DNA from: Dehalococcoidia bacterium
GTDB taxonomy: Bacteria; Chloroflexota; Dehalococcoidia; SZUA-161; SpSt-899
Length of the DNA stretch: 64,000 nt
Reading direction: 5' to 3'
NCBI GenBank assembly: GCA_034434815.1
Contig: DAOTYO010000005.1
Span: 13,118-77,117 of the forward strand
A model generated the notes under the pieces. That model worked only from the letters and a program-made list of their open reading frames with translations. It was not told where the DNA came from and ran no database searches. Made by a program: the position numbers and the translations under genes. Below, one piece after another: positions 1-64,000 of this stretch; position 1 is the first letter of the stretch; the number at the start of each line of letters is the position of its first letter.

Positions 1-29
1 CATCGATGCGCACAGGGGTGGGCATCCTC

Positions 30-470
30 CTAGAGAACTTTCGAATAGTCAATCAAACGGCCGTGTTCAAAACCCAAGGATTCGAACAGGGCCTGAAGCT
101 GAGCATCGTGACGATCTACGAGCACCCGAACTCTCCCGGCCCCCTTTTGCCGGGCACACTCCATGAGCGCCCGGATGAGTCGGGTAGCAATCCCCTTTCT
201 CCGATAAAGCGGTTCAACCCCCAGAGTTTGAATGAGGCACACCTCGTCTGCATACTCTGGAACATAGTTGATGGCGGCAAGTATGAATCCGATGATCCGG
301 CCCTCGGATTCCGCTACGAAACTGCACCCGAGCTGGCCGCCGATGAATCCGTTGATGAGATTCGTATAGGTAAATGCCCGTTCCATCGCCGTGATCTTGC
401 GATCCAGTTCGAAGACGGCATCGATATCTTCAGGTTGCATCGGTCGGATGCGGATGCCAGCGCTCTCCAT
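30..470 (-). CDS. GNAT family N-acetyltransferase (RimI-like)
   Basis: 146 aa; acetyl-CoA binding-like motifs (IRPMQPEDIDAVFELD ... LGVEPLYRRKGIATRLI); the overlapping + strand ORF 6..572 has no recognisable features. Confidence 0.75.
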   Translation of the reverse strand: MESAGIRIRPMQPEDIDAVFELDRKITAMERAFTYTNLINGFIGGQLGCSFVAESEGRIIGFILAAINYVPEYADEVCLIQTLGVEPLYRRKGIATRLIRALMECARQKGAGRVRVLVDRHDAQLQALFESLGFEHGRLIDYSKVL

Positions 471-505
471 TTTCTTTATCGCTCCCGATTCGATCCGGCG
501 CCCGC

Positions 506-1087
506 CTACAAACCCTTTCCGTATTCTGACCGCTCCAGATGTCTCACGCTCGCGGGGTCGGTGGTCACGTAGAGCTCGCCGCCGATGAACAGAGCGGGCT
601 TCACCTTCCCGAGGTCCAGTATGCCGGCTGGGGTAAAGCGCGTTTCATCGAAATGCGTGGCTACAATCTCCCCGATGAACCATTCGTGGTCGCCGCAAGT
701 GTGATGGTCATACAGCTTGCACTCGTAGGCGGCGTAGGCATCCTTCAAAATAGGTGCGGAGGTTTTGAGCGGCTTCTCCTTGGCAAGATGGAACTTCGCG
801 AATTTGTCCACCTTCCTACCAAGGCTCCCCCCCACCGCCGCAACCAACTCGGCCTTCTCGAGCGGCATGAAGTTGACGGCGAATTCCCCGGCTTCGAGGA
901 TGAGCTCGTAGGTATACCGCTTGGGCGCGATGGAGACCCCGAAAAGAGGCGGATTGAAGGAGATGGAGCTATGCCATGCCACTGCCATGGCATTGTCCTT
1001 TCCGCGGGCATGGCAAGTAACGATGAGCGCAAGCCGCGGATAGTGATGGTGAAAATTCCCGGGACCTTCAAGGCATTGCATGGTCAT
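506..1087 (-). CDS. flavin reductase-like domain protein
   Basis: Flavin reductase family signature (LALIVTCHARGKDNAMAVAWHS ...). Start moved to ATG at 1087, preceded by GGAGGAAG; the track ORF begins at 1105. Confidence 0.7.
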   Translation of the reverse strand: MTMQCLEGPGNFHHHYPRLALIVTCHARGKDNAMAVAWHSSISFNPPLFGVSIAPKRYTYELILEAGEFAVNFMPLEKAELVAAVGGSLGRKVDKFAKFHLAKEKPLKTSAPILKDAYAAYECKLYDHHTCGDHEWFIGEIVATHFDETRFTPAGILDLGKVKPALFIGGELYVTTDPASVRHLERSEYGKGL

Positions 1088-1278
1088 CTCTTCCTCCCTG
1101 CGCACTCATTTCCCCTTGCCCAGACGCTTGAGCACGGAATCGCGATAGATCCGGGCCAATCCCTTGCCATGATGCTGCATCTTACGTCGGCGCTTGAGCC
1201 GACGCTCCTCCCGACGCTCTTGCCGGGTCTTCTCGTCATCCATGTTCGATCAACCCCGCCCCCGGAGAAGGGAAGGCC

Positions 1279-2508
1279 TCAGACGATCCCGTCCTCACGC
1301 AAGCGGCGCACCTCCTCCGCGGAATACCCCGCGATCTCCCGGAGTACCTCCTCTGTGTGCTCACCCAAGCGGGGGGAAGGAAATCTGGTTCCCGCCCACG
1401 CGCGGCCAAAGTGGCTCGGGTAACCGGGGATTCTAACCCTGCCCCGCTCCGGATGATCGAATTCAACGATATATCCATTGGCCAGAACCTGTGGATCCTC
1501 GGCGAGCTCCGAGGGCCGGTTGACTTCACAGCATACGAAATCATTCGCTTTCAAAATCGAAAGCCACTCATCCCGAGGGCGCGTGGCAAAGATCTCATCG
1601 AGGAGGGGGACGAGCGTTTCGGCATTGGCCAAGCGCTTTTCGTCCGTGGCAAACCGCGGATCCGCGGCCAGTTCCGGATGGCCCAGCACCGTGCACAATT
1701 TTTTCCACTGGCTTTGGCGCTTCTGGGCCGGAATGGTGATGATGAGCCAGCGGTCATCAGCGCAACGATAGTAGTTGCGCGTGGCATGTTCCTTGGTCCG
1801 CACATGCCGGGGGATCTCCATATTCCCCACAAGCGCCGTGAACACATTGATGTAATGCAAATAGATGCCGGTCCCGAGCATCGAGATGTGGATCTCCTGC
1901 CCGATGCCGGTCCGTTCCCTCATGAAGAGCGCGGCAAGGATCTCGTGGCTGGCCATGATGGCCGTGGCCTGATCCATGATCCCGAACTGGGAAACGAGCG
2001 GAGGCATTCCCTCCTCACCTACCGCCCACATGAGCCCCGACCTTCCTTGCCCCTGATAATCGAACCCGCCCCGATCGGCGTCAGGTCCGTTGGGCCCATA
2101 CGCGGAGATATAAGCGTAAATGATGCGCGGGTTAGCGTTCGAAACTGCGGGATAACCCATCCGGGCGGATTCGACCCGCGCCCGCCGGAAATTGGTGATG
2201 AACACATCGGACCGCTCGACGAGACGATAGATCGCCCGCCGACCCTCTTCGCGATCGATATCGATGGCGATGCTCTTCTTGCCGCGATTGGCGCACTCAT
2301 TCCAAAGGCTTTCCCCATTGGCCATGCGGAAGGAGCTGCGGTTGATCAGAAATTGCCCTCGCGAAGGGTCTCCTTTGCCGGGCTGCTCGATCTTGATCAC
2401 CTCCGCCCCCAGATCGGCGAGGATGGCCGCAGCCCCCGGGCCGGCGTGATAGGCCCCCCATTCCAGCACACGGATTCCCTGTAGCGGTTGAAGCATATGC
2501 GCCTGCAT
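1279..2508 (-). CDS. CoA transferase family III (CaiB/BaiF-like)
   Basis: N-terminal LQGIRVLEWGAYHAGPGAAAILADLGAEVIKIE is typical of family III CoA-transferases. Start trimmed to the internal Met (MQAHMLQPLQG); the longer track ORF would run into the neighbouring gene. Confidence 0.75.
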   Translation of the reverse strand: MQAHMLQPLQGIRVLEWGAYHAGPGAAAILADLGAEVIKIEQPGKGDPSRGQFLINRSSFRMANGESLWNECANRGKKSIAIDIDREEGRRAIYRLVERSDVFITNFRRARVESARMGYPAVSNANPRIIYAYISAYGPNGPDADRGGFDYQGQGRSGLMWAVGEEGMPPLVSQFGIMDQATAIMASHEILAALFMRERTGIGQEIHISMLGTGIYLHYINVFTALVGNMEIPRHVRTKEHATRNYYRCADDRWLIITIPAQKRQSQWKKLCTVLGHPELAADPRFATDEKRLANAETLVPLLDEIFATRPRDEWLSILKANDFVCCEVNRPSELAEDPQVLANGYIVEFDHPERGRVRIPGYPSHFGRAWAGTRFPSPRLGEHTEEVLREIAGYSAEEVRRLREDGIV

Positions 2509-2510
2509 GC

Positions 2511-3710
2511 CTATCGCTGGTATCGGCGCACAAAACGCCGCATCCGCTCGAGGGCTTCTTCGATTTCGGGGAGAGAAACCGCATAACAACAACGGACATG
2601 CCCTTCCCCGCATCTGCCGAAAGCCGACCCCGGGATGACCGCTACCTTCTCTTCTCTCAAGAGCCGCTCGGCGAACTCCTCGGAGGAGAGCCCGGTCGAG
2701 ACGACGGAGGGGAACGCATAGAACGCTCCTTGCGGCTCGATGCACGAAAGCCCGATCTCATTCAGACCCTTCACGATTACCCTTCGGCGGCGATCGTACT
2801 CGGCGATCATCCGCTGCACCGCTTCCTCGCCGTTCCGGATCGCTTCGATAGCGGCCATCTGGCTCATGATCGAGGTACACATCATGACATACTGGTGCAC
2901 CTTCATCATGGCCTCGATGATATCGGGGCGGGAGGCGGCATATCCCACCCGCCAGCCGGTCATGGCATAGGCCTTGGAAAAGCCGTTGATAAGGATGGTA
3001 CGTTCTTGCATCCCCGGCAAGCTGGCAAAACAGGTGTGCTCCACCCCATAGACCAACCGATCGTAAATCTCATCGGAGATGACCATAAGATCATGCCGCC
3101 GGATCACCTCAGCGATGCGCTCAAGCTCCCGCCGGTCCATCACGGCGCCGGTGGGATTGTTCGGAAAGCCCAGAAGAACGGCCTTGGTTCTGGGGGTGAT
3201 GCGCTTCTCAATCTCCTCGGCACTGACCTTGAACCCGCTCGCCCCGGAGGTCGGCACGGGAACTACCGTCCCTCCGGTGAGCACGGTACACGGCATATAG
3301 GCTACATATCCGGGATCAGGGATGATCACCTCCTCCCCCGGATTGACGAGAGCCCGCATGGCCAGATCAAGCGCTTCGCTCGATCCGGTGGTAATCAGAA
3401 TTTGGTTCTTCGGATCATAGGAAACACCGTAGCGGGCACGAAGGTGATCGGCCAGCGCCTGACGGAGCTCGATCAGGCCATAGTTCGAGGTGTACATCGT
3501 ATAGCCCTTCTCGATGGCGTAAATGCCCGCCTCCGAGATGTGCCATGGGGTGGGGAAATCCGGCTCCCCAACCCCCAGCGAGATGACGCCTTCAAGGGAG
3601 GCGATCAAATCAAAATACTTCCGGATGCCGGAGGCGGGAATCTCGCGCACCCGCTGGGCGACCGGGCTCAAAGTATTCATACCCACTGCCGGCTTTCGAG
3701 GACTTTCCAT
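2511..3710 (-). CDS. class I/II PLP-dependent aminotransferase (aspartate/aromatic aminotransferase-like)
   Basis: GVGEPDFPTPWHI, NPTGAV, FSKAYAMTGWRVGY (PLP-lysine region) motifs; start set at MESPRKPAVGMNTLSP. Confidence 0.8.
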   Translation of the reverse strand: MESPRKPAVGMNTLSPVAQRVREIPASGIRKYFDLIASLEGVISLGVGEPDFPTPWHISEAGIYAIEKGYTMYTSNYGLIELRQALADHLRARYGVSYDPKNQILITTGSSEALDLAMRALVNPGEEVIIPDPGYVAYMPCTVLTGGTVVPVPTSGASGFKVSAEEIEKRITPRTKAVLLGFPNNPTGAVMDRRELERIAEVIRRHDLMVISDEIYDRLVYGVEHTCFASLPGMQERTILINGFSKAYAMTGWRVGYAASRPDIIEAMMKVHQYVMMCTSIMSQMAAIEAIRNGEEAVQRMIAEYDRRRRVIVKGLNEIGLSCIEPQGAFYAFPSVVSTGLSSEEFAERLLREEKVAVIPGSAFGRCGEGHVRCCYAVSLPEIEEALERMRRFVRRYQR

Positions 3711-4051
3711 GGTTCTAATGATACCCGATAATCGGCCACTTGGGGAATCCCGCCCCCCGGGCTTCAGATCCCGACATATCTCCTCCGGGCCCGCACCCCG
3801 GATATCGCCTTCTGGTACTTTCGATTGGCCTTCCCCCGTACCTTTCCGACTTGCGGCCGTCCCCGGGTTTTGGGTATAATCGTTTACAAAATTTTTATGA
3901 CCCATTTACCCCCACCGGGGCTCTCGCATCGAAAGGGGGTGGTCGCGAAAAGCCAACGGTAATAGAGAGATCCTGAGAATCGAAGGGGCAAGGTAAATCC
4001 AATCACGGTCGAAAGTGTAGCAAAAGCATAAATAAGTGGAGGTAAAGTATT

Positions 4052-5158
4052 ATGAAAAGAACTATTCTTCTTGCGTTGATCCTCGCCCTCATCAGTGCAG
4101 TGGCCCTCCCCGCGATTTCAAGCGGGAGTCAAGCACAGGCATGGGGAAATACGAATCCCCAAGTCGGATGTGATACTACGCAACTCACGTTCCATGCGAT
4201 CAAAGGGGTCAACCCGGGCAGTCAAACGATGGGGGTCTATAATGCCGGCACCGGCACGCTCTGGTGGAAGACCACCGACAACGTTTCATGGCTCAGCACC
4301 TCACCGAGTTCCGGTAGCTCGAACGGCGAGGTGGACAAGGTATCCGTCATCGTGAACTCGAAGAACATGGCGGTAGGCACCTATGCCGCCACGATCACCG
4401 TTGCTCCCGCTTTCCTTCGAGGGGCTTCCGTCAACGTGGCGGTCACCTTGGTGATCGAGGAACCCCAGCGGGTGGGACCCATTCTGCTGGGGCTTGAGCG
4501 GATCACCAAGCCGGATACCTATCGCGGACAAGGCGCGTGGCTCCTCGTGGGGGCTTCGGGGCTCAACGATCTCTCGAATGCGGGAATCGAGTTGGCGGCC
4601 AAGGATTCGTGGGAGATGTCCGTAACATACGGGCAGGATACCGGTTTCGGCTCCATCCCGATCCTCGGCGGTACGCTCACCGGATCCGGGAAGATCCCGA
4701 GCGCTACCATCCTCTCGGGCAGCCTGATCGATCTCGGAATGATGCTCTCCCAAATGGGGATTCAGACCGATAACCTCGGGAAGAACTGGATCGTCATGCT
4801 CAATCTAAAGGGCAACGACGGTTCGTACTTCATGTTCATGGGCATGCTGCTCGAGGATCTCAGCGGACTGATGCGAAACCTGCCCGCCCTCCTGAGCCTG
4901 CTCGGTGGCGGTGGCAGCTCCTCCTCAACCCAGATCTCGATCCGGGAAATCTTCGGCATGATCAACATCGGCGGAGGGGCACTGAATCTTTCCATGGCGC
5001 CGCTCATGGATATCGTCTCCGCCCTCATGCCGGTGATGAACAACCTCCTGCCCAAGCTCACGCCACTTCTCAGCCTGATCGAGCCGCTTCTGGCATATGT
5101 CCCGCCGATCATGGTCCTGATGCCGCCGGAGATCATGCTGAAATTGATGCCCATGTAA
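4052..5158 (+). CDS. secreted protein with N-terminal BACON-like beta-sandwich domain and Met/Pro/Leu-rich C-terminal tail
   Basis: Signal peptide MKRTILLALILALISAVALPA; BACON-like pattern (QLTFHAIKGVNPGSQTMGVYNAGTGTLWWKTTDNVSWLS...GTYAATITV); GGAGGT RBS; preceded by an AT-rich promoter region 3906-4051. Confidence 0.6.
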   Translation: MKRTILLALILALISAVALPAISSGSQAQAWGNTNPQVGCDTTQLTFHAIKGVNPGSQTMGVYNAGTGTLWWKTTDNVSWLSTSPSSGSSNGEVDKVSVIVNSKNMAVGTYAATITVAPAFLRGASVNVAVTLVIEEPQRVGPILLGLERITKPDTYRGQGAWLLVGASGLNDLSNAGIELAAKDSWEMSVTYGQDTGFGSIPILGGTLTGSGKIPSATILSGSLIDLGMMLSQMGIQTDNLGKNWIVMLNLKGNDGSYFMFMGMLLEDLSGLMRNLPALLSLLGGGGSSSSTQISIREIFGMINIGGGALNLSMAPLMDIVSALMPVMNNLLPKLTPLLSLIEPLLAYVPPIMVLMPPEIMLKLMPM

Positions 5159-5258
5159 AGCTCGAAACCCTTCGTGCTTCCTCCTTGGAAAACTTGGCCG
5201 TCCGGGAGATCCTTCCCCGGGCGGCCAAGTCGTTTCTGCAGAGAGGAGATAAAAGCGC

Positions 5259-6539
5259 CTACGGTTCGAGTACGGCCACGTGCCATCCGGGATCAACCCG
5301 GAAGAGATCCTTTCGCTGACCATCCGCGCGCTGAATGCCATAGCAATCGCCGCCGTAGCGCTTGGTTTCCGTGAAACTGTATCGTTGCACCCCATCCACC
5401 ACGAACGTGAAATTCCGGGCCGCATCATAGAGCGCTGCGGGACTGAAATTCTCCGCCCCTACGTTCTCCACAGCCTTCTTCACGATCTCCAACATCATGA
5501 CAAAGTTCTCCACCGCCAGATATCCGCAACCATTCCTTCTGATCTCGGTGGCTTTGCCGGGATGATTCTCCTCGAGAAGCTTGCGTGTGAGGTCAACGAT
5601 CGTTCCCTCTTCGTTCCACCACTGAGAGAGGCGGATGAAGAGCATCCCATCAGCTTCGTCCCAGAGATCAGCGGAATCGAACATTCCGGTGAAAGCCGCA
5701 TGGACATCGGTCCCAAGAAATGTCCCCTTATCCGTGAGCTCGCGGAATTCCCGAATGAAGATATTGGGGGGACAGGGCGCATAAACATAGTCGCAGCCTT
5801 TGAGGCCCTGAACCTCCGTATCCCACCGGAAGTTGAAATTCGTGAGATACCCCGTCACCCACTGGAACTGATCCGGATGGGCCTTGGCATACTTCTGGGC
5901 CGCTTCGAACCAAGCGTTGGAATAGGCCTCGGTCCATGCCGCTCCCCCAATCTTGGCCGGCCCCTTGGTATGATAGTCCCAATCGTTCTTCGCGATCCAA
6001 TCGAGAAGGGTGTAAGCCTCGTACTGGGGTAGTGTACCGAGGGTGAATACATATCCGGGCGGAGTCAAATCCTCCATGCCGGCCGCCGCGGTAAACAGTG
6101 GCATGCGGTCACTGTTCACACGTCCCTTGAGAGGCCTCACGGCGAGGGTCACAGGGGTCCAAATGATATCCGCGCCCTTCTCGATGAGCCACTCGTATCC
6201 CGGAATGGCTTTGGCCGGATCATACTGCGTATCATACGAAAGGACCTTCAGCCTCACCCCCGGGATGAGCTCGTTATCGTTGTAATACTTGACCACATCT
6301 TCGAGAGCCATGTTGATAACTTCCATGGCGGTGGAAGCGACGCCGGTGACATCGGTGATATTGCCGATAATGAGGGTGACCTTCTCATCCGACGCCGATG
6401 GCGCTCCCTGTGAATCAGCGGAGACCGGGCGGGCATTCACCTCCGTCTCCGTTTTTTCCGATCCCCCACAGCCGAAGCCAACGACCACCGCCATAACCAG
6501 AAACATCGCCACCAAAACACTTGCTATCCGCGTCCCCAT
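5259..6539 (-). CDS. ABC transporter substrate-binding lipoprotein (branched-chain amino acid / LivK-type periplasmic binding protein family)
   Basis: Lipoprotein signal MGTRIASVLVAMFLVMAVVVGFGC at the start chosen after a GGAGG RBS; type-I periplasmic binding fold composition; the track ORF has a 35-aa upstream extension. Confidence 0.7.
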   Translation of the reverse strand: MGTRIASVLVAMFLVMAVVVGFGCGGSEKTETEVNARPVSADSQGAPSASDEKVTLIIGNITDVTGVASTAMEVINMALEDVVKYYNDNELIPGVRLKVLSYDTQYDPAKAIPGYEWLIEKGADIIWTPVTLAVRPLKGRVNSDRMPLFTAAAGMEDLTPPGYVFTLGTLPQYEAYTLLDWIAKNDWDYHTKGPAKIGGAAWTEAYSNAWFEAAQKYAKAHPDQFQWVTGYLTNFNFRWDTEVQGLKGCDYVYAPCPPNIFIREFRELTDKGTFLGTDVHAAFTGMFDSADLWDEADGMLFIRLSQWWNEEGTIVDLTRKLLEENHPGKATEIRRNGCGYLAVENFVMMLEIVKKAVENVGAENFSPAALYDAARNFTFVVDGVQRYSFTETKRYGGDCYGIQRADGQRKDLFRVDPGWHVAVLEP

Positions 6540-6666
6540 CTTCTGCCTCCGTCTTTTTGTGATGATAGAATACGAACTGTGATCAGGGGAAAGAAAGATA
6601 CGAGAGGTTAGGGGGATTATAAAAAAAGAAAGGACAAATGTCAAGCACGGAAATTTCGTCTATAAC

Positions 6667-6881
6667 AGCGATTGAAGAGGAGTGCGCAGAGATGACATCT
6701 CTCGGGGGGATTGGGGATGCTCTCCAAAAACACCCTGTGGGCGGGTAGGGGGAGCGGAGAAGCCTGAGGACATGGAAGATCCCGTGGCAAGGCCCGGAAT
6801 GAGATCATCATGGGCATTCCCCCTGAGGGTGAAGACTGCAAAGCGGAATCGCTGTTTTGGGGGCCACTCCAATCCTTGACA
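6667..6881 (+). repeat. copy A of novel ~215 bp interspersed element (AGCGATTGAAGAAG ... GGGGGTGTCCCCC ... CACCCTGAGGGTG ... GAATCGCT ... TTGACA)
   Basis: Direct sequence similarity to six other loci in this window; ends in a TTGACA -35 box 17 bp upstream of TAAAGT, 24 nt before the cobO ATG. Confidence 0.8.
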
Positions 6882-6928
6882 CCAAACATGGCCGATGATA
6901 AAGTAAGGCAGCGGCGGGCACAATCGGC

Positions 6929-7459
6929 ATGACGAAAGATCACGTGGGACTCGTCCAAGTCCTGACCGGCAATGGAAGAGGCAAAACTACCGCCGCTCTC
7001 GGGACCGTTCTCCGGGCTGTGGGACAGGGGCTTCATGTTCACATCATTCACTTCATGAAAGGCACATATCCTTACGGCGAGCAAAAGGCCCTCGCGCTCT
7101 TGCCCAATGTGACGGTATCGCGTTTTGGAAAACTGGATTTCGTCGACCCTCGTAACATCAAGGAAGAGGAACGCGAAGAGGCCCGCAAAGCCCTCGCGGC
7201 GAGCAAGGAAGCCATCCACAGCGGGGCCTACGATATGGTAGTGCTCGATGAAATCAACATTGCCTCCGCTTGGGGATTGATCCCGGTCGAAGAGGTGCTC
7301 GAGCTGATCAAAACAAAGCCGGAAGGGGTGGAACTCATTTTGACCGGCCGGTATGCCGATCGGAGGCTCATCGAGGCGGCCGATCTCGTCACCGAAATGG
7401 TCGAGATCAAACACCCTTACCAGAAAGGCATCAAGGCCCGCAAGGGATTCGAATACTGA
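6929..7459 (+). CDS. cobO: cob(I)yrinic acid a,c-diamide adenosyltransferase (ATP:corrinoid adenosyltransferase, CobO/BtuR family)
   Basis: P-loop GNGRGKTTAALG and the VLDEIN motif of the CobA/CobO/BtuR family; 176 aa. Confidence 0.85.
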   Translation: MTKDHVGLVQVLTGNGRGKTTAALGTVLRAVGQGLHVHIIHFMKGTYPYGEQKALALLPNVTVSRFGKLDFVDPRNIKEEEREEARKALAASKEAIHSGAYDMVVLDEINIASAWGLIPVEEVLELIKTKPEGVELILTGRYADRRLIEAADLVTEMVEIKHPYQKGIKARKGFEY

Positions 7460-7477
7460 TCCTCGGAGGGAAAGGAA

Positions 7478-8575
7478 TTGGGAATGATTACGCTGACCGT
7501 GATCAAGGCCGATATCGGCGGGTACGTCGGCCATTCTAGCATGCACCCGGAGATCATGGCTTACGGAAACGAACAACTCGAGAAAGCCAAGGGCCGGGGG
7601 CTTCTGATCGATTTCCATGTCACCCGATGTGGAGATGATCTTCAGCTCATCATGACCCACGATAAGGGCGAAGGCAACGATCGCATCCATCGGCTGGCGT
7701 GGGATACCTTCATGGGCTGCGCCGACTGCGCCCGCAAGCTCAAGCTCTACGGGGCGGGCCAAGACCTCCTGAGCGATGCCTTCTCGGGGACCGTTCGCGG
7801 CATGGGACCCGGTTCCGCGGAAATGGAGTTCGAGGAACGCGTCTCCGAGCCGGTGCTGATCTTCATGGCCGATAAGACCTCCTCCGGCGCATGGAACATG
7901 CCCCTCTACAAGATGTTCGCCGACCCCTTCAACACCATCGGGCTCGTCATCGCCGAGAACATGCACGAAGGTTTCACCTTCGAAGTCCATGATGTGAAGG
8001 GACACAAGAAAGTCACTTTCAATACCCCCGAAGAGATCTACGACATGTTGGTGCTGATCGGGGCGCCTTCGCACTACGCCGTCAAGGCCGTCCGGCACCG
8101 TCCTTCGGGAGAGATCGCGGCCGTTTCCTCCACCGATAAGCTCTTCGAGGTGGCCGGAAGATACGTGGGGAAGGACGACCCCGTGCTCATCGTCCGATGC
8201 CAAGGCAAATTCCCCGCCGTGGGAGAGGCCCTCGAGCCCTTCGCTTTTCCTCAGGCGGTGGAAGGGTGGATGCGCGGCTCCCACTTCGGCCCCTTGATGC
8301 CGGTCCCCCTTCGCCATGCCAATCCATCCCGCTTCGATGGTCCCCCGCGGGTGATATGCATGGGCTTTCAGATCTCCGGCGGCAAGCTCGTGGGCCCGGT
8401 GGATATGTTCGATGACCCGAGCTTCGATGAATCCCGAAGACGGGCCAACGAGGCGGCGGAATACTTCCGAAGGCATGGGCCTTTCGAGCCCCATCGGCTC
8501 CCTCTCGAAGAGATGGAATACACCACCATGCCACAGGTGATGAAGAAGCTTCAAGGGCGGTTCAGCCCCCTCTAG
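7478..8575 (+). CDS. fbp: fructose-1,6-bisphosphate aldolase/phosphatase (class V archaeal-type FBPase)
   Basis: 365 aa; N-terminus MITLTVIKADIGGYVGHS matches the conserved start of bifunctional FBP aldolase/phosphatase; the long antisense ORF 6641..8605 is rejected. Confidence 0.75.
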   Translation: MGMITLTVIKADIGGYVGHSSMHPEIMAYGNEQLEKAKGRGLLIDFHVTRCGDDLQLIMTHDKGEGNDRIHRLAWDTFMGCADCARKLKLYGAGQDLLSDAFSGTVRGMGPGSAEMEFEERVSEPVLIFMADKTSSGAWNMPLYKMFADPFNTIGLVIAENMHEGFTFEVHDVKGHKKVTFNTPEEIYDMLVLIGAPSHYAVKAVRHRPSGEIAAVSSTDKLFEVAGRYVGKDDPVLIVRCQGKFPAVGEALEPFAFPQAVEGWMRGSHFGPLMPVPLRHANPSRFDGPPRVICMGFQISGGKLVGPVDMFDDPSFDESRRRANEAAEYFRRHGPFEPHRLPLEEMEYTTMPQVMKKLQGRFSPL

Positions 8576-8605
8576 CGGCTTCTCCGGCGAAATACACGAT
8601 TCCAC

Positions 8606-8636
8606 AAAAGGGGCGATTTGCGGATCGCCCCTTTTG
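8606..8636 (+). terminator. rho-independent terminator hairpin after fbp
   Basis: AAAAGGGGCGATttgcggATCGCCCCTTTTGCT: 8-bp GC-rich stem followed by a T-run. Confidence 0.7.
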
Positions 8637-8667
8637 CTATGTATACTTAAAGTCAGAAGGACCCCGC

Positions 8668-9273
8668 ATGAAACTTCTGATCGCCACCAACAATAAGGGC
8701 AAAGCCCGGGAATTGAGCGCCCTTCTAGCCGCCCCCATATGGGAATGCACGACGCCGGCGGAGGAAGGCATCATCCTCGATCCCGAAGAGACGGGTAAGA
8801 CGTTCGAGGAAAACGCTGTCGCCAAGGCCAGAGCCTTCGCCAAAGCATCGGGGCTGATCACAGTTGCGGACGATTCCGGACTCGAAGTGGATGCCCTCAA
8901 CGGCGCCCCCGGCGTCTATTCCGCCCGTTATGCCGGACCCGAAGCGACCGATGCCCAGCGCAACGATTATCTTCTGGCCCGGCTCTCGGGAGTGCCATGG
9001 GAAAAGCGGCAGGCCCGTTTCCGATGCGTGATCGCCATCGCTTTCCCCGACGAGCGGCTCGTGCTTTGCAAAGGGGAATGCCCCGGTCTGATCGCCTTCG
9101 AGCCCAGAGGGGAAAACGGCTTCGGATATGACCCTATCTTCTATTTGCCCGAGCTCGGAAAGACAATGGCCGAACTCACCCCCGAAGAGAAAAGCCGGGT
9201 GAGCCACCGGGGCAAGGCGGCCCACAAAGCACGGGAGTTTTTGCAAAGCCTTTCGGAAGGGGTTAAGCCGTGA
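8668..9273 (+). CDS. rdgB: non-canonical purine NTP pyrophosphatase (RdgB/HAM1 family, dITP/XTP pyrophosphatase)
   Basis: ATNNKGKARE, DDSGLEVDALNGAPGVYSARYAG, FGYDPIF motifs. Confidence 0.85.
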   Translation: MKLLIATNNKGKARELSALLAAPIWECTTPAEEGIILDPEETGKTFEENAVAKARAFAKASGLITVADDSGLEVDALNGAPGVYSARYAGPEATDAQRNDYLLARLSGVPWEKRQARFRCVIAIAFPDERLVLCKGECPGLIAFEPRGENGFGYDPIFYLPELGKTMAELTPEEKSRVSHRGKAAHKAREFLQSLSEGVKP

Positions 9274-10253
9274 CGGGCATCGCCGATTCCTTCGATCGGC
9301 CGATCAACTATCTCCGCATCTCGGTCACCGACCGGTGTAACCTCCGATGCATCTACTGCATGCCGCCGGAAGGGATCGGTTGGCTTCCCCACGGCCATAT
9401 TCTCCGGTACGAAGAGATCCTCGTCATCGTCAAGGCCGCGGCGGAGCTCGGCATCACCAAGGTTCGGCTGACGGGCGGCGAGCCTTTGGTACGAGCCGAT
9501 CTCGGTAAGTTGGTGGGCATGATCGCACAGGTGAAGGGAATTGACGATATCTCTCTCACCACCAACGGAATGCTTCTGGCCCGATATGCCCGCGAGCTCA
9601 AGGAAGCCGGCCTTCGGCGGGTGAACGTGAGTCTGGATTCCCTCGATCCGGAGAACTTCCGCCGGATCACCCGCTATGGCGATCTCGGGGAAGTTCTGAA
9701 GGGTATGGAAGCCGCCCATGCAGCGGGGCTCGAACCTATCAAAATCAACATGGTGGCCATGCGATGGGTTAACGATCATGAGATCCTCGATTTCGCCCGC
9801 AAGACCCGTGATGAAGGATGGCATGTGCGCTTCATCGAGTTCATGCCCATGGGCGAACGACGCGATGAAGCCAGAGAGCGGTTCATCTCCATCGCCGAGA
9901 TCATGGAGCGGATAGAATCGCTGGGGAAGCTCGAGCCCCATCGGCTCGCGGGCAACGGACCCGCCAAATACTACCGTCTGCCCGGCGCCGGCGGCACCAT
10001 CGGTTTCATCGGACCGGTCAGCGAGCACTTTTGCTTTCAGTGCAATCGGCTGCGGCTCACAGCCGAGGGTAATCTGAGGCCCTGTTTGCTCTCGGACGAG
10101 GAAATCGACCTTCGAGAGCCCATCCGGCGAGGGGCATCGGCTGAAGAGATCAAACTTCTGATCGAGCGGGCGATCGCGGCCAAGCCGAAAGGCCATGGAC
10201 TCGCCATCGGGAAGACGCCGCACAACCGGAACATGTGTCAGATCGGGGGGTGA
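9270..10253 (+). CDS. moaA: GTP 3',8-cyclase MoaA (radical SAM)
   Basis: LRISVTDRCNLRCIYCMP radical-SAM CxxxCxxC cluster; C-terminal second cluster CFQCNRLRLTAEG. Confidence 0.9.
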   Translation: MTGIADSFDRPINYLRISVTDRCNLRCIYCMPPEGIGWLPHGHILRYEEILVIVKAAAELGITKVRLTGGEPLVRADLGKLVGMIAQVKGIDDISLTTNGMLLARYARELKEAGLRRVNVSLDSLDPENFRRITRYGDLGEVLKGMEAAHAAGLEPIKINMVAMRWVNDHEILDFARKTRDEGWHVRFIEFMPMGERRDEARERFISIAEIMERIESLGKLEPHRLAGNGPAKYYRLPGAGGTIGFIGPVSEHFCFQCNRLRLTAEGNLRPCLLSDEEIDLREPIRRGASAEEIKLLIERAIAAKPKGHGLAIGKTPHNRNMCQIGG

Positions 10254-10256
10254 GCG

Positions 10257-11192
10257 ATGATCGAGATCTATGCCGATGGCGCCTGTTCGGGAAATCCGGG
10301 ACCGGGCGGCTGGGGGGCAGTCATCATTCGAGGGGGAGGTAATCGGGAAGAGATCAAGGGCAGTGTGGAGAGCACCACCAACAACCGGATGGAGATGACG
10401 GCGGTGATCGAGGGGCTCAAGCGGACCGCCGAAGGCTCGGATGTGACCATCCGGAGCGATAGCCAGTATCTGATCTCCACCATGACCCGCGGGTGGAAAC
10501 GGAGCGCCAACCTCGATCTTTGGCACACCCTCGATGATCTCACCGCCAAGCGCAAGGTACACTGGGTCTGGGTGAAGGGGCACGATGGCCACCCCGAGAA
10601 CGAAAGGGCCCATCGGCTCGCCGTGGAGGCGGCCTCGGAAGTCACTCCCCAGCCCACCCATTTCGACACTTCCGGCAAGATACGCATGGTGGACGTCTCC
10701 GAGAAACCGATCACGGAACGGTCCGCCACCGCCAGAGGGTCGGTGAGGATGCAACCGGCAACCCTCGAACTCATCGAGAAGGGTGAAGCGGCCAAAGGGG
10801 ATGTGCTGGCCATCGCCCAGACGGCGGGCATCATGGCGGCCAAGAAAACCCCCGAACTGATCCCGCTGTGCCACCCCTTGCGTATCACCCATATTTCCGT
10901 GGGGTTCGCCCTTCACAAAGAGACCGGAACGATCGAGATCACGGCCACCGTCAAAGCCGATGAGAAGACCGGCGTGGAAATGGAGGCGCTCACCGCGGTG
11001 GCGGTGAGCGCCCTCACGATCTACGATATGTGCAAGGCCGTGGATCGGGGAATGCGGATCGAGAACATCCGGCTGATCCGCAAGAGCGGCGGCCGGAGCG
11101 GTACCATCGAGTTGGAGGATTTGCCGGAAGATGCCCCCGCCCCCTCAGAGGCAACCGGCGCCCGGAACCTCTCCGCTTCCCCGGAGGAATAG
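10257..11192 (+). CDS. moaC: fusion protein: N-terminal RNase HI domain + C-terminal cyclic pyranopterin monophosphate synthase MoaC
   Basis: Residues 1-130 carry the RNase HI DEDD-type motifs (YADGAC, NNRMEM, IRSDSQY, KGHDGHPENE). Residues ~150-305 are canonical MoaC (LIPLCHPL, TGVEMEALTAVAVSALTIYDMCKAVD). One continuous ORF after a GGGGGGTGAG RBS. Confidence 0.75.
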   Translation: MIEIYADGACSGNPGPGGWGAVIIRGGGNREEIKGSVESTTNNRMEMTAVIEGLKRTAEGSDVTIRSDSQYLISTMTRGWKRSANLDLWHTLDDLTAKRKVHWVWVKGHDGHPENERAHRLAVEAASEVTPQPTHFDTSGKIRMVDVSEKPITERSATARGSVRMQPATLELIEKGEAAKGDVLAIAQTAGIMAAKKTPELIPLCHPLRITHISVGFALHKETGTIEITATVKADEKTGVEMEALTAVAVSALTIYDMCKAVDRGMRIENIRLIRKSGGRSGTIELEDLPEDAPAPSEATGARNLSASPEE

Positions 11193-11286
11193 GGAACTCT
11201 CTTCACGGAAGAACCCCCTTTCCTCTCAACGGAAGAGAGCGCGGGTTATAAGGATAACAATCGTACACCGAAATGGAGGAAACCAA

Positions 11287-11598
11287 ATGAGCGCAGAGAT
11301 CGAATTGAACGAGGCCAATTTCGATGCGGAGACCGCCAAAGGCACCGTTCTCGTGGACTTCTGGGCGCCATGGTGCGGGCCCTGCCGGTCACAGGGGCCC
11401 ATCATCGAGAAGGTTGCCGAGAAAGCGGCCGGCAAGGCCAAGGTGGGAAAGTGCAACGTAGATGAAAACAAAAATGTGGCCAGCCGCTTCGGCATTCGCG
11501 CCATTCCTACGCTCATCATCTTTAAGGATGGCAAAGAGGTCGAGCGGATGATGGGATTGCAACAGGAAAGCACGTTGCTCAAGAAGCTCGGCGCGTAA
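11287..11598 (+). CDS. trxA: thioredoxin
   Basis: WAPWCGPCR active site; 103 aa; GGAGG RBS; the track ORF begins upstream at 11131. Confidence 0.85.
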   Translation: MSAEIELNEANFDAETAKGTVLVDFWAPWCGPCRSQGPIIEKVAEKAAGKAKVGKCNVDENKNVASRFGIRAIPTLIIFKDGKEVERMMGLQQESTLLKKLGA

Positions 11599-11682
11599 TG
11601 GCCGTCACCCATCCGGTCCATGCTTCCACCTTCTCTCAATCCTCCCACATTTTCCTTCTGGATTCCCAAAGGGACGAATGGA

Positions 11683-11899
11683 GAAAAGAGTGCACAAGAC
11701 ACCTCTCTCTCGGGGGATTGAGGGTGTCCCCCAAGAAAACCCTTTGGGCGGGTGGGTGGAATCGGAGAAGCCGGATCGCTCGTGGGGCGTGCGGGGGAAT
11801 TCCGGTACAAAGTCCGGATGAGGCGTCAACGGTTATTCACCCGAGGGTAAAGGCTGCAAAGCTGAATCGCTCTTTTTGGCGATTTCTTGTTCCTTGACA
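11683..11899 (+). repeat. copy B of interspersed element (5-prime end diverged)
   Basis: Shares the core CTCTCGGGGGATTGAGGGTGTCCCCCAAGAAAACCCTTTGGGCGGGTGGGTGG...GAATTCCGG...GCTGAATCGCT; ends in TTGACA 58 bp upstream of livG. Confidence 0.75.
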
Positions 11900-11956
11900 T
11901 GAGGGCCAAATTATGTTTGGATAAGTCCAACGTAATCGGTTGGGGGTTGCGGGTAC

Positions 11957-12724
11957 ATGGAGAAGCCTACGATTCTGAAAGTGGAGGATCTGTACCTCAC
12001 GTTCGGCGGAGTATCCGCTCTGGTCGGCGTCAGCTTCGAAGTCAAGGCGGGCGAGATCCTTTCGATCATCGGGCCCAACGGTGCGGGCAAGACTTCCGTC
12101 CTCAATTGTATCAATGGTTTCTACAAACCCGAGCGGGGTGAAATCACCTTCGAAGGCAAGCGAATCACGCGAATGCGTCCCGATAAGATCGCCCGGATGG
12201 GCATCAGCCGGACCTTCCAGAACATTCAGCTTTATACCGGCCTCAGCACCGTGGATAATTTGATGGCCGCCCGGCATTTTCACTTCAAGACAAACTTCCT
12301 CGAATCGGCGCTCTATTTCGGCAGAGGGCACCGGGAGGAAATCCGGCACCGCCGCATGGTCGAGGAAACCGTCGAGTTCCTCGAAATGCAGCCCTACCGC
12401 AATACTATCGTCGGCTCTCTCTCCTACGGCCTGCGCAAGCGGATAGACCTGGGCAGGGCGTTGGCTCAGGAACCCAAGCTCCTCCTCCTCGACGAACCGA
12501 TGGCCGGCATGACTCTGGAAGAAAAAGAGGATATGGCGCGCTTCATTCTCGATGTGCAAGAGGAAAGGCACATGGCCATCGTGCTCATCGAGCATGATAT
12601 GAGTGTGGTGATGGATATCACAGATCGAATCGTGGTGCTCGATTTCGGCCGAAAGATCGCCGAAGGCGTCCCCGCCGAGATCAAGCAAAACCCGCTGGTC
12701 ATCAAGGCCTATCTGGGCGAATAA
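11957..12724 (+). CDS. livG: ABC transporter ATP-binding protein, LivG-type (branched-chain amino acid)
   Basis: Walker A GPNGAGKTS, LSYGLRKRIDLGRAL signature region, LLLDEPMAGM Walker B; 255 aa. Confidence 0.8.
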   Translation: MEKPTILKVEDLYLTFGGVSALVGVSFEVKAGEILSIIGPNGAGKTSVLNCINGFYKPERGEITFEGKRITRMRPDKIARMGISRTFQNIQLYTGLSTVDNLMAARHFHFKTNFLESALYFGRGHREEIRHRRMVEETVEFLEMQPYRNTIVGSLSYGLRKRIDLGRALAQEPKLLLLDEPMAGMTLEEKEDMARFILDVQEERHMAIVLIEHDMSVVMDITDRIVVLDFGRKIAEGVPAEIKQNPLVIKAYLGE

Positions 12725-12779
12725 CCCCACCCCCAGTGATTCATCGAGGGGGGAACAATTCTCCTCCGGAGGTTGGTGG

Positions 12780-13580
12780 ATGGCACTGTTGCAGATGGAA
12801 AATGTCGAGGTGAAATATAGCGGCGTGATCCTCGTCTTGAAGGGCATTTCGCTCGAGGTCAACGATGGGGCACTGGTGGCGCTTCTGGGCAACAACGGTG
12901 CCGGCAAGACCACCACACTCAGAGCGATCTCCGGGCTTCTCAAAACGGAAGACGGCCGGGTCACGAACGGGAAGATCGAATACAAGGGCAAGAGAATCGA
13001 GAATGGTGACCCTGAAGATATCGCCAAAATGGGCATTATCCAAGTGCTGGAGGGGCGGAAAATTCTGGCTCACCTCACCGTCGAGGAGAACCTCCGCGCC
13101 GGAGCGTACGTGGTGGGCCGCCGGGCCAATCTCAAGAAAGACCTTGAAATGGTATACGAGTACTTTCCGAAACTGAAGTTCCTCCGGAACCAAACCAGCG
13201 GGTATCTCTCGGGCGGGGAGCAGCAAATGCTGGTCGTAGGGCGAGCCCTCATGGCGCACCCCACACTGGTGATGATCGATGAGGCATCTCTGGGGCTGGC
13301 CCCTCTGCTTCAAAAGGAAATCTACTCCATCATCTACCGGATCAATGCCGAGGAGAAAGTTTCCATCCTGCTCGTAGAACAAAACGCCAAAGCCGCGCTG
13401 GCGATCTCGGACTATGCTTATGTGCTCGATAACGGCAGCATCGTTCTCAGCGGGCCATCGGCGCAGCTTGCGGAGAACGCCGATGTCAAGGAATTCTATC
13501 TCGGGCTGGGTTCCTCAGGCGAGGCGAGGAGCTACCGGCAGGTAAAACACTACCATCGCAAGCGGCGGCTTCTGGTCTAA
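12780..13580 (+). CDS. livF: ABC transporter ATP-binding protein, LivF-type
   Basis: Walker A GNNGAGKTT, LSGGEQQML signature, VMIDEASLGLAP Walker B. Confidence 0.8.
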   Translation: MALLQMENVEVKYSGVILVLKGISLEVNDGALVALLGNNGAGKTTTLRAISGLLKTEDGRVTNGKIEYKGKRIENGDPEDIAKMGIIQVLEGRKILAHLTVEENLRAGAYVVGRRANLKKDLEMVYEYFPKLKFLRNQTSGYLSGGEQQMLVVGRALMAHPTLVMIDEASLGLAPLLQKEIYSIIYRINAEEKVSILLVEQNAKAALAISDYAYVLDNGSIVLSGPSAQLAENADVKEFYLGLGSSGEARSYRQVKHYHRKRRLLV

Positions 13581-14932
13581 GCGCCCTGTACTTCCTCGAC
13601 CGATTCATCCAAGATCGTGCCAATCCGGTCCACCCAATCGAGATGTTCCGGCTTCATGAGGCACGAGCGTAGGCATGTCACATGGGGGGCATCCCACTCG
13701 ATATCGGGCCACCATCTCTTGAGGAGATCGGACGGCAGATTGGCCATGGCCAAATGAAGACCCCTTTCCGCCGCTGCCCCAAACACCCTCTTTGAACGCC
13801 GCGAGACTTCCCCAGCGCTTTCCGCGCGCGGCGCCCAGACCACGATATCCAGCTCGGGCGGCAGCGCCGTCATGAACCGAGGATTCGACTGAAGTCCGCC
13901 GAACAGCGCCTGAGCCGCCTTCCGGCATTTTTCCAGACCGCGGGCAAACTCGCCCCCCGGCACAAGGGGCAAAAGCCTCTCGGTAGCCCAGAGCGCCACC
14001 GCCGCCGCGCCCGCCCGCGAGCATTCCAGACTGATCTCGCCCAGATGAAGATCGTAGGAGGTGAAATAGGTATAAGGGGAATCGTGCTTGTAGAAACGGC
14101 CCACGGAAGGGTCCCTGAACAGAATACACCCGCATCCATACGGCTGAAGTCCGTGCTTGTGGGGATCAATGGCGATGGAATCCACCTCACCGAGATGCTC
14201 GAAGGCGCGCCGCGTCTCCGGTTCGAGCGTTTCCACCAGAACGTAGTACCCCCCGTAAGCCGCATCCGCATGAAGACGGAAGCCGTAAGCTTTCCGGAGT
14301 TCAAGGATCTCGGCCAGAGGATCCACCGAACCGGTGGCCGTGGTGCCGATGGTGGCCACGACGGTGCCGATATCCCCCTTCCGGAGCAACCGCTCGAGGG
14401 CATCGAGATCCATCCGCGCCCGCCGATCCGTGGGGACAGCTTCGAAGGGAAGTTGAAGCACTTCGGAGATGCGCCGATGGGTATAGTGGGCCTGCTCCGA
14501 GGCGACGATCTTCTTGCCGGGGGCAAGCCGTCCCGATACCCACAGCGCTTCAAGATTGGCCATCGTGCCGCCGCCGCAAAGGTGCCCGAGGTGCCTTTCC
14601 CAACCGAACATCCGGGCGATCCCGGCGACCGCCTCCTTTTCCATATCCGAGCTCGCCCGACCGCCATCGTGGGCGTGATTATTGGGATTGATCCACAGGG
14701 AGAGGGCATAGGCCAGCCGGGCGATCGGGTGAGGGGGCTTGAGCATCTGGCCGGCATAGAGGGGATGGAAGTAGGGATAATTATCCTTCATCCGCTCGGC
14801 CGTCTCGAGCAAGACCTTCCGAATCGCCGGAAGGTCCGGATGAGCATCGGCATCGGGTAGCCCTTCGAATGCGGTTTCCAACCGATCCAGTGCCTCCTTC
14901 AGCAGAGGGAGGGTTCGGGTTTCCAGTCTCAT
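13577..14932 (-). CDS. PLP-dependent group II decarboxylase (glutamate/tyrosine/diaminobutyrate decarboxylase family)
   Basis: DPHKHGLQPYGCGCILFRD PLP-lysine motif; 451 aa; converges on livF with a 4-nt overlap. Confidence 0.75.
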   Translation of the reverse strand: MRLETRTLPLLKEALDRLETAFEGLPDADAHPDLPAIRKVLLETAERMKDNYPYFHPLYAGQMLKPPHPIARLAYALSLWINPNNHAHDGGRASSDMEKEAVAGIARMFGWERHLGHLCGGGTMANLEALWVSGRLAPGKKIVASEQAHYTHRRISEVLQLPFEAVPTDRRARMDLDALERLLRKGDIGTVVATIGTTATGSVDPLAEILELRKAYGFRLHADAAYGGYYVLVETLEPETRRAFEHLGEVDSIAIDPHKHGLQPYGCGCILFRDPSVGRFYKHDSPYTYFTSYDLHLGEISLECSRAGAAAVALWATERLLPLVPGGEFARGLEKCRKAAQALFGGLQSNPRFMTALPPELDIVVWAPRAESAGEVSRRSKRVFGAAAERGLHLAMANLPSDLLKRWWPDIEWDAPHVTCLRSCLMKPEHLDWVDRIGTILDESVEEVQGA

Positions 14933-14974
14933 ATCTTTTCCCTTTCACCGGCAAGAGCACACAACGGTTTCCCC

Positions 14975-17155
14975 TCACACTCCCAGATCCCTGGGATCAA
15001 CCTTTACGGGCGCCCCCGTCCGCAGTGATTCCTCGATGGCAAAGGTCGCCAGAGCCGTATAGATGGTCTCCTCTATGCTCACCGGACTCGGCTCACCTTT
15101 TTGGATTGCCTTGAAGAAGGCGGCAAACTCGTTGTGATGGCCGATATCCCGGTTGAGCTTCCAAACCTTCTTCGTTCTGGTCTTCCTCTTCTCGATCACC
15201 AGCGACCGGAAGTTCTCGATGGTGCATTCTGCCCCGCCGCCGAAAACCTCGAGCCTCTCCCGGTTGAAGCTCACCCCCCCGCTCGCCACCCATATGAGCG
15301 AGGCCGTCGAGCCGTTTCGAAAGGTGAGGGTGACTGTCAAGTTCTCGTTCCGAGAGTAGTTCCCTGCGTTCGGTAGAACGCAGGCATACACCGAGGCCGG
15401 AAGCGAGCCAGTGAGGAATTGGGCCAAGTCAATGAGGAGTCCCCAATCCCCCCGCACGATCCCGCCGCCTTCGTTCGGGTCGATGAGATAGGCCTCTTTG
15501 GCGAACGGGGCGGTATCGATGAGATATCGCACAATGAGCGGCTCGCCGATCCCCTTCAAGAACTCTCTCGTCTTGACCGCCAACGAGGAGAACCGCCGGT
15601 TGTAGCCCACCATCAGCCGCTGAGGCTTCTCCTTCAAGACGGAGACAATCTCCTTGAGTTCGGAAGGGGCAAGGCAGAGGGGTTTCTCTACAAAGACGTC
15701 TTTCCCGTGGCGGAGCGCCTCAAGCACGATCTCGGCATGGAGTCTAGGGCGCGTAGCGATGAGAACGCAATCAATTCCCGGGTCTTCGAGGATTTCACGA
15801 TAATCGGTGGTGCAGTATTCGAACCCGAACTTCCCCCCGACATGTTTGCCGCTCGGGCCGGTGGCGGTGGCCACGCCCTTCAAGTTGATGGACGGCATTT
15901 TGCGAATGTTGGGCAAGAGCGTAGTGGCGGCAAAGGTTCCCGCCCCGATGAGCCCCACATTCACCTTGTCTTTGCCCGGCTTGCGTGCACCCGCAAGCTG
16001 AATCCGCGTTGCGAGCGGCCCCGATGCCTCCGTATCGTAGCCGATGAGAACGCCGATATGGTTGCCCGATCTATCCTCCGCGATGGCCGTGTACGCGGTC
16101 AGGGCATCGCCGATCTTGAACCTATCGGTCACCAGTGGCCCAACCTTGAGCTTGCCGCTCTGCATGAGTTCAAGGACTTGCTCCATGTTGCGGCGCTCGG
16201 TCCATCGCACATAAGCATACGGGTAATCGATCCCCAGAAGCTCGAAATCGCTATCGGAAAAGCCGGGCCCCCACGCGCGGGGCACGACAAGGCTCAGTTC
16301 CTTTTGATAGAAGGTCTCTCTGGGAACGCTGAGCCCCACGAGCCCGGGGACAACCACTTTCCCCTTTTCGCGGCAAATCTCGGCGGCGGTCTCAAGGGGT
16401 TGATTGCTCGGCGTGCTCGCGAAGATGAGCACCGCATCGAATCCCCAACCGCCCGTGAAACGAATGGCCCGGTTCATATCGTCATCCGAACCGATCACCG
16501 CTCCATCATCCGCGCCGAGTTCCTTGGAAAGCGAGACCTTCGCCGGATTGATATCCATCCCGAACACCCGATACCCGGAGGCCTTGGCGATCTGAACGGC
16601 GAGTTGTCCGAGCAATCCGAGCCCGATGATGGCCAAATTCTCCCCAAGGGCGAGTTCACAGAGCCGGACGGAATGAAGGGCGATGGCCCCCACCGTAGCG
16701 AACGCCCCGCTCTCGAAATCCACATTCTCCGGGAGTTTGGCGCAGAGGTTTTCGGGAACGAAGATGACCTCGGCATGGGAGGCGAATCCGCCCCGGCTGC
16801 AAGCTACGCGGTCGCCGACTTTGAAGTCCCCCACTCCCGCGCCGACCCCTATCACAATCCCGGCAGAGCTATAGCCGAGCGGGATCTCCTTATCGAGCCG
16901 GTTCATCACTTGCCGGTAGGCCTCCAAAAGTCCGCCGCTCTTGGCAAGTTGAATCACCTTGTTGGCCAGATCGGGCCGGGCGCGGGCCTTGCCCAAGATG
17001 GACTTCTTCGCAAACTCGGTAGTCGATTTCTCCGTGCCGATGCTCACCAACGAATTCACGTTCCTTACGAGCACCCCTCCGGGCCTCAGTGCGGGAACGG
17101 GGACCTCGATGAGGTCGAGCTTCCCGGTCTTGAAATTCTGGACGAGTTGCTTCAT
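14975..17155 (-). CDS. bi-domain oxidoreductase (N-terminal MDR/zinc-type alcohol dehydrogenase-like + C-terminal Gfo/Idh/MocA NAD-binding domain)
   Basis: 726 aa; GroES-like/Rossmann GLGLLGQLAVQIAK in the N-terminal half, then NVGLIGAGTFAATT..HAEIVLEALRHGKDVFVEKP typical of Gfo/Idh/MocA; sits in a sugar-nucleotide gene cluster. Confidence 0.7.
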   Translation of the reverse strand: MKQLVQNFKTGKLDLIEVPVPALRPGGVLVRNVNSLVSIGTEKSTTEFAKKSILGKARARPDLANKVIQLAKSGGLLEAYRQVMNRLDKEIPLGYSSAGIVIGVGAGVGDFKVGDRVACSRGGFASHAEVIFVPENLCAKLPENVDFESGAFATVGAIALHSVRLCELALGENLAIIGLGLLGQLAVQIAKASGYRVFGMDINPAKVSLSKELGADDGAVIGSDDDMNRAIRFTGGWGFDAVLIFASTPSNQPLETAAEICREKGKVVVPGLVGLSVPRETFYQKELSLVVPRAWGPGFSDSDFELLGIDYPYAYVRWTERRNMEQVLELMQSGKLKVGPLVTDRFKIGDALTAYTAIAEDRSGNHIGVLIGYDTEASGPLATRIQLAGARKPGKDKVNVGLIGAGTFAATTLLPNIRKMPSINLKGVATATGPSGKHVGGKFGFEYCTTDYREILEDPGIDCVLIATRPRLHAEIVLEALRHGKDVFVEKPLCLAPSELKEIVSVLKEKPQRLMVGYNRRFSSLAVKTREFLKGIGEPLIVRYLIDTAPFAKEAYLIDPNEGGGIVRGDWGLLIDLAQFLTGSLPASVYACVLPNAGNYSRNENLTVTLTFRNGSTASLIWVASGGVSFNRERLEVFGGGAECTIENFRSLVIEKRKTRTKKVWKLNRDIGHHNEFAAFFKAIQKGEPSPVSIEETIYTALATFAIEESLRTGAPVKVDPRDLGV

Positions 17156-17158
17156 AGG

Positions 17159-18292
17159 CTACCCCAAAACGGATTCCACCACATCAATGATCTTGCGGCT
17201 CGGCTCCTCGCCGAAGGGGTTCTCCCAATTGCGCGGCCGCTCGATCATCATCTCCGCGCCTCTTTGGATCGCTTCCGGTTCGATCCCCGCCACGTGATTG
17301 GCCCCCACCGCCACCGTCTCCGGGCGCTCGGTACTCTTCCGCAACGTCACGCACGGCACCCGCAGAATACAGCTCTCCTCCTGAATACCGCCGCTATCGG
17401 TGAGGACAAGTTTGGCATGACCGAGGAGCATCAGGAAATCAAGGTATCCGAGCGGCTTGATCAGACGCAAGCCCCTGACGGCATCCGCAAAGGAACGGAG
17501 TTTGAAGTGCTCGAGGTTCTTCACGGTGCGGGGATGAGCGGGAAAGATGATGGGGATGCCGAACCGTTCGGATACAAGCTTGATTCCGCTCAGGATGGCC
17601 TCCAGATTTTCCTTGAAATCCACGCTTTCCTCGCGATGAATGGTGAGGAGAAAATATCCCTCCGCCTCGAGGCCCAGATCGGCGAGAATCCGGCTGCGGG
17701 ATCGGGCCAGAGCGATGTTCTGGGTAACCGCATCCACGATCGTGTTGCCGGTGACGAATATCCGGCCTTTGACGTTATCCCGGATGAGATTCTGTTTGGT
17801 TTCCTCCGTGGGGGCAAAGAGAAGCTCGGAGATATGGTCGATCATCACCCGATTGTGCTCTTCGGGCATGCGCCAATCATCGCTTCTGAGGCCCGCCTCC
17901 ACATGTCCGACCATGATATGGAGTTTCCTTGCCGCAAGCGCCCCCGCGAGATTCGTATTGGCATCGCCGCAAACGAGAACGATCCGGGGTTTCTCCTTGA
18001 GGAGAGCTTGCTCGGATTCGGCGAGCATCATCGCCGTTTGAGCGCCGTGATATTTGCTCTTCGCCACATCGTGAAACTTGTATTTCGGCTCGGGAAGATC
18101 GAGCTCATCGAAGAAGATCTTGTCCATCTCGTAGGAGTAATGCTGACCCGTATGGATGGTGAAGAAGTCCCGCCCCCGCCTCTGGAGCTCCCGCATGAGC
18201 GGGGAGAACTTGATGATCCCGGGCCGCGTGCCCACGAAGAGGCCCACCTTCTTCTGGAGTTCACTCCCCCTGAGAACCTTGAGTTCGGTCAT
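17159..18292 (-). CDS. wecB: UDP-N-acetylglucosamine 2-epimerase (non-hydrolysing)
   Basis: 377 aa; conserved blocks HVEAGLRS, TGNTIVDA, LVLTDSGGIQEE. Confidence 0.85.
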   Translation of the reverse strand: MTELKVLRGSELQKKVGLFVGTRPGIIKFSPLMRELQRRGRDFFTIHTGQHYSYEMDKIFFDELDLPEPKYKFHDVAKSKYHGAQTAMMLAESEQALLKEKPRIVLVCGDANTNLAGALAARKLHIMVGHVEAGLRSDDWRMPEEHNRVMIDHISELLFAPTEETKQNLIRDNVKGRIFVTGNTIVDAVTQNIALARSRSRILADLGLEAEGYFLLTIHREESVDFKENLEAILSGIKLVSERFGIPIIFPAHPRTVKNLEHFKLRSFADAVRGLRLIKPLGYLDFLMLLGHAKLVLTDSGGIQEESCILRVPCVTLRKSTERPETVAVGANHVAGIEPEAIQRGAEMMIERPRNWENPFGEEPSRKIIDVVESVLG

Positions 18293-18351
18293 ATGATCCC
18301 TGAATTATTTTTCAAATCCCCGCACCCTTTTGGAAAGGGATCAGAGTTTCT

Positions 18352-19344
18352 TTACGTCTCCAAATATACGATCCGGTGTTTGTTCTCCACAAACCACTCG
18401 TTGACCTTCTTGAGGCCGTCTTCAAGCTTGGTCTGGGGATTGAATCCGATGAGCTTCCGGGCCTTCTCGATGGAAGCCAAGCGCCGCATGCCATGATCCC
18501 AATCCCGCTTCGGGATAAAGGTGATCCCGCCCTGATTCCCGGAAACCCTGTTGACCATCTCGGCCAGCGCCAGTGAAGTGGTCTCCACACCCGATCCGAG
18601 GTTCATCTCCTGACCAATGGCCTCTTCGAAGACACCGCCGCGCAAGAGCCCGTCGATGAGATCGCCCACGAACGTGAAATCGCGGGTCTCTTGGCCCGTG
18701 CCCATCACGGTGAGCGGCTTGCCCTGATGGGCCATATACATGAAGTTGGGGATGACATTCTTGTATTTTCCGGGAAGGCCGCCCGGACCGTAAACGTTGA
18801 AGAGCCGGAGCCGGACGGTGGGAAGGCCCCAGTGATCCAGAAAGAAATTGCAATAGAGCTCGCCGAGCAACTTGTGGATTTGATACGGTGTATCGAGGTG
18901 GAGGGTGATGAAATCCTCTTTGAGGGGCACCGGAGCCCGGCTCCCGTAGGCCGAGCACCCGGACGAGGCGAAGACGAATCGCTTGACCTTGGCGAGGTGC
19001 GAGAACTGAAGAAGCCGCAACGTGGCAAGGCCGTTGACCCGCAAATTCTCCTCCGGATAGTCCACCGCCTTTTGATTGGCGAAATGCGCCGCAAGGTGAA
19101 AGACATAATCGGGCTTGTCAAAGAAGATGCGTTTGAGAAGGACCTCATCGGCCACATCGCCTTCGATGACCATCACGCTCGGGTGGACGGGCACATTCCA
19201 CCGGACCGCCGAGACGAAGTTATCGAGAACGAAGATCCGCTTCGCCTTGAGCTCGATGAGCCGCCGCACGAGGTTGCTCCCGATGAGCCCCGCCCCCCCC
19301 GTGACGAGCACCGTGGTCCCTTCATATTTCGCTAGATAATCCAT
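18352..19344 (-). CDS. NAD-dependent epimerase/dehydratase (SDR family, UDP-sugar epimerase-like)
   Basis: TGGAGLIGSNL Rossmann motif, YxxxK-type active site (YQIHKLLGE); 330 aa. Confidence 0.8.
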   Translation of the reverse strand: MDYLAKYEGTTVLVTGGAGLIGSNLVRRLIELKAKRIFVLDNFVSAVRWNVPVHPSVMVIEGDVADEVLLKRIFFDKPDYVFHLAAHFANQKAVDYPEENLRVNGLATLRLLQFSHLAKVKRFVFASSGCSAYGSRAPVPLKEDFITLHLDTPYQIHKLLGELYCNFFLDHWGLPTVRLRLFNVYGPGGLPGKYKNVIPNFMYMAHQGKPLTVMGTGQETRDFTFVGDLIDGLLRGGVFEEAIGQEMNLGSGVETTSLALAEMVNRVSGNQGGITFIPKRDWDHGMRRLASIEKARKLIGFNPQTKLEDGLKKVNEWFVENKHRIVYLET

Positions 19345-19439
19345 TCAGCCCTCCTTGTTCATCTGAACCGCTTATCAGATAACGAACCTTCCATCCGCAC
19401 CCAAAATCGGTCGGTAGGCCGTTTGGGGTGAAGCGAAAA

Positions 19440-20663
19440 TCAGGGGTTCATCTTTTCGAACGCCCCCTCGAGGCTCGCCCTGAGCGAATCGAGCGAGAAG
19501 CGCGCCTCCACGAACGCCCTTCCCCTCCTCCCCATCTCCCGCACCTCTTCGAGATTACCCGAAAGGCGCCGGACCGCCCGCGCAAAACCCTCCACATCGC
19601 CGGGGGCCACCACAAGCCCCGCGCCGGATTCCTGAGTCAGCGTCTCCATCTCCCCTTTTGTACAACTCACCACCGGCTTCCCGCAAGCCCAGAACTCGAA
19701 CACCTTCGAGGGGCGGGTGAGCGTGCTCGTGAGCATCTCCGGCTTCAAGGGCATCACGCACACATCGGCGGCATTGATGTATTTGGCGACTTTCTCGGGC
19801 TTCGAGACCGGCTGAGCCATGATGACGTTTTCGAGCTCGAGTCTCTTGATCGTTTCGAGGATATGGCTCTTGGCATCGCCATCGCCGAGGAACACGAAGG
19901 CGATGTTTTCCCCCTCGAGCTTCTTGGCCGCCTGAAGGAGGAGATCGAAATCGTAGGTCAGGGCGAATGCCCCCGAATAAAGGACGATGAATTTCCCTTC
20001 GGCGGCACCGAGCCCCAGCGCCCGGCGTTCCTCCGGACTCACGTCCGCAGGCCGAAAGGTTTCCGTATCCACGGCCATCTCGACCACCGAGAGCTTGTGC
20101 GCCGGAATGCCCCTTTCGAGCATCCGATCGCGGATCTGGGGAGTAAAGGCCATGATATGATCGGCCAGCCCGTAGGTCATCTTCGTGAGGAGCATCACCC
20201 CCTGCCGCAAAGGCGCTCTCCGAGCTAGTTTGAACTCGAAAACCACATCCGGCCAGAGATCGGTGATCCGGATGATATATCGGCCCCCCATCAGCCGCGA
20301 GAAAACCCATCCCGGGAAGACCAGAAAAACGGGCGGGGGGTGAAGCCCGAGAACATAGTCCGTTCGGCGGATGAAGGGAATAACCCAGAGAGAAGTGAAC
20401 ATAAAGGAAAGGTAGAACAGGAATTTGCGTAAAAGGCCCGGACCCGTGGGCAGCAGCGTGAAGACACGGAAAATCCGTATGCCCCGATCCCGCTCACGCG
20501 AAATGGGCCTTTGCCGGAAGAAGTTCCACCGCCTGCGGAGATCGATGGGGAAGGCGGCCACCACATCCACCCCATACCCCGCCCGGGCCATGTTCTCCGC
20601 CAACACATAGGCATGTCTTCCACCGTATCCGGGATAGATCGGCCAGAAGACCGCCGCCAACAT
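19440..20663 (-). CDS. glycosyltransferase family 4
   Basis: GT4 C-terminal E-x7-E region (VMPLKPE...FEFWACGKPVV); start trimmed to MLAAVFWPIYPGYGG. Confidence 0.7.
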   Translation of the reverse strand: MLAAVFWPIYPGYGGRHAYVLAENMARAGYGVDVVAAFPIDLRRRWNFFRQRPISRERDRGIRIFRVFTLLPTGPGLLRKFLFYLSFMFTSLWVIPFIRRTDYVLGLHPPPVFLVFPGWVFSRLMGGRYIIRITDLWPDVVFEFKLARRAPLRQGVMLLTKMTYGLADHIMAFTPQIRDRMLERGIPAHKLSVVEMAVDTETFRPADVSPEERRALGLGAAEGKFIVLYSGAFALTYDFDLLLQAAKKLEGENIAFVFLGDGDAKSHILETIKRLELENVIMAQPVSKPEKVAKYINAADVCVMPLKPEMLTSTLTRPSKVFEFWACGKPVVSCTKGEMETLTQESGAGLVVAPGDVEGFARAVRRLSGNLEEVREMGRRGRAFVEARFSLDSLRASLEGAFEKMNP

Positions 20664-20819
20664 GCAAACCCTTTTCTTCTCGTTCGTCACTGACAAGGAA
20701 ACTTTCCGACCCTTGTTGAACTCTCTTGCCCCCCGGCGAGAGAGCATCTCCATCCCCCGGAAGGGGGAGGAGCAAGATGAGGACCAAACAGAAAACCGGT
20801 ACGGGTGCGAGGTTTCAAA

Positions 20820-21764
20820 TCATTCCCTCGAGATCTTCTTGTAAATTTGTTTGACGATATCGGAAGCCTCTCCCCGAATGAGCTCCCTCATGGCCTGAAG
20901 CATGAGGGCCGCGAAAAGTCCCAGAAGCCCCGCCAGACAAAAGAGAATGGTAGCGAGGGCATGACCGGAAGCCAGTTTGTTGGTATCGCTGTAGATATCG
21001 AGGGTCCGGAACCCAAACCAGAGCCCGATCCCCCAGCAGATGAGCGCCGGCGTGCCGAAGATCACCATGGGGTGCCGCAGGGTGAACAGCACCAGCACCC
21101 GGGTGAAAACGTTGACGCCGTGTCCGACGGGGCTGCGCTTGGCTTTCTCTGCATAAAGCACAGCGATGGGCACTTCGGCCACCCGCAGGCCGGCCTCCTT
21201 GATGGCAAACTGCATCTGGGAGCTGACCGCCATGCCCCGTTCCGAGAGCTTGAGTTTCTCGAGGGCGGCGGCGGAATACGCCCGGCAGCCGCTCTGGGAA
21301 TCGGTGAGCTTCTGGCCGGAGCTTACATTGGTTGCCGTGTTCAAGACCCGTTGCCCGATCCGCCGGTACAGAGGGATGCGATTCGCTTTCTCCAGAAAAC
21401 GCGAGCCAATGACAATATCCGCCTTGCCTTCGAGGATCGGCTGGATGAGGCGTGGGATATCCTTGGGATCGTGCTGACCGTCCCCATCGAGGATCACCAG
21501 CACCTCCGCACCGAGGGTCCGGCCCTGCTCGAGGGCACTCGATATCGCCGCCCCGTACCCTTGATTCTTCGGGTGCCGGTACACGGTAGCGCCGGCGGCT
21601 TCGGCCACTTCGGCACTGTCATCCGTGGAGCCATCATCGATGACCACCACCCGATCAACGTAGCGCTTCGCTTTGGCCACCACACTTCCGATGAAGCGCT
21701 CTTCGTTGAAGCACGGGATGGCAACGATCACTCTGGGGGAACGAGAACGGTTGACCTCTTCCAT
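20820..21764 (-). CDS. glycosyltransferase family 2 (polyprenyl-phosphate sugar transferase-like, with C-terminal TM helices)
   Basis: VAIPCFNEE, VIDDGSTDD, ILDGDGQHDP (DxD) motifs plus C-terminal hydrophobic segments; start trimmed to MEEVNRS. Confidence 0.7.
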   Translation of the reverse strand: MEEVNRSRSPRVIVAIPCFNEERFIGSVVAKAKRYVDRVVVIDDGSTDDSAEVAEAAGATVYRHPKNQGYGAAISSALEQGRTLGAEVLVILDGDGQHDPKDIPRLIQPILEGKADIVIGSRFLEKANRIPLYRRIGQRVLNTATNVSSGQKLTDSQSGCRAYSAAALEKLKLSERGMAVSSQMQFAIKEAGLRVAEVPIAVLYAEKAKRSPVGHGVNVFTRVLVLFTLRHPMVIFGTPALICWGIGLWFGFRTLDIYSDTNKLASGHALATILFCLAGLLGLFAALMLQAMRELIRGEASDIVKQIYKKISRE

Positions 21765-21883
21765 GGCGATCTTCCGGGTGCCTCCACACTCCGCCGAAGA
21801 ACCGTCAAAAGCCTTTCCCGATGGTCTCTCATAAGTATAATCCAAAGAGGGCGATTTTTACAAAAGGCCGCCGGGCCGTAAAG

Positions 21884-21977
21884 AGCGATTGAAGAAGAGA
21901 GTGCAAAAGACGCCTCTCTCGGGGTGTCCCCCAAGAAAATCCTTTGGACGGGTGGGTGGGAGCGAAGAAGCCGGGGG
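21884..21977 (+). repeat. copy C of interspersed element, 3-prime truncated (~95 bp), immediately upstream of tRNA-Thr
   Basis: AGCGATTGAAGAAGAGAGTGCAAAAGACGCCTCTCTCGGGGTGTCCCCCAAGAAAATCCTTTGGACGGGTGGGTGGGAGCGAAGAAGCC matches the 5-prime half of copies A, D, E and G. Confidence 0.75.
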
Positions 21978-22032
21978 AGAAGGAAAGAGAGTGGATTTCG
22001 GCCAACAATTGGGGTATAATCGGAAGCTGCAA

Positions 22033-22107
22033 GCCAACGTAGCTCAGTGGTAGAGCAGCGGTTTCGTAAACCGCCGGTCGTCGGTTCAAATCCGACCGTT
22101 GGCTCCA
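22033..22107 (+). tRNA. tRNA-Thr (anticodon CGU), CCA encoded
   Basis: Cloverleaf: acceptor GCCAACG/CGTTGGC, D-arm AGCTCAGTGGTAGAGC, anticodon loop TTCGTAA, T-arm GGTTCAAATCC, discriminator T + CCA; TATAAT at 22014-22019 just upstream. Confidence 0.8.
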
Positions 22108-22208
22108 ACCTTCGCATCGGCCGTTTTCCACTCCCCGGCCCTTGGCTCAGAAATGCTTTCCTTTCTGCTATAATCAGGGCAAACCCGCTTTGAAGGAGGA
22201 CTCCATCC

Positions 22209-23696
22209 GTGACGACTCAATACGATGCCATCATCGTCGGCGCCGGGCCCGGGGGGCTCACCGCGGCGGCGCTTCTGGCCAAATGGGGGGTGAAGGTGCT
22301 GCTCGTGGACAAGAACACCGTCCCCGGCGGGAAAGCGATCACCGCCGAACGAGAGGGGTTCCGCTATGAATTGGGCCCCAAGCTTCAGTGCCCGATGCGC
22401 GGTCCGGCCTTCGAGCGGGCCTTCAAGATGCTCGGCATCGGCTCGATGCTGCGCCCCATCTACCTCGGGGGAAATATCCTGCCCGAATGCGCCTACCGGA
22501 AGAAAGGCTGGGACCACTACAAGAAGATGATCACGCTCAAGGAAGACCCCCAAGGCAATCAGGATCCCACCCCTTTCTTCGAGCTGTTCGAATTGAATCC
22601 CAAGGAGCAGGAGCGAACCCTCACCATCTTGGCTGAGATCGCGCTCATGCCGCCGGAAAAGCTCTTGGAGCTCTCGGACCTGACCTTCGATGAGTACCTC
22701 GCGCGGGTGGGAGACGTTCCCGAATCCCTCTACTGGTACTTTGCCATGCATGCCAACGCCTCTCTGGCCGAGCCGATCGATCTCGTCTCAGCATACGAAC
22801 AGGCCGCCATTCTGCAACACATCGCCGTGAGCGGCGGGGGCGGATACTATGTGGGCGGCTTCGGCCGCGTGCTCCGGGATCTGGCGGAAGCGATCAAGGC
22901 CAACGGCGGCACCCTTCTGATGGGCAAACGGGTGCATCGCATCTCGGTGGAAAACGGAAGGGTAAAAGGTATCGTCACGGAGGCGGGGGAATTTCGAGCC
23001 CCGATCGTGCTGAGCGATGCGGGCATCCAACCCACGGTGCTCAAACTCGTGGGCGAGGAACACTTCGATAAGGGCTACGTCAACTACATCAAGGATCTTG
23101 TGCCCGGGTGGTCCTTCACCGGCGTTCGCTACTTCCTGAACAAACGCGTCATGAAGTGCGGGATGTATATGATGTGGTCGGATGACAGCGTGATCAACAT
23201 GGAACGATATCTGCAGATGAAGGCGGGAAAACTCCCCGAAGAGGTGATCATGTTCATCACCGTTCCTTCGAACTATGATCCCACCATGGCGCCCCCGGGA
23301 AAGCAGTGCCTCATTGCGGGGACGATCTGTTCCCCTGATCCCGGCGCGAAGGAGATCGCGGCGCTCTACAAGAAGATGGACGAGCTCCTCGGCAAGCTCT
23401 ACCCCGAAGCCATGGATGCCGTTTACATGAAGGAAATGGAGGGGCCGGCGGAAATCTCGGCACATACCCGCGATCATGTGCTGCCGGGGCAGGGGGGCGA
23501 GTGCGTGGGGCTGGCGCAAATCGTGGGGCAGTGCGGCAAGTACAAGCCTTCCCAAAAGACGCCCATCAACGGACTCTTCATCGTGGGGGGCGATGCGGGA
23601 GGGGTGGGGATGGGAACCCATCAAGCATCCGAATCCGGGATCAACGGAGCACATCTGGCGCTGCAATACCTCCGCAAGCGGCAAGCAAGTCAATGA
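22209..23696 (+). CDS. FAD-dependent oxidoreductase, phytoene desaturase (CrtI-like) family
   Basis: N-terminal dinucleotide fold YDAIIVGAGPGGLTAAALLAKWGVKVLLVDK; 495 aa; GTG start after GGAGGA. Confidence 0.7.
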   Translation: MTTQYDAIIVGAGPGGLTAAALLAKWGVKVLLVDKNTVPGGKAITAEREGFRYELGPKLQCPMRGPAFERAFKMLGIGSMLRPIYLGGNILPECAYRKKGWDHYKKMITLKEDPQGNQDPTPFFELFELNPKEQERTLTILAEIALMPPEKLLELSDLTFDEYLARVGDVPESLYWYFAMHANASLAEPIDLVSAYEQAAILQHIAVSGGGGYYVGGFGRVLRDLAEAIKANGGTLLMGKRVHRISVENGRVKGIVTEAGEFRAPIVLSDAGIQPTVLKLVGEEHFDKGYVNYIKDLVPGWSFTGVRYFLNKRVMKCGMYMMWSDDSVINMERYLQMKAGKLPEEVIMFITVPSNYDPTMAPPGKQCLIAGTICSPDPGAKEIAALYKKMDELLGKLYPEAMDAVYMKEMEGPAEISAHTRDHVLPGQGGECVGLAQIVGQCGKYKPSQKTPINGLFIVGGDAGGVGMGTHQASESGINGAHLALQYLRKRQASQ

Positions 23697-23707
23697 ACGA
23701 AGCAAAG

Positions 23708-23745
23708 GTGTCCTCGGGAAGGCGCCTTCCCGAGGACACCCTCAC
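23708..23745 (+). terminator. long perfect hairpin (intrinsic terminator candidate) after the CrtI-like gene
   Basis: GGTGTCCTCGGGAAGGcgcCTTCCCGAGGACACC, 16-bp stem, followed by a T-containing tract. Confidence 0.6.
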
Positions 23746-23968
23746 ATTTGATTCCTCGGCCACCAGCACACAATATCTCCAAATGTGATAATCCCCCATC
23801 GATCACTGGGGGCTGACCCCAATCGGAATTGCGTGCAACCCCCGTTCCGCTTCAACCACCGCACCGAGTAGAATCAGGTGTATAACCCGATATCCACGGG
23901 GCGATTCCGTTGCCACACTCGGCCGGAAGACCCCCGCAAGGCAACCCGCGCGGAAGGGGGTACCATTC

Positions 23969-24535
23969 ATGATGGAACGGTTGCAGAGGCTCCTGCCCCG
24001 GCAACAAAGGGCAAGCAGACTCTCGATCGGGGTCATCACGGTAGCATGCTTTGCCGTGGCAGGCCTTCTGACGTACGCTGCCCTGGCCAATGATACCGAG
24101 AACGTGCCCGTCTATGGAACGGAGACCGCCGGAGCGCTTGAACTGAGAGGAAACGTCTTCGCCCGAACCGAGACCACCGATTCAGGCCAAGTAACGGAGG
24201 TGATCCTCACGGTGACCATCCCTCAGGATGGCTCCCCGGTGAACCTCACCCCCCCGCCGAACAACGTGGTCGAAATCTCCTACGCCGATCCCTATCAAGC
24301 GGTCACGGATCTTCCGTTCAGAGCGGAGGAATACATCGCAGGCGATGGAGACAAGATGTTGGAAGCCGGTGAGACTTTTCTAATCGGGATTCCCCTCGCA
24401 GATGCATTGAGCCCGGGTCTGGGTCCGGATACCCCTTTCACCATTACGATCAAGACTCCCGACGGGTCCGCGCTCGCCATTCAGCGGAGCACGCCTTCCC
24501 ATCTGGTACCCGCCATGAATCTCGATCTGAAGTGA
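23969..24535 (+). CDS. membrane-anchored beta-rich protein (possible archaellum FlaF/FlaG-like accessory protein)
   Basis: N-terminal TM segment LSIGVITVACFAVAGLLTYAALA followed by a beta-strand-rich soluble domain; AAGGGGG RBS; directly upstream of an archaellin-like gene. Confidence 0.45.
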   Translation: MMERLQRLLPRQQRASRLSIGVITVACFAVAGLLTYAALANDTENVPVYGTETAGALELRGNVFARTETTDSGQVTEVILTVTIPQDGSPVNLTPPPNNVVEISYADPYQAVTDLPFRAEEYIAGDGDKMLEAGETFLIGIPLADALSPGLGPDTPFTITIKTPDGSALAIQRSTPSHLVPAMNLDLK

Positions 24536-24580
24536 TAGATGCACTGCTTTAATCGATCAACAACATCGGGGAAAAAGCGA

Positions 24581-25729
24581 ATGATCGGATCGGCCAGCCG
24601 CATCCACCGTAATGAACGAGGCATCACCGGCCTCGAGACCGCGATCATTCTGATCGCGTTCATCGTGGTGGCTTCCGTCTTCGCTTACACCGTGCTATCC
24701 GCCGGTCTCTTCTCCGCTCAGAAGACCGAAGAGGTAACGCGCACAGGGATCAATAAAACGGAATCCACGATCACTGTGGAAGGCAACGTGATCGCCTACA
24801 AAGGGACAGCCAACGGGGATGAGTGCATCACAAAGCTCTCGTTCACGGTTTCGAAGGCCCTCCCCGGGGGCGGATCCGTAGATCTCACCCCCTTCTACCG
24901 GATCGATTCAAACGGCGCTCTCGCCTCTCCGATCATCAGCGATTGTGATACGGTTTGGACATCTACCGGCACCGCGAATGCCACCGTCAGCACCGATGGC
25001 TCGGATTACAAGGAGAGTCCTCGAAGCGTCAAGATCGCGGTGGCCTCCGCTTTCACCAGCGGGACCATTGCCTACTACAACACCGCGGAGGAGATGGATC
25101 TGACCTATGCCCGGCAGATCAGCCTCTGGATCAAGGCGAGCGCCGATGTGGACGAGGATGTTCTCGTGCTGAGCCTGTGCTCAGGCACGGCCGCCGCCAC
25201 ACCCGTCGAAACCCTCAGTCTGCCGGCACTGGCGGCCAACGTCTGGACCCGGGCCACGGTGGATATCTCCACCCCGGGAGCCTCTACCCTCTCATCCATC
25301 GAATCGGTGGCCCTGAGCGCATCTTCGGACCCGGGCGATATCACCATCTATCTGGACGAGGTCAGAACCCGCACCGATTCGGATACCATCACCGGCAAGA
25401 ATGCCACCATGATCGCCTACAACGATGAAAACACTTTTATAGACAACGTAGCGTGGACCGTGGAGTTTTCCGGCGGATACGGCTCCGGAACCAACGATTA
25501 CCTCCTCCAGAATTCCGAGAAGGCCACGATCACGGTCTGGCTTCAGAACTTCGATGGAACGAGCTATTCCAATGGGTCCGGGACCGATGACCCGTTCATC
25601 GATTCGAACGCCGCCCACCTCAAGACCAGCTCTCTGTTCAACATCCAGATCATGCCCCCCGAAGGCGCCACGCTCCTTCTGACGAAGCGCACCCCCGCAT
25701 ATCTCGATCCCATCATGCGTCTGTTCTAG
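24581..25729 (+). CDS. archaellin/archaeal-type pilin-like protein with class III (prepilin-like) signal peptide
   Basis: NERG|ITGLETAIILIAFIVVASVFAYTVLSAGLFSAQKTEEV closely matches the conserved archaellin N-terminal domain (RGxxGIGTLIVFIAMVLVAA...AGFLQSK...EE). Ser/Thr-rich beta domain follows. Start chosen at the Met preceded by GGGGA. Confidence 0.6.
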   Translation: MIGSASRIHRNERGITGLETAIILIAFIVVASVFAYTVLSAGLFSAQKTEEVTRTGINKTESTITVEGNVIAYKGTANGDECITKLSFTVSKALPGGGSVDLTPFYRIDSNGALASPIISDCDTVWTSTGTANATVSTDGSDYKESPRSVKIAVASAFTSGTIAYYNTAEEMDLTYARQISLWIKASADVDEDVLVLSLCSGTAAATPVETLSLPALAANVWTRATVDISTPGASTLSSIESVALSASSDPGDITIYLDEVRTRTDSDTITGKNATMIAYNDENTFIDNVAWTVEFSGGYGSGTNDYLLQNSEKATITVWLQNFDGTSYSNGSGTDDPFIDSNAAHLKTSSLFNIQIMPPEGATLLLTKRTPAYLDPIMRLF

Positions 25730-25811
25730 AGCGGTGCAAAAGGCGCTCCATCGTAGTATAATGGTTTGGCTATGCTCCGCATACGAACGGAATGTCTAAC
25801 GGAGGTATCGA

Positions 25812-26312
25812 GTGGCCCTCAGTTTCACTTTTGGGAACCCGAAGCTCGATGGATGGATTCTCCTCCATCAAACCTATAATCTCATCGTGAAGTGCGAGGA
25901 GACGGAATTCGTCAAATCCGAGATTACCCCCCAGCAATACTGGGTGCTCCAAGCGATCAACTACCTCGGGCGCTACCGGAACGGTCCGGTGACCCAGAAA
26001 GATGTAGCCCAACTTCTGGATAGGAACGCCAACAGCATCACCCTCATCATCACCCGCATGGAGAAGGCCGGGTTGGTGGAACGGAAGATCCGGGAACTCC
26101 CCGATCTCCGAGCCGTCCGCCTCGTCATCACGCCCAAAGGCCAAGCCGCCATCGAACGTGTTCAGAAGCCGGCATGGGAGCTCATCGAGAGCATCATGGC
26201 CACCCTTTCAGAAGAGGAGCAGAAGGCATGCAACGCCCTCCTCAAGCGCATCCGGGCGGCGGTTCTGGATCACCTCAAACCCGGCGAGAAGATCGAAGAG
26301 GTCAGAATCTAG
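25812..26312 (+). CDS. MarR family transcriptional regulator
   Basis: Winged-helix block VTQKDVAQLLDRNANSITLIITRMEKAGLVER...DLRAVRLVITPKG. Confidence 0.8.
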   Translation: MALSFTFGNPKLDGWILLHQTYNLIVKCEETEFVKSEITPQQYWVLQAINYLGRYRNGPVTQKDVAQLLDRNANSITLIITRMEKAGLVERKIRELPDLRAVRLVITPKGQAAIERVQKPAWELIESIMATLSEEEQKACNALLKRIRAAVLDHLKPGEKIEEVRI

Positions 26313-26351
26313 CATTTCCCGTCGCGATACCCAACGCCGTGCGACCCTCTG

Positions 26352-26560
26352 AAGAAGGGCGATTCCGCTTTGGAGCCTTCACCCTCAGGGGGAATGGGCT
26401 TGATCACCTCACTGCGGACCTTGCCCCGGAATTCCCCCACACCCCATGAGCGATCCGGCTTCTCCGATCCCACCCACCCAAAAGGTTTTATGGGGGGACA
26501 CCCCCAACCCCCGGCTTAAGAGGCGCCTTGGCACGCGCTTCTTCAATCGCTGTTTTTGGG
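26352..26560 (-). repeat. copy D of interspersed element (full length, inverted orientation)
   Basis: Reverse complement reads CCCAAAAACAGCGATTGAAGAAGCGCGTGCCAAGGCGCCTCTTAAGCCGGGGGTTGGGGGTGTCCCCCC...GAATTCCGGGGCAAGG...CCCTGAGGGTGAAGGCTCCAAAGCGGAATCGCC. Confidence 0.8.
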
Positions 26561-26611
26561 TCTTCTGCATGAATCCCACGCCGGCGAACTTTGTGCTACA
26601 ATACACTCGTT

Positions 26612-28273
26612 ATGTCTGAGAGGATTCTCGTTGCCGTAGCTTGGCCTTACGCCAACGGCCCGCTGCATCTCGGGCACATCGCCGGAGCCTATCTCCCCGC
26701 CGATATCTTCGCCCGATATCACCGCCTCCGCGGAAACGAAGTCTTGATGGTCTCCGGATCCGATATGCACGGCACGCCCATCACCATCAGTGCCGAACGG
26801 GAAAAGACCACCCCGGAGGAAGTGGCCTTCCGCAACCATCGCGCCTTCATGGAAGCTTGGGGAAAGATGGGGATCTCCTTCGATCTCTACACCTCCACCC
26901 ATACCCCCAATCACACGGCGGTGGTGCACGATATCTTTCTGACGCTTCTCCGGAAAGGCTATCTCTACAAGGATTCCATGCCGAGCGCCTTCTGTCCTCA
27001 CTGCAACCGCTTTCTTCCCGATCGGTACACGGAAGGGGAATGCCCCCATTGCCATGCGCCGGCCGCACGGGGAGATCAGTGCGATGAATGCGGGAAAACA
27101 TTGAGCCCGGGAGAACTCATCAACTGGAGATGCGTTCTGTGCGGCGGCAAGCCCGAGATGCGGACAACCGAGCACTACTATTTGAAGCTCTCGGCCTTCA
27201 GCGATCGGCTCGAAGCATGGGCCAGAGCTCAGACCCACTGGAAGCCCAACGTCTCGAGCTTCACCATGCGGTACATCAAGGAGGGCCTCCGCGATCGGGC
27301 CATCACCCGGGACCTCGAATGGGGCATCCCCGTGCCCGCGGAAGGGTTCGAAAGCAAACGCATTTACGTTTGGTTCGAAGCGGTGATCGGGTATCTTTCA
27401 GCCACAAAGGAATGGGCCGAGAGGAAAGGCGATCCTGAAGCATGGCGCCCCTTCTGGCGGCCGGATGCACGATCGTATTATTTCATCGGTAAGGATAACA
27501 TCCCGTTCCATACGCTCATCTGGCCGGCCATTCTGATGGGGTATGATCCGAACCTGCGCCTCCCCTATGATGTGCCCGCCAACGAGCACTTGACCCTCGA
27601 AGGCAAGCAATTCTCCAAGAGCCGCCGCTGGGCCGTATGGCTGCCCGATTATCTTGAGCGATACGATCCCGACCCCCTGCGGTACGTGCTCTCCGTGAAC
27701 ATGCCGGAGACGGGAGATACCGATTTCTCGTGGAGGGAGTTCGTCCGGCGCAACAACGATGAGCTCGTGGCGACCTATGGGAATCTCGTGAACCGCGTTC
27801 TCAAACTCACCCACCGCAACTTCGGAGGGGGGGTCCCGCCGCTCGGCGAACCGGATTCACGGGATCAAGCGCTCCTTTCCATGGCTAGAGAAACGCTCCA
27901 GCGCGTCGGCGAATCGCTGGAGATCTGCCGGTTCAAGGAGGGCATCAAATCCGCCTTTTCCCTGGCACAGGAGGCCAACCGATACCTCGATGACAAGGCC
28001 CCGTGGAAGCGGATCAAGGAAGATCGAGAAGGGGCCGCTACGTCACTGGGAGTGGCCATGGGAGTACTGGCCTGTTTGAAAACGGCGCTCTATCCCTTCT
28101 TGCCCTTCAGCTCGGAGAAATTGCACCGAATGCTGGGCTTTCCCGGAACGGTTCAGGGGGGCGGCTGGGATTTCCCCTTCCCTCTCACGGGACAGAAGCT
28201 TTCCCCTCCGGAACCGCTCTTTGTCAAGCTCGAAGAGGATATCATCGCCGCGGAAACCGCCAAACTCGGGTGA
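26612..28273 (+). CDS. metG: methionine--tRNA ligase
   Basis: HIGH motif (PYANGPLHLGHIAG), zinc knuckles CPHCN...CPHCH...CDECG...CVLCG, KMSKS-type FSKSRRW; start trimmed to MSERILV. Confidence 0.9.
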   Translation: MSERILVAVAWPYANGPLHLGHIAGAYLPADIFARYHRLRGNEVLMVSGSDMHGTPITISAEREKTTPEEVAFRNHRAFMEAWGKMGISFDLYTSTHTPNHTAVVHDIFLTLLRKGYLYKDSMPSAFCPHCNRFLPDRYTEGECPHCHAPAARGDQCDECGKTLSPGELINWRCVLCGGKPEMRTTEHYYLKLSAFSDRLEAWARAQTHWKPNVSSFTMRYIKEGLRDRAITRDLEWGIPVPAEGFESKRIYVWFEAVIGYLSATKEWAERKGDPEAWRPFWRPDARSYYFIGKDNIPFHTLIWPAILMGYDPNLRLPYDVPANEHLTLEGKQFSKSRRWAVWLPDYLERYDPDPLRYVLSVNMPETGDTDFSWREFVRRNNDELVATYGNLVNRVLKLTHRNFGGGVPPLGEPDSRDQALLSMARETLQRVGESLEICRFKEGIKSAFSLAQEANRYLDDKAPWKRIKEDREGAATSLGVAMGVLACLKTALYPFLPFSSEKLHRMLGFPGTVQGGGWDFPFPLTGQKLSPPEPLFVKLEEDIIAAETAKLG

Positions 28274-28278
28274 CCCGC

Positions 28279-29244
28279 ATGAATCTCGAAACCATCTTCG
28301 CGCCGGTTCAAAATGAGATGGCTCTGGTCACCGAAAGCCTGAAGCGGGTGGCCGATGTGGACGTGCCACAGTTCGCCGAGGTGATCCGGCAGGCACTGGG
28401 GGGCCTCGGCAAAGGGGTTCGACCCGCGCTCACGCTCCTGAGCGGCAAGTCCCGCGATTACAATCTCGAACACCTGATCCCGATGGCAACGGCGGTGGAG
28501 CTCCTGCACACGGCCAGTCTCGTTCACGATGACACCATTGATAGATCGCCCATCCGGCGCGGCCTGCCGACGCTGCACGCCCTTCTCGGCGATAACGCAG
28601 CCATCATGGCCGGCGACTATCTCTTCGCCAAATCGGCGGAGCTTGCCGCCATGCCCGGCAATCTGCGCGTGGTGCGGCTCTTTGCCCGAACCTTGATGGC
28701 ACTGGCCAAAGGAGAATTGGAAGAAACCCTCACCCTCTACGATTGGCACCAAACCCGAGAGGATTACTTCCGGCGGATCGACGGCAAGACGGCGGCCCTC
28801 TTCTCCATGGCCGCCGAATCGGGCGCAATCCTGAGCCGGAGTCCGGAAGAAGAAATCCAAGCCCTCAAGACATACGGCACCAATCTCGGACTGGCCTTTC
28901 AAGTGGTGGACGACCTTCTCGATTTCACCGGCGATGAGAAGACGATGGGAAAGCCGGTGGGCAGCGATCTTCTGAACGGCGTCCTCACCTTGCCCGCCTT
29001 TCTCTATCTCGAACAGTGTCCGGACGGCAACCTCATCCGCCGCGGCTTTGAGTCCAAAGGGCAAGGCCCGGAGCTCGGGCGGGCCATCGCCGAGATCCGA
29101 GCCTCCGGCATTATTCAGGAGTGTTTTGCCATCGCGCAGGATCTGGTTCGAAAAGCTCAAGCGGCGGTCCGCCCGCTGCCCGAGTCCGAAGCCAAGGAAT
29201 CCCTCTTGGCTCTGGCCGATTACATTCTCGAACGCAAGAAATAG
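28279..29244 (+). CDS. polyprenyl diphosphate synthase (trans-isoprenyl diphosphate synthase, IspB/HepT-like)
   Basis: First and second Asp-rich motifs LVHDDTIDRS and FQVVDDLLDF; start trimmed to MNLETIF. Confidence 0.85.
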   Translation: MNLETIFAPVQNEMALVTESLKRVADVDVPQFAEVIRQALGGLGKGVRPALTLLSGKSRDYNLEHLIPMATAVELLHTASLVHDDTIDRSPIRRGLPTLHALLGDNAAIMAGDYLFAKSAELAAMPGNLRVVRLFARTLMALAKGELEETLTLYDWHQTREDYFRRIDGKTAALFSMAAESGAILSRSPEEEIQALKTYGTNLGLAFQVVDDLLDFTGDEKTMGKPVGSDLLNGVLTLPAFLYLEQCPDGNLIRRGFESKGQGPELGRAIAEIRASGIIQECFAIAQDLVRKAQAAVRPLPESEAKESLLALADYILERKK

Positions 29245-29403
29245 GGCCGCTTCAGGGGGGCATGGCTTATGCCGCACTTCGGCCGATGGTTCCCGATCCC
29301 CCACACCTCCTTTTCGGTCCCCTCATCCGAATCGAAGAGGGGGAAATGTACCCGCCGCGAGCATCTGCCGGGTCCGGCAAGAGGGCTCCGGCTGATCATC
29401 TTC

Positions 29404-30498
29404 ATGGCCATTGCCATCCTTCTTTCCACGGGTTGCGCCCGTCCTTCCCAGAGCGAGCGGAGCATCGGAACGATCACCAAACCGTTCGAGTTCAACCAGA
29501 CCGAATGGGAAACCAGAGCTTTGGCCGGAAAGCTGTGGGAATCCATGAAGCCCGCACGGTGCGACTGCATCGACGATGCCGAACTCGTGAAGCGCTACTT
29601 TCAAGCCGACCCTTCCGAAAGAAAGTCAATGGAAGATCGCGCGGAACGGATCCTCTCCAAGCAAATCCGTCAGGCCCTGATCGAAGAGGGAATATGGAAT
29701 CCGTTCGATTCCTTCCTCCCGTTCAAAGTCGTCTTCCCGCCGGTGGATTTTGAATTCGAGCCCCCGCCGAGTTTGCTCGTTGTCTCACCGCGCGAAGAGA
29801 TCAAGATCATCAAACGGAAAACGCTGGGGCCGGATCTCCCCCTCGCCGAGAAGGAATCCATCGAAGCACAGGTGGATCGCCTCGGATATTCGTCGCTCGT
29901 GGTGGAACTTGGGGGGGTGGGGTTCACCGTTCCCACGATGGTGTACGAGACCTCCGATCTCCGCCGGGCCATCGAGATCGCGGTTGAAGAATGGTTCCAT
30001 CAGTATCTGTTCTTCCACCCACTGGGATTCGCTTACGCGCTCGATTCCCTCGGTTGGCGGGAGAACCCCGATATCGCCACCATGAACGAGACGATCGCCG
30101 GGATCGTCAGCAAGGAGATCGCAGAGAAAGTCTATCGGAAATACTATGCCGCGGAAGGGGAGGAATCCCACCCCGCCGAAGGCCCCTCCGAGTTCAAGCT
30201 CCTCATGCGGGAGATTCGAATCAACGTAGATAAACGCCTCGCCGCAGGCGACGTGGCCGGAGCCGAAGCCTACATGCGGGAGCAGCGGGATTTTCTGGCT
30301 TCAAAGGGGTACTATATAAGAAAATTGAATCAAGCCTATTTTGCATTTCACGGCACCTATGCCGATGAGCCGACCACGGTGAGCCCCATCGGATTGGATT
30401 TGCAGAAGCTCCGGGCCGGCTCGGCATCGCTTGCCGAGTTCGTGAGCAAGGTCAAGCACATGACAAACTACACGGATTTGAAAGAGGCTTTGAAATGA
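29404..30498 (+). CDS. hypothetical lipoprotein
   Basis: Lipobox LLSTGC near the Met at 29404; alternative upstream ATG at 29269 preceded by a GGGGGG tract; no recognisable catalytic motifs. Confidence 0.5.
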   Translation: MAIAILLSTGCARPSQSERSIGTITKPFEFNQTEWETRALAGKLWESMKPARCDCIDDAELVKRYFQADPSERKSMEDRAERILSKQIRQALIEEGIWNPFDSFLPFKVVFPPVDFEFEPPPSLLVVSPREEIKIIKRKTLGPDLPLAEKESIEAQVDRLGYSSLVVELGGVGFTVPTMVYETSDLRRAIEIAVEEWFHQYLFFHPLGFAYALDSLGWRENPDIATMNETIAGIVSKEIAEKVYRKYYAAEGEESHPAEGPSEFKLLMREIRINVDKRLAAGDVAGAEAYMREQRDFLASKGYYIRKLNQAYFAFHGTYADEPTTVSPIGLDLQKLRAGSASLAEFVSKVKHMTNYTDLKEALK

Positions 30499-31364
30499 TG
30501 AGGAACAAAACCCGAGGAAGGATTCACACCCCGATCAAACTCCGGTCCGCGATCGGACTCCTCCTTCTCATACTTTCGGTTTCGTGTGGGGGGAAGGAAG
30601 AGGGAACGCCCGCTCCGACGGCACTGCCGGTGCTCACTCCAAGAGAGGTCATCGAGAAGGCTTCCCCCCTACTCGATACGCTGGCCAGTTTCCACTTCGA
30701 GCTCACGCAGGAGGGCGGCGGAACCCCCATTGATATGGGGATCGAGATGACGGCCGCTTCGGGGGAAGTCGTCCCGCCCGATCGGCTGCGCATGGATATC
30801 ACCGGAACATGGGGCCGGATGTACCTCAGCACCAAGCTCGTCACCGTTGGCGAGGAGACCTACATGCAAAACCCTCTGAACAAGAAGTGGGAGCCCACCA
30901 AATTCACCGCCATCACCCTTTTCCAGCCCGATACCGGCATCAAGGCCATCATGGAGAGCGTAACGGACCTCGCCATGCTTCCCGGGGAGAGCATCAACGG
31001 GACGGTTTGTTTCCATATGAGCGGAATGCTCCGGTCCGAGGTACTCGATGCCGTGGCCGTAGGTCATGCCGCCGAAGGGTTGCCCGTACAAACCGAAATA
31101 TGGATCGGCGCGGAGGATTTTCTGCTCCGGCGGGTCACGTTCAAGGGGCAAATCACGGAAGAGGAAGTCCCCGGGATCGTGCGGACCCTCACCCTTTCCC
31201 GGTTCAACGAGCCGGTCACCATCGAGTTGCCATCGGCGAAGCGCCTTTCCCCGGGACCCCCGTCTATCCTACGAGCGGGTCCGGTTGCCCAGCGCGGTGG
31301 AGATGGTCTTGAAGAGCCGGTCCATATCCCCCGTTTTGGTGAGATAATCGGCGGCTCCGAGTGA
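30495..31364 (+). CDS. lipoprotein (possible LolA/LppX-LprG-like fold)
   Basis: ATGA start/stop overlap with the upstream gene; lipobox LSVSCG; C-terminal ~32 aa overlap the convergent histidine-kinase gene. Confidence 0.5.
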   Translation: MMRNKTRGRIHTPIKLRSAIGLLLLILSVSCGGKEEGTPAPTALPVLTPREVIEKASPLLDTLASFHFELTQEGGGTPIDMGIEMTAASGEVVPPDRLRMDITGTWGRMYLSTKLVTVGEETYMQNPLNKKWEPTKFTAITLFQPDTGIKAIMESVTDLAMLPGESINGTVCFHMSGMLRSEVLDAVAVGHAAEGLPVQTEIWIGAEDFLLRRVTFKGQITEEEVPGIVRTLTLSRFNEPVTIELPSAKRLSPGPPSILRAGPVAQRGGDGLEEPVHIPRFGEIIGGSE

Positions 31365-34300
31365 AAGCACCTCCACCCGATCCCCCTCAATATCCACGCC
31401 ACTGAGGGCGATGATGGGGATTCTCGCGCCGATTGGATCGCTCTTGAGGGCCCTGATGAAGTCCGCACCGCCTATCTTGGGCACAAGGAGATCGAGCAAA
31501 ATGAGGTCCGGTTTGCCGGTTCTTGCCGCCTCGAGCCCTTGCTGCCCGTCATAGGCGCCTGAGACCATAAAGCCCCGCTTTTCCAGGGCAGTCTGGATTT
31601 CGCGAACGAAGGCCTTGTCGTCATCCACCACCAACACTCTTCCGGGGGATCTCCGGATAAGCTGAGCAACCTTTCGAGCAACTTCCTCGACATCACACGG
31701 CTTGGTCAGATAATCGTTGGCGCCGAGCTTGAAAGCTTGCTCTTGATTCTCCATCACCGAGATGATCAAGATGGGGATATCGCGGGTGGCGGGGGCATCC
31801 CGAAGGATAGCGGTCACCTCCAATCCCGTGAGATCCGGCATGAGCACATCGAGGGTGATCAGATCGGGGACATGCTCGCGCGCCATGCGGATGGCTTCGT
31901 TGCCGTTCGGGGCTTCGATGACGTGGTAACCCCGCTGCGTGAGTTCATGGCCCAGAAAACGGCGGATATTGGGCTCATCATCCACCACGAGGATGGTATA
32001 GGGCCTTTCACCCGTCTGGTTTGCCGGCGGATCATCGGCGGGGGCATTCGAAGGGTTCGGGGGGAGATGCTGTGCTTCCCTTTGCCCATTCCCCCCACCC
32101 ACATTGGCGGCGGCGGGATTCTCCGCCGCCGGTGCTTCGGGTTCCGCCTTTGACTTGGCCGGCAGCGTGAAGAAGAACGTGCTCCCCTTGCCGGGCTCGC
32201 TCTCCACCCAGATCCTTCCGCCGAAGTGCTCCACGATATCCTTGCAGATCGTGAGGCCCAGTCCGGTCCCTTTCGGTTTATCCTTGAGGGTATCGCCGAT
32301 CTGATGGAATTTCTCGAAGATCCTCTGGTGCTCCTCGGGCGGGATGCCAATGCCCGTATCGGAGACGCTCACCTTGACCATCTCCAGCCCTTCGGTCGTC
32401 TCACTCCTCAGGCGCTCGGCCTTGATGCCGATGTGCCCGCCGGCGGGCGTGAACTTGACGGCGTTGCTGATGAGATTGGTCACCACCTGAATGATGCGAT
32501 CCCGATCGGCCCACACGATGGGCAAATCCGGCTCCCACGTCAGCTCCATGGTAAGATTCGCCTGAGCAACGAGGGCCCTCGTGGCGTTCACCGCCGATTC
32601 GAGCACATCCGGTATGCTGAGATCAACCGGATGCCACTGCACCCGGCCCGCTTCGATCTTCGAGATATCGAGTACATCGTTGATGAGACGGGTCAGCCGA
32701 TCGGCTTCCTCGTTGATGATGCCGAGGAATTCCTTTTCCGTCTCCCGATCATTCTCATAGTTCAAGAGGATCTCCGCAAAGCTCTTGATCGAAGTGAGCG
32801 GCGTGCGCAACTCATGGGAGACGGTGGAGAGGAAATTATCCTTCATCTTGTCGAGCTCTTTGAGCTTTTCGTAGGCGGCCTGAAGTTCATCCAGACGCTG
32901 CTTGAGCTCCTCCGAGTATTCGAGAAGCTTGTTCTGCGCTTCCCGCAGCTCTTCGTTGGTGACCTCCAACTCATGCGAGTGAACTTGAATCTCCTCGTGT
33001 TGCGCCCGGATCTCTTGTTCGGCGGCGGCACGCTCTTGTTCCATCTCGATGGCGTGCAACCCGAAGGCGATATCCCCACCGACCTCTTCGATCAGGGAAA
33101 GCTCTTCCTCGCCGCTCTCCAGCGCTAGAGGCCGGATAATGGAGATGATACCGAAGATATCATCCTTGTATTGAAGCCGAAGGACAATGGCCCGCTGCTG
33201 ACTCCGGCTGCACAGCGGGCAATCGTCAGCGCAGGCGGAAGCGGAGGCATCGACGGCCCTGGGCCGCGGCGTATCGAACGCCGCCCGTGCACACGGGGGC
33301 CACTCGCCCTTCTTCATTCGCTCGATCATGGAGGAAAACGCCTGCGGATCGATTCCCGCCACGGCGCTCGAAGCGTATCGGCCCAGCTTGTCCATCAACA
33401 CGATCCATGCGCCCGAGTACCCCCGGGTCTGGGTGAACGTCTCGCAGGCACCCTGAATGAGCCGTTCGGGGTCCTTTTCCCAGAGGATGAGCTGATCAAT
33501 CCGGCGAATGGCCTTGAGGATGGCATTGAGCCGTTCGATCTGTTCCTCCGCCCGCTTCCGCTCGGTCACATCCCGGATGAAGTTGAGACGCGCCTTCCCC
33601 CCTTTGTACTCGATGGGGTTCCCGCTGATCTCAAGCCACCCCACCTCCCCGGCCGCTTTCTCAACGGGGATCACCACCGTCCGCGGCCGATCGTTGGCGA
33701 GCACATCGGCGACCATCTCCTCCTTCATTCCCCGGCCCTTCTCCGAACCGAACACCTTCTCGGGAACATGCCACGACTCGATGAGTTCAAGGATATCCTT
33801 GCCCGCCCAGTCGAAGTCCACCGCCTCCATAAGCTGGTACATCCTTTGATTGGCGAAGAGGATCTCCGAACCCCGCATCAGCACGATGCCGTCCGGGCTC
33901 AGCTCCACAAGGGCGGCATATTCTTGTTCGCGCTCACGCAGCGCTTGCTCGATGCGTTTGCGCTCGGTGATATCCTGCGCGATGATCTGCACGGCGGTGA
34001 TCCGGCCGCTGTCATCGCGCACCGGCTGGATATTGGAGCGGAACCAGAAGCTCCCATCGGAGCGTTCAAGCAAGTTCTCGAACTCGTTGCCCACCCCCGA
34101 TTCGACCACGCTCCGGATCTGCGCCCGCATCGCTTCGGCCATCTCCGGGAGGACCTCGTAAAGCACCTTCCCCATGAAGTCATCCCGCCCGCCGTGGAGC
34201 ATCTTCGCCCCGATGTCGTTGAGCAAGATGATCCGGCCCTCCAGATCACAATAGATGATGGGGGTGCCTGCATTCTCGATGAGATTGCGGTATTTCTCCT

Positions 34301-35822
34301 CGCTCTCGCGGAGCCGCTGATTGACCTCGAGCAACCGCTCCTGAGTGTGCCGGAGCTCCTCATTGGCCGCTTCGATCTCGTACGCGTGGACCTGAATTTC
34401 CTGATGGGCCTGTTCGAGCTTCTGCATGGTCTCTTCGAGCTCGGCGTTGGCCGCGGTGATGATGCGGTTCTGCTCTTCGAACGCCGCCAGAAGCCGCTGT
34501 TGTTCCTCCTCGGTCTTCTTGATGGCGGTGATATCCACAAAATTCCCCAGCACCGCACGCTTCCCCCCGTACTCGATGCTGGCCACCTTCTCATAAACAT
34601 GCCGCTCGGACCCGTCCTTAGCCAAGAGGCGGAACTCGTACCCGGAGGAATCCAAACCCTTGAGCATCCGGATAGCCCTCTCCCGAACCCTTTCCCGATC
34701 CTCCGGATGAACGATGCTGAGCGAAGGCTTCCCGAGGATTTCCTCGCCGGAAAATCCCGTGATGCTCAGAAAGGCAGGGTTGACAAACCGCAACACCCCA
34801 TCTTGAGCGATATACATGGCGACCGGAGCATTGGCCGAGAGAACGGAGAAGAGTTCCTCGGCCTGTTTGCGGTCGGTGACATCCCGGAAATTGACCACGA
34901 TACCGTGGACCGCAGGGTCAGCGATGAGATTCTTGCCGACGAATTCCACATTGCGCCATGAGCCATCCTTGTTGAGGACCCGGATACGCAGGGACACGAG
35001 TTCATCGGGCTTCTCCATGGAACGGGCGATCATCTCGGTCACCGCCGAGAGATCATCGGGGTGCACGAGCCCCAGCGCACTCCGGTTGCGCAGTTCTTCC
35101 AACGTGTAACCGAAGGCGCGTTCCACGGAAGGGCTCACATAGCGGACGGTCCCATCGGCATTGAGGATCAAGATGCAGTCCGGCGCATTCTCGATGAGCG
35201 CGCGGAGTTGCCGTTCGCTCTCGGAGAGGGCTTGTTCGGCCCGGACGCGGCTGGCATGCTCCTCGGCCATTTCGAGGGCCACGGAGATGTGCTGGGCCAA
35301 GTTCCGCACCGAGGGGATCATCGCTTCGGGGAAGCCGGGGGAAGTCACCGCCACGAGTCCGATCGGTTTTCCATGCCGCTGAAGCGGAACCAGAAGCGAT
35401 GGCTGAGTCCCCAACCCGAGGATCTTGATCAAAACACCGACGAGCGCGCCGGGAACCAACTCCCCGAGGATCTGAGCACCATTGGCCTCGATGACCTTGC
35501 CCTCGCGGATCACCTGAGCGAAAATGGTGGATTTGTCGAGCTCGGCCCGGAAACCCTCCAATTTAAGGCCGGCGGCTTTCTCCATGGCATGCAACACCCT
35601 GCGCCCCACGGACGATTCCTTCACCGTCAGGGCTCTCCCGTCCTCCGTAAGGAGCATAATCGTGGCCGCATAGCGTTTGGAACCGGCGAACTCTTGGATG
35701 ACGGTATGGAAGATTTCCTCTTCCGTTCGAAGGCCGTGGATCTTGGCAGAGACATTCTCGGTGAAGTGGATGATATCGATGAGCTCTTGCAGAGATCGGT
35801 CCATCTTTTCCGCTTGTTTCAT
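31269..35822 (-). CDS. hybrid sensor histidine kinase with multiple PAS/GAF domains, HisKA-HATPase core and two C-terminal receiver domains
   Basis: 1517 aa; H-box LSTVSHELRTPLTSI; G-boxes VSDTGIGIPPEEHQRIFEKF and GTGLGLTICKDIVEHFGG; two REC domains (ILVVDDEPNIRRF...TLDVLMPD and VLVVDDDKAFVREI...LLDLLVPK); repeated PAS-associated coiled-coil segments. Confidence 0.85.
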   Translation of the reverse strand: MKQAEKMDRSLQELIDIIHFTENVSAKIHGLRTEEEIFHTVIQEFAGSKRYAATIMLLTEDGRALTVKESSVGRRVLHAMEKAAGLKLEGFRAELDKSTIFAQVIREGKVIEANGAQILGELVPGALVGVLIKILGLGTQPSLLVPLQRHGKPIGLVAVTSPGFPEAMIPSVRNLAQHISVALEMAEEHASRVRAEQALSESERQLRALIENAPDCILILNADGTVRYVSPSVERAFGYTLEELRNRSALGLVHPDDLSAVTEMIARSMEKPDELVSLRIRVLNKDGSWRNVEFVGKNLIADPAVHGIVVNFRDVTDRKQAEELFSVLSANAPVAMYIAQDGVLRFVNPAFLSITGFSGEEILGKPSLSIVHPEDRERVRERAIRMLKGLDSSGYEFRLLAKDGSERHVYEKVASIEYGGKRAVLGNFVDITAIKKTEEEQQRLLAAFEEQNRIITAANAELEETMQKLEQAHQEIQVHAYEIEAANEELRHTQERLLEVNQRLRESEEKYRNLIENAGTPIIYCDLEGRIILLNDIGAKMLHGGRDDFMGKVLYEVLPEMAEAMRAQIRSVVESGVGNEFENLLERSDGSFWFRSNIQPVRDDSGRITAVQIIAQDITERKRIEQALREREQEYAALVELSPDGIVLMRGSEILFANQRMYQLMEAVDFDWAGKDILELIESWHVPEKVFGSEKGRGMKEEMVADVLANDRPRTVVIPVEKAAGEVGWLEISGNPIEYKGGKARLNFIRDVTERKRAEEQIERLNAILKAIRRIDQLILWEKDPERLIQGACETFTQTRGYSGAWIVLMDKLGRYASSAVAGIDPQAFSSMIERMKKGEWPPCARAAFDTPRPRAVDASASACADDCPLCSRSQQRAIVLRLQYKDDIFGIISIIRPLALESGEEELSLIEEVGGDIAFGLHAIEMEQERAAAEQEIRAQHEEIQVHSHELEVTNEELREAQNKLLEYSEELKQRLDELQAAYEKLKELDKMKDNFLSTVSHELRTPLTSIKSFAEILLNYENDRETEKEFLGIINEEADRLTRLINDVLDISKIEAGRVQWHPVDLSIPDVLESAVNATRALVAQANLTMELTWEPDLPIVWADRDRIIQVVTNLISNAVKFTPAGGHIGIKAERLRSETTEGLEMVKVSVSDTGIGIPPEEHQRIFEKFHQIGDTLKDKPKGTGLGLTICKDIVEHFGGRIWVESEPGKGSTFFFTLPAKSKAEPEAPAAENPAAANVGGGNGQREAQHLPPNPSNAPADDPPANQTGERPYTILVVDDEPNIRRFLGHELTQRGYHVIEAPNGNEAIRMAREHVPDLITLDVLMPDLTGLEVTAILRDAPATRDIPILIISVMENQEQAFKLGANDYLTKPCDVEEVARKVAQLIRRSPGRVLVVDDDKAFVREIQTALEKRGFMVSGAYDGQQGLEAARTGKPDLILLDLLVPKIGGADFIRALKSDPIGARIPIIALSGVDIEGDRVEVLSLGAADYLTKTGDMDRLFKTISTALGNRTRS

Positions 35823-35942
35823 CTTGAGGCTCCCTGACGATGGTGGGATTTCCGAGGCTCTCGGGAAAAGAAAATCCCCGGGGCCGCAGGGACGCTCCCC
35901 TGAAGCATACTTAGGGGCCGCTCGAGTTCCGTGCTCATAATC

Positions 35943-36317
35943 TTATTTGAGGAGTTCCTTCACCCGGGCCACGACCCCCAGAGGGCTGAAGGGCTTGCTG
36001 ATGAATTCGTCCGCCTGCGATTCGAAGGCCTTGGCTTTATCCACCGCCTGGCCTTTGGCCGTCAGCATGATGATATACACATCGCGCAGCGAGGGATCGG
36101 CCTTGACCTCGCGGCACACATCGTAGCCGTTCTTCTTCGGCATCATCACATCCAGAAATACGAGGTTCGGCTTTGATTTCCGGATCTTCTCGAGAGCTTC
36201 CACTCCGTCCATCGCGGAGTCGATCTCATATCCCTCCTTGCTCAGCACGAACGTCAGGGACTTGATGAGATGCGGCTCATCGTCCACCACCAGCACCCGC
36301 TTTCCGTTCTGGTTCAT
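35943..36317 (-). CDS. single-domain response regulator (CheY-like receiver)
   Basis: RVLVVDDEPHLIKSL...LVFLDVMMPKKNGYDV...MLTAKG; start trimmed to MNQNGK after a GGGGG RBS. Confidence 0.8.
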   Translation of the reverse strand: MNQNGKRVLVVDDEPHLIKSLTFVLSKEGYEIDSAMDGVEALEKIRKSKPNLVFLDVMMPKKNGYDVCREVKADPSLRDVYIIMLTAKGQAVDKAKAFESQADEFISKPFSPLGVVARVKELLK

Positions 36318-36543
36318 GCAGCATACCCCCAGTATCGTGTAATCGTATCTAACCACCAACACAAAAACCGTGTCAAGCCGGTTTTCCCTCAACTCCGGGG
36401 GCGGCTAACCCCCATTTGAGCATGACCGTTCTCACTGTTGACCCTTTCCATCGGATTCCGTATCATCACTTCTAGCCCGAAGATTCCTCTCCTAGCCCTT
36501 TCGATGCCCCGGAACACTGTACGGGGGAACGCTTTGGCCTAAG

Positions 36544-38949
36544 GTGAGATCCCTCGGGCTGGATGAGCAAAGCGTGAACCGGATACTCGTCACCAAGATC
36601 CCCCGCAAAGCGGCCGGGCTCGTGTCCCGAAGGCCATGGTGGATGATTCTCATTATCCTCGTCCTCACCGCGATCCTTGCGCCCGGCACAACGCTTCTCA
36701 AGACCTCCACCGGATTCGATACCCTCGTCTCCCCCAAAGCCAAGATCTACCGGGATTCCCGGATCTACGCGGCCGAGTTCGGGGCGGATCCCGCCGTCGT
36801 GCTCCTTCGCGGAAAGCTCGATGCCATCTTCTCACCCGAGACTCTGGCGGTGCTGAATCGGTTCGAGGAAGCGTACTCCCCCGAAAAAGATCGGCGCGTT
36901 CAAGCTATTCTCTCTCCGGTGACCATCCTCAAGCTCGCGGCAGAGGAAGCAACGGCCCGAGGTTTCCCCATGGAGTGGAACGATCCCGCACTGATCGCGG
37001 CGGTCCTCGGAGATTCCCCCGAAAATCGGGCCCCGGAGATGGCCTCCCTCATCCCGGACGAACGCCACGTGCTCATCACCGTAACCCCGAGGGGCGATAC
37101 CCCGTTCGACGATTCGCTGGCCCTTCTGAGGGATATCGAAGCCTTCTTCGAGGATGCGCAACACGAGCTCCCCTCCGGCATCTCTTTCTTCGTCACCGGC
37201 GATATGGAGATGATCTCCGCCGTCAGCGATGCCATCGGCAACAACATGAAGACCCTCCTCATACTTTCCGTCGGTGTCATGGCCATCATCCTCATCCTCT
37301 CGTTCCGCGTTCGGTGGAATCTGCTTTCGCTCTTCATGGTCGGCATAGGATCCCTGTGGACCTTCGGATTGATGGGATACCTCGGGGTCCCGCTCTCCAT
37401 GGCCACCATGGCGGTTCTGCCGGTGCTCTTCGGGCTGGGGATTGACTATTCGATCCAGTTCCACAACCGCTATCAGGAGGAGGTGATCGGGAGCAAATCG
37501 GTCTCGGCGGCCATCACCGCTTCCATCTCCCGCATGTTTCCCACGGTGCTGATCGCCCTCGTTTCCACGATCATCGGGTTCATCACCCTGTACATCTCGG
37601 AAGTGCCCATGGTACGGCATTTCGGACTCATGCTCTCAGTGGGGATGATCTTCTGCTTTGTGATCGCCCTGTTCTTCCTCAACAGCATTATCTTGGTGAA
37701 CGAAAGAAGAATATCGGTGGACAAGCTCGGCAAATCGGCCGCCGCGGCCACGCGTCATCTAGAAAGGGCCCTCGCCGCCGGGGGGCGATTCACCATCCGC
37801 TATCCCCTGCCGATCATCGTGATCGCCATGGCCACAGGCATCGGGGGAGCCGTGGTGGATCGTTGGCTGCCCGCAAAAGGCGATATCGAAGGCTTGATGC
37901 CCCAGGGATCGGAGGCCATCCACGAGATTCGAACCCTGCGCGATGTTCAGGGCTACATGGGCGAACTCCGCTTCATCGTTCAAGCCGAAGACGTCACCGA
38001 TCCCGCCGTGTTGCGATGGATAGCCGAGTTTCAAGGGGAAGCGACCGCCCGTTACGGGTCCGATGCCGCCACGGAAAACCTTGCGGAACGGGAGACCGCG
38101 GCGATCCGGGGGAGCAACAGTCTGGCCTCCCTCATCGCCCAATGGAACGATGGCCACCTTCCGGAGGATCGGGAACAGGTCGAGCAGATCCTCGCGCGCA
38201 TCCCCGATGTATTCGTAACCCAATTCCTTTCCGCTGATCATCGCACGGCCAGCCTTTCCTTCAGCATCGACAACACCTCCGTGGAGCAAATCAACCAGCT
38301 TATCAAACGGCTGAAGGAGGACATCCACAGGACGCAAACGGAGGGCATCACGGCAAGTCCCGCCGGAACCATGGCCCTCGGCGCCAGCACTGTGGACGCC
38401 ATGATGGGCCGAAGATTCCTGATGAATGTCATTTGTCTCGGCGCCGTCTTCGCTGTGATGTTCTCCATCTATCGGCATCTGACCCGCACCTTCTTCGCCA
38501 TCATTCCCGTGGGGATGGTCATGGGATGGGCATCCCTCGATCTGTATCTGGCCCACATCCCCCTCAACCCCCTCACTTCGGTTCTGGGATTGCTCGTTGT
38601 GGGGATCGGGACCGAGTTCATGGTCCTCATCTTGGGCAGATACGAAGAGGAGAAGCGCACGAGCGGCAAATCCCCTCACGAGGCAATGGTGATCACCCTC
38701 TCCAAGACCGGCCGGGCCATCTTGGCTTCGGTACTGACCACCCTTGGGGGATTCGGCGTGCTCATCAGCTCTAACTTCGTTCTGCTCCGCGACTTCGGCA
38801 TCGCCACCACCATCGGCACGTTCCTGTGCATGATCGCTTCGATGATCGTCATGCCCCCGATCATCGTGTGGTGGGATACCCGTGTGGCCGAGCATCTCAC
38901 CATGGAACGCCTCAAGAACGGCTCATGGGCCAAACGGCGGAAGCAGTAG
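36544..38949 (+). CDS. MMPL/RND superfamily membrane transporter
   Basis: 801 aa with two 6-TM bundles (LILSVGVMAIILILSF...; FLMNVICLGAVFAVMFSIY...) separated by large soluble loops; GTG start uncertain (alternative ATG at 36643). Confidence 0.7.
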   Translation: MRSLGLDEQSVNRILVTKIPRKAAGLVSRRPWWMILIILVLTAILAPGTTLLKTSTGFDTLVSPKAKIYRDSRIYAAEFGADPAVVLLRGKLDAIFSPETLAVLNRFEEAYSPEKDRRVQAILSPVTILKLAAEEATARGFPMEWNDPALIAAVLGDSPENRAPEMASLIPDERHVLITVTPRGDTPFDDSLALLRDIEAFFEDAQHELPSGISFFVTGDMEMISAVSDAIGNNMKTLLILSVGVMAIILILSFRVRWNLLSLFMVGIGSLWTFGLMGYLGVPLSMATMAVLPVLFGLGIDYSIQFHNRYQEEVIGSKSVSAAITASISRMFPTVLIALVSTIIGFITLYISEVPMVRHFGLMLSVGMIFCFVIALFFLNSIILVNERRISVDKLGKSAAAATRHLERALAAGGRFTIRYPLPIIVIAMATGIGGAVVDRWLPAKGDIEGLMPQGSEAIHEIRTLRDVQGYMGELRFIVQAEDVTDPAVLRWIAEFQGEATARYGSDAATENLAERETAAIRGSNSLASLIAQWNDGHLPEDREQVEQILARIPDVFVTQFLSADHRTASLSFSIDNTSVEQINQLIKRLKEDIHRTQTEGITASPAGTMALGASTVDAMMGRRFLMNVICLGAVFAVMFSIYRHLTRTFFAIIPVGMVMGWASLDLYLAHIPLNPLTSVLGLLVVGIGTEFMVLILGRYEEEKRTSGKSPHEAMVITLSKTGRAILASVLTTLGGFGVLISSNFVLLRDFGIATTIGTFLCMIASMIVMPPIIVWWDTRVAEHLTMERLKNGSWAKRRKQ

Positions 38950-38985
38950 CCGGATCGCCCCCCTTCTCATTTCCTACCCAAAAAC

Positions 38986-39184
38986 AGCGATTGAAGAAGC
39001 ACGTGCCAAGACGCCTCTTAAGCCGGGGGATTGGGGGTGTCCCCCAGAAAACCCTTTGGGCGGGGTGGGGGGATCGGAGAAGCCCGATCGCACATGGGGT
39101 GAGGGGGGAATTCCGGGGCAAGGTTCACGGCGATGCGATCAAAGTCATTCACCCTGAGGGTGAAGGCTCGAAAGCGGAATCGCT
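38986..39184 (+). repeat. copy E of interspersed element (full length)
   Basis: AGCGATTGAAGAAGCACGTGCCAAGACGCCTCTTAAGCCGGGGGATTGGGGGTGTCCCCCAGAAAACCCTTTGGGCGGGG...GAATTCCGGGGCAAGG...CACCCTGAGGGTGAAGGCTCGAAAGCGGAATCGCT; followed by hairpin CCGGAAAGcCTTTCCGG and an extended -10 TGATATACT before aroQ. Confidence 0.8.
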
Positions 39185-39258
39185 GCTTTCGGACCCGGAA
39201 AGCCTTTCCGGAGTTTCCCTTTCTTGTGATATACTAAAGCAGCAAACCGAGGGCAGCG

Positions 39259-39693
39259 ATGAAAATCCTCGTCATTCACGGCCCAAACCTGAACATGCTG
39301 GGGAAACGCGATCCTGCGCACTACGGCACGAAGACGCTGGAGGAGATCAACTCCGCCCTGAGGGAACGCGCCAAAGCGCTCGGGGTGGAGATCGAGGCTT
39401 TTCAATCGAACCATGAGGGCTCGCTGATCGACTTCATTCAGGAACATGCTCCGGGGGCCGATGGAATCATCATCAATCCGGGCGCGCTGACCCATTACGG
39501 CCTATCGCTGCGCGATGCGCTGGCCGATGCCCAACTTCCCGCCATCGAGGTACACCTTTCGAATATCCATGCTCGGGAGGACTTCCGCCGGAAATCCGTC
39601 ATCGCACCGGTGACGAAGGGGCAAATCAGCGGGCAGGGATGGCAGGGATACATCGCGGCTCTGGAAATGCTATGTGCCCGAGACAGAAGATAA
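39259..39693 (+). CDS. aroQ: type II 3-dehydroquinate dehydratase
   Basis: MKILVIHGPNLNMLGKR...QSNHEG...IIINPGALTHYG. Confidence 0.9.
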   Translation: MKILVIHGPNLNMLGKRDPAHYGTKTLEEINSALRERAKALGVEIEAFQSNHEGSLIDFIQEHAPGADGIIINPGALTHYGLSLRDALADAQLPAIEVHLSNIHAREDFRRKSVIAPVTKGQISGQGWQGYIAALEMLCARDRR

Positions 39694-39735
39694 GGGCCTC
39701 TCAGCGCACCCGTTAGCCCTTGCAAGTGAACCATC

Positions 39736-40806
39736 ATGAACCTCCGCCTCCGAAAGCTCCGCCGCCTTCTCAGCCGACAGAACCTCGATGCGATCATCAT
39801 CTCCTCCCCTTCCAATCGGCGATACCTCTCCGGATTCACCGGGTCGGCGGGCTTTCTCCTCATCTCGCAAACCGAAGCCGTTCTGGCCACCGATTTCCGG
39901 TACACCGAGCAAGCCGCCTCTCAAGCCCCCGATTTCCGAATCGTGCGCTCTCAAGGGGAATTGGACTGGTTTCCGCGGACCGTGACCGAGCTCGGGCTCA
40001 AGGCCGTCGGCTTCGAAAGCGACGATCTGGCCGTCACCGCTTACCGGCATCTCGTCGAAGAGGCGCGGAGGCTTTCCCCTCGAACACGACCGCGCTTGAT
40101 CGCCACACGCGGGATCGCGGAATCGCTCCGGGCCATCAAGGATAGGTCGGAGCTCCGGGCCATCCGTGCCGCCGCCAAAATCGCCGATGCCGCCATCGCT
40201 CACGCCCGTTCTATCCTCGCCCCCGGAACGAGCGAGAGAGAACTGGCTTGGAGAATCGAAAGATTCCTCCGGGAAAGCGGAAGCGAAACCCTCCCCTTCC
40301 CCATCATCGTTGCCTCCGGCCCGAACGCCGCCCGCCCCCACGCTGAACCCTCCGACCGGATCATCGGGGAAGGCGAACCGGTGGTGATAGACCTCGGGGC
40401 ACGGGTGAACGGGTATTGCAGCGATCTCACCCGGACGATCTCGCTGGGCCAGCCCAGCGAGCGGATGGCCGAGATCACCGCCATCGTCCACAAGGCTCAA
40501 GCGGCGGCGATCGAGGGTCTGGCTGCGGGCATGAGCGGGGAGGAGGCGGATCGCCTCGCCCGAACGGTGATCAAGTCGGCGGGATACGAAGAGGCCTTCG
40601 GGCATGGGCTCGGCCACGGCGTGGGATTGGACGTCCACGAGCAACCGCGCCTCGGCCCAAAATCGGAGGATACCCTGAGGGGCGGGATGGTCTTTACCAT
40701 CGAGCCCGGCATCTATCTCGAGGGATGGGGTGGGGTACGGACCGAGGATATGGTATCATTGGGGAAGAACGGCCCTTCCCTTCTCACCCACGCCGAGAGA
40801 TTCTGA
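39736..40806 (+). CDS. M24 family Xaa-Pro aminopeptidase
   Basis: Pita-bread metal ligands (VVIDLGARVNGYCSDLTRT, GHGLGHGVGLDVHE, FTIEPG). Confidence 0.85.
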   Translation: MNLRLRKLRRLLSRQNLDAIIISSPSNRRYLSGFTGSAGFLLISQTEAVLATDFRYTEQAASQAPDFRIVRSQGELDWFPRTVTELGLKAVGFESDDLAVTAYRHLVEEARRLSPRTRPRLIATRGIAESLRAIKDRSELRAIRAAAKIADAAIAHARSILAPGTSERELAWRIERFLRESGSETLPFPIIVASGPNAARPHAEPSDRIIGEGEPVVIDLGARVNGYCSDLTRTISLGQPSERMAEITAIVHKAQAAAIEGLAAGMSGEEADRLARTVIKSAGYEEAFGHGLGHGVGLDVHEQPRLGPKSEDTLRGGMVFTIEPGIYLEGWGGVRTEDMVSLGKNGPSLLTHAERF

Positions 40807-40822
40807 TCACCCGAGGCCCGAA

Positions 40823-41380
40823 ATGATTGCCGTCACAGACGCCCGCAAAGGTACGGTGGTGGAGATCGACGGCCAACTCTACGCGGTGATGGACTATCAT
40901 CACATCAAGATGGGCCGGGGTTCGGCGCAGGTGCGCCTCAAGCTCCGGGACCTCCGCGCCGGCCACACCATCGAACGCACTTTCCAATCGGCGGAACGCC
41001 TCAAAGACGTGGAATTGGAACGGCGCTGGGCTCAGTACCTCTACAACGATGAGGATCTCCTGTACTTCATGGATCAGGAGAGCTTCGAACAGATCCCCGT
41101 GAGCGGCCCGATTCTGGGAGACGGACTGAACTACCTCACCGAAGGGCTCACCGTGCAGCTATTCATGCACGAGGGAAAGGTGCTGGCCGTGGAACTGCCC
41201 ATCACGGTGGAACTGAAGATCACCGAGACCGGGCCCGCTTACAAAGGCGATACCGCCGCCGGGGGCACCAAGCCGGCCATTCTGGAAACCGGGATCACGG
41301 TTCAAGTGCCCCTTTACCTTTCTCCGGGCGAGAGGATCAAAGTGGATACCCGGACCGGCGCCTTCATCGAAAGGGCTTGA
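40823..41380 (+). CDS. efp: elongation factor P
   Basis: 186 aa; KGxxV...HHIKMGRGSAQVRLKLRDL including the conserved Lys/Arg loop region. Confidence 0.9.
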   Translation: MIAVTDARKGTVVEIDGQLYAVMDYHHIKMGRGSAQVRLKLRDLRAGHTIERTFQSAERLKDVELERRWAQYLYNDEDLLYFMDQESFEQIPVSGPILGDGLNYLTEGLTVQLFMHEGKVLAVELPITVELKITETGPAYKGDTAAGGTKPAILETGITVQVPLYLSPGERIKVDTRTGAFIERA

Positions 41381-41437
41381 GAAACACCGGGCTTGCTTTT
41401 CCGAAAAAGGATACCGAAATTGAAGAAGGGAGGTCCC

Positions 41438-41857
41438 ATGACTCAGGAACACCCCGCACGAGCCGCCGCCAAACGTTCCATCAGCGCCGCTGAGCGGAGA
41501 GCCAAAGAGGAATGGCTCTCGCTCTATGCCGACGATGCCACAGTCGAAGACCCCGTCGGCCCTTCCCCGATAGACCCCGAGGGAAAAGGGCATCACGGGA
41601 AGGAAGCTCTGGCACGCTTCTTCGATAACAACATCGCCAACACCCGGATCAAATTCGAGATCAAGGATTCGTTCGCCGCCGGCAACGAATGCGCCAACGT
41701 GGGCAGTATCCATCTCACCTTCGCCGATGGCAGCACCGCCCGATGCGACGGCGTCTTCGTGTACCGGGTCAACCCCGATGGCAAGATCGCCTCGCTGCGC
41801 GCCTTCTGGGAGTTCGACCGGATGATGAAGACCATCAAGCCGGCCCCCAAATCGTAA
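41438..41857 (+). CDS. SnoaL-like / NTF2-fold protein (ketosteroid isomerase-like)
   Basis: 139 aa, alpha+beta cone composition; GGGAGG RBS; the track ORF begins upstream at 41393. Confidence 0.55.
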   Translation: MTQEHPARAAAKRSISAAERRAKEEWLSLYADDATVEDPVGPSPIDPEGKGHHGKEALARFFDNNIANTRIKFEIKDSFAAGNECANVGSIHLTFADGSTARCDGVFVYRVNPDGKIASLRAFWEFDRMMKTIKPAPKS

Positions 41858-41910
41858 GGGCGAGGGATTCGGAACAAAACAGATCAACGCTTCCCGAGGG
41901 AGGTGCGGCA

Positions 41911-42375
41911 ATGGCGGAAAACCATTTGCCCGATTTCAAGCTCCCGCCGGTCTATCAACTCGGCTATGTGGTCCGGGATATCCGGAAAGTCTGCGATTAC
42001 TACGCCTCGACCTTCGGCATGGGGCCCTTTTCTCCGCCGATGGAGGTGAACATGGACGGGGCCATCCTCCGCGGCCGGCCGGTGCGATGCCGGATCAAGG
42101 TCTCCTTCGCCCAGTCCGGCCCCCTTCAGATCGAGCTCATCGAACCCATCGAGGGCGAGAACCCGTACTTCGAATTCCTCGAAGCAAAAGGCGAGGGCAT
42201 CCACCACCTCGCCTTTCCGGTGGAAGATATGAATGCCGCCAAGGCGGCCTTCAGGGCCATAGGATTGGAGCCGGTGTTCTATCATGATATGAAGGTGATG
42301 GAATTCGCCTATTTCGATACCTCGGCGATCGGGGGACTGTGGGTGGAATTTCTTTACTGGAAGGCCAAGAAATGA
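41911..42375 (+). CDS. VOC family protein (glyoxalase/bleomycin resistance/extradiol dioxygenase fold)
   Basis: Two beta-alpha-beta-beta-beta modules, with metal ligands typical of VOC (HLAF...E); GGGAGG RBS; stop overlaps the next gene start (ATGA). Confidence 0.65.
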   Translation: MAENHLPDFKLPPVYQLGYVVRDIRKVCDYYASTFGMGPFSPPMEVNMDGAILRGRPVRCRIKVSFAQSGPLQIELIEPIEGENPYFEFLEAKGEGIHHLAFPVEDMNAAKAAFRAIGLEPVFYHDMKVMEFAYFDTSAIGGLWVEFLYWKAKK

Positions 42376-44558
42376 ACAGCGGAAAAGAGGAAATCATCAC
42401 CACTTTGTGTGCCCCTCACTGCGGCGGCGGATGCCTCCTCAAGGTCCACGTCCGGGAGGGGCGGATCGTGCGCATCGAGACCGATGACGGCCCGGAGCCG
42501 CAAGTGCGGGCATGCCTTCGCGGCCGATCGTGGCGGCAACGCATCTACCATCCGGACCGGCTACTGTACCCGCTCAAACGGGCGGGGGAGCGGGGGGAAG
42601 GGAAGTTCGAGCGCATCTCTTGGGATGAGGCGCTGAATACGATCGCCGATGCCCTCAAACGCACGATCACAACCTACGGGCCCGCTTCGATCGTCCACTG
42701 GGTCTCGGGGGGCGATCAGGGCATGCTTCACGATACGTGGCGGCGCATGAGCCGCCTTTTTTGTATGCTCGGCGGGTACACCCGCCCATGGGGCTTGCAC
42801 TCCTACGAAGGGGGGATCTTCGCCGAGCTGGCCACGTTCGGCATGGCGTGGACCGCCAGCACCCGCGACGACCTTTTGAACTCGAAGCTCATCATCATGT
42901 GGGGATGGGATCCCTCGACCACGATTCAAGATACCAACACCGCATGGTACTTGGCACAGGCCAGAGAGAAGGGAATCAAGATTATCGCCGTGGACCCGCG
43001 TCTGACCGCCACGGCGGCCGCCTTTGCCCATCACTGGATCCCCATCCGCCCCGGCACCGATGCGGCGGCGCTCATCGCGATGGCGCACGTGACGATCACC
43101 GAGAACCTTCACGATCAGGCCTTCCTCGATAGATACACCCTCGGATTCGAAGTCTTCCGCGATTATGCGCTGGGGAAGGAAGACGGCGTGCCCAAAACCC
43201 CCGAATGGGCCGAGCCGATCACCGGCATCCCCGCGGAAACCCTTCGCAAGTTGGCCCGCGAGTATGCCACCACGAGACCCGCGGCTCTGATTGCCGGCAT
43301 CGCACCGGGGCGGACGGCCTACGGCGAGCAGTATCACCGTGCAGCGATCACGCTCGCCGCCATGACCGGCAACATCGGCAAGCCCGGCGGATCTTGCGGC
43401 GGCAAATCGTGGGGGCCCCATGCACTGGGCAAGATGGGCTCGGGACCCAAGATCCCCCCCAACCCCGTGGACGGGCTCGTGCCGAACCCCAAGGGCAAGT
43501 TGCCCAATCGCAACTACTACATCTACGGATACGGGATCATCAATCTCTTTCACCTCACCGATGCCATCCTCAAGGGCAAGGCCGGGGGCGCTCCGGCCGA
43601 CTTCAAGTTCCTCTGGGTGACCAACGCCAATCCGGTCAACCAGTGGCCCAACACGAACAAAACAGTGGAAGCCTTCAAGAAACTCGATTTCGTGGTCACC
43701 GAAGAGCAATTCCTCACCCCGACCGCCCGCTATGCCGATATCGTGCTTCCCTCGACCACTTTCTTCGAGCGTGCCGATATCACCATGGGAGCCGCCACAC
43801 CGCCGTTCTACGGATACCGGAGGCGGATCATCGCGCCGCCCGGGGAGTGCCGAACCCCGATGGACGTGGCGCGCGAGTTGGCCTTACGGCTCGGACTAAA
43901 GGATTACGACGACAAATCCGATGAAGCGTGGCTCGATGACATCCTTGCAAAGAGCGATATCCCCGATCGGGAGGCCTTCAAGCGGGAGGGCTATCACAAG
44001 CTCAAGCTACCCCGGCCGCACATCCCCTTCCGGGAGCAAATCGAGAACCCGGAAAAGAATCCCTTCTACACCCCTTCCGGCAAGATCGAGATCCACTCCA
44101 AACTCATCGCCGATATGAACGATCCCCTCATTCCGCCGATCCCGAAATACATCGAGCCGTGGGAGGGACCAAACGATCCGTTGCGGAAGAAGTATCCCCT
44201 GCAACTCATCACCACGCACACGCGGCGGCGCGCGCATACCCAATTCGATAACGTCCCGTGGCTTCGGGAGCTCGATCCTCATGCCATCCGCATCAACTCC
44301 CGCGACGCCGAAGTGAGGGGAATCGAAGACGGCGATAGGGTCAGGGTCTTTAACGATCGGGGCACGGTCATTGTTCCGGCCAGAGTGGTGGAGACGATCA
44401 TGCCGGGGGTGGTGGATTTGCCTGAGGGCGCATGGTACGCTCCGGACGCGGACGGGGTGGATCGGGGGGGATGCGCCAACGTGCTCTCGCTCGATCGGCC
44501 CTCGCCCGGAGGAGCTTTGCCTTCCAATACGGCGCTGGTTCAGATCGAAAAGGCATAG
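42372..44558 (+). CDS. molybdopterin/tungstopterin oxidoreductase, DMSO-reductase family, cytoplasmic (acetylene-hydratase-like size and architecture)
   Basis: 728 aa; N-terminal Fe-S cysteine cluster TLCAPHCGGGC...C; no twin-arginine signal; molybdopterin-binding blocks; translationally coupled to the upstream VOC gene. Confidence 0.75.
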   Translation: MNSGKEEIITTLCAPHCGGGCLLKVHVREGRIVRIETDDGPEPQVRACLRGRSWRQRIYHPDRLLYPLKRAGERGEGKFERISWDEALNTIADALKRTITTYGPASIVHWVSGGDQGMLHDTWRRMSRLFCMLGGYTRPWGLHSYEGGIFAELATFGMAWTASTRDDLLNSKLIIMWGWDPSTTIQDTNTAWYLAQAREKGIKIIAVDPRLTATAAAFAHHWIPIRPGTDAAALIAMAHVTITENLHDQAFLDRYTLGFEVFRDYALGKEDGVPKTPEWAEPITGIPAETLRKLAREYATTRPAALIAGIAPGRTAYGEQYHRAAITLAAMTGNIGKPGGSCGGKSWGPHALGKMGSGPKIPPNPVDGLVPNPKGKLPNRNYYIYGYGIINLFHLTDAILKGKAGGAPADFKFLWVTNANPVNQWPNTNKTVEAFKKLDFVVTEEQFLTPTARYADIVLPSTTFFERADITMGAATPPFYGYRRRIIAPPGECRTPMDVARELALRLGLKDYDDKSDEAWLDDILAKSDIPDREAFKREGYHKLKLPRPHIPFREQIENPEKNPFYTPSGKIEIHSKLIADMNDPLIPPIPKYIEPWEGPNDPLRKKYPLQLITTHTRRRAHTQFDNVPWLRELDPHAIRINSRDAEVRGIEDGDRVRVFNDRGTVIVPARVVETIMPGVVDLPEGAWYAPDADGVDRGGCANVLSLDRPSPGGALPSNTALVQIEKA

Positions 44559-44615
44559 GGACACGCTCGCCTTGAGTCGAGTCCCGGCCCCAAAATGCAT
44601 GGGGGATGATGTGAA

Positions 44616-46538
44616 ATGTTCGGATATGCGGGAAAGATTCTGAAGGTGAACCTTACCAATCAAAGGGCCGAGGAACTCCCTACCTCAGACTATGCGGAGC
44701 GATTCCTCGGGGGAAAGGGGCTTGCCGCCAAGCTGTACTGGGATGAGATGCCCCCGAAGGCCGCCGCCGCCGATCCGCGGAGCGCGGTGATCTTCTCCAC
44801 CGGGCCATTGGCCGGCGCGCCGGGGATCGGCGCCTCCCGATGGATGGTATCCGGGAAGTCCCCCGTCTCCGATCCGGAACACTTCGTCCACTGCAATCTC
44901 GGGGGACGGTGGGGAAACGACCTCAAGGCGGCCGGCTACGACGCCCTGATGATCACCGGCAGATCCGAAAGGCCCGTTTACCTCTTCCTCCACGATGGAA
45001 TCTGCGAGTTCAAGGACGCCAACGGGCTCCGGGGAAAGGGTGCCATCCGAACAAGGAGAATCCTGAAGGTCGAATACGGCGAAGGAATCAGTGTGGCGGC
45101 GGTGGGGCCGGCGGGTGAGAGCGGTGCTGTGATGGCCAATGTGATCGCCGAGGACGATGCCTCCGGATCGGCGGGGCTGGGAGGGGTAATGGGCTCCAAG
45201 AATCTCAAGGCCATCGTGGTGCCCCAAGGCAAGCTCAAGATTCAGATGGCGTATCCGGAGCACTTCAAGCAACTGGCCGCCCGCTACCGCGCTCTGGGAA
45301 AAGAGCCCATCACCGCTGTGGCCGGCGTGCCCATGCGCATCATGGGCCCCAATACCCGCCGGGCACCATGCCCCTTGTGCTCGTTCGATTGCATCCGCCG
45401 CACCTACGAATCGAAGGAGGGCGATGTGGGCAAGTTCATGTGCCAATCCGCCATCTTCTATCGCCCCATGGCCGAGGCCATCTACGGTCCGGATAGCGAT
45501 ATCCCCTTCCGGGCCACCAAGCTCTGCGATGAATACGGACTCGATACCATGGCGGTCTCGGTGATCATTGGATGGCTCTGGCGTTGCATCCGGGCGGGCA
45601 TCCTGAACGATCAGAACACGGGGCTTCCGCTCTCCAAATTCGGCACCATCGAGTTTCTGGATACCCTTCTGCACAAGATATCCCTTCGGGAGGGGTTCGG
45701 GGAGCTTCTGGCAAAAGGCGTACACAAAGCGGCAGAGTCCCTCGGAGGGAAGGCCGTCTCGGCGCTCGCGCCGCTCGTTTCCAAGGCCGGGCAAGAGAAT
45801 ACCTATGATGCCAGACTGTACCCCAATACCGCCCTCCTCCATGCCACCGAGCCGCGCAACCCCACCCCTCAGCTTCAGGAGATCAGCCGCGTGATCTTCA
45901 AATGGCTGGAATGGCGCCGCGGCGAAGACGGAGCCTTCGTCTCGGGGGAAGTGGCCCGGCGCATCGCCGCCCGCTTCTGGGGAAGCGAAATCGCCGCCGA
46001 TTTCACCACGTTCGAGGGGAAGGCTCTGGCGGCCAAGATGATTCAGGATCGGGAGTACGCCAAGGAATGCCTCATCCTCTGCAGCTTCGTGTGGCCGGTG
46101 ATGGAAGCGCGGTTCACCCCGGATCACGTTGGCGATCCCACGCTCGAGGCTCAGGTGCTGACAGCGGTGACCGGCCGGGAATTCGATGAATCGAGCTTGA
46201 ACCGCGTGGGCGAGAGGGTCTTCAATCTGCACCGGGCGATCCTCTTGCGGGAGGGACACCGAGGGACAGCGGATGACCGACTCCCGGAACTATGGTTCAC
46301 GGAGCCCATCAAATGGGATATGCCCAATCCCAATTTGGAGGTGCCGGGGCCGAACGGCCAGCCCGTTTCCCGCAAAGGGGCAACGGTCGACCGCTCAGCC
46401 TTCGAGCAATCGAAAAAGGAATACTATCGACTCCGGGGATGGGATCCGGAAACGGGAATCCCTCCGGAAGCCGCCCTGCGCGCCCTCGATCTCGGGGATA
46501 CGGCGGAGAATCTCAGCCAGCGCCGAATCCTCCCGTAG
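44616..46538 (+). CDS. aldehyde:ferredoxin oxidoreductase family (tungsten-containing AOR)
   Basis: N-terminus MFGYAGKILKVNLT characteristic of AOR; 640 aa; Cys ligands for a 4Fe-4S cluster (CPLCSFDC...C). Confidence 0.85.
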   Translation: MFGYAGKILKVNLTNQRAEELPTSDYAERFLGGKGLAAKLYWDEMPPKAAAADPRSAVIFSTGPLAGAPGIGASRWMVSGKSPVSDPEHFVHCNLGGRWGNDLKAAGYDALMITGRSERPVYLFLHDGICEFKDANGLRGKGAIRTRRILKVEYGEGISVAAVGPAGESGAVMANVIAEDDASGSAGLGGVMGSKNLKAIVVPQGKLKIQMAYPEHFKQLAARYRALGKEPITAVAGVPMRIMGPNTRRAPCPLCSFDCIRRTYESKEGDVGKFMCQSAIFYRPMAEAIYGPDSDIPFRATKLCDEYGLDTMAVSVIIGWLWRCIRAGILNDQNTGLPLSKFGTIEFLDTLLHKISLREGFGELLAKGVHKAAESLGGKAVSALAPLVSKAGQENTYDARLYPNTALLHATEPRNPTPQLQEISRVIFKWLEWRRGEDGAFVSGEVARRIAARFWGSEIAADFTTFEGKALAAKMIQDREYAKECLILCSFVWPVMEARFTPDHVGDPTLEAQVLTAVTGREFDESSLNRVGERVFNLHRAILLREGHRGTADDRLPELWFTEPIKWDMPNPNLEVPGPNGQPVSRKGATVDRSAFEQSKKEYYRLRGWDPETGIPPEAALRALDLGDTAENLSQRRILP

Positions 46539-46562
46539 CAACCATACGAAAGGGGGAAGAAT

Positions 46563-47387
46563 ATGCCGAACGAGAAAATGATCGCCCACATCCGAGAGGC
46601 CGGGATCGCCCAAGGGCCCAAGAAGCGGGAGGATCGGGAACGGTTGCTCCGGGAATTCGGCTTCCGCACCAAGGACCGGGCCGAGTATGCGCTCATCGCC
46701 AGTTGCTTCAATCCCTACCTCGAGCCCAACGATATGATCGCCTTTCGCCACCTCCTCGACCGCTTCGAGGTGGACTACTCCCTCCTCCCCAAGGAGTACT
46801 GTTGCGGCGACCCGTTCTTCCTTCACGCCATCAATACCGGCTCACCCTCGGAATTGGAGGGGGCAAAGGCACTGGCGGCGGAGTTCTTCGCCGAAAACCT
46901 CCGGCAGGTGCGCCACCTCGGCGCGAGCAAAATCATCCTCTATTGCGCCGGTTGCGATATGGTCTTCGATGCCTTCAAAGCCGATGTTCCCGAGGAGATC
47001 CTGTGGTATCCCACGCTCTTCGCCCGCCTCTTCCGGGGCGGAAAGCTCGATCTCGAGGCCGATTACTATCCCGGATGCCACCGCAACCGCCGGGCGGGCA
47101 GGGCCACACCGCTCGATCTTGAGGCCGTATCCCGGATCCTCGACCGCATCGAAGGGCTCGAACTGAATCCGTTGAGCACGGATCTCTGCTGCATGAAAGC
47201 GGAAGAGCTCCCGACCCTCGCCGCCGGCATCCGATCCCGCACGGTCATCACCCCCTGTTCGGGGTGCTCCATGTTCCTCCGGCAAGCGCTCAAGGAGAAG
47301 AAGGGAAGCCGGGTATTCTTGCTCTCGGAAGTGCTCCTCGCGGCCGTCACCGGCCGGCCGTTGAGAGAGCCTGAGGCGCCGGCTTGA
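46563..47387 (+). CDS. heterodisulfide-reductase subunit B-like (Fe-S)-binding protein with two CCG domains
   Basis: Cys-rich CCG motifs (EYCCGDPFF, ILYCAGCDM, DLCCMKAEE, ITPCSGCSM). Confidence 0.65.
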   Translation: MPNEKMIAHIREAGIAQGPKKREDRERLLREFGFRTKDRAEYALIASCFNPYLEPNDMIAFRHLLDRFEVDYSLLPKEYCCGDPFFLHAINTGSPSELEGAKALAAEFFAENLRQVRHLGASKIILYCAGCDMVFDAFKADVPEEILWYPTLFARLFRGGKLDLEADYYPGCHRNRRAGRATPLDLEAVSRILDRIEGLELNPLSTDLCCMKAEELPTLAAGIRSRTVITPCSGCSMFLRQALKEKKGSRVFLLSEVLLAAVTGRPLREPEAPA

Positions 47388-47426
47388 CCCCGTTCGATGG
47401 GAGATGCCATAATACCAAGCAAGATC

Positions 47427-48803
47427 ATGAAACCGCTTCGCTCGCGCTTGGGAAAGGATACGGACCCCGGGGTCCAGAAGTACACCGAGTCGGTCTCGTT
47501 CGATCGGCGGCTCTACCGGCAAGATATCCAGGGATCCATCGCCCACGCGCGGATGCTGGCCCGTCAGGGGATCATCCCAGAAGCGGAAGCGGAGAAGATC
47601 ATCGCGGGCCTCGAGGCCATTCGAGAAGAAATCGAACGGGGGGAATTCACCTTCGATCCGGCGCTCGAAGATATCCACATGAACATCGAGACCCGCCTCC
47701 GCGAGAAGATCGGCGAGGTTGCCGGAAAGCTCCACACCGCCCGCTCCCGAAACGATCAGGTGGCCACCGATATGCGGCTCTTCGCCAAAGAGGCCGCCAT
47801 TCGGACCGTCACCCTCCTCAAAGGGTTTCAAAAGGCCCTTCTGGACCTTGCCGAGTCGAACAGAGATGCGATTCTGCCGGGATATACCCATACCCAGCAC
47901 GCCCAGCCGATCCTTCTGGCCCATCATCTTCTGGCCTACTTCGAGATGGCCCAGCGGGACATCGAGCGCTTTAAAGACGCGCTCAAACGGACGGATGTCT
48001 TGCCGCTCGGAAGCGGGGCACTGGCCGGAGTGCCTTATCCCATCGATCGGGAGTCCGTCGCCCGAGAGCTCGGGTTTTCCCGGATCAGCGCCAACAGCAT
48101 AGACGCCGTCTCAGACCGCGACTTTTTGATCGAGTTTCACGCCGCCGCAAGCATCGCCATGATGCACCTTTCAAGGCTCGCGGAGGAACTGGTGCTCTGG
48201 TCCACCCCTGAGTTCGGATTCATCGAGATCGAAGATGCTTATGCCACTAGTTCGAGCATCATGCCCCAGAAGAAGAATCCGGACGTGGCGGAGCTGGCCC
48301 GTGGCAAGACGGGCCGGGTGTACGGGAACCTGATCGCCCTCCTCACTACTATGAAAGGCCTCCCGCTCTCCTACAACCGCGATATGCAAGAGGATAAAGA
48401 GGGATTCTTCGATACGGTGGACACCCTCCAATCAACGCTGGAGGTGTGCACCGGCATGCTCCAGACGCTCAGGATCAACGCGGAACGGATGCATCAGGCC
48501 GCCGGCGAGAACTATACGCTGGCCACCGACCTTGCCGATTATTTAGCGAAAAAAGGGGTGCCGTTCCGGGAAGCCCACAAGATCGTGGGGGAGATTGTCC
48601 GCTTTGCCATCGAGAAGGGCAGTGCTTTGCACGAACTGTCCATCGAGGATTATCGGCGCTTCTCCCCCCTCTTCGGCGAAGACGCCCTGAAGAACCTCAC
48701 CGTGGAATCTTCCATTGCCGCGCGGGATGTGCCGGGCGGCACTGCTCCCCGGCAAGTGGAGGAGGCACTCCGCCGCGCGCGAAGGAAACTCGATGAAACA
48801 TAA
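47427..48803 (+). CDS. argH: argininosuccinate lyase
   Basis: Fumarate-lyase signature GSSIMPQKKNPDVAEL; 459 aa. Confidence 0.9.
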   Translation: MKPLRSRLGKDTDPGVQKYTESVSFDRRLYRQDIQGSIAHARMLARQGIIPEAEAEKIIAGLEAIREEIERGEFTFDPALEDIHMNIETRLREKIGEVAGKLHTARSRNDQVATDMRLFAKEAAIRTVTLLKGFQKALLDLAESNRDAILPGYTHTQHAQPILLAHHLLAYFEMAQRDIERFKDALKRTDVLPLGSGALAGVPYPIDRESVARELGFSRISANSIDAVSDRDFLIEFHAAASIAMMHLSRLAEELVLWSTPEFGFIEIEDAYATSSSIMPQKKNPDVAELARGKTGRVYGNLIALLTTMKGLPLSYNRDMQEDKEGFFDTVDTLQSTLEVCTGMLQTLRINAERMHQAAGENYTLATDLADYLAKKGVPFREAHKIVGEIVRFAIEKGSALHELSIEDYRRFSPLFGEDALKNLTVESSIAARDVPGGTAPRQVEEALRRARRKLDET

Positions 48804-49470
48804 GATCAAGATCGCCCCATCCATTCTCTCCGCCGATTTTGCCCGGTTCGGAGACCAAGTTCGAGAAGCCGCCGCTGCCGGAGCGGACTACATTCATGTG
48901 GATGTCATGGACGGGCATTTCGTGCCGCCGATCACCTTCGGGGATGAGCTTGTGCGGGCCATCCGCCCCCACACTTCCCTCCCCCTCGATGTCCACCTCA
49001 TGATCGAGGCGCCGGAAAGGCAGATCGAGAGCTTCGCCCGGGCCGGCGCGAACATCATCACCGTTCATGTGGAGGCTTGTACTCACCTTCACCGCGTGGT
49101 CACCCGAATCAAGGAACTCGGATGCCGGGCCGGCGTATCGCTGAACCCCGCCACCCCCCTCGAGAGCATCTCCGAAATCCTGCCGTTCGTGGATCTCGTG
49201 CTCGCGATGACGGTCAACCCCGGGTATTCGGGGCAACAGTTCATCCCGGAGGTACTCGATAAGATCAGCCGGCTCAGGCGGCTTCTGGACGAGAAGGGTC
49301 CGACGACTGCCGAGCTTGAAGTGGACGGCGGCGTGAATGCGGAAACAGCCCCCCGAGTGGTTCAGGCGGGGGGCACGGTGCTCGTTGCCGGTTCAGCCAT
49401 ATTCAACAAGAAGGAGCCAATCCCTCAGGCAATGAAGCGCCTTCGCGAGAGCATCACCGCCGTTGCCTAG
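48793..49470 (+). CDS. rpe: ribulose-phosphate 3-epimerase
   Basis: IAPSILSADF, HVDVMDGHFVPPITFG, VDGGV motifs; start overlaps the argH stop. Confidence 0.9.
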   Translation: MKHKIKIAPSILSADFARFGDQVREAAAAGADYIHVDVMDGHFVPPITFGDELVRAIRPHTSLPLDVHLMIEAPERQIESFARAGANIITVHVEACTHLHRVVTRIKELGCRAGVSLNPATPLESISEILPFVDLVLAMTVNPGYSGQQFIPEVLDKISRLRRLLDEKGPTTAELEVDGGVNAETAPRVVQAGGTVLVAGSAIFNKKEPIPQAMKRLRESITAVA

Positions 49471-49649
49471 GTGAGGGATTTCATCTCGGTGCGAAGGCAA
49501 CGCGTACAAACGTTGATCGTCTTCCGCTTGCCGCCGATGACAACCTTCTTCTTTTGAATATTGGGATACCACTGCCGGGGGGTGTGCCTCATCGAATGGC
49601 TGACGTTGTGCCCGAACTGTAGGGTTTTGCCGCAAATATCACACTTCAT
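49467..49649 (-). CDS. rpmB: 50S ribosomal protein L28
   Basis: MKCDICGKTLQFGHNVSHSMRHTPRQWYPNIQKKKV matches bacterial L28. Confidence 0.85.
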   Translation of the reverse strand: MKCDICGKTLQFGHNVSHSMRHTPRQWYPNIQKKKVVIGGKRKTINVCTRCLRTEMKSLT

Positions 49650-49660
49650 GAGAATAGCCC

Positions 49661-49695
49661 TTTGACTTTGCAGATTGCTTTACTGTAAAATGCAC
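49661..49695 (+). promoter_or_regulatory. sigma70-like promoter for yloV-degV (TTGACT -35, TGTAAAAT extended -10)
   Basis: TTGACTttgcagattgctttacTGTAAAAT; a 7-bp palindrome TTGCGCGggcCGCGCAA follows at 49713-49729. Confidence 0.5.
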
Positions 49696-49745
49696 AAACT
49701 AGAATACCATACTTGCGCGGGCCGCGCAAATCAGGATGGGCAGGG

Positions 49746-51374
49746 ATGAAAAAAGAAGAGACGCTCTGGACGGGGAAAAACCTCCGCGAGATGTTCCGAA
49801 GCGGCACCCATCTCCTCCAGCGCAACGCCGCCACCGTAAATGCCCTGAACGTCTTCCCCGTGCCCGATGGAGATACCGGAACGAACATGCTCCTCACCAT
49901 GCGATCGGCTCTGGCGGAGGCCAATCTCTGCCCCGATACCGATGCCTCCGCGGTGGCCCGGGCCATGGCGCGCGGGGCGCTCATGGGCGCACGGGGAAAC
50001 AGCGGCGTGATCCTCTCCCAGATCCTGCGGGGACTAGCCCAGGGGCTCGAGGGAAAGAAGACCTTCACCCCTTCCGATATCGCTGAGGCCTTGCGCCAGG
50101 CCTCCATCATGGCCGATCGGGCGGTGAGCCGCCCCGTCGAAGGGACGATCCTCACGGTGATCCGTGAAGCATCCTCTGCCGCTCAAGCGGCAACGAGCGC
50201 CGATACCTCCGGCTTGGAGCCCGTCCTTAAAGCAGTGGTCGAGGAAGCCCGGAGATCCGTGGCGAAGACGCCTCAGCTCCTTCCGGTGCTCAAGGAGGCG
50301 GGTGTAGTGGATGCGGGGGGACAAGGGCTTTGCTTTATCCTCGAGGGACTCCTGTGCTATCTTCAGGGAAAGGATGTGCCCGCTGAAGCAACACCTTCGC
50401 CGGAGATCGAGTCGCCTCCGGCAACCATCGCCCGGATCGAGACGGGAGAGAAATACGGCTACTGTACGGAATTCCTTCTCCGGGGCCGCGATCTCAACTT
50501 GGACGAAATCCGCGGGCATCTCGGGCGGATGGGGGAACATGTGCTGGTAGTGGGAGACCCCGAAACGGCCAAAGTCCACATCCACACCTTCGATCCCGGC
50601 GCCGTTCTCTCGTATGCGGTCTCGCTCGGTACGCTCCACAAGATCAAGATCGACAATATGGAGGAACAGCATCAGGAGTTCATCGCCAACCAGAGTGAAA
50701 GCCCGCCCCGTGTGGAGGGGAACGTCTCCACCGTAGCCGTGGTGACGGGACAGGGGCTCATCGAGGTCTTCCAGAGCCTCGGCACCACCCGGATCGTTCC
50801 CGGGGGAGAAACGATGAATCCCAGTGTGAGAGAATTGCTCGATGCGGTGGAATCGGTGCCTACAGAGGATGTGATCCTTCTTCCCAACAACGCCGATACG
50901 CTCCCCACCGCCCGGCAAGTATGTGACCTCACCAAGAAGAAAGTGGCCGTCGTGCCCAGCAAGACGGTCATGCAAGGCGTGAGCGCTCTGGTGGCCTTCA
51001 ACTTCGAATCCGATCTAGAAACAAACGTCAGAGTCATGACGGAGGCGCTCGGGGGAGTCCGCACGGGCCAAATCGCCACCGCCGTGCGTTCAATGCAGTA
51101 CAAAGATCTGATCGTTCGTGAAGGTCAGATCATCGGATTTGTGGACGGAGAGTTGACAGTGGCCGAAGATACCATCGAAAGCGCTCTTTCGCGGTTGCTC
51201 GAGAAGATGGATATTTCAAACGCCGAAATCCTCACCGCTTACTTCGGGGAGGACATCGACCGGGCGACTGCGGAGGAGACCTTCAAGCCCATCCGCGACC
51301 AATACCCCCACTTGGAAGTGGAAGTGATCTTCGGAGGCCAACCCCATTACCATTACTTGATCTCGGTCGAGTGA
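49746..51374 (+). CDS. DAK2 domain fusion protein YloV
   Basis: DhaL-like N-terminal domain (DGDTGTNM) plus C-terminal YloV-type domain; divergent from rpmB as in many Gram-positive genomes. Confidence 0.85.
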   Translation: MKKEETLWTGKNLREMFRSGTHLLQRNAATVNALNVFPVPDGDTGTNMLLTMRSALAEANLCPDTDASAVARAMARGALMGARGNSGVILSQILRGLAQGLEGKKTFTPSDIAEALRQASIMADRAVSRPVEGTILTVIREASSAAQAATSADTSGLEPVLKAVVEEARRSVAKTPQLLPVLKEAGVVDAGGQGLCFILEGLLCYLQGKDVPAEATPSPEIESPPATIARIETGEKYGYCTEFLLRGRDLNLDEIRGHLGRMGEHVLVVGDPETAKVHIHTFDPGAVLSYAVSLGTLHKIKIDNMEEQHQEFIANQSESPPRVEGNVSTVAVVTGQGLIEVFQSLGTTRIVPGGETMNPSVRELLDAVESVPTEDVILLPNNADTLPTARQVCDLTKKKVAVVPSKTVMQGVSALVAFNFESDLETNVRVMTEALGGVRTGQIATAVRSMQYKDLIVREGQIIGFVDGELTVAEDTIESALSRLLEKMDISNAEILTAYFGEDIDRATAEETFKPIRDQYPHLEVEVIFGGQPHYHYLISVE

Positions 51375-51386
51375 GGGAGCCCTCTC

Positions 51387-52226
51387 ATGACCATCCGGGT
51401 AGTGACCGATAGCACCGCCGATCTCCCTCCGGCGCTGGTGCGAGATCTCGGGATCACGGTCGTCCCGCTCACCGTCAATTTCGGCACCGCAAGCTTCCGC
51501 GATGGAATCGACATCAGTGCCGAGGAGTTTTACGAAAGACTGCCCCAAGCCGACCCCCTCCCCACCACCTCCCAACCCACTCCGGCGGACTTCCTCCACG
51601 TGTACCAAACCCTCAGCAACCGAGCCGACGGCATCCTCTCGATCCACATCTCGCAGAAACTGAGCGGCACCTACAACTCGGCGGTTCTAGCCCGCGAGTC
51701 CATGGGGAACTCCCCCTCCCCCATCGAAATCGTGGACTCGCTTCAGGCATCGGGTGGTCTGGGACTGATCGTAGCCAAAGCGGCAGCCGCCGCCGGGGCC
51801 GGGGCCGATCTCAAGGAGGCGTGCGCGCTCACCCACGACCTCATCGGCCGGACACACTTCTTCGGCACGGTGGATACGCTGCGCTATCTCTATAAAGGGG
51901 GCCGGATCGGCCGGGCACAGGCGCTCATGGGAACACTTCTGGCCATCAAACCGATCATCGGCATGAAGGATGGTGAGGTTCATCCCTTCGGAAAAGCCCG
52001 AACGCGGAAGAAGGTGATCGCTCAACTCATCGAGATGGCAAGAGAACTCACCCCGATCGAGGAAACGGTCGTCCTCCACAGCACCACCCCCGACGAAGCC
52101 GAAGAGATCATGAAAGAACTCGCCGCGATTACCGGAAGGGCTTGCCTTTACGGGTCGCGGATCGGGCCGGTCATCGGCACGTACCTCGGCCCCGGCACCA
52201 TCGCCATCGCGGTGCTCAAGAAATAG
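51387..52226 (+). CDS. DegV family fatty-acid-binding protein
   Basis: VTDSTADLP start, 279 aa, DegV fold composition. Confidence 0.85.
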   Translation: MTIRVVTDSTADLPPALVRDLGITVVPLTVNFGTASFRDGIDISAEEFYERLPQADPLPTTSQPTPADFLHVYQTLSNRADGILSIHISQKLSGTYNSAVLARESMGNSPSPIEIVDSLQASGGLGLIVAKAAAAAGAGADLKEACALTHDLIGRTHFFGTVDTLRYLYKGGRIGRAQALMGTLLAIKPIIGMKDGEVHPFGKARTRKKVIAQLIEMARELTPIEETVVLHSTTPDEAEEIMKELAAITGRACLYGSRIGPVIGTYLGPGTIAIAVLKK

Positions 52227-52244
52227 GCGGGGATCGGCCCGCTC

Positions 52245-52424
52245 TTACTTGGGTTGATAGTAGCAATTCTTGGGCGAGATGATCTTCCCCTCTTTCTTGA
52301 GCTGGGTGATGAGCTTGCTTACCTCCGCCTTGTCCAATCCGGCAAGCTCCGCGATCTCCCCCGGCCGAAGCGGCTTTCCCGCCTTCTTCATCGCTTCCAA
52401 AACGACTTGCTTGCCATCGCCCAT
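52245..52424 (-). CDS. small winged-helix DNA-binding protein (59 aa)
   Basis: Not in the ORF track (<60 aa). MGDGKQVVLEAMKKAGKPLRPGEIAELAGLDKAEVSKLITQLKKEGKIISPKNCYYQPK; GGAG RBS 8 nt upstream; last gene of the FDP operon. Confidence 0.45.
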   Translation of the reverse strand: MGDGKQVVLEAMKKAGKPLRPGEIAELAGLDKAEVSKLITQLKKEGKIISPKNCYYQPK

Positions 52425-52475
52425 GGTGGATCTCCTTGAAGTGCCCGTTGACCCCGGTGCTGACCGCCGCTCCCA

Positions 52476-52556
52476 CTATCCGGCCCCAATCACCACTCCG
52501 ACGATCAGCCCCGCAATCGCACCGAATATGGCCCCTCTCCAGGGACTCTTTGTCAT
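52476..52556 (-). CDS. micro-ORF 2: 26-aa glycine-zipper transmembrane peptide
   Basis: MTKSPWRGAIFGAIAGLIVGVVIGAG; tandem to micro-ORF 1 and similar to it. Confidence 0.35.
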   Translation of the reverse strand: MTKSPWRGAIFGAIAGLIVGVVIGAG

Positions 52557-52559
52557 CCC

Positions 52560-52649
52560 TCAACCGCCGCCGGTGCAGACATTCAGATATCCGATGACGC
52601 CGCCGATGGCGGCCCCTGCCGCAACCCCGATGACCCCGCCGATCAGCAT
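52560..52649 (-). CDS. micro-ORF 1: 29-aa glycine-zipper transmembrane peptide
   Basis: MLIGGVIGVAAGAAIGGVIGYLNVCTGGG; strong GGTGGAGG RBS 7 nt upstream. Confidence 0.4.
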   Translation of the reverse strand: MLIGGVIGVAAGAAIGGVIGYLNVCTGGG

Positions 52650-52651
52650 GG

Positions 52652-52861
52652 CTAGGATTCCTCCACCTCTTCCTCTTCGAGGATCATGTCGGCTTCGTTC
52701 CCGCAGACCTTGCAAACCATCACTTTCTTCTTCTGCTTCGGCGGCTGCCCGTGTTCGGCAAGGCTGCTCGCTTCCTCGGTGATGACGATATCCGCCTCAT
52801 TGCCGCAGCGATCGCAAACGAACGTGTGGCGATGTTCCTTCTTCATGCACTTGCTCCTCAT
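52652..52861 (-). CDS. small zinc-ribbon / rubredoxin-like protein with an internal duplicated CxxCGNEAD motif
   Basis: 69 aa; two CxxC knuckles (CDRCGNEADIVITEE and CKVCGNEADMILEEE) about 29 residues apart, as in rubredoxin; ATGA overlap with the FDP stop. Confidence 0.5.
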   Translation of the reverse strand: MRSKCMKKEHRHTFVCDRCGNEADIVITEEASSLAEHGQPPKQKKKVMVCKVCGNEADMILEEEEVEES

Positions 52862-54039
52862 CCTTTGATCTTATCGGCGATACGCCGTCCGAAAGCCGCA
52901 CATTCGGCAAGCTCCGATTCCGTGGGGACCCACTTGAAAGCAAGTTCCGGCTCCACGATTTCGATGCCCGTCTGTTGGAGTTCCTGCGCAATGGCCTTCG
53001 CGGCGCCGCCGTTCCATCCGTAAGACCCGAAGGCCGCCCCGATCTTCCCCTTGGGTTTCAGCCCCTTCATGTAGCAAAGGAATTCCGCCACCGAAGGGAA
53101 CATGCCGTTATTGAGGGTGGGCGAGCCCACGATCACCGCCGCGGCATCGAGCACGTGAGTCATGATATCGCTCTTATCGGAGGCGGTGAGATTGTACAGT
53201 TTGACCTCGACCCCCTTGCTGAAGAGCCCGTCGGCGATGGCAGAGGCCATCTTGGCGGTGCTGTGCCACATCGTATCGAATACGATCACCGCCTTCTTTC
53301 TCGTCTTCCCCGCACTCCATTCGCTATAGGCGGAGATGATCTTGCCCGGATCGGCCCGCCAAATCACTCCATGATCGGGGGCGATGATCTTGATGGAAAG
53401 CCCGCCGAGCTTCTTGAGTGCCCCGGGGATCAAGTGAGCAAACGGCATCAAAATGTTGGCGTAATACTTGGCCGCTTCTTGCATCACCACGGCGGGGTCC
53501 ACCTCGTCATCGAACCGCTCGGAAGTAGCGAGGTGCTGCCCGAAGGCATCGCTCGAAAACAGCAACTCATCATGCGGGGAATAGGTGACCATCGAATCCG
53601 GCCAGTGAAGCATCGGCGTGGGCACGAAAACCAGCTTGCGCTTGCCGATATCCAGCGAGCTCCCCTCCTTGACCGTGAGCATGGGCCGATCGAATCCGAA
53701 GTGTTTGCGGAGGCCGGCCTCGCCGAACTTCTCCGAAGTTACGAGCTCGGCCCGGGGAGCGGCCTTGAGCATCATGGGAAGCGATCCCGAATGATCCATC
53801 TCCACGTGATTGGAAATGATGTAATCAATCTTCTCCGGATCCACGATCTCCTTGATCCGGCCGAGCATTTCGTAAAAGAAGGGGTGTTTGACCGTGTCCA
53901 CAAGGACAACCTTTTCATCCATGATGAGAAAGGCGTTATAGGTCGTCCCCCGATGGGTGGAATAGCCGTGGAAATTCCGGATGTTCCAATCTATGGCCCC
54001 GACCCAGTGGACGCCCGGGGCGATTTCTACTGTACTCAA
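52858..54039 (-). CDS. flavodiiron protein (rubredoxin:oxygen/NO oxidoreductase; metallo-beta-lactamase + flavodoxin domains)
   Basis: 393 aa; di-iron ligands H-x-E-x-D-H (NHVEMDHSG), flavodoxin-like C-terminal half. Confidence 0.85.
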   Translation of the reverse strand: MSTVEIAPGVHWVGAIDWNIRNFHGYSTHRGTTYNAFLIMDEKVVLVDTVKHPFFYEMLGRIKEIVDPEKIDYIISNHVEMDHSGSLPMMLKAAPRAELVTSEKFGEAGLRKHFGFDRPMLTVKEGSSLDIGKRKLVFVPTPMLHWPDSMVTYSPHDELLFSSDAFGQHLATSERFDDEVDPAVVMQEAAKYYANILMPFAHLIPGALKKLGGLSIKIIAPDHGVIWRADPGKIISAYSEWSAGKTRKKAVIVFDTMWHSTAKMASAIADGLFSKGVEVKLYNLTASDKSDIMTHVLDAAAVIVGSPTLNNGMFPSVAEFLCYMKGLKPKGKIGAAFGSYGWNGGAAKAIAQELQQTGIEIVEPELAFKWVPTESELAECAAFGRRIADKIKG

Positions 54040-54081
54040 ATCTCCTCCTTCGGCCTGACGTGTTGCCCGGTAATACGGCTC

Positions 54082-54585
54082 CTAATCGATCTTCTTGAAA
54101 GCCTTTTTCGGGGCCCCGCAGATGGGGCATTTATCGGGCGGTTCTCCCTCGACGGTGTTGCCGCAAAACGGGCACACATAGATATCCACAGCGGGAATGC
54201 TCTGGCCTTTTTCGAGTTTGCTCAGGTACTCGGTGAACAAGCGATGATGGATCTGTTCCACCTTGTTGGCCATATCGAAGCTCTCCACGGCCTTCTTGGC
54301 GCCCTCGGCGCCGGCATCCTTGATGAACTGGGGATACATCTGTGTGAACTCATGGTGCTCGCCGCTGACGGCGGCCCCGAGGTTCTCGCGGGTTGTTTTG
54401 ATCCCCCCGATGACCTTCAGATGATTGCGGGCGTGCACCGTTTCGGCCTCCGCCGCCGCGCGAAAGAGCCGGGCGATCTGCTTCAAGCCTTCTTTCTCCG
54501 CTTGTTCTGCGAAGAAAAGGTACTTCCGATTGGCCTGACTTTCGCCGGCGAAGGCTGACTGAAGATTATCGTTTGTACGGGTCAT
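54082..54585 (-). CDS. rbr: rubrerythrin
   Basis: Ferritin-like ExxH motifs (EAETVHARNH, EHHEF) plus C-terminal rubredoxin-like CPFCG...CPICG. Confidence 0.9.
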   Translation of the reverse strand: MTRTNDNLQSAFAGESQANRKYLFFAEQAEKEGLKQIARLFRAAAEAETVHARNHLKVIGGIKTTRENLGAAVSGEHHEFTQMYPQFIKDAGAEGAKKAVESFDMANKVEQIHHRLFTEYLSKLEKGQSIPAVDIYVCPFCGNTVEGEPPDKCPICGAPKKAFKKID

Positions 54586-55013
54586 CTTTCACCTCCCAAG
54601 ATCTCCTTCGTTTGTTCGGCAACCGTATCCGTCTCTGTACATCTTACCACATACCTTGAATGGAACCGCACCGCCTCGGCAACCAGTGCCTTGATTTCCT
54701 CCCCCCTGATACTCTCCACATCCCGAATCCGGATATACCGGTAATTCTCATCCGTTCCCGCAAGAAGGCCCGTTACATCCCTGAGGCAAGCCCCTTCAAA
54801 GAAGCCCAAGCTGACATATCCGGGGAAGGTATCAATGCAACAAATCCCGCCCCCTTTCGAATAGACGGGACGCCCCCACCGCATCCCTTCTTCGATCTCC
54901 GGCTCCGCCTCGAAAATCAGGCTCCGGAGGCGCTCCACGATCACCCGGCGGCTTGGATCAAGTCTGGCCAGAAACATCCCCACCCCTTGGCCCGTGACCT
55001 TTTCGTTCTTCAT
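54582..55013 (-). CDS. DUF1801 (YdhG-like) domain protein
   Basis: 143 aa from the Met preceded by GGGGGGG; family assignment by overall similarity. Confidence 0.6.
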   Translation of the reverse strand: MKNEKVTGQGVGMFLARLDPSRRVIVERLRSLIFEAEPEIEEGMRWGRPVYSKGGGICCIDTFPGYVSLGFFEGACLRDVTGLLAGTDENYRYIRIRDVESIRGEEIKALVAEAVRFHSRYVVRCTETDTVAEQTKEILGGER

Positions 55014-55098
55014 AACGGCACCCCCCCATCGAGTTGAAAGACGCCGAATTCGATCGCGCAAGGGTCACAAGACCGCATCCCAGCGGGATATGTCCTCC

Positions 55099-57234
55099 CT
55101 AGGTCCCCTCGGCCTTCGCGCCCTTCTCCATCGCCTGAAGGAGGGCCATCATCTCGGCGGGGTCGGTGGTGGGCGAGCGGCATTGATAGCCGGTACACAC
55201 ATAAGCCGTCGCCTTTCCCCGAAGGGGCGTGCAACCGCCGGCAAAGGGGACTAAACCATCGATCTCGGGCGGCTCCTTTCCCGTGGGCCTCAACAGCACC
55301 ACGAGATTAGGAGTGAACCTATTCCAAAGGGTACGGAGCATGGAACGGGTATCCTCCGCTTCCGGATCGCCCGCGATGACCACTTCATGGGCCGGCCCCG
55401 CCGCAAAGTCCACTCCGCACATCAGAAAGGTATATGCGGCCGGGGATCGGCTCACCTCACCGGAGAATACCTTCATGATCCATGCCGCCTTCTTCTCCAT
55501 TTCCGGGTCGGCGGTCAAGCGCCCGATACGGAGCAAATTCAACACGGCCACAGAATTGGCCGATGGCACTGCGCCATCGTAGATATCCTTGCCGCGGAAG
55601 AGAATCTCTTCCCCATCATCCGGGGTCGCATAGAACCCCCCGCGAGCGGCATCCCAGAAGTGGGCGATGAACTGCCCGTTCAGCTCGATGGCCGCTCGAA
55701 GGTATCGGACTTCGAAAGTGGCTTCATACAGCTCGAGGAGACCCCACACCAGAAACGCATAATCATCCGCCGAGCCCATAATCGCCGCCTCGCCCTCCCG
55801 ATAGCGATGGAGCAATCGCCCATCGGCGGTCCTTAGAGCACCCAGAAGAAAATCCGCAGCGCCCTTGGCCGCCTCGGCATATTCCCGCTCGCCGAAGACC
55901 TGAGCGCCCTTGGCCAGGGCCGCGATCATGAGTCCGTTCCAATCCGTCAGGAGTTTGTCATCCCTCGGGGGATGGGGCCGCTTCGAGCGGTATTCAAAGA
56001 GCCTTTCCCGGATCCTCCCCATCCGCTGTTGGAGTTGCGGTTCGCCGATGCCCGTCCGCCGGGAGATTTCACCCATGGAGGCCTTCTGATGGAGAATATT
56101 CCGTCTCCCCGGAAGCCCGCCGGATTCTTCCCGGTAGTTTCCTTCTCTGGATACGTTGAAAACGGTCACCGCAAGGTCGGCATCCTCCGGACTCAGAGCC
56201 GACCGGATTTCCTCTTCGGTCCAGAGGTAAAATCTTCCCTCTCCGCCTTCGCTATCGGCATCCTCTGCAGAGAAGAACCCACCCTCGGGGGCGGTCATAT
56301 CGAGCAAGACGTAGGTGAAGATCTCCCGTGCCGTCCTCTCATATTCGGCCTTTCCGGTCGCCCGAAAGGCCTCGATGTAGGCCATCGCCGCAAGGGCCTG
56401 ATCGTACAGCATCTTCTCGAAATGGGGCACCAACCACTGCCGATCGGTCGAATACCGATGAAATCCGAAGCCAACGTGATCCCAGATACCCCCCTTCCGC
56501 ATGCGATCGAGGGTCTTCTCGACCATCTCGATCGCAAGGCTATCGGCGGTGCGCTTCCAATACCGGAGCAAGAAAAACAAATGGTGGGGCATCGGGAATT
56601 TGGGGGCATCGCCGAAACCGCCGTACTCCCGATCGAATCGTGCCGCGAGTTGCTCGAACGCGAGTTTCAGCACCGACGGTCCGAGCTCTTCCCCCGCCAC
56701 CGGCTGCGAGAAGTGTGCCACCGCCGCGGCGATCTCATCCGCCGATTTCAGCACTTCTCCCTCTCTTCGTGACCAGATCTCCTTGAGACGCGGCACAAGA
56801 TCGAGCATCCCGATGCGCCCGAAGCGGGTTTCCCGGGGAATGTACGTGGCGGCGAAGAAGGGCTTTTTATCGGGGGTCATAACGATGGTAAGGGGCCAGC
56901 CCCCGCTGCCGGTCATGAGCTGGCAAACGGTCATGTAAACGGCGTCAATATCGGGGCGCTCCTCGCGGTCCACTTTGATGGAGATGAAGGCATCGTTCAT
57001 GAGCCGTGCCACTTCCTCATCTTCAAACGATTCGTGTGCCATCACATGGCACCAGTGGCATGTCGAATAGCCGATGGAAAGGAAGACCGGCTTGTGCTCG
57101 GTGCGGGCTTTGGCGAAGGCCTCCTCTCCCCACGGGTACCAATCCACGGGATTGCCCGCGTGCTGAAGAAGATAGGGGCTCTTCTCCAATGCCAACCGGT
57201 TCTGAAACTTACCCATGTCTTCTCTGCTCGTCAT
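55099..57234 (-). CDS. thioredoxin-domain protein YyaL family (DUF255 thioredoxin-like + six-hairpin glycosidase-like domain)
   Basis: [29 protein letters not shown]...STCHWCHVM is the characteristic YyaL N-terminus; about 710 aa. Confidence 0.8.
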
Positions 57235-57306
57235 CCATCGCATCCTTGGCCCCGTTTGCCGCCGAGAAGCGGGAGGCCCGCTTCTCGGCGGCAAATAAAG
57301 GGTCCC

Positions 57307-57744
57307 CTAGACCGACTTGTAGATTCCCCTTTTGATCTCGTCCAAACGGGTCAGAAGATCGGAGTGTTTCTGTTCATCCTGCAGAAGATATTGCAAGAGA
57401 TAATTCTGCAGGATCATCCCCTGCTGCCCGCGGGTACAATCGAGCATCTTCTGCGCCAAATCAATGGTCTGCTGCTCGATCTTGAGGTGCTGCTCGATCA
57501 TCCCCCAGATCCGGGTAAGATCGTCCGGGGTGAGGGTGAGCGCCTTGTGCGCGATGCTGTGGGCGATGAACTCCTGAACCCGGTAGTGGATCAGCGAATC
57601 GCGCTGGATGATCTCCGCCACCAATCGAATGAGCGGGTTCTCCGTCTTTTCCATGATCTGCGCGGTCGAGGCCACCGCGGCATTCTCCACCTTCTGCCAG
57701 TGCTTCATGGTGGTCACGATATCTTGCTGTAGTTCCTTGGTCAT
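57307..57744 (-). CDS. hypothetical all-helical protein (possible four-helix-bundle metal-binding, ferritin/hemerythrin-like)
   Basis: 145 aa, several His/Glu in helical heptads (HYRVQEFIAHSIAH); GGAGG RBS; preceded by repeat copy F. Confidence 0.45.
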   Translation of the reverse strand: MTKELQQDIVTTMKHWQKVENAAVASTAQIMEKTENPLIRLVAEIIQRDSLIHYRVQEFIAHSIAHKALTLTPDDLTRIWGMIEQHLKIEQQTIDLAQKMLDCTRGQQGMILQNYLLQYLLQDEQKHSDLLTRLDEIKRGIYKSV

Positions 57745-57807
57745 ACATACCTCCTTGAGAATCTCTCCGGATTTTCGGCATCCCTATCCCATTTCCGTCA
57801 AAACCCG

Positions 57808-57927
57808 AAAAGAGCGATCCCGCTTTGGGGCCTTCACCTCAGAGCGAGTGCCTGTGATCACCTCACTCCGGACCTTACCCCCCAATCCCCCCGTGGCGGT
57901 GTCTCGGCACACGATTTCTCGATCGCC
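57808..57927 (-). repeat. copy F of interspersed element (internal ~80 bp deletion, inverted orientation)
   Basis: Reverse complement reads GGCGATCGAGAAATCGTGTGCCGAGACACCGCCACGGGGGGATTGGGGGG / TAAGGTCCGGAGTGAGGTGATCA...CTCTGAGGTGAAGGCCCCAAAGCGGGATCGCT, then TTTTGACG. Confidence 0.7.
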
Positions 57928-57947
57928 GTTCCGGGGTCAAAACACAA

Positions 57948-58637
57948 TCACTTCTTCTTGAGCACGGCCCCGAGGACCTTCTCTTTCTCGATCTTCTTCG
58001 TGCAGAAGAACCAATCATGGCAAGTCACGTCCGGTTGCTTGACCTCCATCCGCTCCTTTGCCACCCCACATGAACCGGGCGGGGGAACGATGACGGGATC
58101 GCCCGGGCGCCAATCCGCCGGGAGAGCGACCGAAAACGCATCGGCCACCTGAAGGGCCACAACGATCCGGTACAGCTCCTCGAAGTTCCGGCCCAGGCTG
58201 AGCGGATAGTAGATGATCACCCGGATAATGCCTTTGGGATCGATGACGAAGACGGCGCGGACGGCCTTGGTCGAACTTTCGCCCGGTTGGATCATGCCGT
58301 ACTTTTTGGCCACTTCCATGGTGATGTCTTCGATCAGGGGAAACTTCACTTCCACATTTTTCATCCCGCGGTATTCGATCTTATCCTTGATCGTCCGCAG
58401 CCATGCGATATGGCTGTAGAGCCCATCCACAGAGAGCCCGACGAGCTTGCAATTGACCTCGGCGAACTTATCCTCCATGGAGGCAAACGTCATGAATTCC
58501 GAAGTGCAAACCGGGGTGAAATCGGCCGGATGACTGAACAGGATCACCCAACTTCCGGCGTACTGATCCGGGAAGGTGATCTCCCCTTGAGTGGTCATCG
58601 CCTTGAATGCGGGAGCCCTATCCCCGATGCGTGGCAT
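57948..58637 (-). CDS. peroxiredoxin (1-Cys Prx / Prx6-like, AhpC/TSA family)
   Basis: Start MPRIGDRAPAFKAMTTQGEI; peroxidatic Cys motif FTPVCTSE. Confidence 0.85.
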   Translation of the reverse strand: MPRIGDRAPAFKAMTTQGEITFPDQYAGSWVILFSHPADFTPVCTSEFMTFASMEDKFAEVNCKLVGLSVDGLYSHIAWLRTIKDKIEYRGMKNVEVKFPLIEDITMEVAKKYGMIQPGESSTKAVRAVFVIDPKGIIRVIIYYPLSLGRNFEELYRIVVALQVADAFSVALPADWRPGDPVIVPPPGSCGVAKERMEVKQPDVTCHDWFFCTKKIEKEKVLGAVLKKK

Positions 58638-58681
58638 CGAGACACTTGCGGGTTGGTTCGTAGCTTCCAAGAGATCCCTCC

Positions 58682-58840
58682 TTAAAGTTTTTTGAATTCG
58701 TCTTTGCCCGCTCCGCACACCGGGCATGTCCAGTTATCCGGCAGCTTTTCAAAGGGTGTCCCCGGGGGAATATTTCCCTCCGGATCTCCTTGCGCCGGAT
58801 CGTAGACATAGCCGCAGACCGAGCATTCGTATTTATCCAT
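58682..58840 (-). CDS. rubredoxin (canonical, 52 aa)
   Basis: Not in the ORF track (<60 aa). [52 protein letters not shown]; AAAGGAG RBS. Confidence 0.8.
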
Positions 58841-58888
58841 CCCTAACCGCTCCTTTCAGAAGATTTTTTCCTCCAATACTAACGGGGC

Positions 58889-59071
58889 TCAAGTTCGCGG
58901 ATCCTCACGGGAACGGGAAGCGGTGTTCCCGCTCGTACACCGAAGACAAACCCATCCGGCGGGAAGATCCGCAAGCGGCGTCCCCGCCGGGATCCGATTC
59001 TCCGGATCACCTTTCCTCGGATCGTACCGATAACCGCAGATCGCATAGTCTTTCTGGCACCTCAATGTCAT
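58889..59071 (-). CDS. rubredoxin-like protein with a degenerate first Cys knuckle
   Basis: MTLRCQKDYAICGYRYDPRKGDPENRIPAGTPLADLPAGWVCLRC...: first canonical Cys replaced by Tyr, an extra Cys 7 residues upstream, and the CPxCG Gly lost; GGGGGGAGG RBS. Confidence 0.55.
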   Translation of the reverse strand: MTLRCQKDYAICGYRYDPRKGDPENRIPAGTPLADLPAGWVCLRCTSGNTASRSREDPRT

Positions 59072-59087
59072 TCACGAGCCTCCCCCC

Positions 59088-59264
59088 TCAAGTCATGCAC
59101 TTGGGCTCATCCCGGCGGAACTGTGTCGGCTTGGCGCCGCACTGGGGACATCGCCACTCAGCGGGCAAGTCCTCGAAAGCCGTCTCCGGGGGAACCTTGC
59201 CCTTCTTATCCCCCAACTTAGGATCGTACACATAGCCGCACGCATTGCACTTGAACTTCTGCAT
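59088..59264 (-). CDS. rubredoxin
   Basis: MQKFKCNACGYVYDPKLGDKKGKVPPETAFEDLPAEWRCPQCGAKPTQF; GGAGGAGG RBS; the track ORF begins upstream at 59303. Confidence 0.8.
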   Translation of the reverse strand: MQKFKCNACGYVYDPKLGDKKGKVPPETAFEDLPAEWRCPQCGAKPTQFRRDEPKCMT

Positions 59265-59319
59265 GACGAATCCTCCTCCGGAAGAATATCCCGCTCTGCC
59301 CACGGGGGCTTCGGCGACC

Positions 59320-59829
59320 TCACTTGGAAGCTACATAAGACGGCGCCGTCTTCGGGGTTGTGCCGCGCTTCACTTGCTGATAGTACGCATACGTCATCGG
59401 CTCGCCCTCCTTGAGGACGGCCGCATCGGTGATTTCCCCCACGAAGATCGTGTGCGTGTGAACATCGCAACGGGAAATGACCTTCGCCTCGAGATACGCT
59501 ACGGCGTTATCCGTAACGATGGGGCTGCCGGTGTTCCCGATCCGATAGGTCACGCCCTCGAGTTTATTCCCGTCTCTACCGGACTTGAACCCGAACCGTC
59601 CGATGAAGCTCAGGGGGGTATCTATGGCGATAACCGCAGCCGAAAACGCTCCGCTCTTCTCGATATACTCATGGGTGAGGTTCCCCTTGTTGATACACAC
59701 GGAGATGGTGGGCGGCTCGGAGCACACCTGAACCACGGTATTGGCGATCTGTGCGTTCAGTTTCCCGGCATGGGCCGCGCCGATCACGTACAGTCCATAG
59801 CTTATCCGGTGCAAGGCTTTGGTATCCAT
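59320..59829 (-). CDS. flavin reductase-like domain protein (candidate NAD(P)H:rubredoxin-side reductase)
   Basis: 169 aa flavin reductase-like FMN-binding split barrel; first gene of the rubredoxin operon. Confidence 0.7.
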   Translation of the reverse strand: MDTKALHRISYGLYVIGAAHAGKLNAQIANTVVQVCSEPPTISVCINKGNLTHEYIEKSGAFSAAVIAIDTPLSFIGRFGFKSGRDGNKLEGVTYRIGNTGSPIVTDNAVAYLEAKVISRCDVHTHTIFVGEITDAAVLKEGEPMTYAYYQQVKRGTTPKTAPSYVASK

Positions 59830-59953
59830 GATGCCCCCTTTCCTTACCGCCGCTGACTCTGGCCTTCAGTGTAATCGAAGGTGCGGCGGACGAATGTGAC
59901 CTTTGTCGCATCGCCGCCCTCTCCCCGGAAGCCCTCCGCCCGCTCGGGCCTTG

Positions 59954-60481
59954 CTAGTTCGGGAACCGGAGGGCATCGATGATCGCTTTGTTGAACCTCG
60001 GGAGATCCGCCGGCTTTCGCGAGGTGATCAGATTGCCGTCTCTCACTACCGGCTCGTCCAACCACTGGGCCCCGGCATTGCGCAAATCCACGGCGATCGA
60101 AGGCCATGAGGTGACCTTCCGACCCCGGACCACATCGGCGGAGATGAGAAGCTGTGGCCCATGGCAAATGGCCGCCACGATCTTCCCCTGATCATGAAGT
60201 TTCTTCACCAGAGCGATCATCGATGGATACAGCCGCATCCGATCCGGCGCGTAGCCGCCCGGAACGATCACGGCATCGAAATCCTCCGGATTGATCTCAT
60301 CGGCGGGGGCATCCACAGCGATGCGGGCCTGCCCCCTCTTCCCCGTGTAGATCTCCTGCGAACCGCTGCCCACAATCACCGCCTTGGCTCCCGCATCCTT
60401 CATCGCCCTCAGGGGCTCGACCAATTCCGAATCCTCGAACCCCTCCTCGGCAAGGATCGCTATCCGTTTCCCCTCGATCAT
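59954..60481 (-). CDS. DJ-1/PfpI family protein
   Basis: Catalytic triad context AICHGPQLL (nucleophile elbow Cys), 175 aa. Confidence 0.85.
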   Translation of the reverse strand: MIEGKRIAILAEEGFEDSELVEPLRAMKDAGAKAVIVGSGSQEIYTGKRGQARIAVDAPADEINPEDFDAVIVPGGYAPDRMRLYPSMIALVKKLHDQGKIVAAICHGPQLLISADVVRGRKVTSWPSIAVDLRNAGAQWLDEPVVRDGNLITSRKPADLPRFNKAIIDALRFPN

Positions 60482-60622
60482 CGAACCGCCTCCCCATGGC
60501 TCATTCGGCCTTCCGTCCCCATATTTAAAGCTATCAGGCGGCCGATGAAGAAGTCATAAAATCGCCGGCGGAAACGTTGAAGTTTCGTAACACCGGCCGA
60601 AGGGAAGGCCGGAATCATCCGC

Positions 60623-61321
60623 TCACTCAGCGGGCCAATCGAGAATGTAACCCGTCTTGGGAACGGTTCGGATGAGAGACGGGGCATCGGGATCCTTCTC
60701 GAGTTTGCTTCTCAGCCGGCTCATCCACGTCCGGAGAATTTGCACATCGTCCCGATATTCGGGGCCCCATACACGGCTGAGGAGATCGCTGTGGAGCATC
60801 AATCGCCCGGCATTTCTGGCAAGCTCCGCAAGGAGCAACCATTCGATCCGGGTGAGCTTCTTCTCCTCACCCCCAACGAAGACCATCCGCCGTTCGAAGT
60901 CAATGACCACATCCCCGAACTTGAGCCGAGTGGCAACCTTCGGCTGGGGAAAAGCTTGAGCCCGCCGCTTCACCGCTTCGATTCTCGCCAGAAGCTCGCT
61001 CGGATTGAAGGGCTTGGAGATATAATCATCGGCGCCGAGGTTCAGGCCCTTGATCTTGTCGGTATCGTTCCCCTTGGCGCTGAGGATGATCACCGGCACG
61101 GCAGAAAAGGTGCGAATCTCCTTGAGGGTCTCGATCCCATCCAACCGGGGCATGAGCACATCGAGAAGGACCAAATTCGGATCCTCCGAACGGATCTTCT
61201 CCATCGCTTCCATCCCATCTCGGGCCATGAGCACCTCATACCCCGACGCGGAGAGTTTGGACTTGAGGAACGTGCGGATGCGCTCCTCATCATCAACAAT
61301 CAGTATACGAAAGTTCTTCAT
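60623..61321 (-). CDS. OmpR/PhoB-type response regulator
   Basis: Receiver domain (ILIVDDEERIR...LLDVLMPRLDG...ILSAKG) plus winged-helix trans_reg_C domain (LTRIEWLLLAELARNAGRLMLHSDLLSRVWG); no cognate kinase adjacent. Confidence 0.85.
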   Translation of the reverse strand: MKNFRILIVDDEERIRTFLKSKLSASGYEVLMARDGMEAMEKIRSEDPNLVLLDVLMPRLDGIETLKEIRTFSAVPVIILSAKGNDTDKIKGLNLGADDYISKPFNPSELLARIEAVKRRAQAFPQPKVATRLKFGDVVIDFERRMVFVGGEEKKLTRIEWLLLAELARNAGRLMLHSDLLSRVWGPEYRDDVQILRTWMSRLRSKLEKDPDAPSLIRTVPKTGYILDWPAE

Positions 61322-61374
61322 GAGATTTGGAAGGCCCCGGTATGCCTCTATCTTAATCGCTGATTCACGTTACG

Positions 61375-62223
61375 TCAAAGGGGATCGGAGCGGGGGAAAC
61401 TCGCCGGCCCGTACCGCTCACAGAACGCCTTCGTCACTTCCCAGAGGTCGGGCGGGAGCATTCTCCGGACCGTGGAACGGATCTCCTCGGGCACTCCCCC
61501 GTAGAAAGCCTCCGCCACACCGCCGGTGATACAGGCCAGCGTATCGCTATCCCCTCCGAGCGAGACGGCATTTCGAACCGCATCCTCGTAGGAATCGGAA
61601 CTCAGGAAAGCGATGAGCGCCTCCGGCACCGTCCCCGGGCAGGAAACATCGAACGAATAGGAGGGCCGGATCTCATCCAGACTGCGGTGGAGATCATATC
61701 CGAACAGAGCCTCGATGCGGGCTTTGATCGAGGGCTTATCGTATCCCTTCTTGGCCAGAAATACCGCCATCGCCGTCGCTTGCGCCCCCTTGATGCCCTC
61801 GGGATGATCGTGGGTGATCTCCGCCGTCAAGCGGGCCTCCCGGAGCACTTCATCCTCTGCTTCGAAGGCCCAACCAACGGGGCTCACCCGCATGGCCGAC
61901 CCATTGCCCCAACTATGGTAAGGACGCGGAACCTCCGAGAGAAGCCACCGTCTGAAGAAGCCCCCGTATCCGGCATCCGGATACCGCCTCCCGAAGCGGC
62001 GGACGGCCTCCCGATACGGCTCACCGGAAAGAACGGCATGGGCAATGGCCACCGTGAGCACCGTATCATCCGTGAAACGGCACCGCGGCGAAAAAAGGGG
62101 GAAATCCTTCGTCTTGATGGGATGGGATTCGTACACCGAACCGATGATATCCCCCGCAATGGCCCCGATCATGGAGACCGCCTCCGATAAGCTCGATGGC
62201 TCGAATGCGAACTTTGTTCGCAT
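61375..62223 (-). CDS. ADP-ribosylglycohydrolase family protein
   Basis: GAIAGDIIGS N-terminal motif and C-terminal GGDSDTLACITGG typical of the ARH/DraG fold; start uncertain (62223 or 62172). Confidence 0.7.
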   Translation of the reverse strand: MRTKFAFEPSSLSEAVSMIGAIAGDIIGSVYESHPIKTKDFPLFSPRCRFTDDTVLTVAIAHAVLSGEPYREAVRRFGRRYPDAGYGGFFRRWLLSEVPRPYHSWGNGSAMRVSPVGWAFEAEDEVLREARLTAEITHDHPEGIKGAQATAMAVFLAKKGYDKPSIKARIEALFGYDLHRSLDEIRPSYSFDVSCPGTVPEALIAFLSSDSYEDAVRNAVSLGGDSDTLACITGGVAEAFYGGVPEEIRSTVRRMLPPDLWEVTKAFCERYGPASFPRSDPL

Positions 62224-62353
62224 TATAGGGCGGGGAGCCTCAGGGGTCAACCGATTTCTCCGTGCCGAAAACCAACCGCCGGAGCCCCCAAGGCCTTCCT
62301 ACGAACCGCCGCGAACTTCCGAGACACGCCTTTGCGATTTCCCAACCCAGAAC

Positions 62354-62580
62354 GGCGATCGAAGAAGCCCATGCCCGGACGCCTCTTTAGCCGGGGGTTT
62401 GGGGGTGCCCCCCAAGAAACCCTTTGGGCGGGCGGGTGGGATCGAAGAAGCCGGATCGTTCATGGGGTGCGGGAAAATCCCGGCGCAAGGTCCGGAACGA
62501 GGCGATCACGCTCACTCACCCTGAGAGCGAAGGCTCCAAAAGCTGAATTCGCCTTTTTGGGGTCTTAACCGGCCCTTGAC
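62354..62580 (+). repeat. copy G of interspersed element (full length) ending in a TTGACT -35 box
   Basis: GGCGATCGAAGAAGCCCATGCCCGGACGCCTCTTTAGCCGGGGGTTTGGGGGTGCCCCCCAAGAAACCCTTTGGGCGGGCGGGTGGGATCGAAGAAGCC...GCAAGGTCCGG...CACCCTGAGAGCGAAGGCTCCAAAAGCTGAATTCGCC...CCCTTGACT. Confidence 0.8.
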
Positions 62581-62605
62581 TTGTGTCGACAGAGAGTGGT
62601 ATATT
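62575..62605 (+). promoter_or_regulatory. sigma70-like promoter (TTGACT -35 contributed by repeat copy G; TGgTATATT extended -10)
   Basis: TTGACTtgtgtcgacagagagTGgTATATT; followed by an AT-rich ~70 nt leader and an AAGGGGG RBS before the ATG at 62674. Confidence 0.55.
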
Positions 62606-62673
62606 CTCCCTTGGCCGGAGTAAATCAATTTAACTTGTATAAAAACAATTTTTCTTTATAAAAGGGGGCGCTA

Positions 62674-64000
62674 TGAAGAAAGGTTTAGTTCGTCTCAGTA
62701 TGCAAGCGCTTCTGGGGATGGGGCTCGCCGTCCTTCTGCTCGTGCCCACTCAGGCGCTGGCCGGAGACTGGCCCCAATTCCACGGGGATCCCCAGCACAC
62801 CGGGTATTCCGCCTCTCCCGCTCCCCACACCGCACACCTCCTCTGGGAGAGCCCCGAGATCGGTGCCGTGGATGCCTCCTCACTGGCGATCGCCGAAGGC
62901 AAGGTGTTCGTCAATTGCGGCACAAGTCTGGTATGCTTGGACGAGACATCGGGATCCGTCTTGTGGTCTCAGCCCATCGTCGGCGGAAACTCTTGGGGCT
63001 CCTGGGCAGGTCCAGCGTATGACGACGGCCGGGTATTCATCTCGGGAAGCATGGTCTATGCCTTCAATGCCGCCGATGGTGCTCCGCTCTGGACCTATGA
63101 TCTCCCTCACGATGCCTGCAACGGCGGCCCGCTGGCCGTGGCCGGCCGGGTGTACGCCAGCGATTGGGACGGCCATCATTACTACTGCCTCGATGCGGCC
63201 ACCGGGGCATTGCTGTGGTCATTCGATGTGGGCTCCGGTTACGCGCAGGGGGTGCCCGCTTTCTACGACGATGGCGCCGAAGGTAGAATTTTTCTCACGA
63301 GCTGGAGTTCGCCCGGCGGCCATGTTTGGTGCCTGAACGCCGCCACCGGCGACCTCATTTGGCATGGGGTAACCCCCCTCGATACCTGTGGCTCGCCCAC
63401 GATCGCCGAGGGCAAGGTATGGGTGACCACCTATAACTTCTCCGGTTTCGGAAGCCTTTTGGCCTTCGATATCAACGACCTCGGCGGCGATGGGATAGGC
63501 GATATCGTCTGGGGACCCATTTCCATCGAGAGGACGAATTCCACCCCCGCCTATTGGAACGGCAAGATCTACGTCTCCGGCGGATGCTATGGCTTCTCCA
63601 ACGAAGGGGAACGAACCTACTGCATCGACATCGCCACCGAGTCCATCCTCTGGCAAACGCCGGTCGAGTGGGGCGTGGGCAACTGGACATGCTCTGTAGC
63701 GGTCGCGGATGGACTCGTGTTTTCGGGGAAGCCCGCCCCGGGCGGTGCAATGGCCTTCGATTATGAGGCCATCTATGCCCTCGACGCCGTCACCGGCGCC
63801 GAGATTTGGCATTACGATCACGGCGGTGCCTCGCCCTCGGTCGCCAACGGCCGGGTATTCACCGTGGCCGAGGGGAAAATATGGGCTTTTCAGGATGCCA
63901 CTGCGCCCGCGTGGGATGTGAACGGAGACGGGAGCGTAAACGTGCTCGATATGGTTCAGGTGGGGCTCCACTTCGGGGAATCGGGCACGCCGGGATGGAT
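62674..64000 (+). CDS. secreted PQQ-like beta-propeller repeat protein with C-terminal dockerin-like repeat (3-prime partial at window end)
   Basis: Signal peptide MKKGLVRLSMQALLGMGLAVLLLVPTQALA; repeated G-x-V/L-x-A-x-D-x-x-T-G-x-x-x-W propeller blades (CLDETSGSVLW, AFNAADGAPLW, CLDAATGALLW, CLNAATGDLIW, ALDAVTGAEIW); DVNGDGSVNVLDMVQV dockerin-type Ca-binding repeat. The ORF runs off the window, so it is absent from the ORF track. Confidence 0.7.

Follow-up and report, generated by a model that had tools for sequence, protein, structure and literature searches.

A non-coding repeat of about 205 bp, dispersed through the genome of a Dehalococcoidia bacterium, carries the usual hallmarks of a MITE and stands in a fixed spatial register with predicted sigma-70 promoters that lie outside it and point away from its ends. 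Taking its properties jointly, we consider it probable that this is a non-autonomous MITE of a single lineage which acquired its register by reading the -35 region at insertion. The analysis began from a 64,000-nucleotide stretch of this genome, here termed the window, and was extended to metagenome contigs of the same organism.

The repeat family

The original prediction described seven intergenic loci sharing an extended sequence. An nhmmer search with a profile built from the full-length copies recovered the same seven and no eighth (E-values 3.6e-66 to 8.8e-16), and Pfam searches of the flanking ORFs upheld the intergenic placement of every copy. Five copies, rather than the four first counted, are essentially full length: A (6659-6861, + strand), B (11665-11879, +), D (26345-26560, -, between marR and metG), E (38977-39192, +, flanked by an MMPL transporter gene and aroQ) and G (62346-62561, +). 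Copy A has a 13-nt internal deletion and a degenerate 5' inverted repeat, TCTATAAC instead of CCCAAAAC. The two remaining copies are incomplete. Copy C (21876-21974, +) comprises only the 5' half, with the 3' half missing, and lies upstream of a tRNA-Thr(CGU) gene (22033-22107); copy F (57804-57936, -) has an internal deletion of about 85 bp and retains both inverted repeats intact. In pairwise comparison, the five full copies of the window are 64-81% identical to one another, somewhat less than the 75-90% initially claimed.

Metagenome contigs of the same Dehalococcoidia organism contain at least 36 further distinct full-length copies, giving 41 distinct full-length copies in all, and all copy data derive from one population. 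Copies span 188-216 bp, about 80% are full length, and across 40 of them mean identity is 76% between pairs and 86% relative to the consensus. The element is non-coding, as only 11 of 146 indels are multiples of three and most frames of the consensus contain stops. A further 17 non-ascertained matches were found in 289 kb of related loci. Together with the seven copies in the 64-kb window, these indicate a density of about one copy per 9-17 kb, which by extrapolation suggests some 100-200 copies genome-wide for an assumed genome size of about 1.8 Mb.

Variation is distributed very unevenly along the element. There are 16 invariant columns where 0.5 would be expected, implying some constraint beyond pure neutral decay, and a central block, GGGATCGGAGAAGCCGGATCG, is very conserved among copies. 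Wherever loci from different metagenomes overlap, they are 100% identical and filled; there is thus no presence/absence polymorphism within the population and no sign of recent mobility. The claim of novelty holds within the reach of our searches, which returned no true match in 185,579 species genomes, plasmids, phages and viral contigs. The element has expanded within a single uncultured Dehalococcoidia lineage.

Termini and target-site duplications

The copies are bounded by terminal inverted repeats of about 15 bp, which read CCC[N]AAAA[G/C]AGCGATT on the 5' side and AATCGCT[C/G]TTTT[N]GGG on the 3' side. The pairing of AGCGATT with AATCGCT noticed in the original prediction is real and forms the inner part of this longer repeat, which reaches out to CCCAAAA/TTTTGGG. 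Cells of the terminal stem are paired in 78% of cases (40 copies), and the information content of the flanks drops to zero directly beyond the GGG terminus.

A search of the flanks for target-site duplications was positive. These are 5 bp long and significantly enriched over mismatched-flank controls: among 41 copies, a common 5-mer or longer occurs in the matched flanks of 18, compared with 4.5 (maximum 10) in mismatched pairs. For words of at least 6 nt the figures are 12 and 1.2, and for at least 7 nt they are 7 and 0.25. Examples include CAAGA, ACGGC, CGTTT, ATGAG and TCTCA. In the window, copy F is flanked by a perfect duplication of TTTTGA (57937-57942 and 57798-57803) and copy B by a near-perfect 5-bp duplication (GGATT, 11660-11664; CGATT, 11880-11884). 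Copy D, whose 3' inverted repeat has a small insertion, has no recognisable duplication.

The element therefore combines a size below about 600 bp, no coding capacity, terminal inverted repeats and target-site duplications with dispersal to unrelated loci and, as described below, empty sites in relatives. These properties bear out the earlier suggestion of a MITE-like mobile element. Neither an autonomous element or transposase with matching ends nor a solo or distant pair of the inverted repeats was found in the approximately 425 kb searched, and movement would occur in trans, by a transposase encoded elsewhere.

Two other kinds of repeat were compared with the element. REP/BIME sequences are imperfect palindromes of 20-40 nt, lack flanking duplications and are associated with RAYT transposases. 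We regard it as very unlikely that the family is a REP/BIME-like palindrome, or a bidirectional terminator or insulator, that spread without classical transposition. Its termini do pair, with a T-run after them on each strand, copies are frequently situated between the end of a gene and the promoter that comes next, and the genome of a relative contains a shorter repeat with the same GGGGG-TGT-CCCCC hairpin module. However, a unit of about 205 bp with clear 5-bp flanking duplications is not a REP. The halves of its stem are some 190 nt apart, unlike those of an intrinsic terminator, its ends are not consistently flagged by a terminator scanner, and copies also occur between divergent promoters (copy A and L009), where no terminator is needed. 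Tn3-derived TIMEs resemble the element in being non-autonomous and generating a 5-bp duplication. The ends of the Tn3 family are about 38 bp long and start with GGGG; the present element, with ends of about 15 bp that open with CCC(C)AAAA, was not assigned to this group.

Register with flanking promoters

Promoters were called as predictions from sequence and conservation, with a score cut-off of at least 10. On this basis, an outward-facing sigma-70 promoter lies at a fixed distance from about 40% of element ends (about 69% of copies). Such promoters flank 34 of 89 unique ends, compared with 1.5 expected from shuffles, and inward-facing ones flank only two. In 22 of the 32 promoter-bearing ends, the -35 hexamer begins 23-24 nt from the inverted-repeat anchor (range 20-26), equivalent to 13-14 nt past the element terminus. 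Of 80 ends, 24 have the trinucleotide TTG starting at one of these two offsets, whereas any other offset has about 1.5. When both ends could be evaluated, 22 of 32 copies had an in-register promoter and about 30% had none; the promoter lies at the 5' end in 17 cases, at the 3' end in 10 and at both in two. Downstream of the in-register promoters are a ribosome-binding site and ATG, or tRNA genes. In all in-register copies, the terminal repeat places its A/T tract at about -53 to -57.

The window illustrates this arrangement. Copy A lies between two divergent predicted promoters, the -35 box of each being 14 nt away: TTGACA-17-TATAAT (12/12; 6616-6644, -) reads outward from its 5' end toward a periplasmic-binding-protein gene, and the cobO promoter, TTGACA-17-TAAAGT (6876-6904, +), lies past its 3' end. 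The same distance of 14 nt separates the 3' end of copy B from a predicted -35 TTGACA (11894-11899, +) of a livG-like ABC ATPase gene, and that of copy G from a predicted promoter, TTGACT-18-TATATT (62576-62605, +), which would serve a signal-peptide protein gene starting at 62674. From the 5' end of copy C, a predicted promoter, TTGTAA-18-TATACT (21834-21863, -), points outward 12 nt from the terminus. The predicted aroQ promoter past the 3' end of copy E (39206-39235, +) has a -35-like TTCCGG and an extended -10, TGaTATACT (39230-39235); it lies in register, at 13 nt from the terminus. Past the 5' end of copy D, the sequence can be read as a metG promoter (26573-26602, +) with ATCCCA as a weak -35 and TGcTACAAT (26597-26602) as an extended -10, ahead of the likely metG ATG at 26612. 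Copy F has no in-register promoter. When an independent scanner was applied to 60 kb of the window, three of its eight best promoter-like sites adjoined element ends at 14 nt.

The register was absent from the original prediction and is, in our view, the most interesting property of the element. A conserved TTGAAG is also present within the 5' inverted repeat, 13 nt from the terminus; it mirrors the TTGACA located 13-14 nt outside and fits a reading based on -35 recognition.

The placement of the promoters also bears on a proposal that the copies are structured RNAs. The original prediction considered a family of cis-regulatory or small RNAs as a candidate explanation, and it is extremely unlikely that each copy is transcribed as a riboswitch-like leader, sRNA or transposon-guide-like RNA. 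The consensus folds at -100.8 kcal/mol with a 17-bp terminal stem, local hairpins are present, and six of the seven copies in the window run in the same direction as the gene downstream. Nonetheless, the impression of a highly structured sequence was not borne out: single-copy folds score z = -1.1 on the + strand and -2.0 on the - strand relative to dinucleotide shuffles, and the RNAalifold energy of 40 copies collapses to -2.5 kcal/mol. Base-pair covariation equals that of shuffles (paired cells 82.6% in both, with 232 of 500 shuffles as high; covariation score 0.111 vs 0.107), giving no support for a conserved RNA fold, and the pairs with the highest mutual information are linked subfamily markers rather than Watson-Crick pairs. 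In agreement with the earlier statement that no ncRNA family could be recognised, an Rfam scan at gathering thresholds yielded only the tRNA, and relaxing it to E<=10 yielded only noise. The consensus has no internal sigma-70-like promoter. The neighbouring promoters begin beyond the element and point outward, so it is not a 5' leader, and they may occur at either end, which leaves no strand logic for an RNA. A riboswitch-type leader was likewise rejected, since the promoter is not upstream of the element and orientation to the gene is not fixed.

Age of the promoters

For two window copies, comparison with relatives indicates that promoters preceded insertions. The predicted cobO promoter is conserved at four related loci (L045, L049, L050, L051; CobO identity 84-87%), all of which lack the element there. 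Likewise, L052, L053 and L054 (89-97% identity) share the predicted livG promoter and the leader, again with the element absent. Excising copy B from the window gives a sequence that aligns through the junction, where L052 has a single GATT. As these relatives keep the promoters and homology ends at the edge of the element, the two predicted promoters are, on this comparison, older than the insertions. The positions of the empty-site junctions are approximate, within 2 nt, because the upstream intergenic DNA of the relatives aligns poorly.

Relationship to known elements

Several bacterial MITEs have been reviewed, including Correia/NEMIS of Neisseria, MITEAba12, ERIC, RUP and Nezha (PMC10969869). 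The present element resembles them in being small, non-coding, intergenic and multi-copy, with inverted repeats and target-site duplications, and in frequently lying near gene starts; it differs in having a sequence unrelated to Rfam, plasmids, phages or the 185k species genomes. Correia and similar elements duplicate TA and affect expression through promoter hexamers or IHF sites that they carry within (PMC10969869). Here, by contrast, the duplication is 5 bp, there is no promoter inside, and a complete host promoter lies outside at a fixed 13-14 bp. A precedent for ruler-like targeting beside a nucleoprotein site is provided by ISAba32 and ISAjo2 of the IS1202 family, which insert 5 bp from the XerC side of dif/pdif and generate 5-6-bp duplications (PMC10132070). 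They share the fixed short offset from a protein-binding site but, compared by description, are autonomous 1.5-kb insertion sequences that use a single orientation and target a Xer recombination site.

Other elements also have preferred targets: REPs for IS1397 and ISPpu9, sites following terminators for class C group II introns, and glmS for Tn7 (see PMC1525189, PMC12288879). Elements targeting REPs, terminators or attTn7 reach safe intergenic sites set by a recurrent genomic signal. For the present element, by contrast, the part of that signal appears to be played by the -35 region of sigma-70 promoters. Insertion of a bacterial element directed by this region is not described in the MITE review (PMC10969869) or in our limited literature search, which also returned no description of comparable positional precision for a bacterial transposon.

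Origin of the register

We tentatively propose that the element or its transposase selects sites through the -35 region, with a ruler offset of 8-9 bp. The transposition machinery would pick its targets by reading this region either directly, by recognising TTGAC as DNA, or by way of RNA polymerase or its sigma factor bound at the promoter. A staggered cut would then fall between about -49 and -45, with 8-9 bp separating it from the -35 hexamer downstream, and the element could enter in either orientation. Where TTGAC occurs by chance within a gene, an insertion would be eliminated, so that promoter-associated copies remain.

The main rival to targeting, and one that is not mutually exclusive with it, is that transposition was near-random and that copies were selectively retained where the terminal repeat enhances, regulates or insulates a promoter, neutral copies being deleted. 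Given the age of the family, reflected in its 86% identity to the consensus, the register could reflect survival of beneficial insertions rather than targeting. We find retention somewhat doubtful as an account of the register. It is favoured by the persistence of mostly full-length copies in so old a family, by the invariant columns and conserved central block, by the fixation of all copies in the population, and by the constant position of the A/T tract; the terminal repeat has its centre near -57 to -61, where a class I activator site or distal UP-element subsite would lie. However, for 69% of copies to fall within +/-1 nt, the loss of all other insertions would have to be very efficient, copies lacking an in-register promoter persist, and the native cobO and livG promoters of relatives would appear to work without such a module.

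Once in place, the inverted repeat and A/T tract, at about -50 to -65, could also modulate the adjacent promoter. Ty3 and Ty1 of yeast and Tf1 of S. pombe integrate at fixed positions upstream of transcription units via promoter-bound machinery; as eukaryotic retroelements with other enzymology, they are analogous in logic only. If -35-directed insertion is correct, the element would represent a bacterial counterpart of promoter-tethered integration, following a Ty3-like logic. It would also have placed an identical cassette of about 200 bp near position -50 of what may be a hundred promoters, and could thereby rewire regulation in this organism.

Copies in the window and their neighbors

The original prediction described one repeat family at seven loci of the window. 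Its homology is clear on alignment, and a window-wide profile search returned those seven loci and no others. Copies A (6659-6861, +), B (11665-11879, +), D (26345-26560, -), E (38977-39192, +), and G (62346-62561, +) are essentially full length, copy C (21876-21974, +) consists of the 5' half only, and copy F (57804-57936, -) has lost about 85 bp internally. Pairwise identity among the five full window copies is 64-81%. Pfam analysis of the flanking ORFs bore out that every copy is intergenic. Copy A lies between a divergent periplasmic-binding-protein gene and cobO, copy B between genes for a thioredoxin and a livG-like ABC ATPase, copy D between marR and metG, copy E between an MMPL transporter gene and aroQ, and copy G between genes for an ADP-ribosylglycohydrolase and a secreted protein; copy F is downstream of a peroxiredoxin gene and copy C adjoins tRNA-Thr.

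Some gene starts near the copies merit annotation. A gene for a signal-peptide protein (MKKGLVRLSMQALLGMGLAVLLLVPTQALA...) starts at 62674 (62674-64000) and would be driven by the predicted promoter beside copy G; the ORF list omits it, probably because the gene extends past the window end. The mechanical ORF start of metG (TTG, 26591) overlaps the gene's own predicted promoter (26591-26614). The sequence makes ATG 26612 the likely start, only about 9 nt past the -10 hexamer TACAAT (26597-26602), which implies a leaderless or very-short-leader mRNA. The gene to the left of copy C (ATG at about 21828, - strand) has a similar look.

Host range and copy number

Further copies were sought with a two-block degenerate pattern built to match all five full window copies. 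No homologues were found among 185,579 species (one genome each), where the sole match, in a Fimbriiglobus coding region, was dismissed as a chance match. The same pattern found no element in viral contigs, and none was matched in plasmids and phages. It did identify 35 loci in four JGI metagenomes, in which nhmmer located 53 copies; together with the window, these provide 41 distinct full-length sequences. Mean identity of the copies is 86% to the consensus and 76% to each other. Exact-protein look-ups showed that the window's own sequence is present in the same metagenomes and, as overlapping loci of different metagenomes are 100% identical, all copies come from one population. Homologues of CobO and LivG identify its host as an uncultured member of the Dehalococcoidia (Chloroflexota). 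There was no presence/absence polymorphism between the metagenomes: all shared sites are filled and 100% identical. Extrapolating from one copy per 9-17 kb, we estimate a genome copy number of about 100-200.

The only other multi-copy DNA detected by self-BLAST was a CRISPR array and paralogous genes. The array, from the same organism, has about 48 units (L027:3143-6575; the same array at L009:1-325, both metagenome loci), in which the repeat GTTGCCGACGTTGGAACTGACCTGATCGATGGACAC (36 nt) alternates with spacers of about 35 nt. A copy of the element flanked by two divergent predicted promoters, one driving a tRNA gene, lies about 300 bp away. Four Logan short-read contigs (L039, L040, L043, L044) start, at position 1, inside copies E and A; the repeat thus breaks short-read assemblies of this lineage.

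Identification as a MITE family

The true termini became visible with 41 copies: the 5' end reads CCC[N]AAAA[G/C]AGCGATT, and the 3' end carries the reverse complement of this, AATCGCT[C/G]TTTT[N]GGG. When 80 unique ends were anchored and profiled, information content fell to zero directly past GGG. Many copies have short direct repeats just outside the termini (CAAGA, ACGGC, CGTTT, ATGAG, TCTCA, TCGGT), including TTTTGA at copy F and GGATT/CGATT at copy B in the window. Each copy's own flanks were compared with mismatched 5'/3' flank pairs (n=41). A shared k-mer of at least 5 nt occurred in 18 of 41 matched flanks versus 4.5 in mismatched pairs (maximum 10), of at least 6 nt in 12 versus 1.2, and of at least 7 nt in 7 versus 0.25. 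Overlap with the G/C-rich termini accounts for the longer matches, which leaves 5 bp as the best-fitting duplication length. A 9-11 bp GGG-N-CCC duplication, resembling the target preference of IS231, was rejected: unambiguous copies, for example CAAGA|CCC...GGGG|CAAGA, place CCC/GGG inside the element. The element is non-coding, with only 11 of 146 indels being multiples of three and stops in most consensus frames.

Inverted repeats, 5-bp duplications, and lack of coding capacity are the defining features of MITEs, and the proposal of a MITE-like mobile element was thereby upheld; the data support a new MITE family of a known kind. Its autonomous partner would be a 1-2-kb transposase-encoding element bounded by CCCAAAAGAGCGATT...AATCGCTCTTTTGGG. 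A search of 425 kb for inverted-repeat matches outside the known copies found no such partner.

Three further sequence features were observed. Most copies contain the G-quadruplex motif GGGCGGGTGGGTGGG (four G3 tracts, 1-nt loops), at 6730-6760, 11740-11760, and 39050-39070 in the window and at equivalent positions in other copies; one G tract is lost by a 4-nt deletion in about a quarter of copies, and the motif is hence not strictly conserved. At the 3' end of one metagenome copy (L030:326-525), an inverted partial duplicate directly follows the terminal repeat (L030:490-560). The pair forms a perfect 18-bp hairpin, CTGAACCGCTCCTTCGGG-ATACGCC-CCCGAAGGAGCGGTTCAG, which could represent a solo end, or what is left of a nested or adjacent insertion. 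Finally, a conserved TTGAAG sits 13 nt inside the 5' terminus of all copies (e.g. 38990-38995), mirroring the TTGACA that lies 13-14 nt outside the termini. This may be coincidence, or the same DNA-binding domain may read both element end and target.

Evaluation as a structured RNA

The alternative proposal, a family of structured cis-regulatory or small RNAs, was rejected from the results for covariation, mutual information, and fold z-scores. The consensus sequence gives a good fold (-100.8 kcal/mol), but individual copies exceed dinucleotide shuffles in stability only slightly (z = -1.1 and -2.0), and RNAalifold on 40 copies falls to -2.5 kcal/mol, with no covariation term. On the 40-copy alignment, the consensus structure has 82.6% paired cells versus 82.6% in shuffles (232 of 500 shuffles equal or exceed the observed value), with a covariation score of 0.111 versus 0.107. 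The top mutual-information pairs are non-Watson-Crick and reflect linked variants marking subfamilies, as expected for transposon lineages. Rfam searches at gathering thresholds returned tRNA only, with no match on the repeats, and those at E<=10 only noise. The predicted promoters described below are located beyond the duplications and directed away from the element, which is therefore not a 5' leader. A cobalamin riboswitch was also considered for copy A, given its position upstream of cobO, and was rejected: there is no Rfam match and the cobO promoter is downstream of the element.

A fixed register with predicted promoters

Reading of the flanks revealed outward TTGACA-N17-TATAAT promoters just past the element ends. 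Outward promoters scoring at least 10 were predicted at 34 of 89 unique ends, compared with two facing inward and 1.5 expected from shuffles. When distance is counted from the conserved inverted-repeat anchor GCGATT/AATCGC, 22 of the 32 promoter-bearing ends have a -35 hexamer beginning at 23-24 nt (range 20-26). The peak is also evident when no promoter model is used: 24 of 80 ends have a TTG that starts at one of these two offsets, compared with about 1.5 for each other offset, and the anchored end profile contained no other conserved flank motif beside it. The order outward is terminus GGG, 5-bp duplication, 8-9 nt, and -35, a geometry that puts the insertion point at roughly -49 to -45 and the terminal repeat's A/T tract at roughly -53 to -57.

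The promoter-facing end is the 5' end in 17 copies, the 3' end in 10, and both in two. Among copies with both ends evaluable, 22 of 32 have an in-register promoter. Every window copy except F (A, B, C, D, E, G) has such a predicted promoter. Of the eight best sites that an independent scanner called in 60 kb of the window, three are 14 nt from an element end (left of A, scoring 12/12; right of A; G); a fourth site is beside C. A ribosome-binding site with ATG, or a tRNA gene, comes within 20-70 nt downstream of the predicted promoters, which from their sequence look functional.

Comparison with element-free relatives indicates that the element arrived upstream of existing promoters, after the lineages split. 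The cobO promoter and leader are kept in four relatives with 84-87% CobO identity (L045, from GCA_041300025.1, L049, L050, L051), in which the element is absent from this site; similarity to the window ends about 13 nt upstream of the -35, at the 3' end of copy A. The livG promoter is likewise kept in three relatives (L052, with 97% LivG identity, L053, L054) that lack the element there. With copy B and one duplication copy taken out, the window can be aligned through the junction, where L052 has a single GATT. Element-like similarity in the L052 intergenic region was discounted, as it had no nhmmer support.

The setting of copy A differs from that in relatives. Comparison of 5259-7459 with L045:7558-10531 and L050 shows the divergent pair of binding-protein gene and cobO around it only in the window lineage; relatives carry other genes upstream of cobO. 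Copy A has a degenerate 5' end and no recognizable duplication. Together, these features are compatible with a rearrangement through the element. L045 lacks the element at both sites examined and has a shorter interspersed repeat of its own (L045:2556-2660 and L045:13114-13191). This shares with the MITE the 24-nt module CCGGGGG(T/A)TTGGGGGTGTCCCCCA, followed by a second hairpin (CCCCC-ATGATT-GGGGG); this module could predate the MITE, or the MITE could have captured it.

Origin and significance of the register

Because the peak is sharp (+/-1 nt), orientation-independent, and accompanied by no other flank motif, we infer that the register is most simply explained by target selection reading the -35 region of sigma-70 promoters. 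The recognized feature would be either the TTGAC sequence or promoter-bound RNA polymerase, and insertions at chance sites inside genes would then be removed by purifying selection. Published work on the IS1202 group (PMC10132070) describes elements whose insertions lie 5 bp from XerC sites and create 5-6-bp duplications; this fixed-offset insertion next to a protein-binding site is a precedent for the register seen here. The main rival is survival bias, whereby copies with a terminal repeat near -57 to -61 may have been kept for helping or regulating the promoter. In its favor, most copies are still full length although the family is old, and rate heterogeneity among alignment columns is strong (16 are invariant, versus 0.5 expected), so in-register copies may have been retained. 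Truncated copies have promoters at three of six retained ends, about the base rate, which does not tell targeting apart from selection. Both explanations could hold at once.

MITEs are common and a new family alone would be unremarkable. The unusual feature is that a near-constant 13-14 bp separates the terminus from the -35 hexamer of a pre-existing predicted promoter, in about two-thirds of copies and in either orientation. A review of MITEs attributes their expression effects to promoters or IHF sites that they carry and does not describe fixed-distance promoter targeting (PMC10969869). The promoters analyzed here are predicted and conserved, and all data are from one uncultured population.

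The promoter register sets this MITE family apart as a variant. If the spacing reflects target choice, it would represent a new way for a bacterial transposon to reach safe, potentially influential landing sites, through a transposase with a built-in promoter reader that might serve as a programmable insertion tool. Should the spacing be a product of selection, a streamlined genome would have about 100 promoters with a mobile upstream module in common, a bacterial case of transposon-borne cis elements rewiring regulation. Under both readings, the family offers a system open to concrete tests in an uncultured lineage that has been little studied.

Follow-up and report, generated by a model that had tools for sequence, protein, structure and literature searches.

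The window, as the whole stretch of DNA analysed here is called, is 64,000 nucleotides long and belongs to a 198-kb metagenome contig (ENA ERZ27247228 k141_1368796). The nearest named homologs of its CobO, AroQ and MetG proteins all come from annotated Dehalococcoidia or Chloroflexota MAGs. Repeat finding and alignment locate seven copies of one repeat, called A to G here, about one per 9 kb of the 64-kb window. The copies and the promoters beside them are listed below.

6616..6644, minus strand: outward promoter at the 5' end of copy A, TTGACA 6644..6639, 17 nt, TATAAT 6621..6616 (promoter scan 12/12)
6658..6862, plus strand: copy A, a full-length MITE with a degenerate 5' terminal inverted repeat (TIR), TCTATAACAGCGATT, ending in ...GTTTTGGG (nhmmer, alignment, information profile)
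6846-6853, plus strand: GAATCGCT at the 3' end of copy A, followed by GTTTTGGGGG and then by 12-14 nt without family conservation
6876..6904, plus strand: cobO promoter, TTGACA 6876-6881, 17 nt, TAAAGT 6899-6904, with TGn (promoter scan 10/12)
11664..11880, plus strand: copy B, full-length MITE, with GAATCGCT at 11864-11871 and TTGACA at 11894-11899 in phase
21877..21974, plus strand: copy C, 5' half of the MITE only, the 3' half being lost (nhmmer, alignment)
26349..26560, minus strand: copy D, full-length MITE, its 5' end facing the metG promoter
26594..26602, plus strand: metG promoter, extended -10 TGCTACAAT, phased with the 5' end of copy D, the -10 being at position 46
38977..39193, plus strand: copy E, full-length MITE, beginning 20 nt past the stop codon of the upstream gene
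39227..39235, plus strand: aroQ promoter, extended -10 TGATATACT with a poor -35, phased with the 3' end of copy E, the -10 being at position 46
57800..57941, minus strand: copy F, MITE with a large internal deletion (nhmmer, alignment)
62345..62561, plus strand: copy G, full-length MITE, with the variant GAATTCGC of the 3' TIR
62576..62605, plus strand: promoter of the gene at 62673, TTGACT 62576-62581, 18 nt, TATATT 62600-62605, with TGn (promoter scan 10/12)

The cobO gene starts with an ATG at 6929, and the -35 hexamer of its promoter begins 14 nt beyond the terminal GGG of copy A. The promoter on the 5' side of copy A serves a divergent Peripla_BP_6 gene (5260-6540, minus strand), and its spacing mirrors that on the 3' side. 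The DNA to the left of copy A is rearranged in relatives. No acceptable -10 follows the TTGACA of copy B at a distance of 16-18 nt. Copy C is followed by a TATAAT box and then by tRNA-Thr (22033-22107). The metG start codon is at 26612, so the mRNA would be nearly leaderless. The 3' end of copy G and the promoter of the gene at 62673 are in phase.

The first-pass annotation had noted a TTGAC 25-26 nt after GAATCGCT in copies A, B and G. The spacing is indeed fixed, but the distance is shorter, the gap being exactly 22 nt in all three. The -10 boxes that it proposed behind the TTGAC of copies A and G are both called by the promoter scan, TAAAGT after 17 nt and TATATT after 18 nt. Copy F does not end in the same way as these copies, as had been thought: its TTGACG is 10 nt too close, and thus out of phase, and has no -10. 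Six of the seven copies are co-oriented with the downstream gene, as had been stated for the window. Copy D is the only inverted copy relative to genes; strand-wise, both D and F are on the minus strand. Nor is copy D the exception that it was taken for, as its 5' end abuts the metG promoter.

The repeat family

Full-length copies are 200-222 bp long, with a median of 217 bp (54 distinct copies), and their pairwise identity is 69-94%. There is no conserved ORF in these 54 copies, and the stop-free frames differ from copy to copy. The ends are imperfect TIRs of about 16 bp, 5'-CCCAAAA(A/G)NAGCGATT ... AATCGCTN(T)TTTTGGG-3', and the pair CCCAAAA..AGCGATT / AATCGCT..TTTTGGG is present in all full-length copies. 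The TIR can be written as CCCAAAARNAGCGATT, with its complement at the opposite end. The interior is long and G-rich. Its per-column conservation is 0.90-0.97 in the central 80 columns, a value that is partly due to ascertainment, as the search pattern sits in that region.

The boundaries of the element were determined from information profiles anchored on GAATCGCT for the 3' end and on AGCGATT for the 5' end. The information content is high through CTTTT(T)GGG and about zero from position 10, in the same way at both ends. This symmetry shows the ends to be inverted repeats, and either end can therefore face a promoter. Family conservation stops 9 nt past GAATCGCT, at ...TTTTGGG. The repeat does not end in a -35 hexamer, contrary to the earlier description; the -35 is 14 nt further out.

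A scan with a specific 30-mer pattern yielded 43 metagenome loci from four JGI metagenomes. An nhmmer profile built from the window copies then gave 75 matches in the window and these loci (about 420 kb), 54 of which are the distinct full-length copies; together with the fragments they are dispersed and have unrelated flanks. The specific pattern had no match in viral contigs. A loose pattern, GCGATYGAAGARGN{60,85}CGRAGAAGCC, gave 75 loci in genome contigs, all of them chance matches without similarity to the element. The Logan short-read assemblies break within copies, as expected of a dispersed repeat. Metagenome assemblies of repeats may be chimeric, and two of the loci, L096 and L099, differ only in the 5' part of the element.

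Many copies are abutted at both ends by direct repeats, for example GGGGTGAAC, GGGATAGCCC, GCCCATGACC, GTCATCC and TCGAAA. The longest exact repeat shared between the two flanks has a mean length of 5.57 nt, compared with 4.77 +/- 0.125 nt upon pairing the flanks of different copies. None of 200 such permutations reached the observed mean, the permutation maximum being 5.16 nt. The target-site duplications are varied in sequence and probably between 5 and 10 bp long, the repeats often running into the terminal CCC/GGG. Clear direct repeats of 9-10 bp adjoin the element ends in some copies, and copy A has no target-site duplication. Filled and empty orthologous sites can be compared at cobO, metG and aroQ, whose upstream regions in relatives lack the element and keep the flank. 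Within the same population, no empty site was found when virtual joined flanks were searched against the window and the metagenome loci. The roughly 420 kb searched contain no autonomous partner, no transposase with these TIRs and no solitary or widely spaced TIRs.

The TIRs, the target-site duplications and the 54 dispersed full-length copies bear out the first-pass view of the repeats as a mobile, MITE-like family. REP/BIME sequences, which are palindromic units of 20-40 bp with GTAG/CGTC heads, were rejected as an identification; the unit here is about 217 bp long and has distinct TIRs and duplications. This kind of element is known already, and it is the insertion behaviour that appears to be new.

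Spacing between element ends and promoters

Both flanks of each copy were read outward from the element, with positions counted from GAATCGCT or its mirror, giving 108 ends. An outward TTGACA (one mismatch at most) starts at position 22-25 at 28 of the 108 ends, with 1.0 expected (Poisson p ~2e-30). An outward TATAAT (one mismatch at most) starts at position 45-49 at 32 ends, with 1.4 expected (p ~9e-32). The expected counts were derived from the remaining positions. The -35 peak is only 1-2 nt wide, as 17 of the 28 hexamers start at position 23 and 7 at position 24. The reverse-complement motifs, used as controls, have a flat distribution and no peak. Ten copies have an exact TTGAC in phase on their downstream side (position 23-24), and 12 have one on their upstream side, at the mirror position (22-25); only copy A of the window has both. 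The mirror phasing at the 5' end, read outward, is absent from the first-pass annotation.

The copies were also scored by a combined criterion, which accepts a good -35 or a good -10 by itself or a moderate pair of them and which fires on 4.4% of shifted registers. A phased promoter is present on at least one side of 46 of the 54 copies (about 85%). Of these, 24 have it only at the 3' end, 17 have it only at the 5' end, and 5 have one at each end. Seven copies have none, and one is undetermined. The 24:17 split represents no significant bias in orientation relative to the promoter (binomial p = 0.35). The co-orientation seen in the window therefore does not extend to the family, and the tally of all 54 copies does not favour the bias that the first-pass annotation had expected.

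The -35 is poor at 10 of the 32 phased -10 boxes, and 5 of these 10 have a TGn. As the -10 is phased even where the -35 is poor, the phased unit is the whole promoter and not the TTGAC word. In promoter coordinates, the terminal GGG is situated at -52..-50 and the T-tract of the TIR at -57..-53, and GAATCGCT is centred near -61.5. The spacing is held to within 1 nt in old copies, which are roughly 20% diverged, and few promoter-adjacent copies are out of phase.

The same register is found beside related elements. The relative L134 has a different, shorter element (about 135 bp), whose ends are recognisably similar and whose interior is different. A leftward promoter stands 14 nt from the 5' end of this element, its TAGACT being at position 23 and its TATAAT at position 47. 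A further short variant, in L135/L136, has AATCGCTGCTTTCGG as its end, and the aroQ -10 is at position 46, the register of copy E in the window. Judged from these variants, the phasing goes with the ends of the element and not with its interior.

Taken as a whole, the repeats are very probably a family of non-autonomous DNA transposons (MITEs) whose copies are situated at about -49/-50 of pre-existing sigma-70-type promoters.

Origin of the promoters and of their spacing

The hexamers belong neither to the element, as bounded above, nor to the target-site duplications. Both the linker between the GGG and the -35 and the spacer between the -35 and the -10 are unrelated in sequence from copy to copy. 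Of the 70 ends facing a gene start, 30 have a phased promoter, compared with 3 of the 32 facing a gene end (Fisher p = 6e-4). The intergenic regions that contain an element comprise 32 tandem, 26 divergent and 4 convergent ones, and those without an element 216, 20 and 39, respectively (chi-square p = 5e-12), showing an excess of elements in divergent regions and a deficit in convergent ones. Genes were called with our own caller, using iterative retraining and start-codon trimming; over the first ~17 kb of the window the calls match the precomputed ones except for start positions.

The promoters are also found where the element is missing. In five relatives (L128/L129, with 86% amino-acid identity in CobO, and also L127, L122 and L125; the other identities are 84% and 81%) there is no element upstream of cobO. 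The layout of the promoter is identical in all five, CC-TTGACAC..AA...GGCCG.TG.-TAAAGT, with a recognisably homologous spacer. The homology reaches about 13 nt upstream of the -35, where the window switches into the TIR. Upstream of metG the element is absent from L137 (88%) and L138/L139 (86%), and TTTGTG(C/T)TACAATAC..TCGTTATG is kept. A partial copy elsewhere in L138 shows that the family is present in that relative. The extended -10 of aroQ, TG(N)TATACTAA, is kept in four relatives, L133-L136, the first of which (90%) has no element there. The relatives that provide these empty sites have 81-90% protein identity, and in them the synteny on the far side of the element is often not conserved.

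Since element-free relatives keep the cobO, aroQ and metG promoters, these promoters are native and were there before the insertions, and the boxes are, as first proposed, real promoters of the adjacent genes. On the evidence of these comparisons, the -35 and -10 hexamers are native promoters of neighbouring genes and not parts of the element. The duplications, the dependence on gene context and the empty sites also led us to reject the hexamers as the outer part of a longer element. The T-tract and GGG at -57..-50 are absent from 28 promoter-like sites in the same DNA that do not adjoin an element. They are thus not a general promoter feature of the organism, and a general upstream promoter motif of the host was rejected for this reason.

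The fixed spacing arises because the elements occupy one position upstream of promoters that already exist. As the -35 begins 14 nt beyond the terminal GGG, the insertion point is at about -49/-50. The phasing probably originates at the moment of insertion, when a transposase complex would choose its target by reference to the promoter. The position is more readily explained by a choice at insertion because a peak of 1-2 nt at more than 40 unrelated promoters would be hard to produce by selection or by compaction when neutral upstream sites are available. The landmark would most simply be the promoter-bound RNA polymerase holoenzyme, or a distortion or bend that the holoenzyme causes in the DNA upstream. 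Either would be preferred to TTGACA alone as the landmark, given that the -10 is phased even where the -35 is poor. More tentatively, and with somewhat less than an even chance of being right, the element may be a bacterial DNA transposon that reads sigma-70-type promoters, most likely via the bound holoenzyme, and whose insertion at about -49/-50 can be in either orientation, a counterpart of the Ty3-style targeting of the transcription complex. If so, an identical TIR, centred near -61.5, would be found upstream of a large share of the host's promoters and could be co-opted as a shared regulatory site.

The main rival to targeting is selection. Insertion would then be random or weakly biased, and phased copies would persist because the end of the element is useful, or uniquely harmless, at the exact distance. 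The T-tract of the TIR might act as an UP-like element at -57..-53, or there might be an activator site near -61.5 (a class I position), the activator possibly being the transposase or a domesticated relative. As a dispersed cis-regulatory module, the family would then bring many promoters together in one regulon. The geometry of GAATCGCT and the T-tract is suggestive in this respect, the spacing is kept within 1 nt in strongly diverged copies, and the interior is unusually well conserved for a MITE. However, the central conservation is partly ascertainment, and the same benefit would be needed at more than 40 unrelated promoters, such as those of cobO, aroQ, metG and an ABC transporter gene. 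Neutral insertions further upstream should also survive, yet few promoter-adjacent copies are unphased, and promoters away from elements have no such upstream motif. We consider selection an unlikely origin of the spacing, although the two views are not exclusive and are compatible with each other.

It is far less probable that the phasing is a by-product of genome compaction, in which short spacers would tolerate insertion only just upstream of the -35. The spacers are indeed short (median 35 nt in tandem and 144 nt in divergent regions), but compaction should produce a one-sided or broad distribution and not the narrow peak seen at positions 23 and 24. Divergent regions, moreover, offer about 100 nt of alternative sites, and the flank on the other side of many elements is free for more than 50-100 nt.

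Slightly less probable still is an RNA function, either as a family of structured leaders, which the first-pass annotation gave as its alternative, or as small RNA genes transcribed from upstream. The consensus does fold: a multibranch model derived from five copies and closed by the TIR stem has 89% of cells paired on 52 copies. Some copies start 14-30 nt past an upstream stop codon and are therefore probably transcribed by read-through as 3' tails. However, the elements are upstream of promoters and not between the transcription start and the start codon, and they occur in both orientations, which rules out a 5' leader. A search of Rfam found no match to the element at the gathering threshold, where only the tRNA-Thr was detected, and none at E up to 10 except noise in copy E. 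Single-sequence folds are unremarkable (z = -1.6 and -2.4), and RNAalifold on 52 copies gives only 11 pairs and -5 kcal/mol. Covariation for the five-copy model on the 52 copies does not exceed that of shuffles, every measure being at the shuffle mean (for example 261/500 and 384/500).

The least probable explanation is the one that the first-pass annotation had put forward, namely a promoter-donating MITE like the Correia elements, whose end carries a -35, and in some copies a -10, for the downstream gene; it was suggested by the TTGAC at fixed spacing in copies A, B and G and by the co-orientation of most window copies with the next gene, but it is at odds with hexamers that start 14 nt beyond the conserved element and are not within the duplications, with unrelated linkers and spacers, with the near absence of hexamers at ends facing gene ends, with the cobO, aroQ and metG promoters of element-free relatives and with the lack of orientation bias.

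Significance and comparison with known systems

If the phasing is made at insertion, the family would represent a bacterial transposon with a nucleotide-precise choice of target relative to promoters. It would then be clear how a high-copy element can be maintained in a compact genome while the genes remain intact. The transposase would presumably be able to sense promoters or RNA polymerase, a property of mechanistic and possibly of engineering interest. If the phasing is instead kept by selection, a mobile element would have wired dozens of unrelated promoters into a regulon by means of a dispersed upstream module. Under both views, the copies provide a map, obtained from sequence only, of where an uncultured Dehalococcoidia-like lineage has its sigma-70-type promoters, with their -35, -10 and extended -10 boxes.

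Like other prokaryotic MITEs (ERIC/IRU, RUP, MITEAba12, BrickBuilt, Nezha), the element is small, non-coding and multicopy, has TIRs and duplications, is intergenic and is polymorphic for presence and absence among relatives. It differs from them in that 85% of the copies are at one nucleotide-precise distance from a sigma-70-type promoter and in its long, G-rich and well conserved interior. A review of MITEs describes intergenic preference, internal promoters, IHF sites, small RNAs and terminator-like roles (PMC10969869). Promoter-phased insertion is not among the known insertion preferences of MITEs in sections 3.3 and 4.1 of that review (PMC10969869), and a limited literature search found no description of it.

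The Correia elements of Neisseria (CREE/NEMIS) are likewise MITEs beside promoters, immediately upstream of genes. The sigma-70-like promoter sequences of Correia elements are carried inside the element (PMC10969869), whereas the hexamers described here are in flanking DNA and are older than the insertion. The tempting reading that the repeat supplies promoters is thereby corrected, whichever origin of the phasing applies. A further difference is in the target: Correia elements duplicate a TA, and the duplications here are 5-10 bp long, varied and not TA.

A fixed geometry between a transposon end and a promoter hexamer is also known from insertion sequences with an outward -35. In IS1, IS2, IS257 and IS481 the outward -35 is inside the end of the IS and pairs with a resident -10 to form a hybrid promoter. 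Here, in contrast, both hexamers are resident, and the end of the element is 14 nt upstream of the -35.

Tn7-like and TniQ-directed elements resemble the family, by analogy only, in inserting at a fixed distance from a recognised landmark. Tn7 uses one specific site, attTn7 downstream of glmS, in one orientation. The landmark here is a generic promoter at many loci, and both orientations occur.

Ty3 integrates at Pol III start sites via TFIIIB, and Tf1 integrates at Pol II promoters. The likeness to these elements is again an analogy only and consists of a fixed position relative to the transcription machinery, insertion in either orientation and the sparing of coding sequence. Ty3 and Tf1 are retrotransposons with integrases and known tethering factors, whereas the element described here is a bacterial DNA transposon, with no transposase found in the roughly 420 kb searched. 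The feature in common with a Ty3-like element is a fixed distance from the promoter in both orientations (p ~1e-30 for each hexamer; 24, 17 and 5 copies with the promoter at the 3' end, the 5' end and both ends, respectively).

A G-quadruplex motif within the element

The sequence GGGCGGGTGGGTGGG is present on the top strand of the MITE element in 31 of the 52 full-length copies:

Element positions ~83-100 in most copies (e.g. copy G, window 62426-62440), element top strand: G-quadruplex motif GGGCGGGTGGGTGGG

It has four G3 tracts connected by 1-nt loops and is a textbook short-loop G-quadruplex motif. On the element's bottom strand, no short-loop G-quadruplex motif was found in any of the 52 full-length copies. 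Outside the elements, the window holds just one further motif of this type, at 23597.

Copies and their neighboring genes

Copy A (window 6616-6904 including both flanks) has in-phase promoters at either side. Its 5' terminal inverted repeat (TIR) is degenerate, and no flanking duplication was found at this copy. The gene before cobO, which adjoins copy A, is a DUF8426 gene in the relatives, whereas it is a divergent Peripla_BP_6 gene in the window. Taken together, these features suggest that copy A may be a recombinant of two copies and that the locus may have been rearranged by that event.

Copy C (window 21877-22107) lacks its 3' half, and a TATAAT box followed by tRNA-Thr (CGT) is found within about 40 nt past the break. 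The promoter region of tRNA-Thr may therefore have been rebuilt through a deletion that took away the end of copy C.

The ATG of metG (26612), the gene adjoining copy D, is situated only 9 nt past the -10 TACAAT (window 26594-26614). The TACAATAC..TCGTTATG arrangement at the metG start is conserved in three relatives, suggesting a leaderless or nearly leaderless metG mRNA.

The stretch that separates copy E from the aroQ -10 holds an inverted repeat:

Window 39185-39215: inverted repeat CCGGAAAG(C)CTTTCCGG, then AGTTT

It partly echoes the element's own end (CTTTCGGA / CTTTCCGGA) and could be what is left of a duplication, or else a small hairpin.

Same-site copies and assembly breakage

Two metagenomes each have an element copy at the same site:

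L096:9975-10190: element copy, first metagenome
L099:7498-7708: element copy, second metagenome

The flanks and the 3' ~130 nt of these copies are identical and the 5' ~90 nt are substantially different, which would be due to gene conversion from one copy to another or to chimeric assembly of the repeat. Two Logan contigs with the window's cobO (L002 and L003), which are independent short-read assemblies, break off within copy A, 37 nt short of its 3' end, and L002 additionally stops 92 nt into copy B. Judging from these contig ends, the family breaks up assemblies of this Dehalococcoidia-like lineage, and counts of it from MAGs will be too low.

Related elements upstream of aroQ

In two relatives, TIR-like sequence or shorter elements lie upstream of aroQ:

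L135:~985-1060 (82% relative): perfect 12-bp palindrome of TIR-like sequence (AAGGGCGATTCA TGAATCGCCCTT) and the short element after it
L134:~45-180 (92% relative): shorter element, ~135 bp

The palindrome directly follows a gene for a tyrosine recombinase (Phage_integrase family). Beyond the palindrome lies a short element that contains a CCCCCTTTACGAAAGGGGG hairpin and terminates in the same rare 3' end as window copy E (AATCGCTGCTTTCGG). The ~135-bp element has ends recognizably similar to those of the MITE family and an unrelated interior. One kind of end thus appears to be common to several internal-sequence subfamilies, which presumably use one transposase in common.

Follow-up and report, generated by a model that had tools for sequence, protein, structure and literature searches.

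Four genes lie head to tail at this locus and encode a VOC protein, a DMSOR-family enzyme, an AOR/WOR-family enzyme and a double-CCG protein, as read from the open reading frames and Pfam domains of the window (the whole 64 kb stretch of DNA that was analysed). The features of these genes and of the gene ahead of them are as follows:

41438..41857, + strand: KSI/SnoaL-like protein, 139 aa (Pfam SnoaL_2, E 9e-16)
41911..42375, + strand: VOC (Glyoxalase_4) protein, 154 aa (Pfam Glyoxalase_4, E 2e-17)
42372..44558, + strand: cytoplasmic DmsA-type Mo/W-bisPGD enzyme, 728 aa (Pfam Molybdop_Fe4S4, Molybdopterin and Molydop_binding)
42408..42515, + strand: [4Fe-4S] (FS0) Cys motif of the DMSOR, C13-x3-C17-x3-C21...C48, residues read directly
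42801..42803, + strand: Ser144 codon of the DMSOR, predicted Mo/W ligand from alignment to TorA and E. coli DmsA
44616..46538, + strand: AOR/WOR-family pterin enzyme of a Cys-bearing clade, 640 aa (Pfam AFOR_N and AFOR_C)
45369..45443, + strand: [4Fe-4S] motif of the AOR-like protein, C252-x2-C255-x3-C259, with the extra Cys276; the fourth cluster ligand is C489
46563..47387, + strand: double-CCG iron-sulfur protein of HdrB/LutA/EtfD type, 274 aa (Pfam CCG, E 1e-11)

The intergenic distances are -4 nt (VOC/DMSOR), 57 nt (DMSOR/AOR) and 24 nt (AOR/CCG), and the VOC stop codon overlaps the DMSOR start as ATGA, read directly. Both the four co-directional, tightly spaced genes and the ATGA coupling described in the earlier note are matched with these data. 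The KSI/SnoaL-like gene is 53 nt upstream of the VOC gene, and all belong to a co-directional run with short gaps, aroQ-pepP-efp-SnoaL-VOC-DMSOR-AOR-CCG-argH-rpe, in which CCG and argH are separated by 9 nt. Because the gaps are short along the whole run, the limits of the module were set by its conservation elsewhere and not by spacing; no promoter or terminator signal marking its boundaries was found in the window sequence. The genes moaA (9270-10253) and moaC, the latter as an RNase H-MoaC fusion (10257-11192), are present 31-33 kb upstream, about the 30 kb given before. There is also an O2/ROS-defence gene island 5-12 kb downstream of the module.

Among the reference enzymes compared with the DMSOR by phmmer, E. 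coli DmsA gave 498 bits, TorA 314, PGTH 208 and acetylene hydratase (AH) 183. The alignment with E. coli DmsA runs end to end from DmsA residue 55, past the DmsA leader, and the NCBIfam model dmsA_ynfE (TIGR02166) aligned from profile position 41 with 655.6 bits, which is under its cut-off of 777.7. The N-terminus is MNSGKEEIITTLCAPHCGGGC; as the first cluster Cys is already at residue 13, there is no space for a Tat leader, and the longest upstream start adds 11 residues only. It means that a 728-aa enzyme with an N-terminal Fe-S motif and no Tat signal had been described correctly. Residues H16, C17, G18, G19, C21 and C48 do not vary across 32 relatives. Ser144 lies at the position of the GDYS serine of TorA and E. 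coli DmsA and is also family-invariant; the Ser-coordinating DMSOR group further includes the hydroxylases RhL and PgtL (PMC10100899).

The earlier note likened this enzyme to acetylene hydratase, and the AH of Syntrophotalea acetylenica is indeed cytoplasmic, about 730 aa long, of the DMSOR family and equipped with an N-terminal [4Fe-4S] cluster. However, AH belongs to a different, Cys-coordinating DMSOR branch (PMC10100899), and the active-site Asp and Cys are both replaced here: the invariant Gly18 stands opposite AH Asp13 (alignment to chain 2e7z; numbering after PMC12096430) and Ser144 stands for AH Cys141. The two substitutions, together with 183 bits against 498 for DmsA, rule against an acetylene-hydratase type. 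Judged by its sequence, the DMSOR is a signal-less cytoplasmic relative of DMSO reductase, of the DmsA type and not of the acetylene-hydratase type.

The AOR-like protein has a conserved N-domain and very divergent catalytic domains. Its best NCBIfam match was the YdhV model PRK09849, which scored 252.6 bits where the cut-off is 868, and the protein was equidistant to all solved WORs (173-180 bits, TM 0.72-0.76). Cysteines 252, 255, 259, 276 and 489 are invariant in 37 relatives. C276 falls opposite the cysteines that bind the metal in BamB (Cys322) and YdhV (Cys336; hhalign), in divergent catalytic domains where the HMMER posterior is about 0.3-0.7 and MAFFT puts YdhV slightly differently. 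According to the literature, this Cys occurs only in the BamB and YdhV clades and in none of the aldehyde-oxidising clades, and these two clades are also without the AOR second-shell residues (PMC12096430). No counterpart of Glu313 was seen in residues 276-283 (CQSAIFYR), where AOR and FOR have Y-E313, while canonical AOR homologues at other Dehalococcoidia loci retain the (D/E)(Y/W)E motif. None of 46 aldehydes was converted by a recombinant large subunit from clade 41, the YdhV type (PMC13328260). The protein thus appears from its residues to belong to a Cys-ligated WOR branch without known aldehyde oxidation.

These results bear on the pathway of the earlier note, in which an aldehyde formed by a W/Mo hydratase or hydroxylase, taken to resemble acetylene hydratase, is oxidised by the adjacent AOR. 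The cytoplasmic location, AH-like size and N-terminal cluster motif of the DMSOR would suit it, as would the AOR-family gene found downstream of the DMSOR in several genomes. But the AH residues and scores given above, the BamB/YdhV Cys with no Glu313, the inactive clade-41 subunit, and a MaoC hydratase gene in the AOR slot in two close lineages (L002 and L082) all speak against it, and we regard this pathway as very improbable.

Of the two Cys-bearing clades, E. coli YdhV (clade 41, 'class V' WOR) gave a full-length hhalign probability of 100 with 29% identity and has a similar C-terminal domain. Unlike YdhV, the module has no Tat-bearing WorS and no membrane or cytochrome subunits, and its protein is cytoplasmic and 60 residues shorter. 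For coriobacterial members of clade 41, an additional pyranopterin subunit of unknown kind has been reported (PMC13328260).

BamB shares the WOR-family fold, the [4Fe-4S] motif, the Cys aligned to W ligand Cys322, the lack of a Glu313-type residue and an Hdr-like partner, which would allow the AOR-like protein to be a Cys-ligated tungsten reductase that reduces an aromatic or unsaturated CoA ester at very low potential. In that case BamD/E, which are Hdr-like (PMC13328260), would have their counterpart in the CCG protein, and the DmsA-type enzyme would (de)hydroxylate the same carbon skeleton; AOR-like genes of the same clade also adjoin genes for CoA-transferases, BaiCD/NCR-type OYEs and HGD-D proteins. 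We consider such a function quite unlikely, as the Zn/proton-relay segment of BamB with Glu251/His255/Glu257/His260 has no counterpart (28 residues against 75 in BamB, with the Pfam AFOR_C match beginning at profile position 65), the genes for BamC and BamE-I are absent, and BamB (177 bits) is no closer than FOR (180) or YdhV (162), with the fold search undiscriminating.

The CCG protein carries two C..CC..CxxC motifs, the second of which is CCM and not CCG, and ten Cys at 48/80/81/128/131 and 172/209/210/232/235 are invariant in 33 relatives, so the two-CCG-domain, HdrB-like protein named before is confirmed. No sequence match to solved chains was obtained at E<=1. Its AF2 model (pLDDT 92.6) matched EtfD (TMq 0.70), LutA (0.62/0.70) and HdrB (0.50-0.57) in Foldseek, which suggests a predicted fold of HdrB/LutA/EtfD kind, but HdrA/HdrC, LutB/LutC and a membrane domain are missing from the module. 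As an HdrB-type double-CCG protein it could serve as the electron exit proposed in the earlier note. The family has only 83 proteins, and the members with source names are all from Chloroflexota. The more distant relatives are stand-alone genes in unrelated contexts, so the CCG protein is not necessarily dedicated to the module. One of them adjoins a flavodiiron protein gene.

The VOC-DMSOR-AOR-CCG order was also present in L081 and L174, two diverged Chloroflexota MAGs, and in L086 with one OYE gene inserted. The L174 proteins are 78% (DMSOR), 59% (AOR) and 52% (CCG) identical to those of the window, and the L174 and L086 copies have other flanking contexts. Over 171 de-duplicated DMSOR hits, a VOC gene was directly upstream in 6/7 loci at >=75% identity to the DMSOR of the window, 4/5 at 60-75% and 0/106 below 55%; it was upstream only where identity was at least 55% and was present with every DMSOR of at least 75%. 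The CCG gene was limited to the latter group, in 5/5 of the loci having downstream DNA. AOR is a frequent partner and not an obligatory one, so the coherent unit claimed in the earlier note is supported for the conserved order and not for a fixed DMSOR-to-AOR pathway. Four unrelated genes collected by chance in a long housekeeping run would agree with the co-directional aroQ-to-rpe arrangement, the unmarked boundaries and the stand-alone distant CCG genes; against the order kept in L174 and L086 at such identities, the VOC/DMSOR start-stop overlap and the constant VOC and CCG partners, it is the least probable of the readings and scarcely credible.

The relatives have a larger cluster, [DmsB-like ferredoxin]-VOC-DMSOR-[WOR-like or MaoC]-[OYE]-CCG-thioesterase-VOC2-EthD-SDR. 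This cluster is flanked by CoA-transferase, CoA ligase and acyl-CoA dehydrogenase genes. CoA_transf_3, CoA ligase, ACAD, MaoC, PaaI-like thioesterase, BaiCD-like OYE and SDR genes occur in the relatives' loci, together with more than one DMSOR paralogue per locus. A second, independent arrangement, DMSOR-DmsB-like-AOR (47-49%)-CoA-transferase x2, was found in L120, L121 and L166, and in L116 without the DmsB-like gene; L176 has one further arrangement. Every instance is from MAGs of a single phylum. In the 64 kb window the DmsB-like gene and all the CoA-metabolism genes of the larger cluster are absent, so the context carried over from relatives is indirect.

Among characterised enzymes, the DMSOR has its nearest relative in an S-/N-oxide reductase. 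E. coli DmsABC/YnfEFGH, of the DMSO/selenate reductase family, resemble the module in the end-to-end homologous catalytic subunit, the N-terminal [4Fe-4S] motif and the Ser position, and relatives encode an adjacent DmsB-type four-cluster ferredoxin (TIGR02951 168 bits; E. coli DmsB 142). They differ in that the DMSOR of the module has no Tat leader, a DmsC anchor is found nowhere, a co-inherited VOC gene stands ahead, the relatives' genes are set among CoA-ester enzymes, and the order in close relatives is dmsB-VOC-dmsA and not dmsA-dmsB. A cytoplasmic reductase system for S- or N-oxides (DMSO, TMAO, free methionine sulfoxide, biotin sulfoxide) like BisC, which takes electrons from the WOR-like enzyme and/or CCG for repair, detoxification or as electron sink, with VOC as a glyoxalase-type detoxifier, is an unlikely alternative. 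Tyr114 and Trp116 of DorA, which we take to be functionally relevant for this activity, are Ser and Gly in the DMSOR (TorA alignment). Further against it are the sub-cut-off family score, the CoA-ester enzymes and multiplied paralogues of the relatives, a VOC gene whose close co-inheritance is confined to this DMSOR clade, as would not be expected of a generic glyoxalase, and a WOR-like enzyme not of the aldehyde-detoxifying type. In its favour are DmsA/YnfE as closest characterised family with the Ser ligand kept, the O2/ROS-defence island, the flavodiiron protein beside a distant CCG relative, and the literature interpretation of Dehalococcoidia DmsA homologues as DMSO/TMAO reductases (PMC4959651).

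From the gene content, family placement, ligand residues and conserved neighbourhood we tentatively propose, at a little short of an even chance, a cytoplasmic redox module of two pterin enzymes whose substrate would be a carbonyl- or CoA-activated organic compound. It may be the pared-down core of the larger cluster conserved in uncultured Chloroflexota/Dehalococcoidia, pairing a Ser-ligated DmsA-type Mo/W-bisPGD oxotransferase without export signal with a Cys-bearing WOR-family enzyme of BamB/YdhV kind. The DMSOR, which is presumably not a hydratase and not a respiratory DMSO reductase either, would transfer an oxygen atom to or from the activated substrate, by hydroxylation with water or by deoxygenation. 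The WOR-like enzyme would carry out a further low-potential two-electron step other than ordinary aldehyde oxidation. The [4Fe-4S] clusters of both enzymes would exchange electrons, in either direction and possibly in physical association, with the CCG protein. With DmsB and DmsC absent, that protein would be the probable connection to a quinone or to a thiol/disulfide couple. A precedent for a DmsA-type enzyme on CoA esters, likened by description, is PadBCD of Thauera/Aromatoleum (phenylacetyl-CoA:acceptor oxidoreductase), a DmsABC-like molybdoenzyme for oxidation at the alpha-carbon of a CoA thioester; unlike the module, this enzyme sits in the membrane and includes a DmsC-like subunit. One Dehalococcoidia gene is annotated as phenylacetyl-CoA:acceptor oxidoreductase (PMC4959651). 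None of the papers searched describes a VOC-DMSOR-AOR-CCG module, in agreement with the undescribed unit of the earlier note; we read it as a redox module and not as a hydratase-to-aldehyde pathway.

In the proposed two-pterin module, the VOC and KSI-like proteins would epimerise or isomerise enolisable intermediates. The best solved relatives of the VOC protein were 3gm5 (78 bits) and then methylmalonyl-CoA epimerases (about 35 bits), and its four canonical metal positions, Q16/E75/H99/E146, are kept in 21 DMSOR-adjacent VOCs. Among solved structures, the KSI/SnoaL-like protein is closest to Rv0760c of M. tuberculosis (95 bits), which is a putative steroid isomerase; ketosteroid isomerases come next. 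Its gene is possibly an accessory gene of the module; it has a GGGAGG Shine-Dalgarno ahead of ATG and was found at the same position in L081 only, the closest relative.

Between efp (ending at 41380) and argH (starting at 47397), ORF reading gave five co-directional genes on the + strand, and for the last four both the ORFs and their Pfam families agree with the coordinates and gene descriptions of an earlier note on this DNA:

41438-41857, +, KSI/SnoaL-like gene (139 aa; Pfam)
41911-42375, +, VOC gene (154 aa; Pfam Glyoxalase_4)
42372-44558, +, DMSO-reductase-family (DMSOR) gene (728 aa; Pfam)
44616-46538, +, AOR/WOR-family gene (640 aa; Pfam AFOR_N/AFOR_C)
46563-47387, +, CCG-domain gene (274 aa; Pfam)

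VOC ends and DMSOR begins within one ATGA, and the remaining gaps in the run are 53, 57 and 24 nt. The entire stretch from aroQ to rpe is also co-directional with short gaps (9 nt between the CCG gene and argH), and scans for consensus promoters and terminators gave signals only at chance level, so the module is defined by comparison across genomes and not by its spacing.

For this comparison, 80 genome loci, 80 metagenome loci and the contigs from an exact protein look-up were surveyed; 18 reference proteins were run against all of them by tblastn, and the DMSOR hits were de-duplicated. A VOC gene stood directly upstream in 6/7 loci whose DMSOR was at least 75% identical to that of the window (the seventh, L001, has the order VOC-dmsB-DMSOR), in 4/5 at 60-75%, in 6/31 at 55-60%, and in none of the 106 below 55%, where the classical dmsA-dmsB order prevails. 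In the closest group, 6/7 loci have a DmsB-like ferredoxin gene upstream of VOC; only the lineage of the window, represented by its nearest relative L081, does not. A CCG gene within 5 kb was found only in the group of at least 75% identity, in all five loci with downstream DNA. An AOR-like gene follows the DMSOR gene in L081 (87% identity to that of the window), L086 (60%) and L174 (59%). In L002 (12226-13129) and L082 (12236-12688), whose DMSORs are 77-78% identical to that of the window, one or two genes of MaoC hydratase type occupy this slot between DMSOR and CCG.

The fullest version of the cluster is that of L174, from a Dehalococcoidia MAG: DMSOR paralogue, BaiCD-like OYE/FAD enzyme, dmsB-like, VOC, DMSOR, AOR-like, CCG, PaaI-like thioesterase, VOC2, two EthD and two SDR genes. 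The window thus holds the core of this cluster without its flanks; no DmsB-like, thioesterase, VOC2, EthD, SDR, OYE or MaoC genes were found elsewhere in the 64-kb window. The recurrence of the VOC-DMSOR unit, with AOR-like genes in three loci, shows the neighbourhood conservation that the earlier note had proposed to check. Chance does not account for the four genes standing together. VOC plus DMSOR make up the firm core, CCG is added within the orthologous group, and the AOR-like gene recurs as a partner but can be replaced. That the genes make up no functional unit could draw on the short gaps of the surrounding run; the recurrence speaks against it, and we regard it as very improbable. An independent arrangement, DMSOR-dmsB-like-AOR (47-49%) followed by two CoA-transferase genes, is present in L120, L121 and L166 (DMSORs of 56-58% identity); L116 has it without the dmsB-like gene, and in L176 AOR-like and DMSOR genes lie 4 kb apart.

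The DMSOR protein is of the DmsA type. Its top NCBIfam model is DmsA/YnfE (TIGR02166) with 655.6 bits, below the curated cut-off of 777.7, and this leads by more than 200 bits over BisC (440), TorA (353), PhsA (274) and FdhA (264). The alignment begins at profile position 41, past the signal peptide. With phmmer, E. coli DmsA is matched end to end from DmsA residue 55 (498 bits), which confirms that the protein lacks a Tat signal, as had been noted. Against solved structures, the scores were 314 bits for TorA, 311 for DorA, 208 for pyrogallol transhydroxylase (PGTH) and 183.5 for acetylene hydratase (AH). The CAPHCGGGC motif read in the earlier note was found again; the N-terminal [4Fe-4S] cysteines are C13/C17/C21/C48, as in DmsA/YnfE, and the pattern H16-C17-G18-G19-x-C21 does not vary within the family. 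In the alignments to TorA and E. coli DmsA, the Mo-ligand Ser of their GDYS motif falls on Ser144 (PWGLHSYEGG), a residue invariant in 32 relatives. Thus the Ser ligand and cluster motif are shared with DmsA/YnfE, but the window has no Tat leader on its DMSOR, no Fer4_11 (DmsB-type) gene in 64 kb and no DmsC gene; DmsC is likewise missing from the related loci, whereas a DmsB-like gene does occur there.

The earlier note had compared this enzyme with AH and proposed checking the active-site Asp and the Cys ligand. In AH, Cys141 is the protein ligand of W and Asp13 beside the second cluster Cys is essential (PMC12096430). In the window protein, Ser144 stands at the ligand position by its alignment to TorA and DmsA, and Gly18, after the second cluster Cys, is opposite Asp13 (HMMER alignment to 2e7z). 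AH is Cys-coordinated (PMC10100899; PMC12096430), unlike the Ser-coordinating branch of DmsA, DorA, TorA, BisC and the hydroxylases RhL and PgtL (PMC10100899). Because both AH-defining residues differ, and with 183.5 bits to AH against 498 to DmsA, AH-type identity was rejected and the likeness is one of size and location only. Membership in the RhL/PgtL hydroxylases was rejected as well, PGTH reaching only 208 bits.

The best DMSOR match in the genome collection is only 78% identical, and the nearest homologues come from MAGs labelled as Chloroflexota or Dehalococcoidia. DmsA homologues of Dehalococcoidia have been called candidate DMSO/TMAO reductases; signal-less ones, abundant in the Dehalococcoidia of sediments, receive the annotation "DMSO reductase" as a matter of routine, with no evidence for it (PMC4959651). 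Signal-less DmsA-type genes of 48-50% identity with dmsB-like genes downstream are also present in MAGs of Desulfobacterota and of Asgard archaea (Promethearchaeia, Hodarchaeota and Hermodarchaeota; L014, L017, L021, L043 and other loci), in keeping with the DmsA-like transfers described in PMC10100899.

The AOR-like protein has a well-conserved N-terminal domain (about 135 bits), and its catalytic domains have diverged strongly from those of all solved WORs; total scores were 173-180 bits to FOR, BamB and AORs and 162 bits to E. coli YdhV. Its AF2 model (pLDDT 90.8) matched all solved WORs equally well in Foldseek (TM 0.72-0.76), and therefore structure was uninformative for telling the WOR clades apart. 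Five cysteines are invariant among 37 relatives of 51-87% identity. Four of them, C252/C255/C259/C489 (CxxCxxxC...C), are the predicted [4Fe-4S] ligands, and the pterin-binding DxxGLD is present as CDEYGLD. The fifth, C276 in the motif GKFMCQS, is placed by alignment opposite BamB Cys322 (single-sequence and profile HMMER) and opposite YdhV Cys336 (full-length hhalign, probability 100). According to a 2025 review, this Cys ligates the metal in the BamB and YdhV clades, is kept in all their sequences and is absent from all other AOR/WOR members; the second-shell residues found in aldehyde-oxidising enzymes are missing from both clades as well (PMC12096430).

As criteria for AOR sensu stricto we used the absence of a protein ligand to W and a second-shell Glu313 with Thr243, Tyr427 and His448. 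Residues 276-283 (CQSAIFYR), at the site of Tyr-Glu313 in AOR/FOR, contain no Glu; depending on the alignment, Glu313 falls opposite Tyr282 or Gln277, and at Thr243, Tyr427 and His448 the alignment is unreliable. Canonical AOR homologues in other Dehalococcoidia loci retain ELDYES or DIEWET. Of the tungsten-type AOR that had been assigned, the WOR fold, the [4Fe-4S] cluster and the pterin motif stand, and the canonical aldehyde-oxidising type was rejected on C276 and the missing Glu313 counterpart. These results bear on the pathway proposed in the earlier note, in which a hydratase makes an aldehyde and the adjacent AOR oxidises it. The gene order would suit such a pathway; with the AH residues absent from one enzyme and the aldehyde-type Glu absent from the other, it is very improbable.

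BamB orthology was also rejected. The segment with BamB Glu251/His255/Glu257/His260 is deleted, 28 residues (220-247) of the query standing against 75 (220-294) of BamB; the Pfam AFOR_C match begins at profile position 65, and the Glu/His cluster of the BamB Zn-site and proton relay is absent. A BamB-like reductase system has the aligned ligand Cys in its favour, but the window lacks BamC and BamE-I, and the CCG protein is the only partner-type protein present; together with the lost relay segment this makes it quite unlikely. Membership in class V (YdhV) fails in a similar way: C276 aligns with Cys336, but the YdhV model PRK09849 gave 252.6 bits against a cut-off of 868, and no Tat-bearing small subunit (WorS) or membrane-subunit gene was found in the window. 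A recombinant large subunit of clade 41 was inactive with 46 aldehydes, and the YdhV clade has no known activity; a physiological role is known for only 5/92 WOR clades, and BamB is the only member with known non-aldehyde chemistry (PMC13328260). In the AOR-like proteins of L116, L120, L121 and L166, Cys276 is kept and Asp replaces the third [4Fe-4S] Cys, as likewise reported for WOR5/ASOR (PMC12096430).

In the CCG protein, ten cysteines are invariant in 33 relatives, in two C..CC..CxxC motifs (48/80/81/128/131 and 172/209/210/232/235). A sequence search against solved chains gave nothing at E<=1. With Foldseek, the AF2 model (pLDDT 92.6) matched M. smegmatis EtfD in its CCG part (TMq 0.70), LutA (TM 0.62/0.70) and HdrB (0.50-0.57, probability 1.0), EtfD and LutA being closer than HdrB. 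The label "HdrB-like" is therefore right for fold and motif; no hdrA or hdrC gene was found in the window. With 83 proteins of about 268 aa the family is a small one, and all source-named members are from Chloroflexota. Relatives at 47-55% identity are solitary in unrelated neighbourhoods, and a distant member in locus L090 adjoins a flavodiiron protein and a flavodoxin.

The nearest solved relative of the VOC protein is the structural-genomics protein 3gm5 (78 bits), followed by methylmalonyl-CoA epimerases; the score to the epimerase model TIGR03081 is 43 bits, far from the cut-off of 114.95, so an epimerase assignment is not reached. The canonical VOC metal positions Q16, E75, H99 and E146 are kept in 21 DMSOR-adjacent VOCs, which argues for a probable working metalloenzyme and not a mere structural subunit. 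No VOC-DMSOR fusion, which would have suggested physical association, was seen in the best 150 representatives; many VOC relatives are tandem double-VOC proteins. The KSI/SnoaL-like protein resembles Rv0760c (95 bits) and ketosteroid isomerases, and its position is kept only in the nearest relative.

Taken together, the locus encodes two different pterin enzymes each with a [4Fe-4S] motif, a double-CCG protein and a VOC protein whose metal site is intact; all of these are cytoplasmic and inherited together. Neighbours in the relatives include type III CoA-transferases, CoA ligases, acyl-CoA dehydrogenases, MaoC proteins, thioesterases, BaiCD/FadH-type OYEs and SDRs, and DMSOR paralogues are multiplied per locus. 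This setting points to substrates that would be organic and CoA- or carbonyl-activated, and not to DMSO respiration. The DmsABC-like PadBCD oxidises phenylacetyl-CoA. Hydroxylation of organic substrates by DMSOR enzymes of the Ser type is also known, in RhL and PgtL (PMC10100899). On the neighbours, the paralogues and these precedents we favour, with somewhat less than even confidence, a joint reading in which the DMSOR would transfer an oxygen atom on an organic substrate, the VOC and KSI-like proteins would handle enolisable intermediates, another low-potential step would fall to the WOR-like enzyme, and the CCG protein would stand in for the missing DmsB/DmsC as the electron link to quinone or thiol. 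A cytoplasmic S-/N-oxide reductase system like BisC would suit the best-scoring family, DmsA/YnfE, and the conserved Ser ligand; the score below the family cut-off and the CoA-ester neighbours weigh against it, and we consider it unlikely.

A bolder reading, which we offer as a long shot, is one soluble, Fe-S-wired complex of the DmsA-type enzyme and the Cys-ligated WOR. A single cyclic substrate, activated by CoA or a carbonyl, would undergo water-dependent hydroxylation, or dehydroxylation, at Mo/W-bisPGD, coupled to a BamB-like reduction of very low potential at the other pterin centre; the wiring may be a DmsB-like protein in relatives and the CCG protein in the window. If true, it would mean a new ATP-independent attack on aromatic, alicyclic or steroid-like carbon by Dehalococcoidia and the first function for a soluble YdhV/BamB-like WOR clade.

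All the proteins come from known superfamilies, and none attains a curated family cut-off. Full-text literature searches gave no account of a cytoplasmic DmsA clade linked to VOC, of soluble Cys-type WORs forming a clade in Chloroflexota, of an association between the two, or of the module. The locus is a compact five-gene form of a conserved cluster, with both uncharacterised enzyme types, the co-inherited VOC and the orphan CCG protein; because all four elements stand together in so small a space, it is a practical entry point for heterologous expression. It is a good target for two enzyme branches without known function, and still an uncharacterised MAG gene cluster. If the substrates are organic, a large share of the "DMSO reductase" and "AOR" annotations in subsurface Chloroflexota would need revision, and so would views of refractory-carbon use by these organisms.

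Several further observations were made. Flavoenzymes of the larger cluster (L082 6946-8868 with neighbours; L086 6071-7267) score best, below cut-off, to the bile-acid enzyme BaiCD and to bilirubin reductase, and 7alpha-hydroxysteroid dehydrogenase models are among many near-equal matches of its SDRs. With the type III CoA-transferases, the CoA ligase and the KSI-like protein of the window, the enzyme families mirror the bai operon. The only other member of this palette found in the window is a type III CoA-transferase at 1279-2745 (-) (Pfam CoA_transf_3, 364 bits), 31% identical to that of the related clusters. In the window (39259-39693, +) and in L081, the gene aroQ for type II 3-dehydroquinate dehydratase precedes the module by 2.2 kb, and in L174 (14186-14617, -) it directly follows the full cluster; either chance or a connection with quinate/shikimate-type substrates could explain this.

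The moaA/moaC genes that had been placed upstream do lie there, about 32 kb away; at 9270-11192 (+), moaA is followed by an RNase H (residues 3-126)-MoaC (144-279) fusion gene, an unusual domain combination. A run of O2/ROS-defence genes typical of anaerobes was found at 52858-60481 (-), encoding a flavodiiron protein, rubrerythrin, a 731-aa DUF255 thioredoxin-domain protein, 1-Cys peroxiredoxin and rubredoxin; downstream of it are ORFs that, judged by their N-termini, may encode flavin reductase-like and DJ-1/PfpI-like proteins. A 1517-aa ORF at 31269-35822 (-) resembles in sequence a hybrid sensor kinase with two putative C-terminal receiver-like regions, and an 801-aa MMPL/sterol-sensing-domain transporter is encoded at 36544-38949 (+), just upstream of the housekeeping run.

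Follow-up and report, generated by a model that had tools for sequence, protein, structure and literature searches.

Does a matched pair of base changes at the two ends of a repeated element show that these ends are held in pairing by selection? The question was raised by the first-pass annotation of the 64-kb window analysed here (the window being the whole stretch of DNA at its full length). The annotation noted that copies A, D and E of a dispersed repeat start with AGCGATT, that A and E end in AATCGCT and D in AATCGCC, and that copy G has GGCGA at its 5' end and TCGCC at its 3' end. All of these bases were confirmed. The double change in copy G preserves pairing and was proposed to reflect a pairing constraint, either in an RNA with a closing helix like the P1 stem of a riboswitch or in the terminal inverted repeats of a transposon. 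After a wider comparison of copies, the element is very probably a MITE of ~217 bp, non-coding and dispersed intergenically in one uncultured Chloroflexota lineage. The paired substitution in copy G is no evidence for a functional RNA or for a pairing constraint, and the locus is no candidate riboswitch or small RNA.

Seven copies (A-G) of the ~217-nt repeat are present in the window, on both strands and amid unrelated housekeeping genes, at a density of about one per 9 kb (Table 1). The G+C content of the element is 53-62%. The interval that was flagged, 62354-62553, is the inner portion of copy G, and the motifs AGCGATT and AATCGCT are likewise the inner part of 16-nt terminal inverted repeats. 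The end-to-end complementarity that had been described is therefore real but longer than described, with 13 pairs over ~16 nt (CCCAAAAnAGCGATT ... AATCGCTnTTTTnGGG). In copy G, the 3' arm has an extra T (GAATTCGCC) and the 5' arm a T-to-C change (GGCGATC), so that only five of the seven quoted pairs are able to form. Copy B, which the annotation leaves unmentioned, has two broken pairs and one wobble in this helix (Table 1).

Table 1. Copies of the element, promoter-like sites beside them and an adjacent tRNA gene in the window, with examples of target-site duplications at collected loci.
Feature	Position	Strand	Remarks
MITE copy A	6658-6863	+	nhmmer and covariance-model match; 5' tip degenerate; AGCGATT at 6667-6673, AATCGCT at 6847-6853
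MITE copy B	11665-11880	+	terminal helix with two broken pairs and one wobble (GACGAAT versus AATCGCT); tips with 4-nt direct repeat GATT
MITE copy C	21878-21974	+	5' half alone
tRNA-Thr(CGU)	22033-22107		begins ~58 nt past the end of copy C
MITE copy D	26349-26560	-	3' arm AATCGCC uncompensated; 3' tip degenerate; AGCGATT at 26551-26545, AATCGCC at 26364-26358
MITE copy E	38977-39192	+	nhmmer and covariance-model match; AGCGATT at 38986-38992, AATCGCT at 39178-39184
MITE copy F	57800-57935	-	internally deleted derivative
MITE copy G, full length	62346-62562	+	nhmmer and covariance-model matches spanning the whole model
Copy G 5' terminal inverted repeat, CCCAGAACGGCGATC	62346-62360	+	GGCGA at 62354-62358
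Copy G 3' terminal inverted repeat, AATTCGCCTTTTTGGGG	62546-62562	+	TCGCC at 62549-62553
Promoter-like site TTGACA-17-TATAAT	6616-6644	-	copy A left end, outward, in register
Promoter-like site TTGACA-17-TAAAGT, TG-extended	6876-6904	+	copy A right end; upstream of the corrinoid adenosyltransferase gene at 6929
metG promoter-like site, TG-extended TACAAT	26573-26602	+	in register with copy D left end
Promoter-like site TTGACT-18-TATATT, TG-extended	62576-62605	+	13 nt past copy G tip; faces the gene at 62674
Target-site duplication, L065			CCCATGA (CCCATGA / CCC...CGG / CCCATGA)
Target-site duplication, L093			ACCTTGC
Target-site duplication, L119			GGTACAC
Target-site duplication, L102			GATAGCC
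Target-site duplication, L038			TTTGT
Target-site duplication, L079			TCTCA

Further copies were collected from metagenomes. A scan with a degenerate core pattern, which fixed ~20 nt of the element interior, returned at least 114 loci, and a profile search of these loci gave ~60 full copies among the matches listed. Two alignments were used. Alignment A2 (MAFFT) contains 51 distinct full copies. Alignment A3 is structure-aware, leans toward the structure and comprises the 73 matches of covariance model R1, of which 66 are distinct; 7 of the distinct copies are from the window and the rest are metagenomic. Among the matches listed, these 73 came from ~476 kb of metagenome DNA of the same lineage, and ~47 independent sites with non-homologous flanks were counted among the metagenome loci listed. 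The mean pairwise identity among copies is 77% and the divergence from the consensus is ~15%; the copies are fairly old.

The metagenome copies among the matches listed come from four JGI samples (Ga0078972, Ga0123519, Ga0207433 and JGI24721J44947), in which the organism is the same or very close. The best named matches among MetRS homologues are MAGs labelled Chloroflexi or Dehalococcoidia, at no more than 86% identity. By these sequences, the host is an uncultured, Dehalococcoidia-like member of the Chloroflexota. In species-representative genomes, a 21-nt degenerate core pattern found two stretches, which gave only weak nhmmer matches of 23-25 nt; neither is a family member. The host is apparently absent from the species representatives, or its copies mismatch the core pattern. 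Two scans of viral contigs, by inverted-repeat pattern and by core pattern respectively, returned 38 loci and no family member. The copies sampled stem from what is essentially a single lineage, and chimeric assembly may affect some interiors, so the power to detect weak covariation is limited.

One pair of loci illustrates the second point. L098 (9966-10203) and L110 (7489-7721) represent the same insertion site in two samples with identical 100-nt flanks, and their interiors show differences at numerous positions as well as indels. Either chimeric short-read assembly or sequence exchange between copies accounts for this difference. The terminal arms lie within one read length of unique DNA. 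Independent Logan assemblies (L004-L006 at position 1; L169 at position 1) stop inside the element or just outside it, with the break point inside the element ~170 nt from the 3' tip. The repeat breaks short-read assemblies of the host organism, which is useful to know when these genomes are annotated and binned.

How often is the terminal pair of copy G compensated in other copies? On A2, this pair is A-T in 36 copies, G-C in 3, A-C in 8, G-T in 2 and another combination in 2. On the structure-fitted A3, with its 66 distinct copies, it is A-U in 38, G-C in 3, G-U in 3 and unpaired in 15. The variant TCGCC at the 3' end marks a subfamily; it occurs at several different sites, mostly together with a 5' A, as an A.C mismatch. 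An imperfect repeat was evidently tolerated at this position, and the seemingly compensatory change in copy G is no evidence for transposon inverted repeats either. Two of the three G-C copies, copy G and L091, share the 5'-end variant CGGCGnTCG along with 3' TCGCC. Among the matches listed, L091 is tied with L038 and L086 as the closest to copy G (80% identity), the latter two being A-T copies. Because copy G and L091 share these variants and L091 is among the closest relatives, the three G-C copies are probably not independent events. We infer that the double change in copy G (A to G and T to C) consists of ordinary transitions or of markers of a subfamily and was not selected as compensation. 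It is real as sequence, and its compensatory signal does not exceed what chance and common ancestry produce. The internal hairpins had also been cited as varying in the loop while keeping their stems. The hairpin GGGGGtgtCCCCC, which reads GGGGGTGCCCCCC in copy G, is nearly invariant, and its closing pair is G-C in 40 copies, A-U in 2 and unpaired in 5. It provides evidence neither way.

The terminal helix as a whole was compared with two controls, in which columns were shuffled or the pairing partner was slid. Its cells are paired in 89-90% of cases (51-66 copies), against 30-59% with the partner slid, an excess far too large for the inverted repeat itself to be due to chance. Compensation within it is another matter. 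On A2, the 13-pair helix had 89.6% paired cells against 89.2% after shuffling (reached by 90 of 500 shuffles) and 6 double-change cells against 4.1 (reached by 100 of 500). On A3, the corresponding values were 88.8% against 87.9% (2 of 500) and 10 against 5.9 (16 of 500). The excess of double changes on A3 is meaningless because 8-14 double-change cells were also obtained with the partner slid by 1-3 columns. The cells of the helix on A3 comprise 630 consensus pairs, 9 compensated pairs, 48 changes of G-U type, 47 of A-C type and 40 others. One-sided changes in the 13-bp helix thus outnumber compensated ones by 135 to 9, or 15 to 1. This is the outcome that the first-pass annotation, in proposing the wider alignment, had itself named as refuting its reading. 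The near equality of G-U and A-C changes shows no preference for the wobble pairs that could be tolerated in an RNA from either strand; in the internal helices, G-U changes numbered 111 and A-C changes 153. In a mutual-information scan over all column pairs, the top pairs were indel and lineage markers of non-Watson-Crick type, and the terminal pair was outside the top 40.

Could the element nevertheless be a structured RNA, riboswitch-like or a family of small RNA genes, whose closing helix is under selection and in which copy G is truly compensatory? Its 5' and 3' ends are complementary, as in a riboswitch P1 stem, and RNAalifold on the trimmed alignment predicted the terminal helix along with internal hairpins. 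Single-copy folds of the + strand were slightly stabler than shuffles (z-scores of -1.75 and -1.22), and the whole structure stood above column shuffles on the structure-fitted alignment. However, the terminal helix was predicted equally on the opposite strand, where the single-copy fold was no better than shuffles (z-score of +0.40), and RNAalifold on the untrimmed alignment gave 9 pairs only with zero covariation. Unlike in a riboswitch P1 stem, covariation and strand asymmetry are absent. The slid controls equalled the real pairing in double changes, the top covarying columns were non-Watson-Crick, G-U equalled A-C, and 15 unpaired copies stood against 3 compensated ones at the terminal pair of copy G. 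A search of the whole window against Rfam at the gathering score found tRNA-Thr alone and left the element unmatched. With copies G and E at E-values up to 10, the Rfam matches were at chance level (E between 1.9 and 7). The copies are located beside unrelated genes and in either orientation, and their place is not in 5' UTRs but upstream of promoters. Seven copies per 64 kb with target duplications is the behaviour of a transposon. The shuffle and slide controls, the equality of G-U and A-C changes and the position upstream of promoters leave a constraint on pairing at the RNA level, or a closing helix of the riboswitch kind, unsupported. The structured-RNA explanation has been largely refuted, and we regard it as highly improbable.

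The alternative raised alongside it, that the ends are the terminal inverted repeats of a transposon, proved right, as target-site duplications flank the repeats. Of 47 independent copies, 21 have an exact direct repeat of 5 nt or more immediately at the tips; random re-pairing of left and right flanks would give 1.9 (examples in Table 1). The apparent length of the duplication is 5-8 nt depending on where the tip is placed (5 with CCC/GGG tips, 7 with CC/GG tips), and no single combination of tip and length fits every copy. Beyond the tips, the flanks are non-homologous between copies. Many 1-nt indels separate the copies and no reading frame is kept, which indicates that the element is non-coding; its ~217 nt are well within the size of a MITE, below about 600 bp. 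It is dispersed in both orientations over many unrelated intergenic sites, and half copies and internally deleted copies occur as derivatives. MITEs are recognized by their size, terminal inverted repeats, direct repeats that wane with age, intergenic sites and stable predicted folds (PMC10969869). Identification as a MITE is further in line with the subfamily structure, the assembly breaks within the element, the lack of an Rfam match at the gathering score or at E up to 10, and the balance of 135 one-sided to 9 compensated changes with 48 G-U to 47 A-C, which is that of a helix in neutral decay.

Several observations fit a MITE less well. On the structure-fitted alignment the terminal helix is slightly above shuffles, and the apparent duplication length varies. 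The search for a parent transposase came up empty in ~480 kb of host DNA and in the genome and viral scans: no repeats of 0.5-3.5 kb were present in the host DNA, and inverted-repeat pairs 0.3-6 kb apart in the collected loci were only the ends of separate copies, with no candidate for an enclosed gene. L123, the sole orthologous locus without the element (81% nucleotide identity), has unrelated sequence in place of copy D, and its divergence is too great for an exact empty site to be read from it. A fragment lies at L124 2975-3052, in the diverged relative GCA_016866095.1. The strain-level contigs retrieved by the genes beside copies A, B, E and G all carry the element or end within it. From the anatomy of the element, a DDE-type transposase encoded elsewhere would bind both inverted repeats, cut the element out or copy it, and insert it at a staggered cut that gives rise to the target duplication. 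The copies would then decay roughly neutrally after insertion. Their arms would still pair through descent from a symmetric protein-binding site and not through maintenance of a helix.

Selection on end pairing could in principle come from a different kind of mobility. REP/REPIN-like or IS200/IS605-derived elements are moved as single-stranded DNA hairpins by HUH (Y1) transposases, and like REPs with their RAYT transposases, the present element is an abundant extragenic palindromic repeat with ends that are able to pair on both strands. A REP is a hairpin of 20-40 bp. The present element, in contrast, is ~217 nt long with true terminal inverted repeats, and neither 20-40-nt nor subterminal hairpins. 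IS200/IS605 and REP/RAYT systems are not known to make target-site duplications, which are present here. Mismatches in the helix are not avoided, and neither a GTAG/CGTC tag nor a RAYT gene was seen in the collected loci. We give such an origin only a slight chance.

How does the element compare with known MITEs? The Correia elements of Neisseria (CREE/NEMIS) have 26-bp repeats and a TA duplication. They are found immediately upstream of genes, and their subtypes encode strong promoters themselves (PMC10969869). The present element resembles them as a MITE closely tied to the promoters of neighbouring genes. It is unlike them in that the complete -35/-10 pairs are outside both the element and the target duplication, in non-homologous host DNA. 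Like QMITE2 of Coxiella burnetii, ERIC and RUP (PMC10969869), the element is small and non-coding, with terminal inverted repeats, fading direct repeats, many dispersed intergenic copies, a stable predicted fold and truncated derivatives. It differs from these bacterial MITEs in being G+C-rich rather than AT-rich, in its uncultured Chloroflexota host, in having flanking promoters at a fixed register and in having no shown sequence relation to any named family. As a MITE family of an uncultured Chloroflexota lineage, it has not been described before.

The promoters beside the element were examined by reading 95 distinct element ends outward, with index 0 at the first base of (G/C)AATCGCT. Among the right ends, 17 of 47 are followed by a full sigma-70-type -35/-10 pair whose -35 starts at index 28-33, as are 13 of the 48 left ends; such pairs are very few at other offsets. 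Of 44 occurrences of TTG[AC]C, 19 are at index 29-32 (p = 1e-13), and of 105 occurrences of TAnnnT, 42 are at index 52-56 (p = 3e-23). The -35 starts ~13 nt past the tip, at either end and in non-homologous flanks. The target duplication sits between the tip and the -35 and ends 6-8 nt short of the latter. The promoters are therefore no part of the mobile unit, and the duplicated target spans roughly -49 to -42. A promoter-bearing MITE of the Correia kind was rejected, as the hexamers are at least 13 nt beyond the tip and past the target duplication. The fixed register suggests promoter-registered insertion or retention.

What could produce such a register? A narrow window of tolerated intergenic DNA seems insufficient because copies B, E and G had 36-96 nt of unoccupied intergenic DNA on their opposite side. 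The register is about equally frequent in copies with intact duplications (11 of 42 ends) and in older ones (19 of 52 ends). In-register promoters were present at 40% of ends facing a gene start and at 23% of ends facing a gene end, by a crude ORF rule that is too noisy in this G+C-rich DNA for the difference to be decisive. The metG promoter (TTTGTGnTACAAT) is conserved in the relatives L123 and L124, both of which are without the element at this site, so that at least in this case the promoter predates the insertion. The MITE may insert or survive only in a fixed register to sigma-70-type promoters, at either end and in either orientation; we put this forward tentatively, as a possibility with somewhat less than even prospects. 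If true, the transposase would choose its target by reading either the -35 box or RNA polymerase bound at the promoter; alternatively, the T-tract ends would be an upstream promoter module. A review of prokaryotic MITEs covers intergenic preference and the internal promoters of Correia elements and describes no promoter-registered insertion of this precision (PMC10969869). If the register reflects target choice, it would be a case of promoter-guided transposon integration in bacteria, and in an uncultured organism the element would serve as a natural marker of where promoters lie.

A related explanation is that the host now retains the element, although it originated as a MITE, as a module upstream of promoters, with T-tract/GGG ends that act as an upstream element, insulator or terminator for the outward promoters on both sides. 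This would account for the fixed register from either tip, with the p-values given above, and for the fixation of copies across samples; the same copies are found at orthologous sites in every strain-level contig retrieved. A promoter is present at only about one third of ends, however, and the duplications have decayed in more than half of the copies. Constraint on the interior is no greater than age and subfamily structure explain, given the mean pairwise identity, and the conservation of the metG promoter in element-free relatives also speaks against this explanation. The T-tract is offset by 4-5 nt from the T-run of the E. coli UP element, whose position we take to be that of the Estrem et al. 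consensus, and the UP-element reading of the T-tract was dropped. We consider retention by the host unlikely, though far less so than a structured RNA.

Other features of the element and its surroundings were also recorded. The element + strand has a GC skew of +0.23. The family consensus contains GGGCGGGTGGGTGGG, a G3-N1 x4 G-quadruplex-type motif on the G-rich strand, and the interior of copy G has the G-quadruplex-type motif GGGCGGGCGGGTGGG at 62426-62440 (+). Of 51 copies, 23 have the G3-N1 x4 motif exactly and 34 have a tight G4 motif; the retrieval pattern overlaps part of the motif, so that both counts are biased. Near the 3' end of the element, copy E has a perfect 17-bp palindrome, TTCACCCTGAGGGTGAA (39148-39164), with counterparts at equivalent positions elsewhere; TCACCC-N2-3-GGGTGA occurs in 18 of 51 copies. 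In sequence, the palindrome looks like a dimeric protein-binding site or a hairpin.

Two neighbouring loci deserve mention. At metG, the TG-extended TACAAT box ends ~10 nt before an ATG at 26612 (region 26597-26614), and this arrangement is kept in L123 and L124. The gene looks leaderless or nearly so, and the listed TTG start at 26591 is probably wrong. The intergenic region between metG and a polyprenyl synthase gene in L123, an 88%-identical relative, contains another direct repeat, TTCGCT(C/T)CGCTCAGAATGACATT, in two copies (5221-5485). Read by eye, the gene downstream of copy G (62674-64000) has a signal-peptide-like N-terminus and a dockerin-like DVNGDGSVNVLD motif near the end of the window; it appears to encode a secreted repeat protein.
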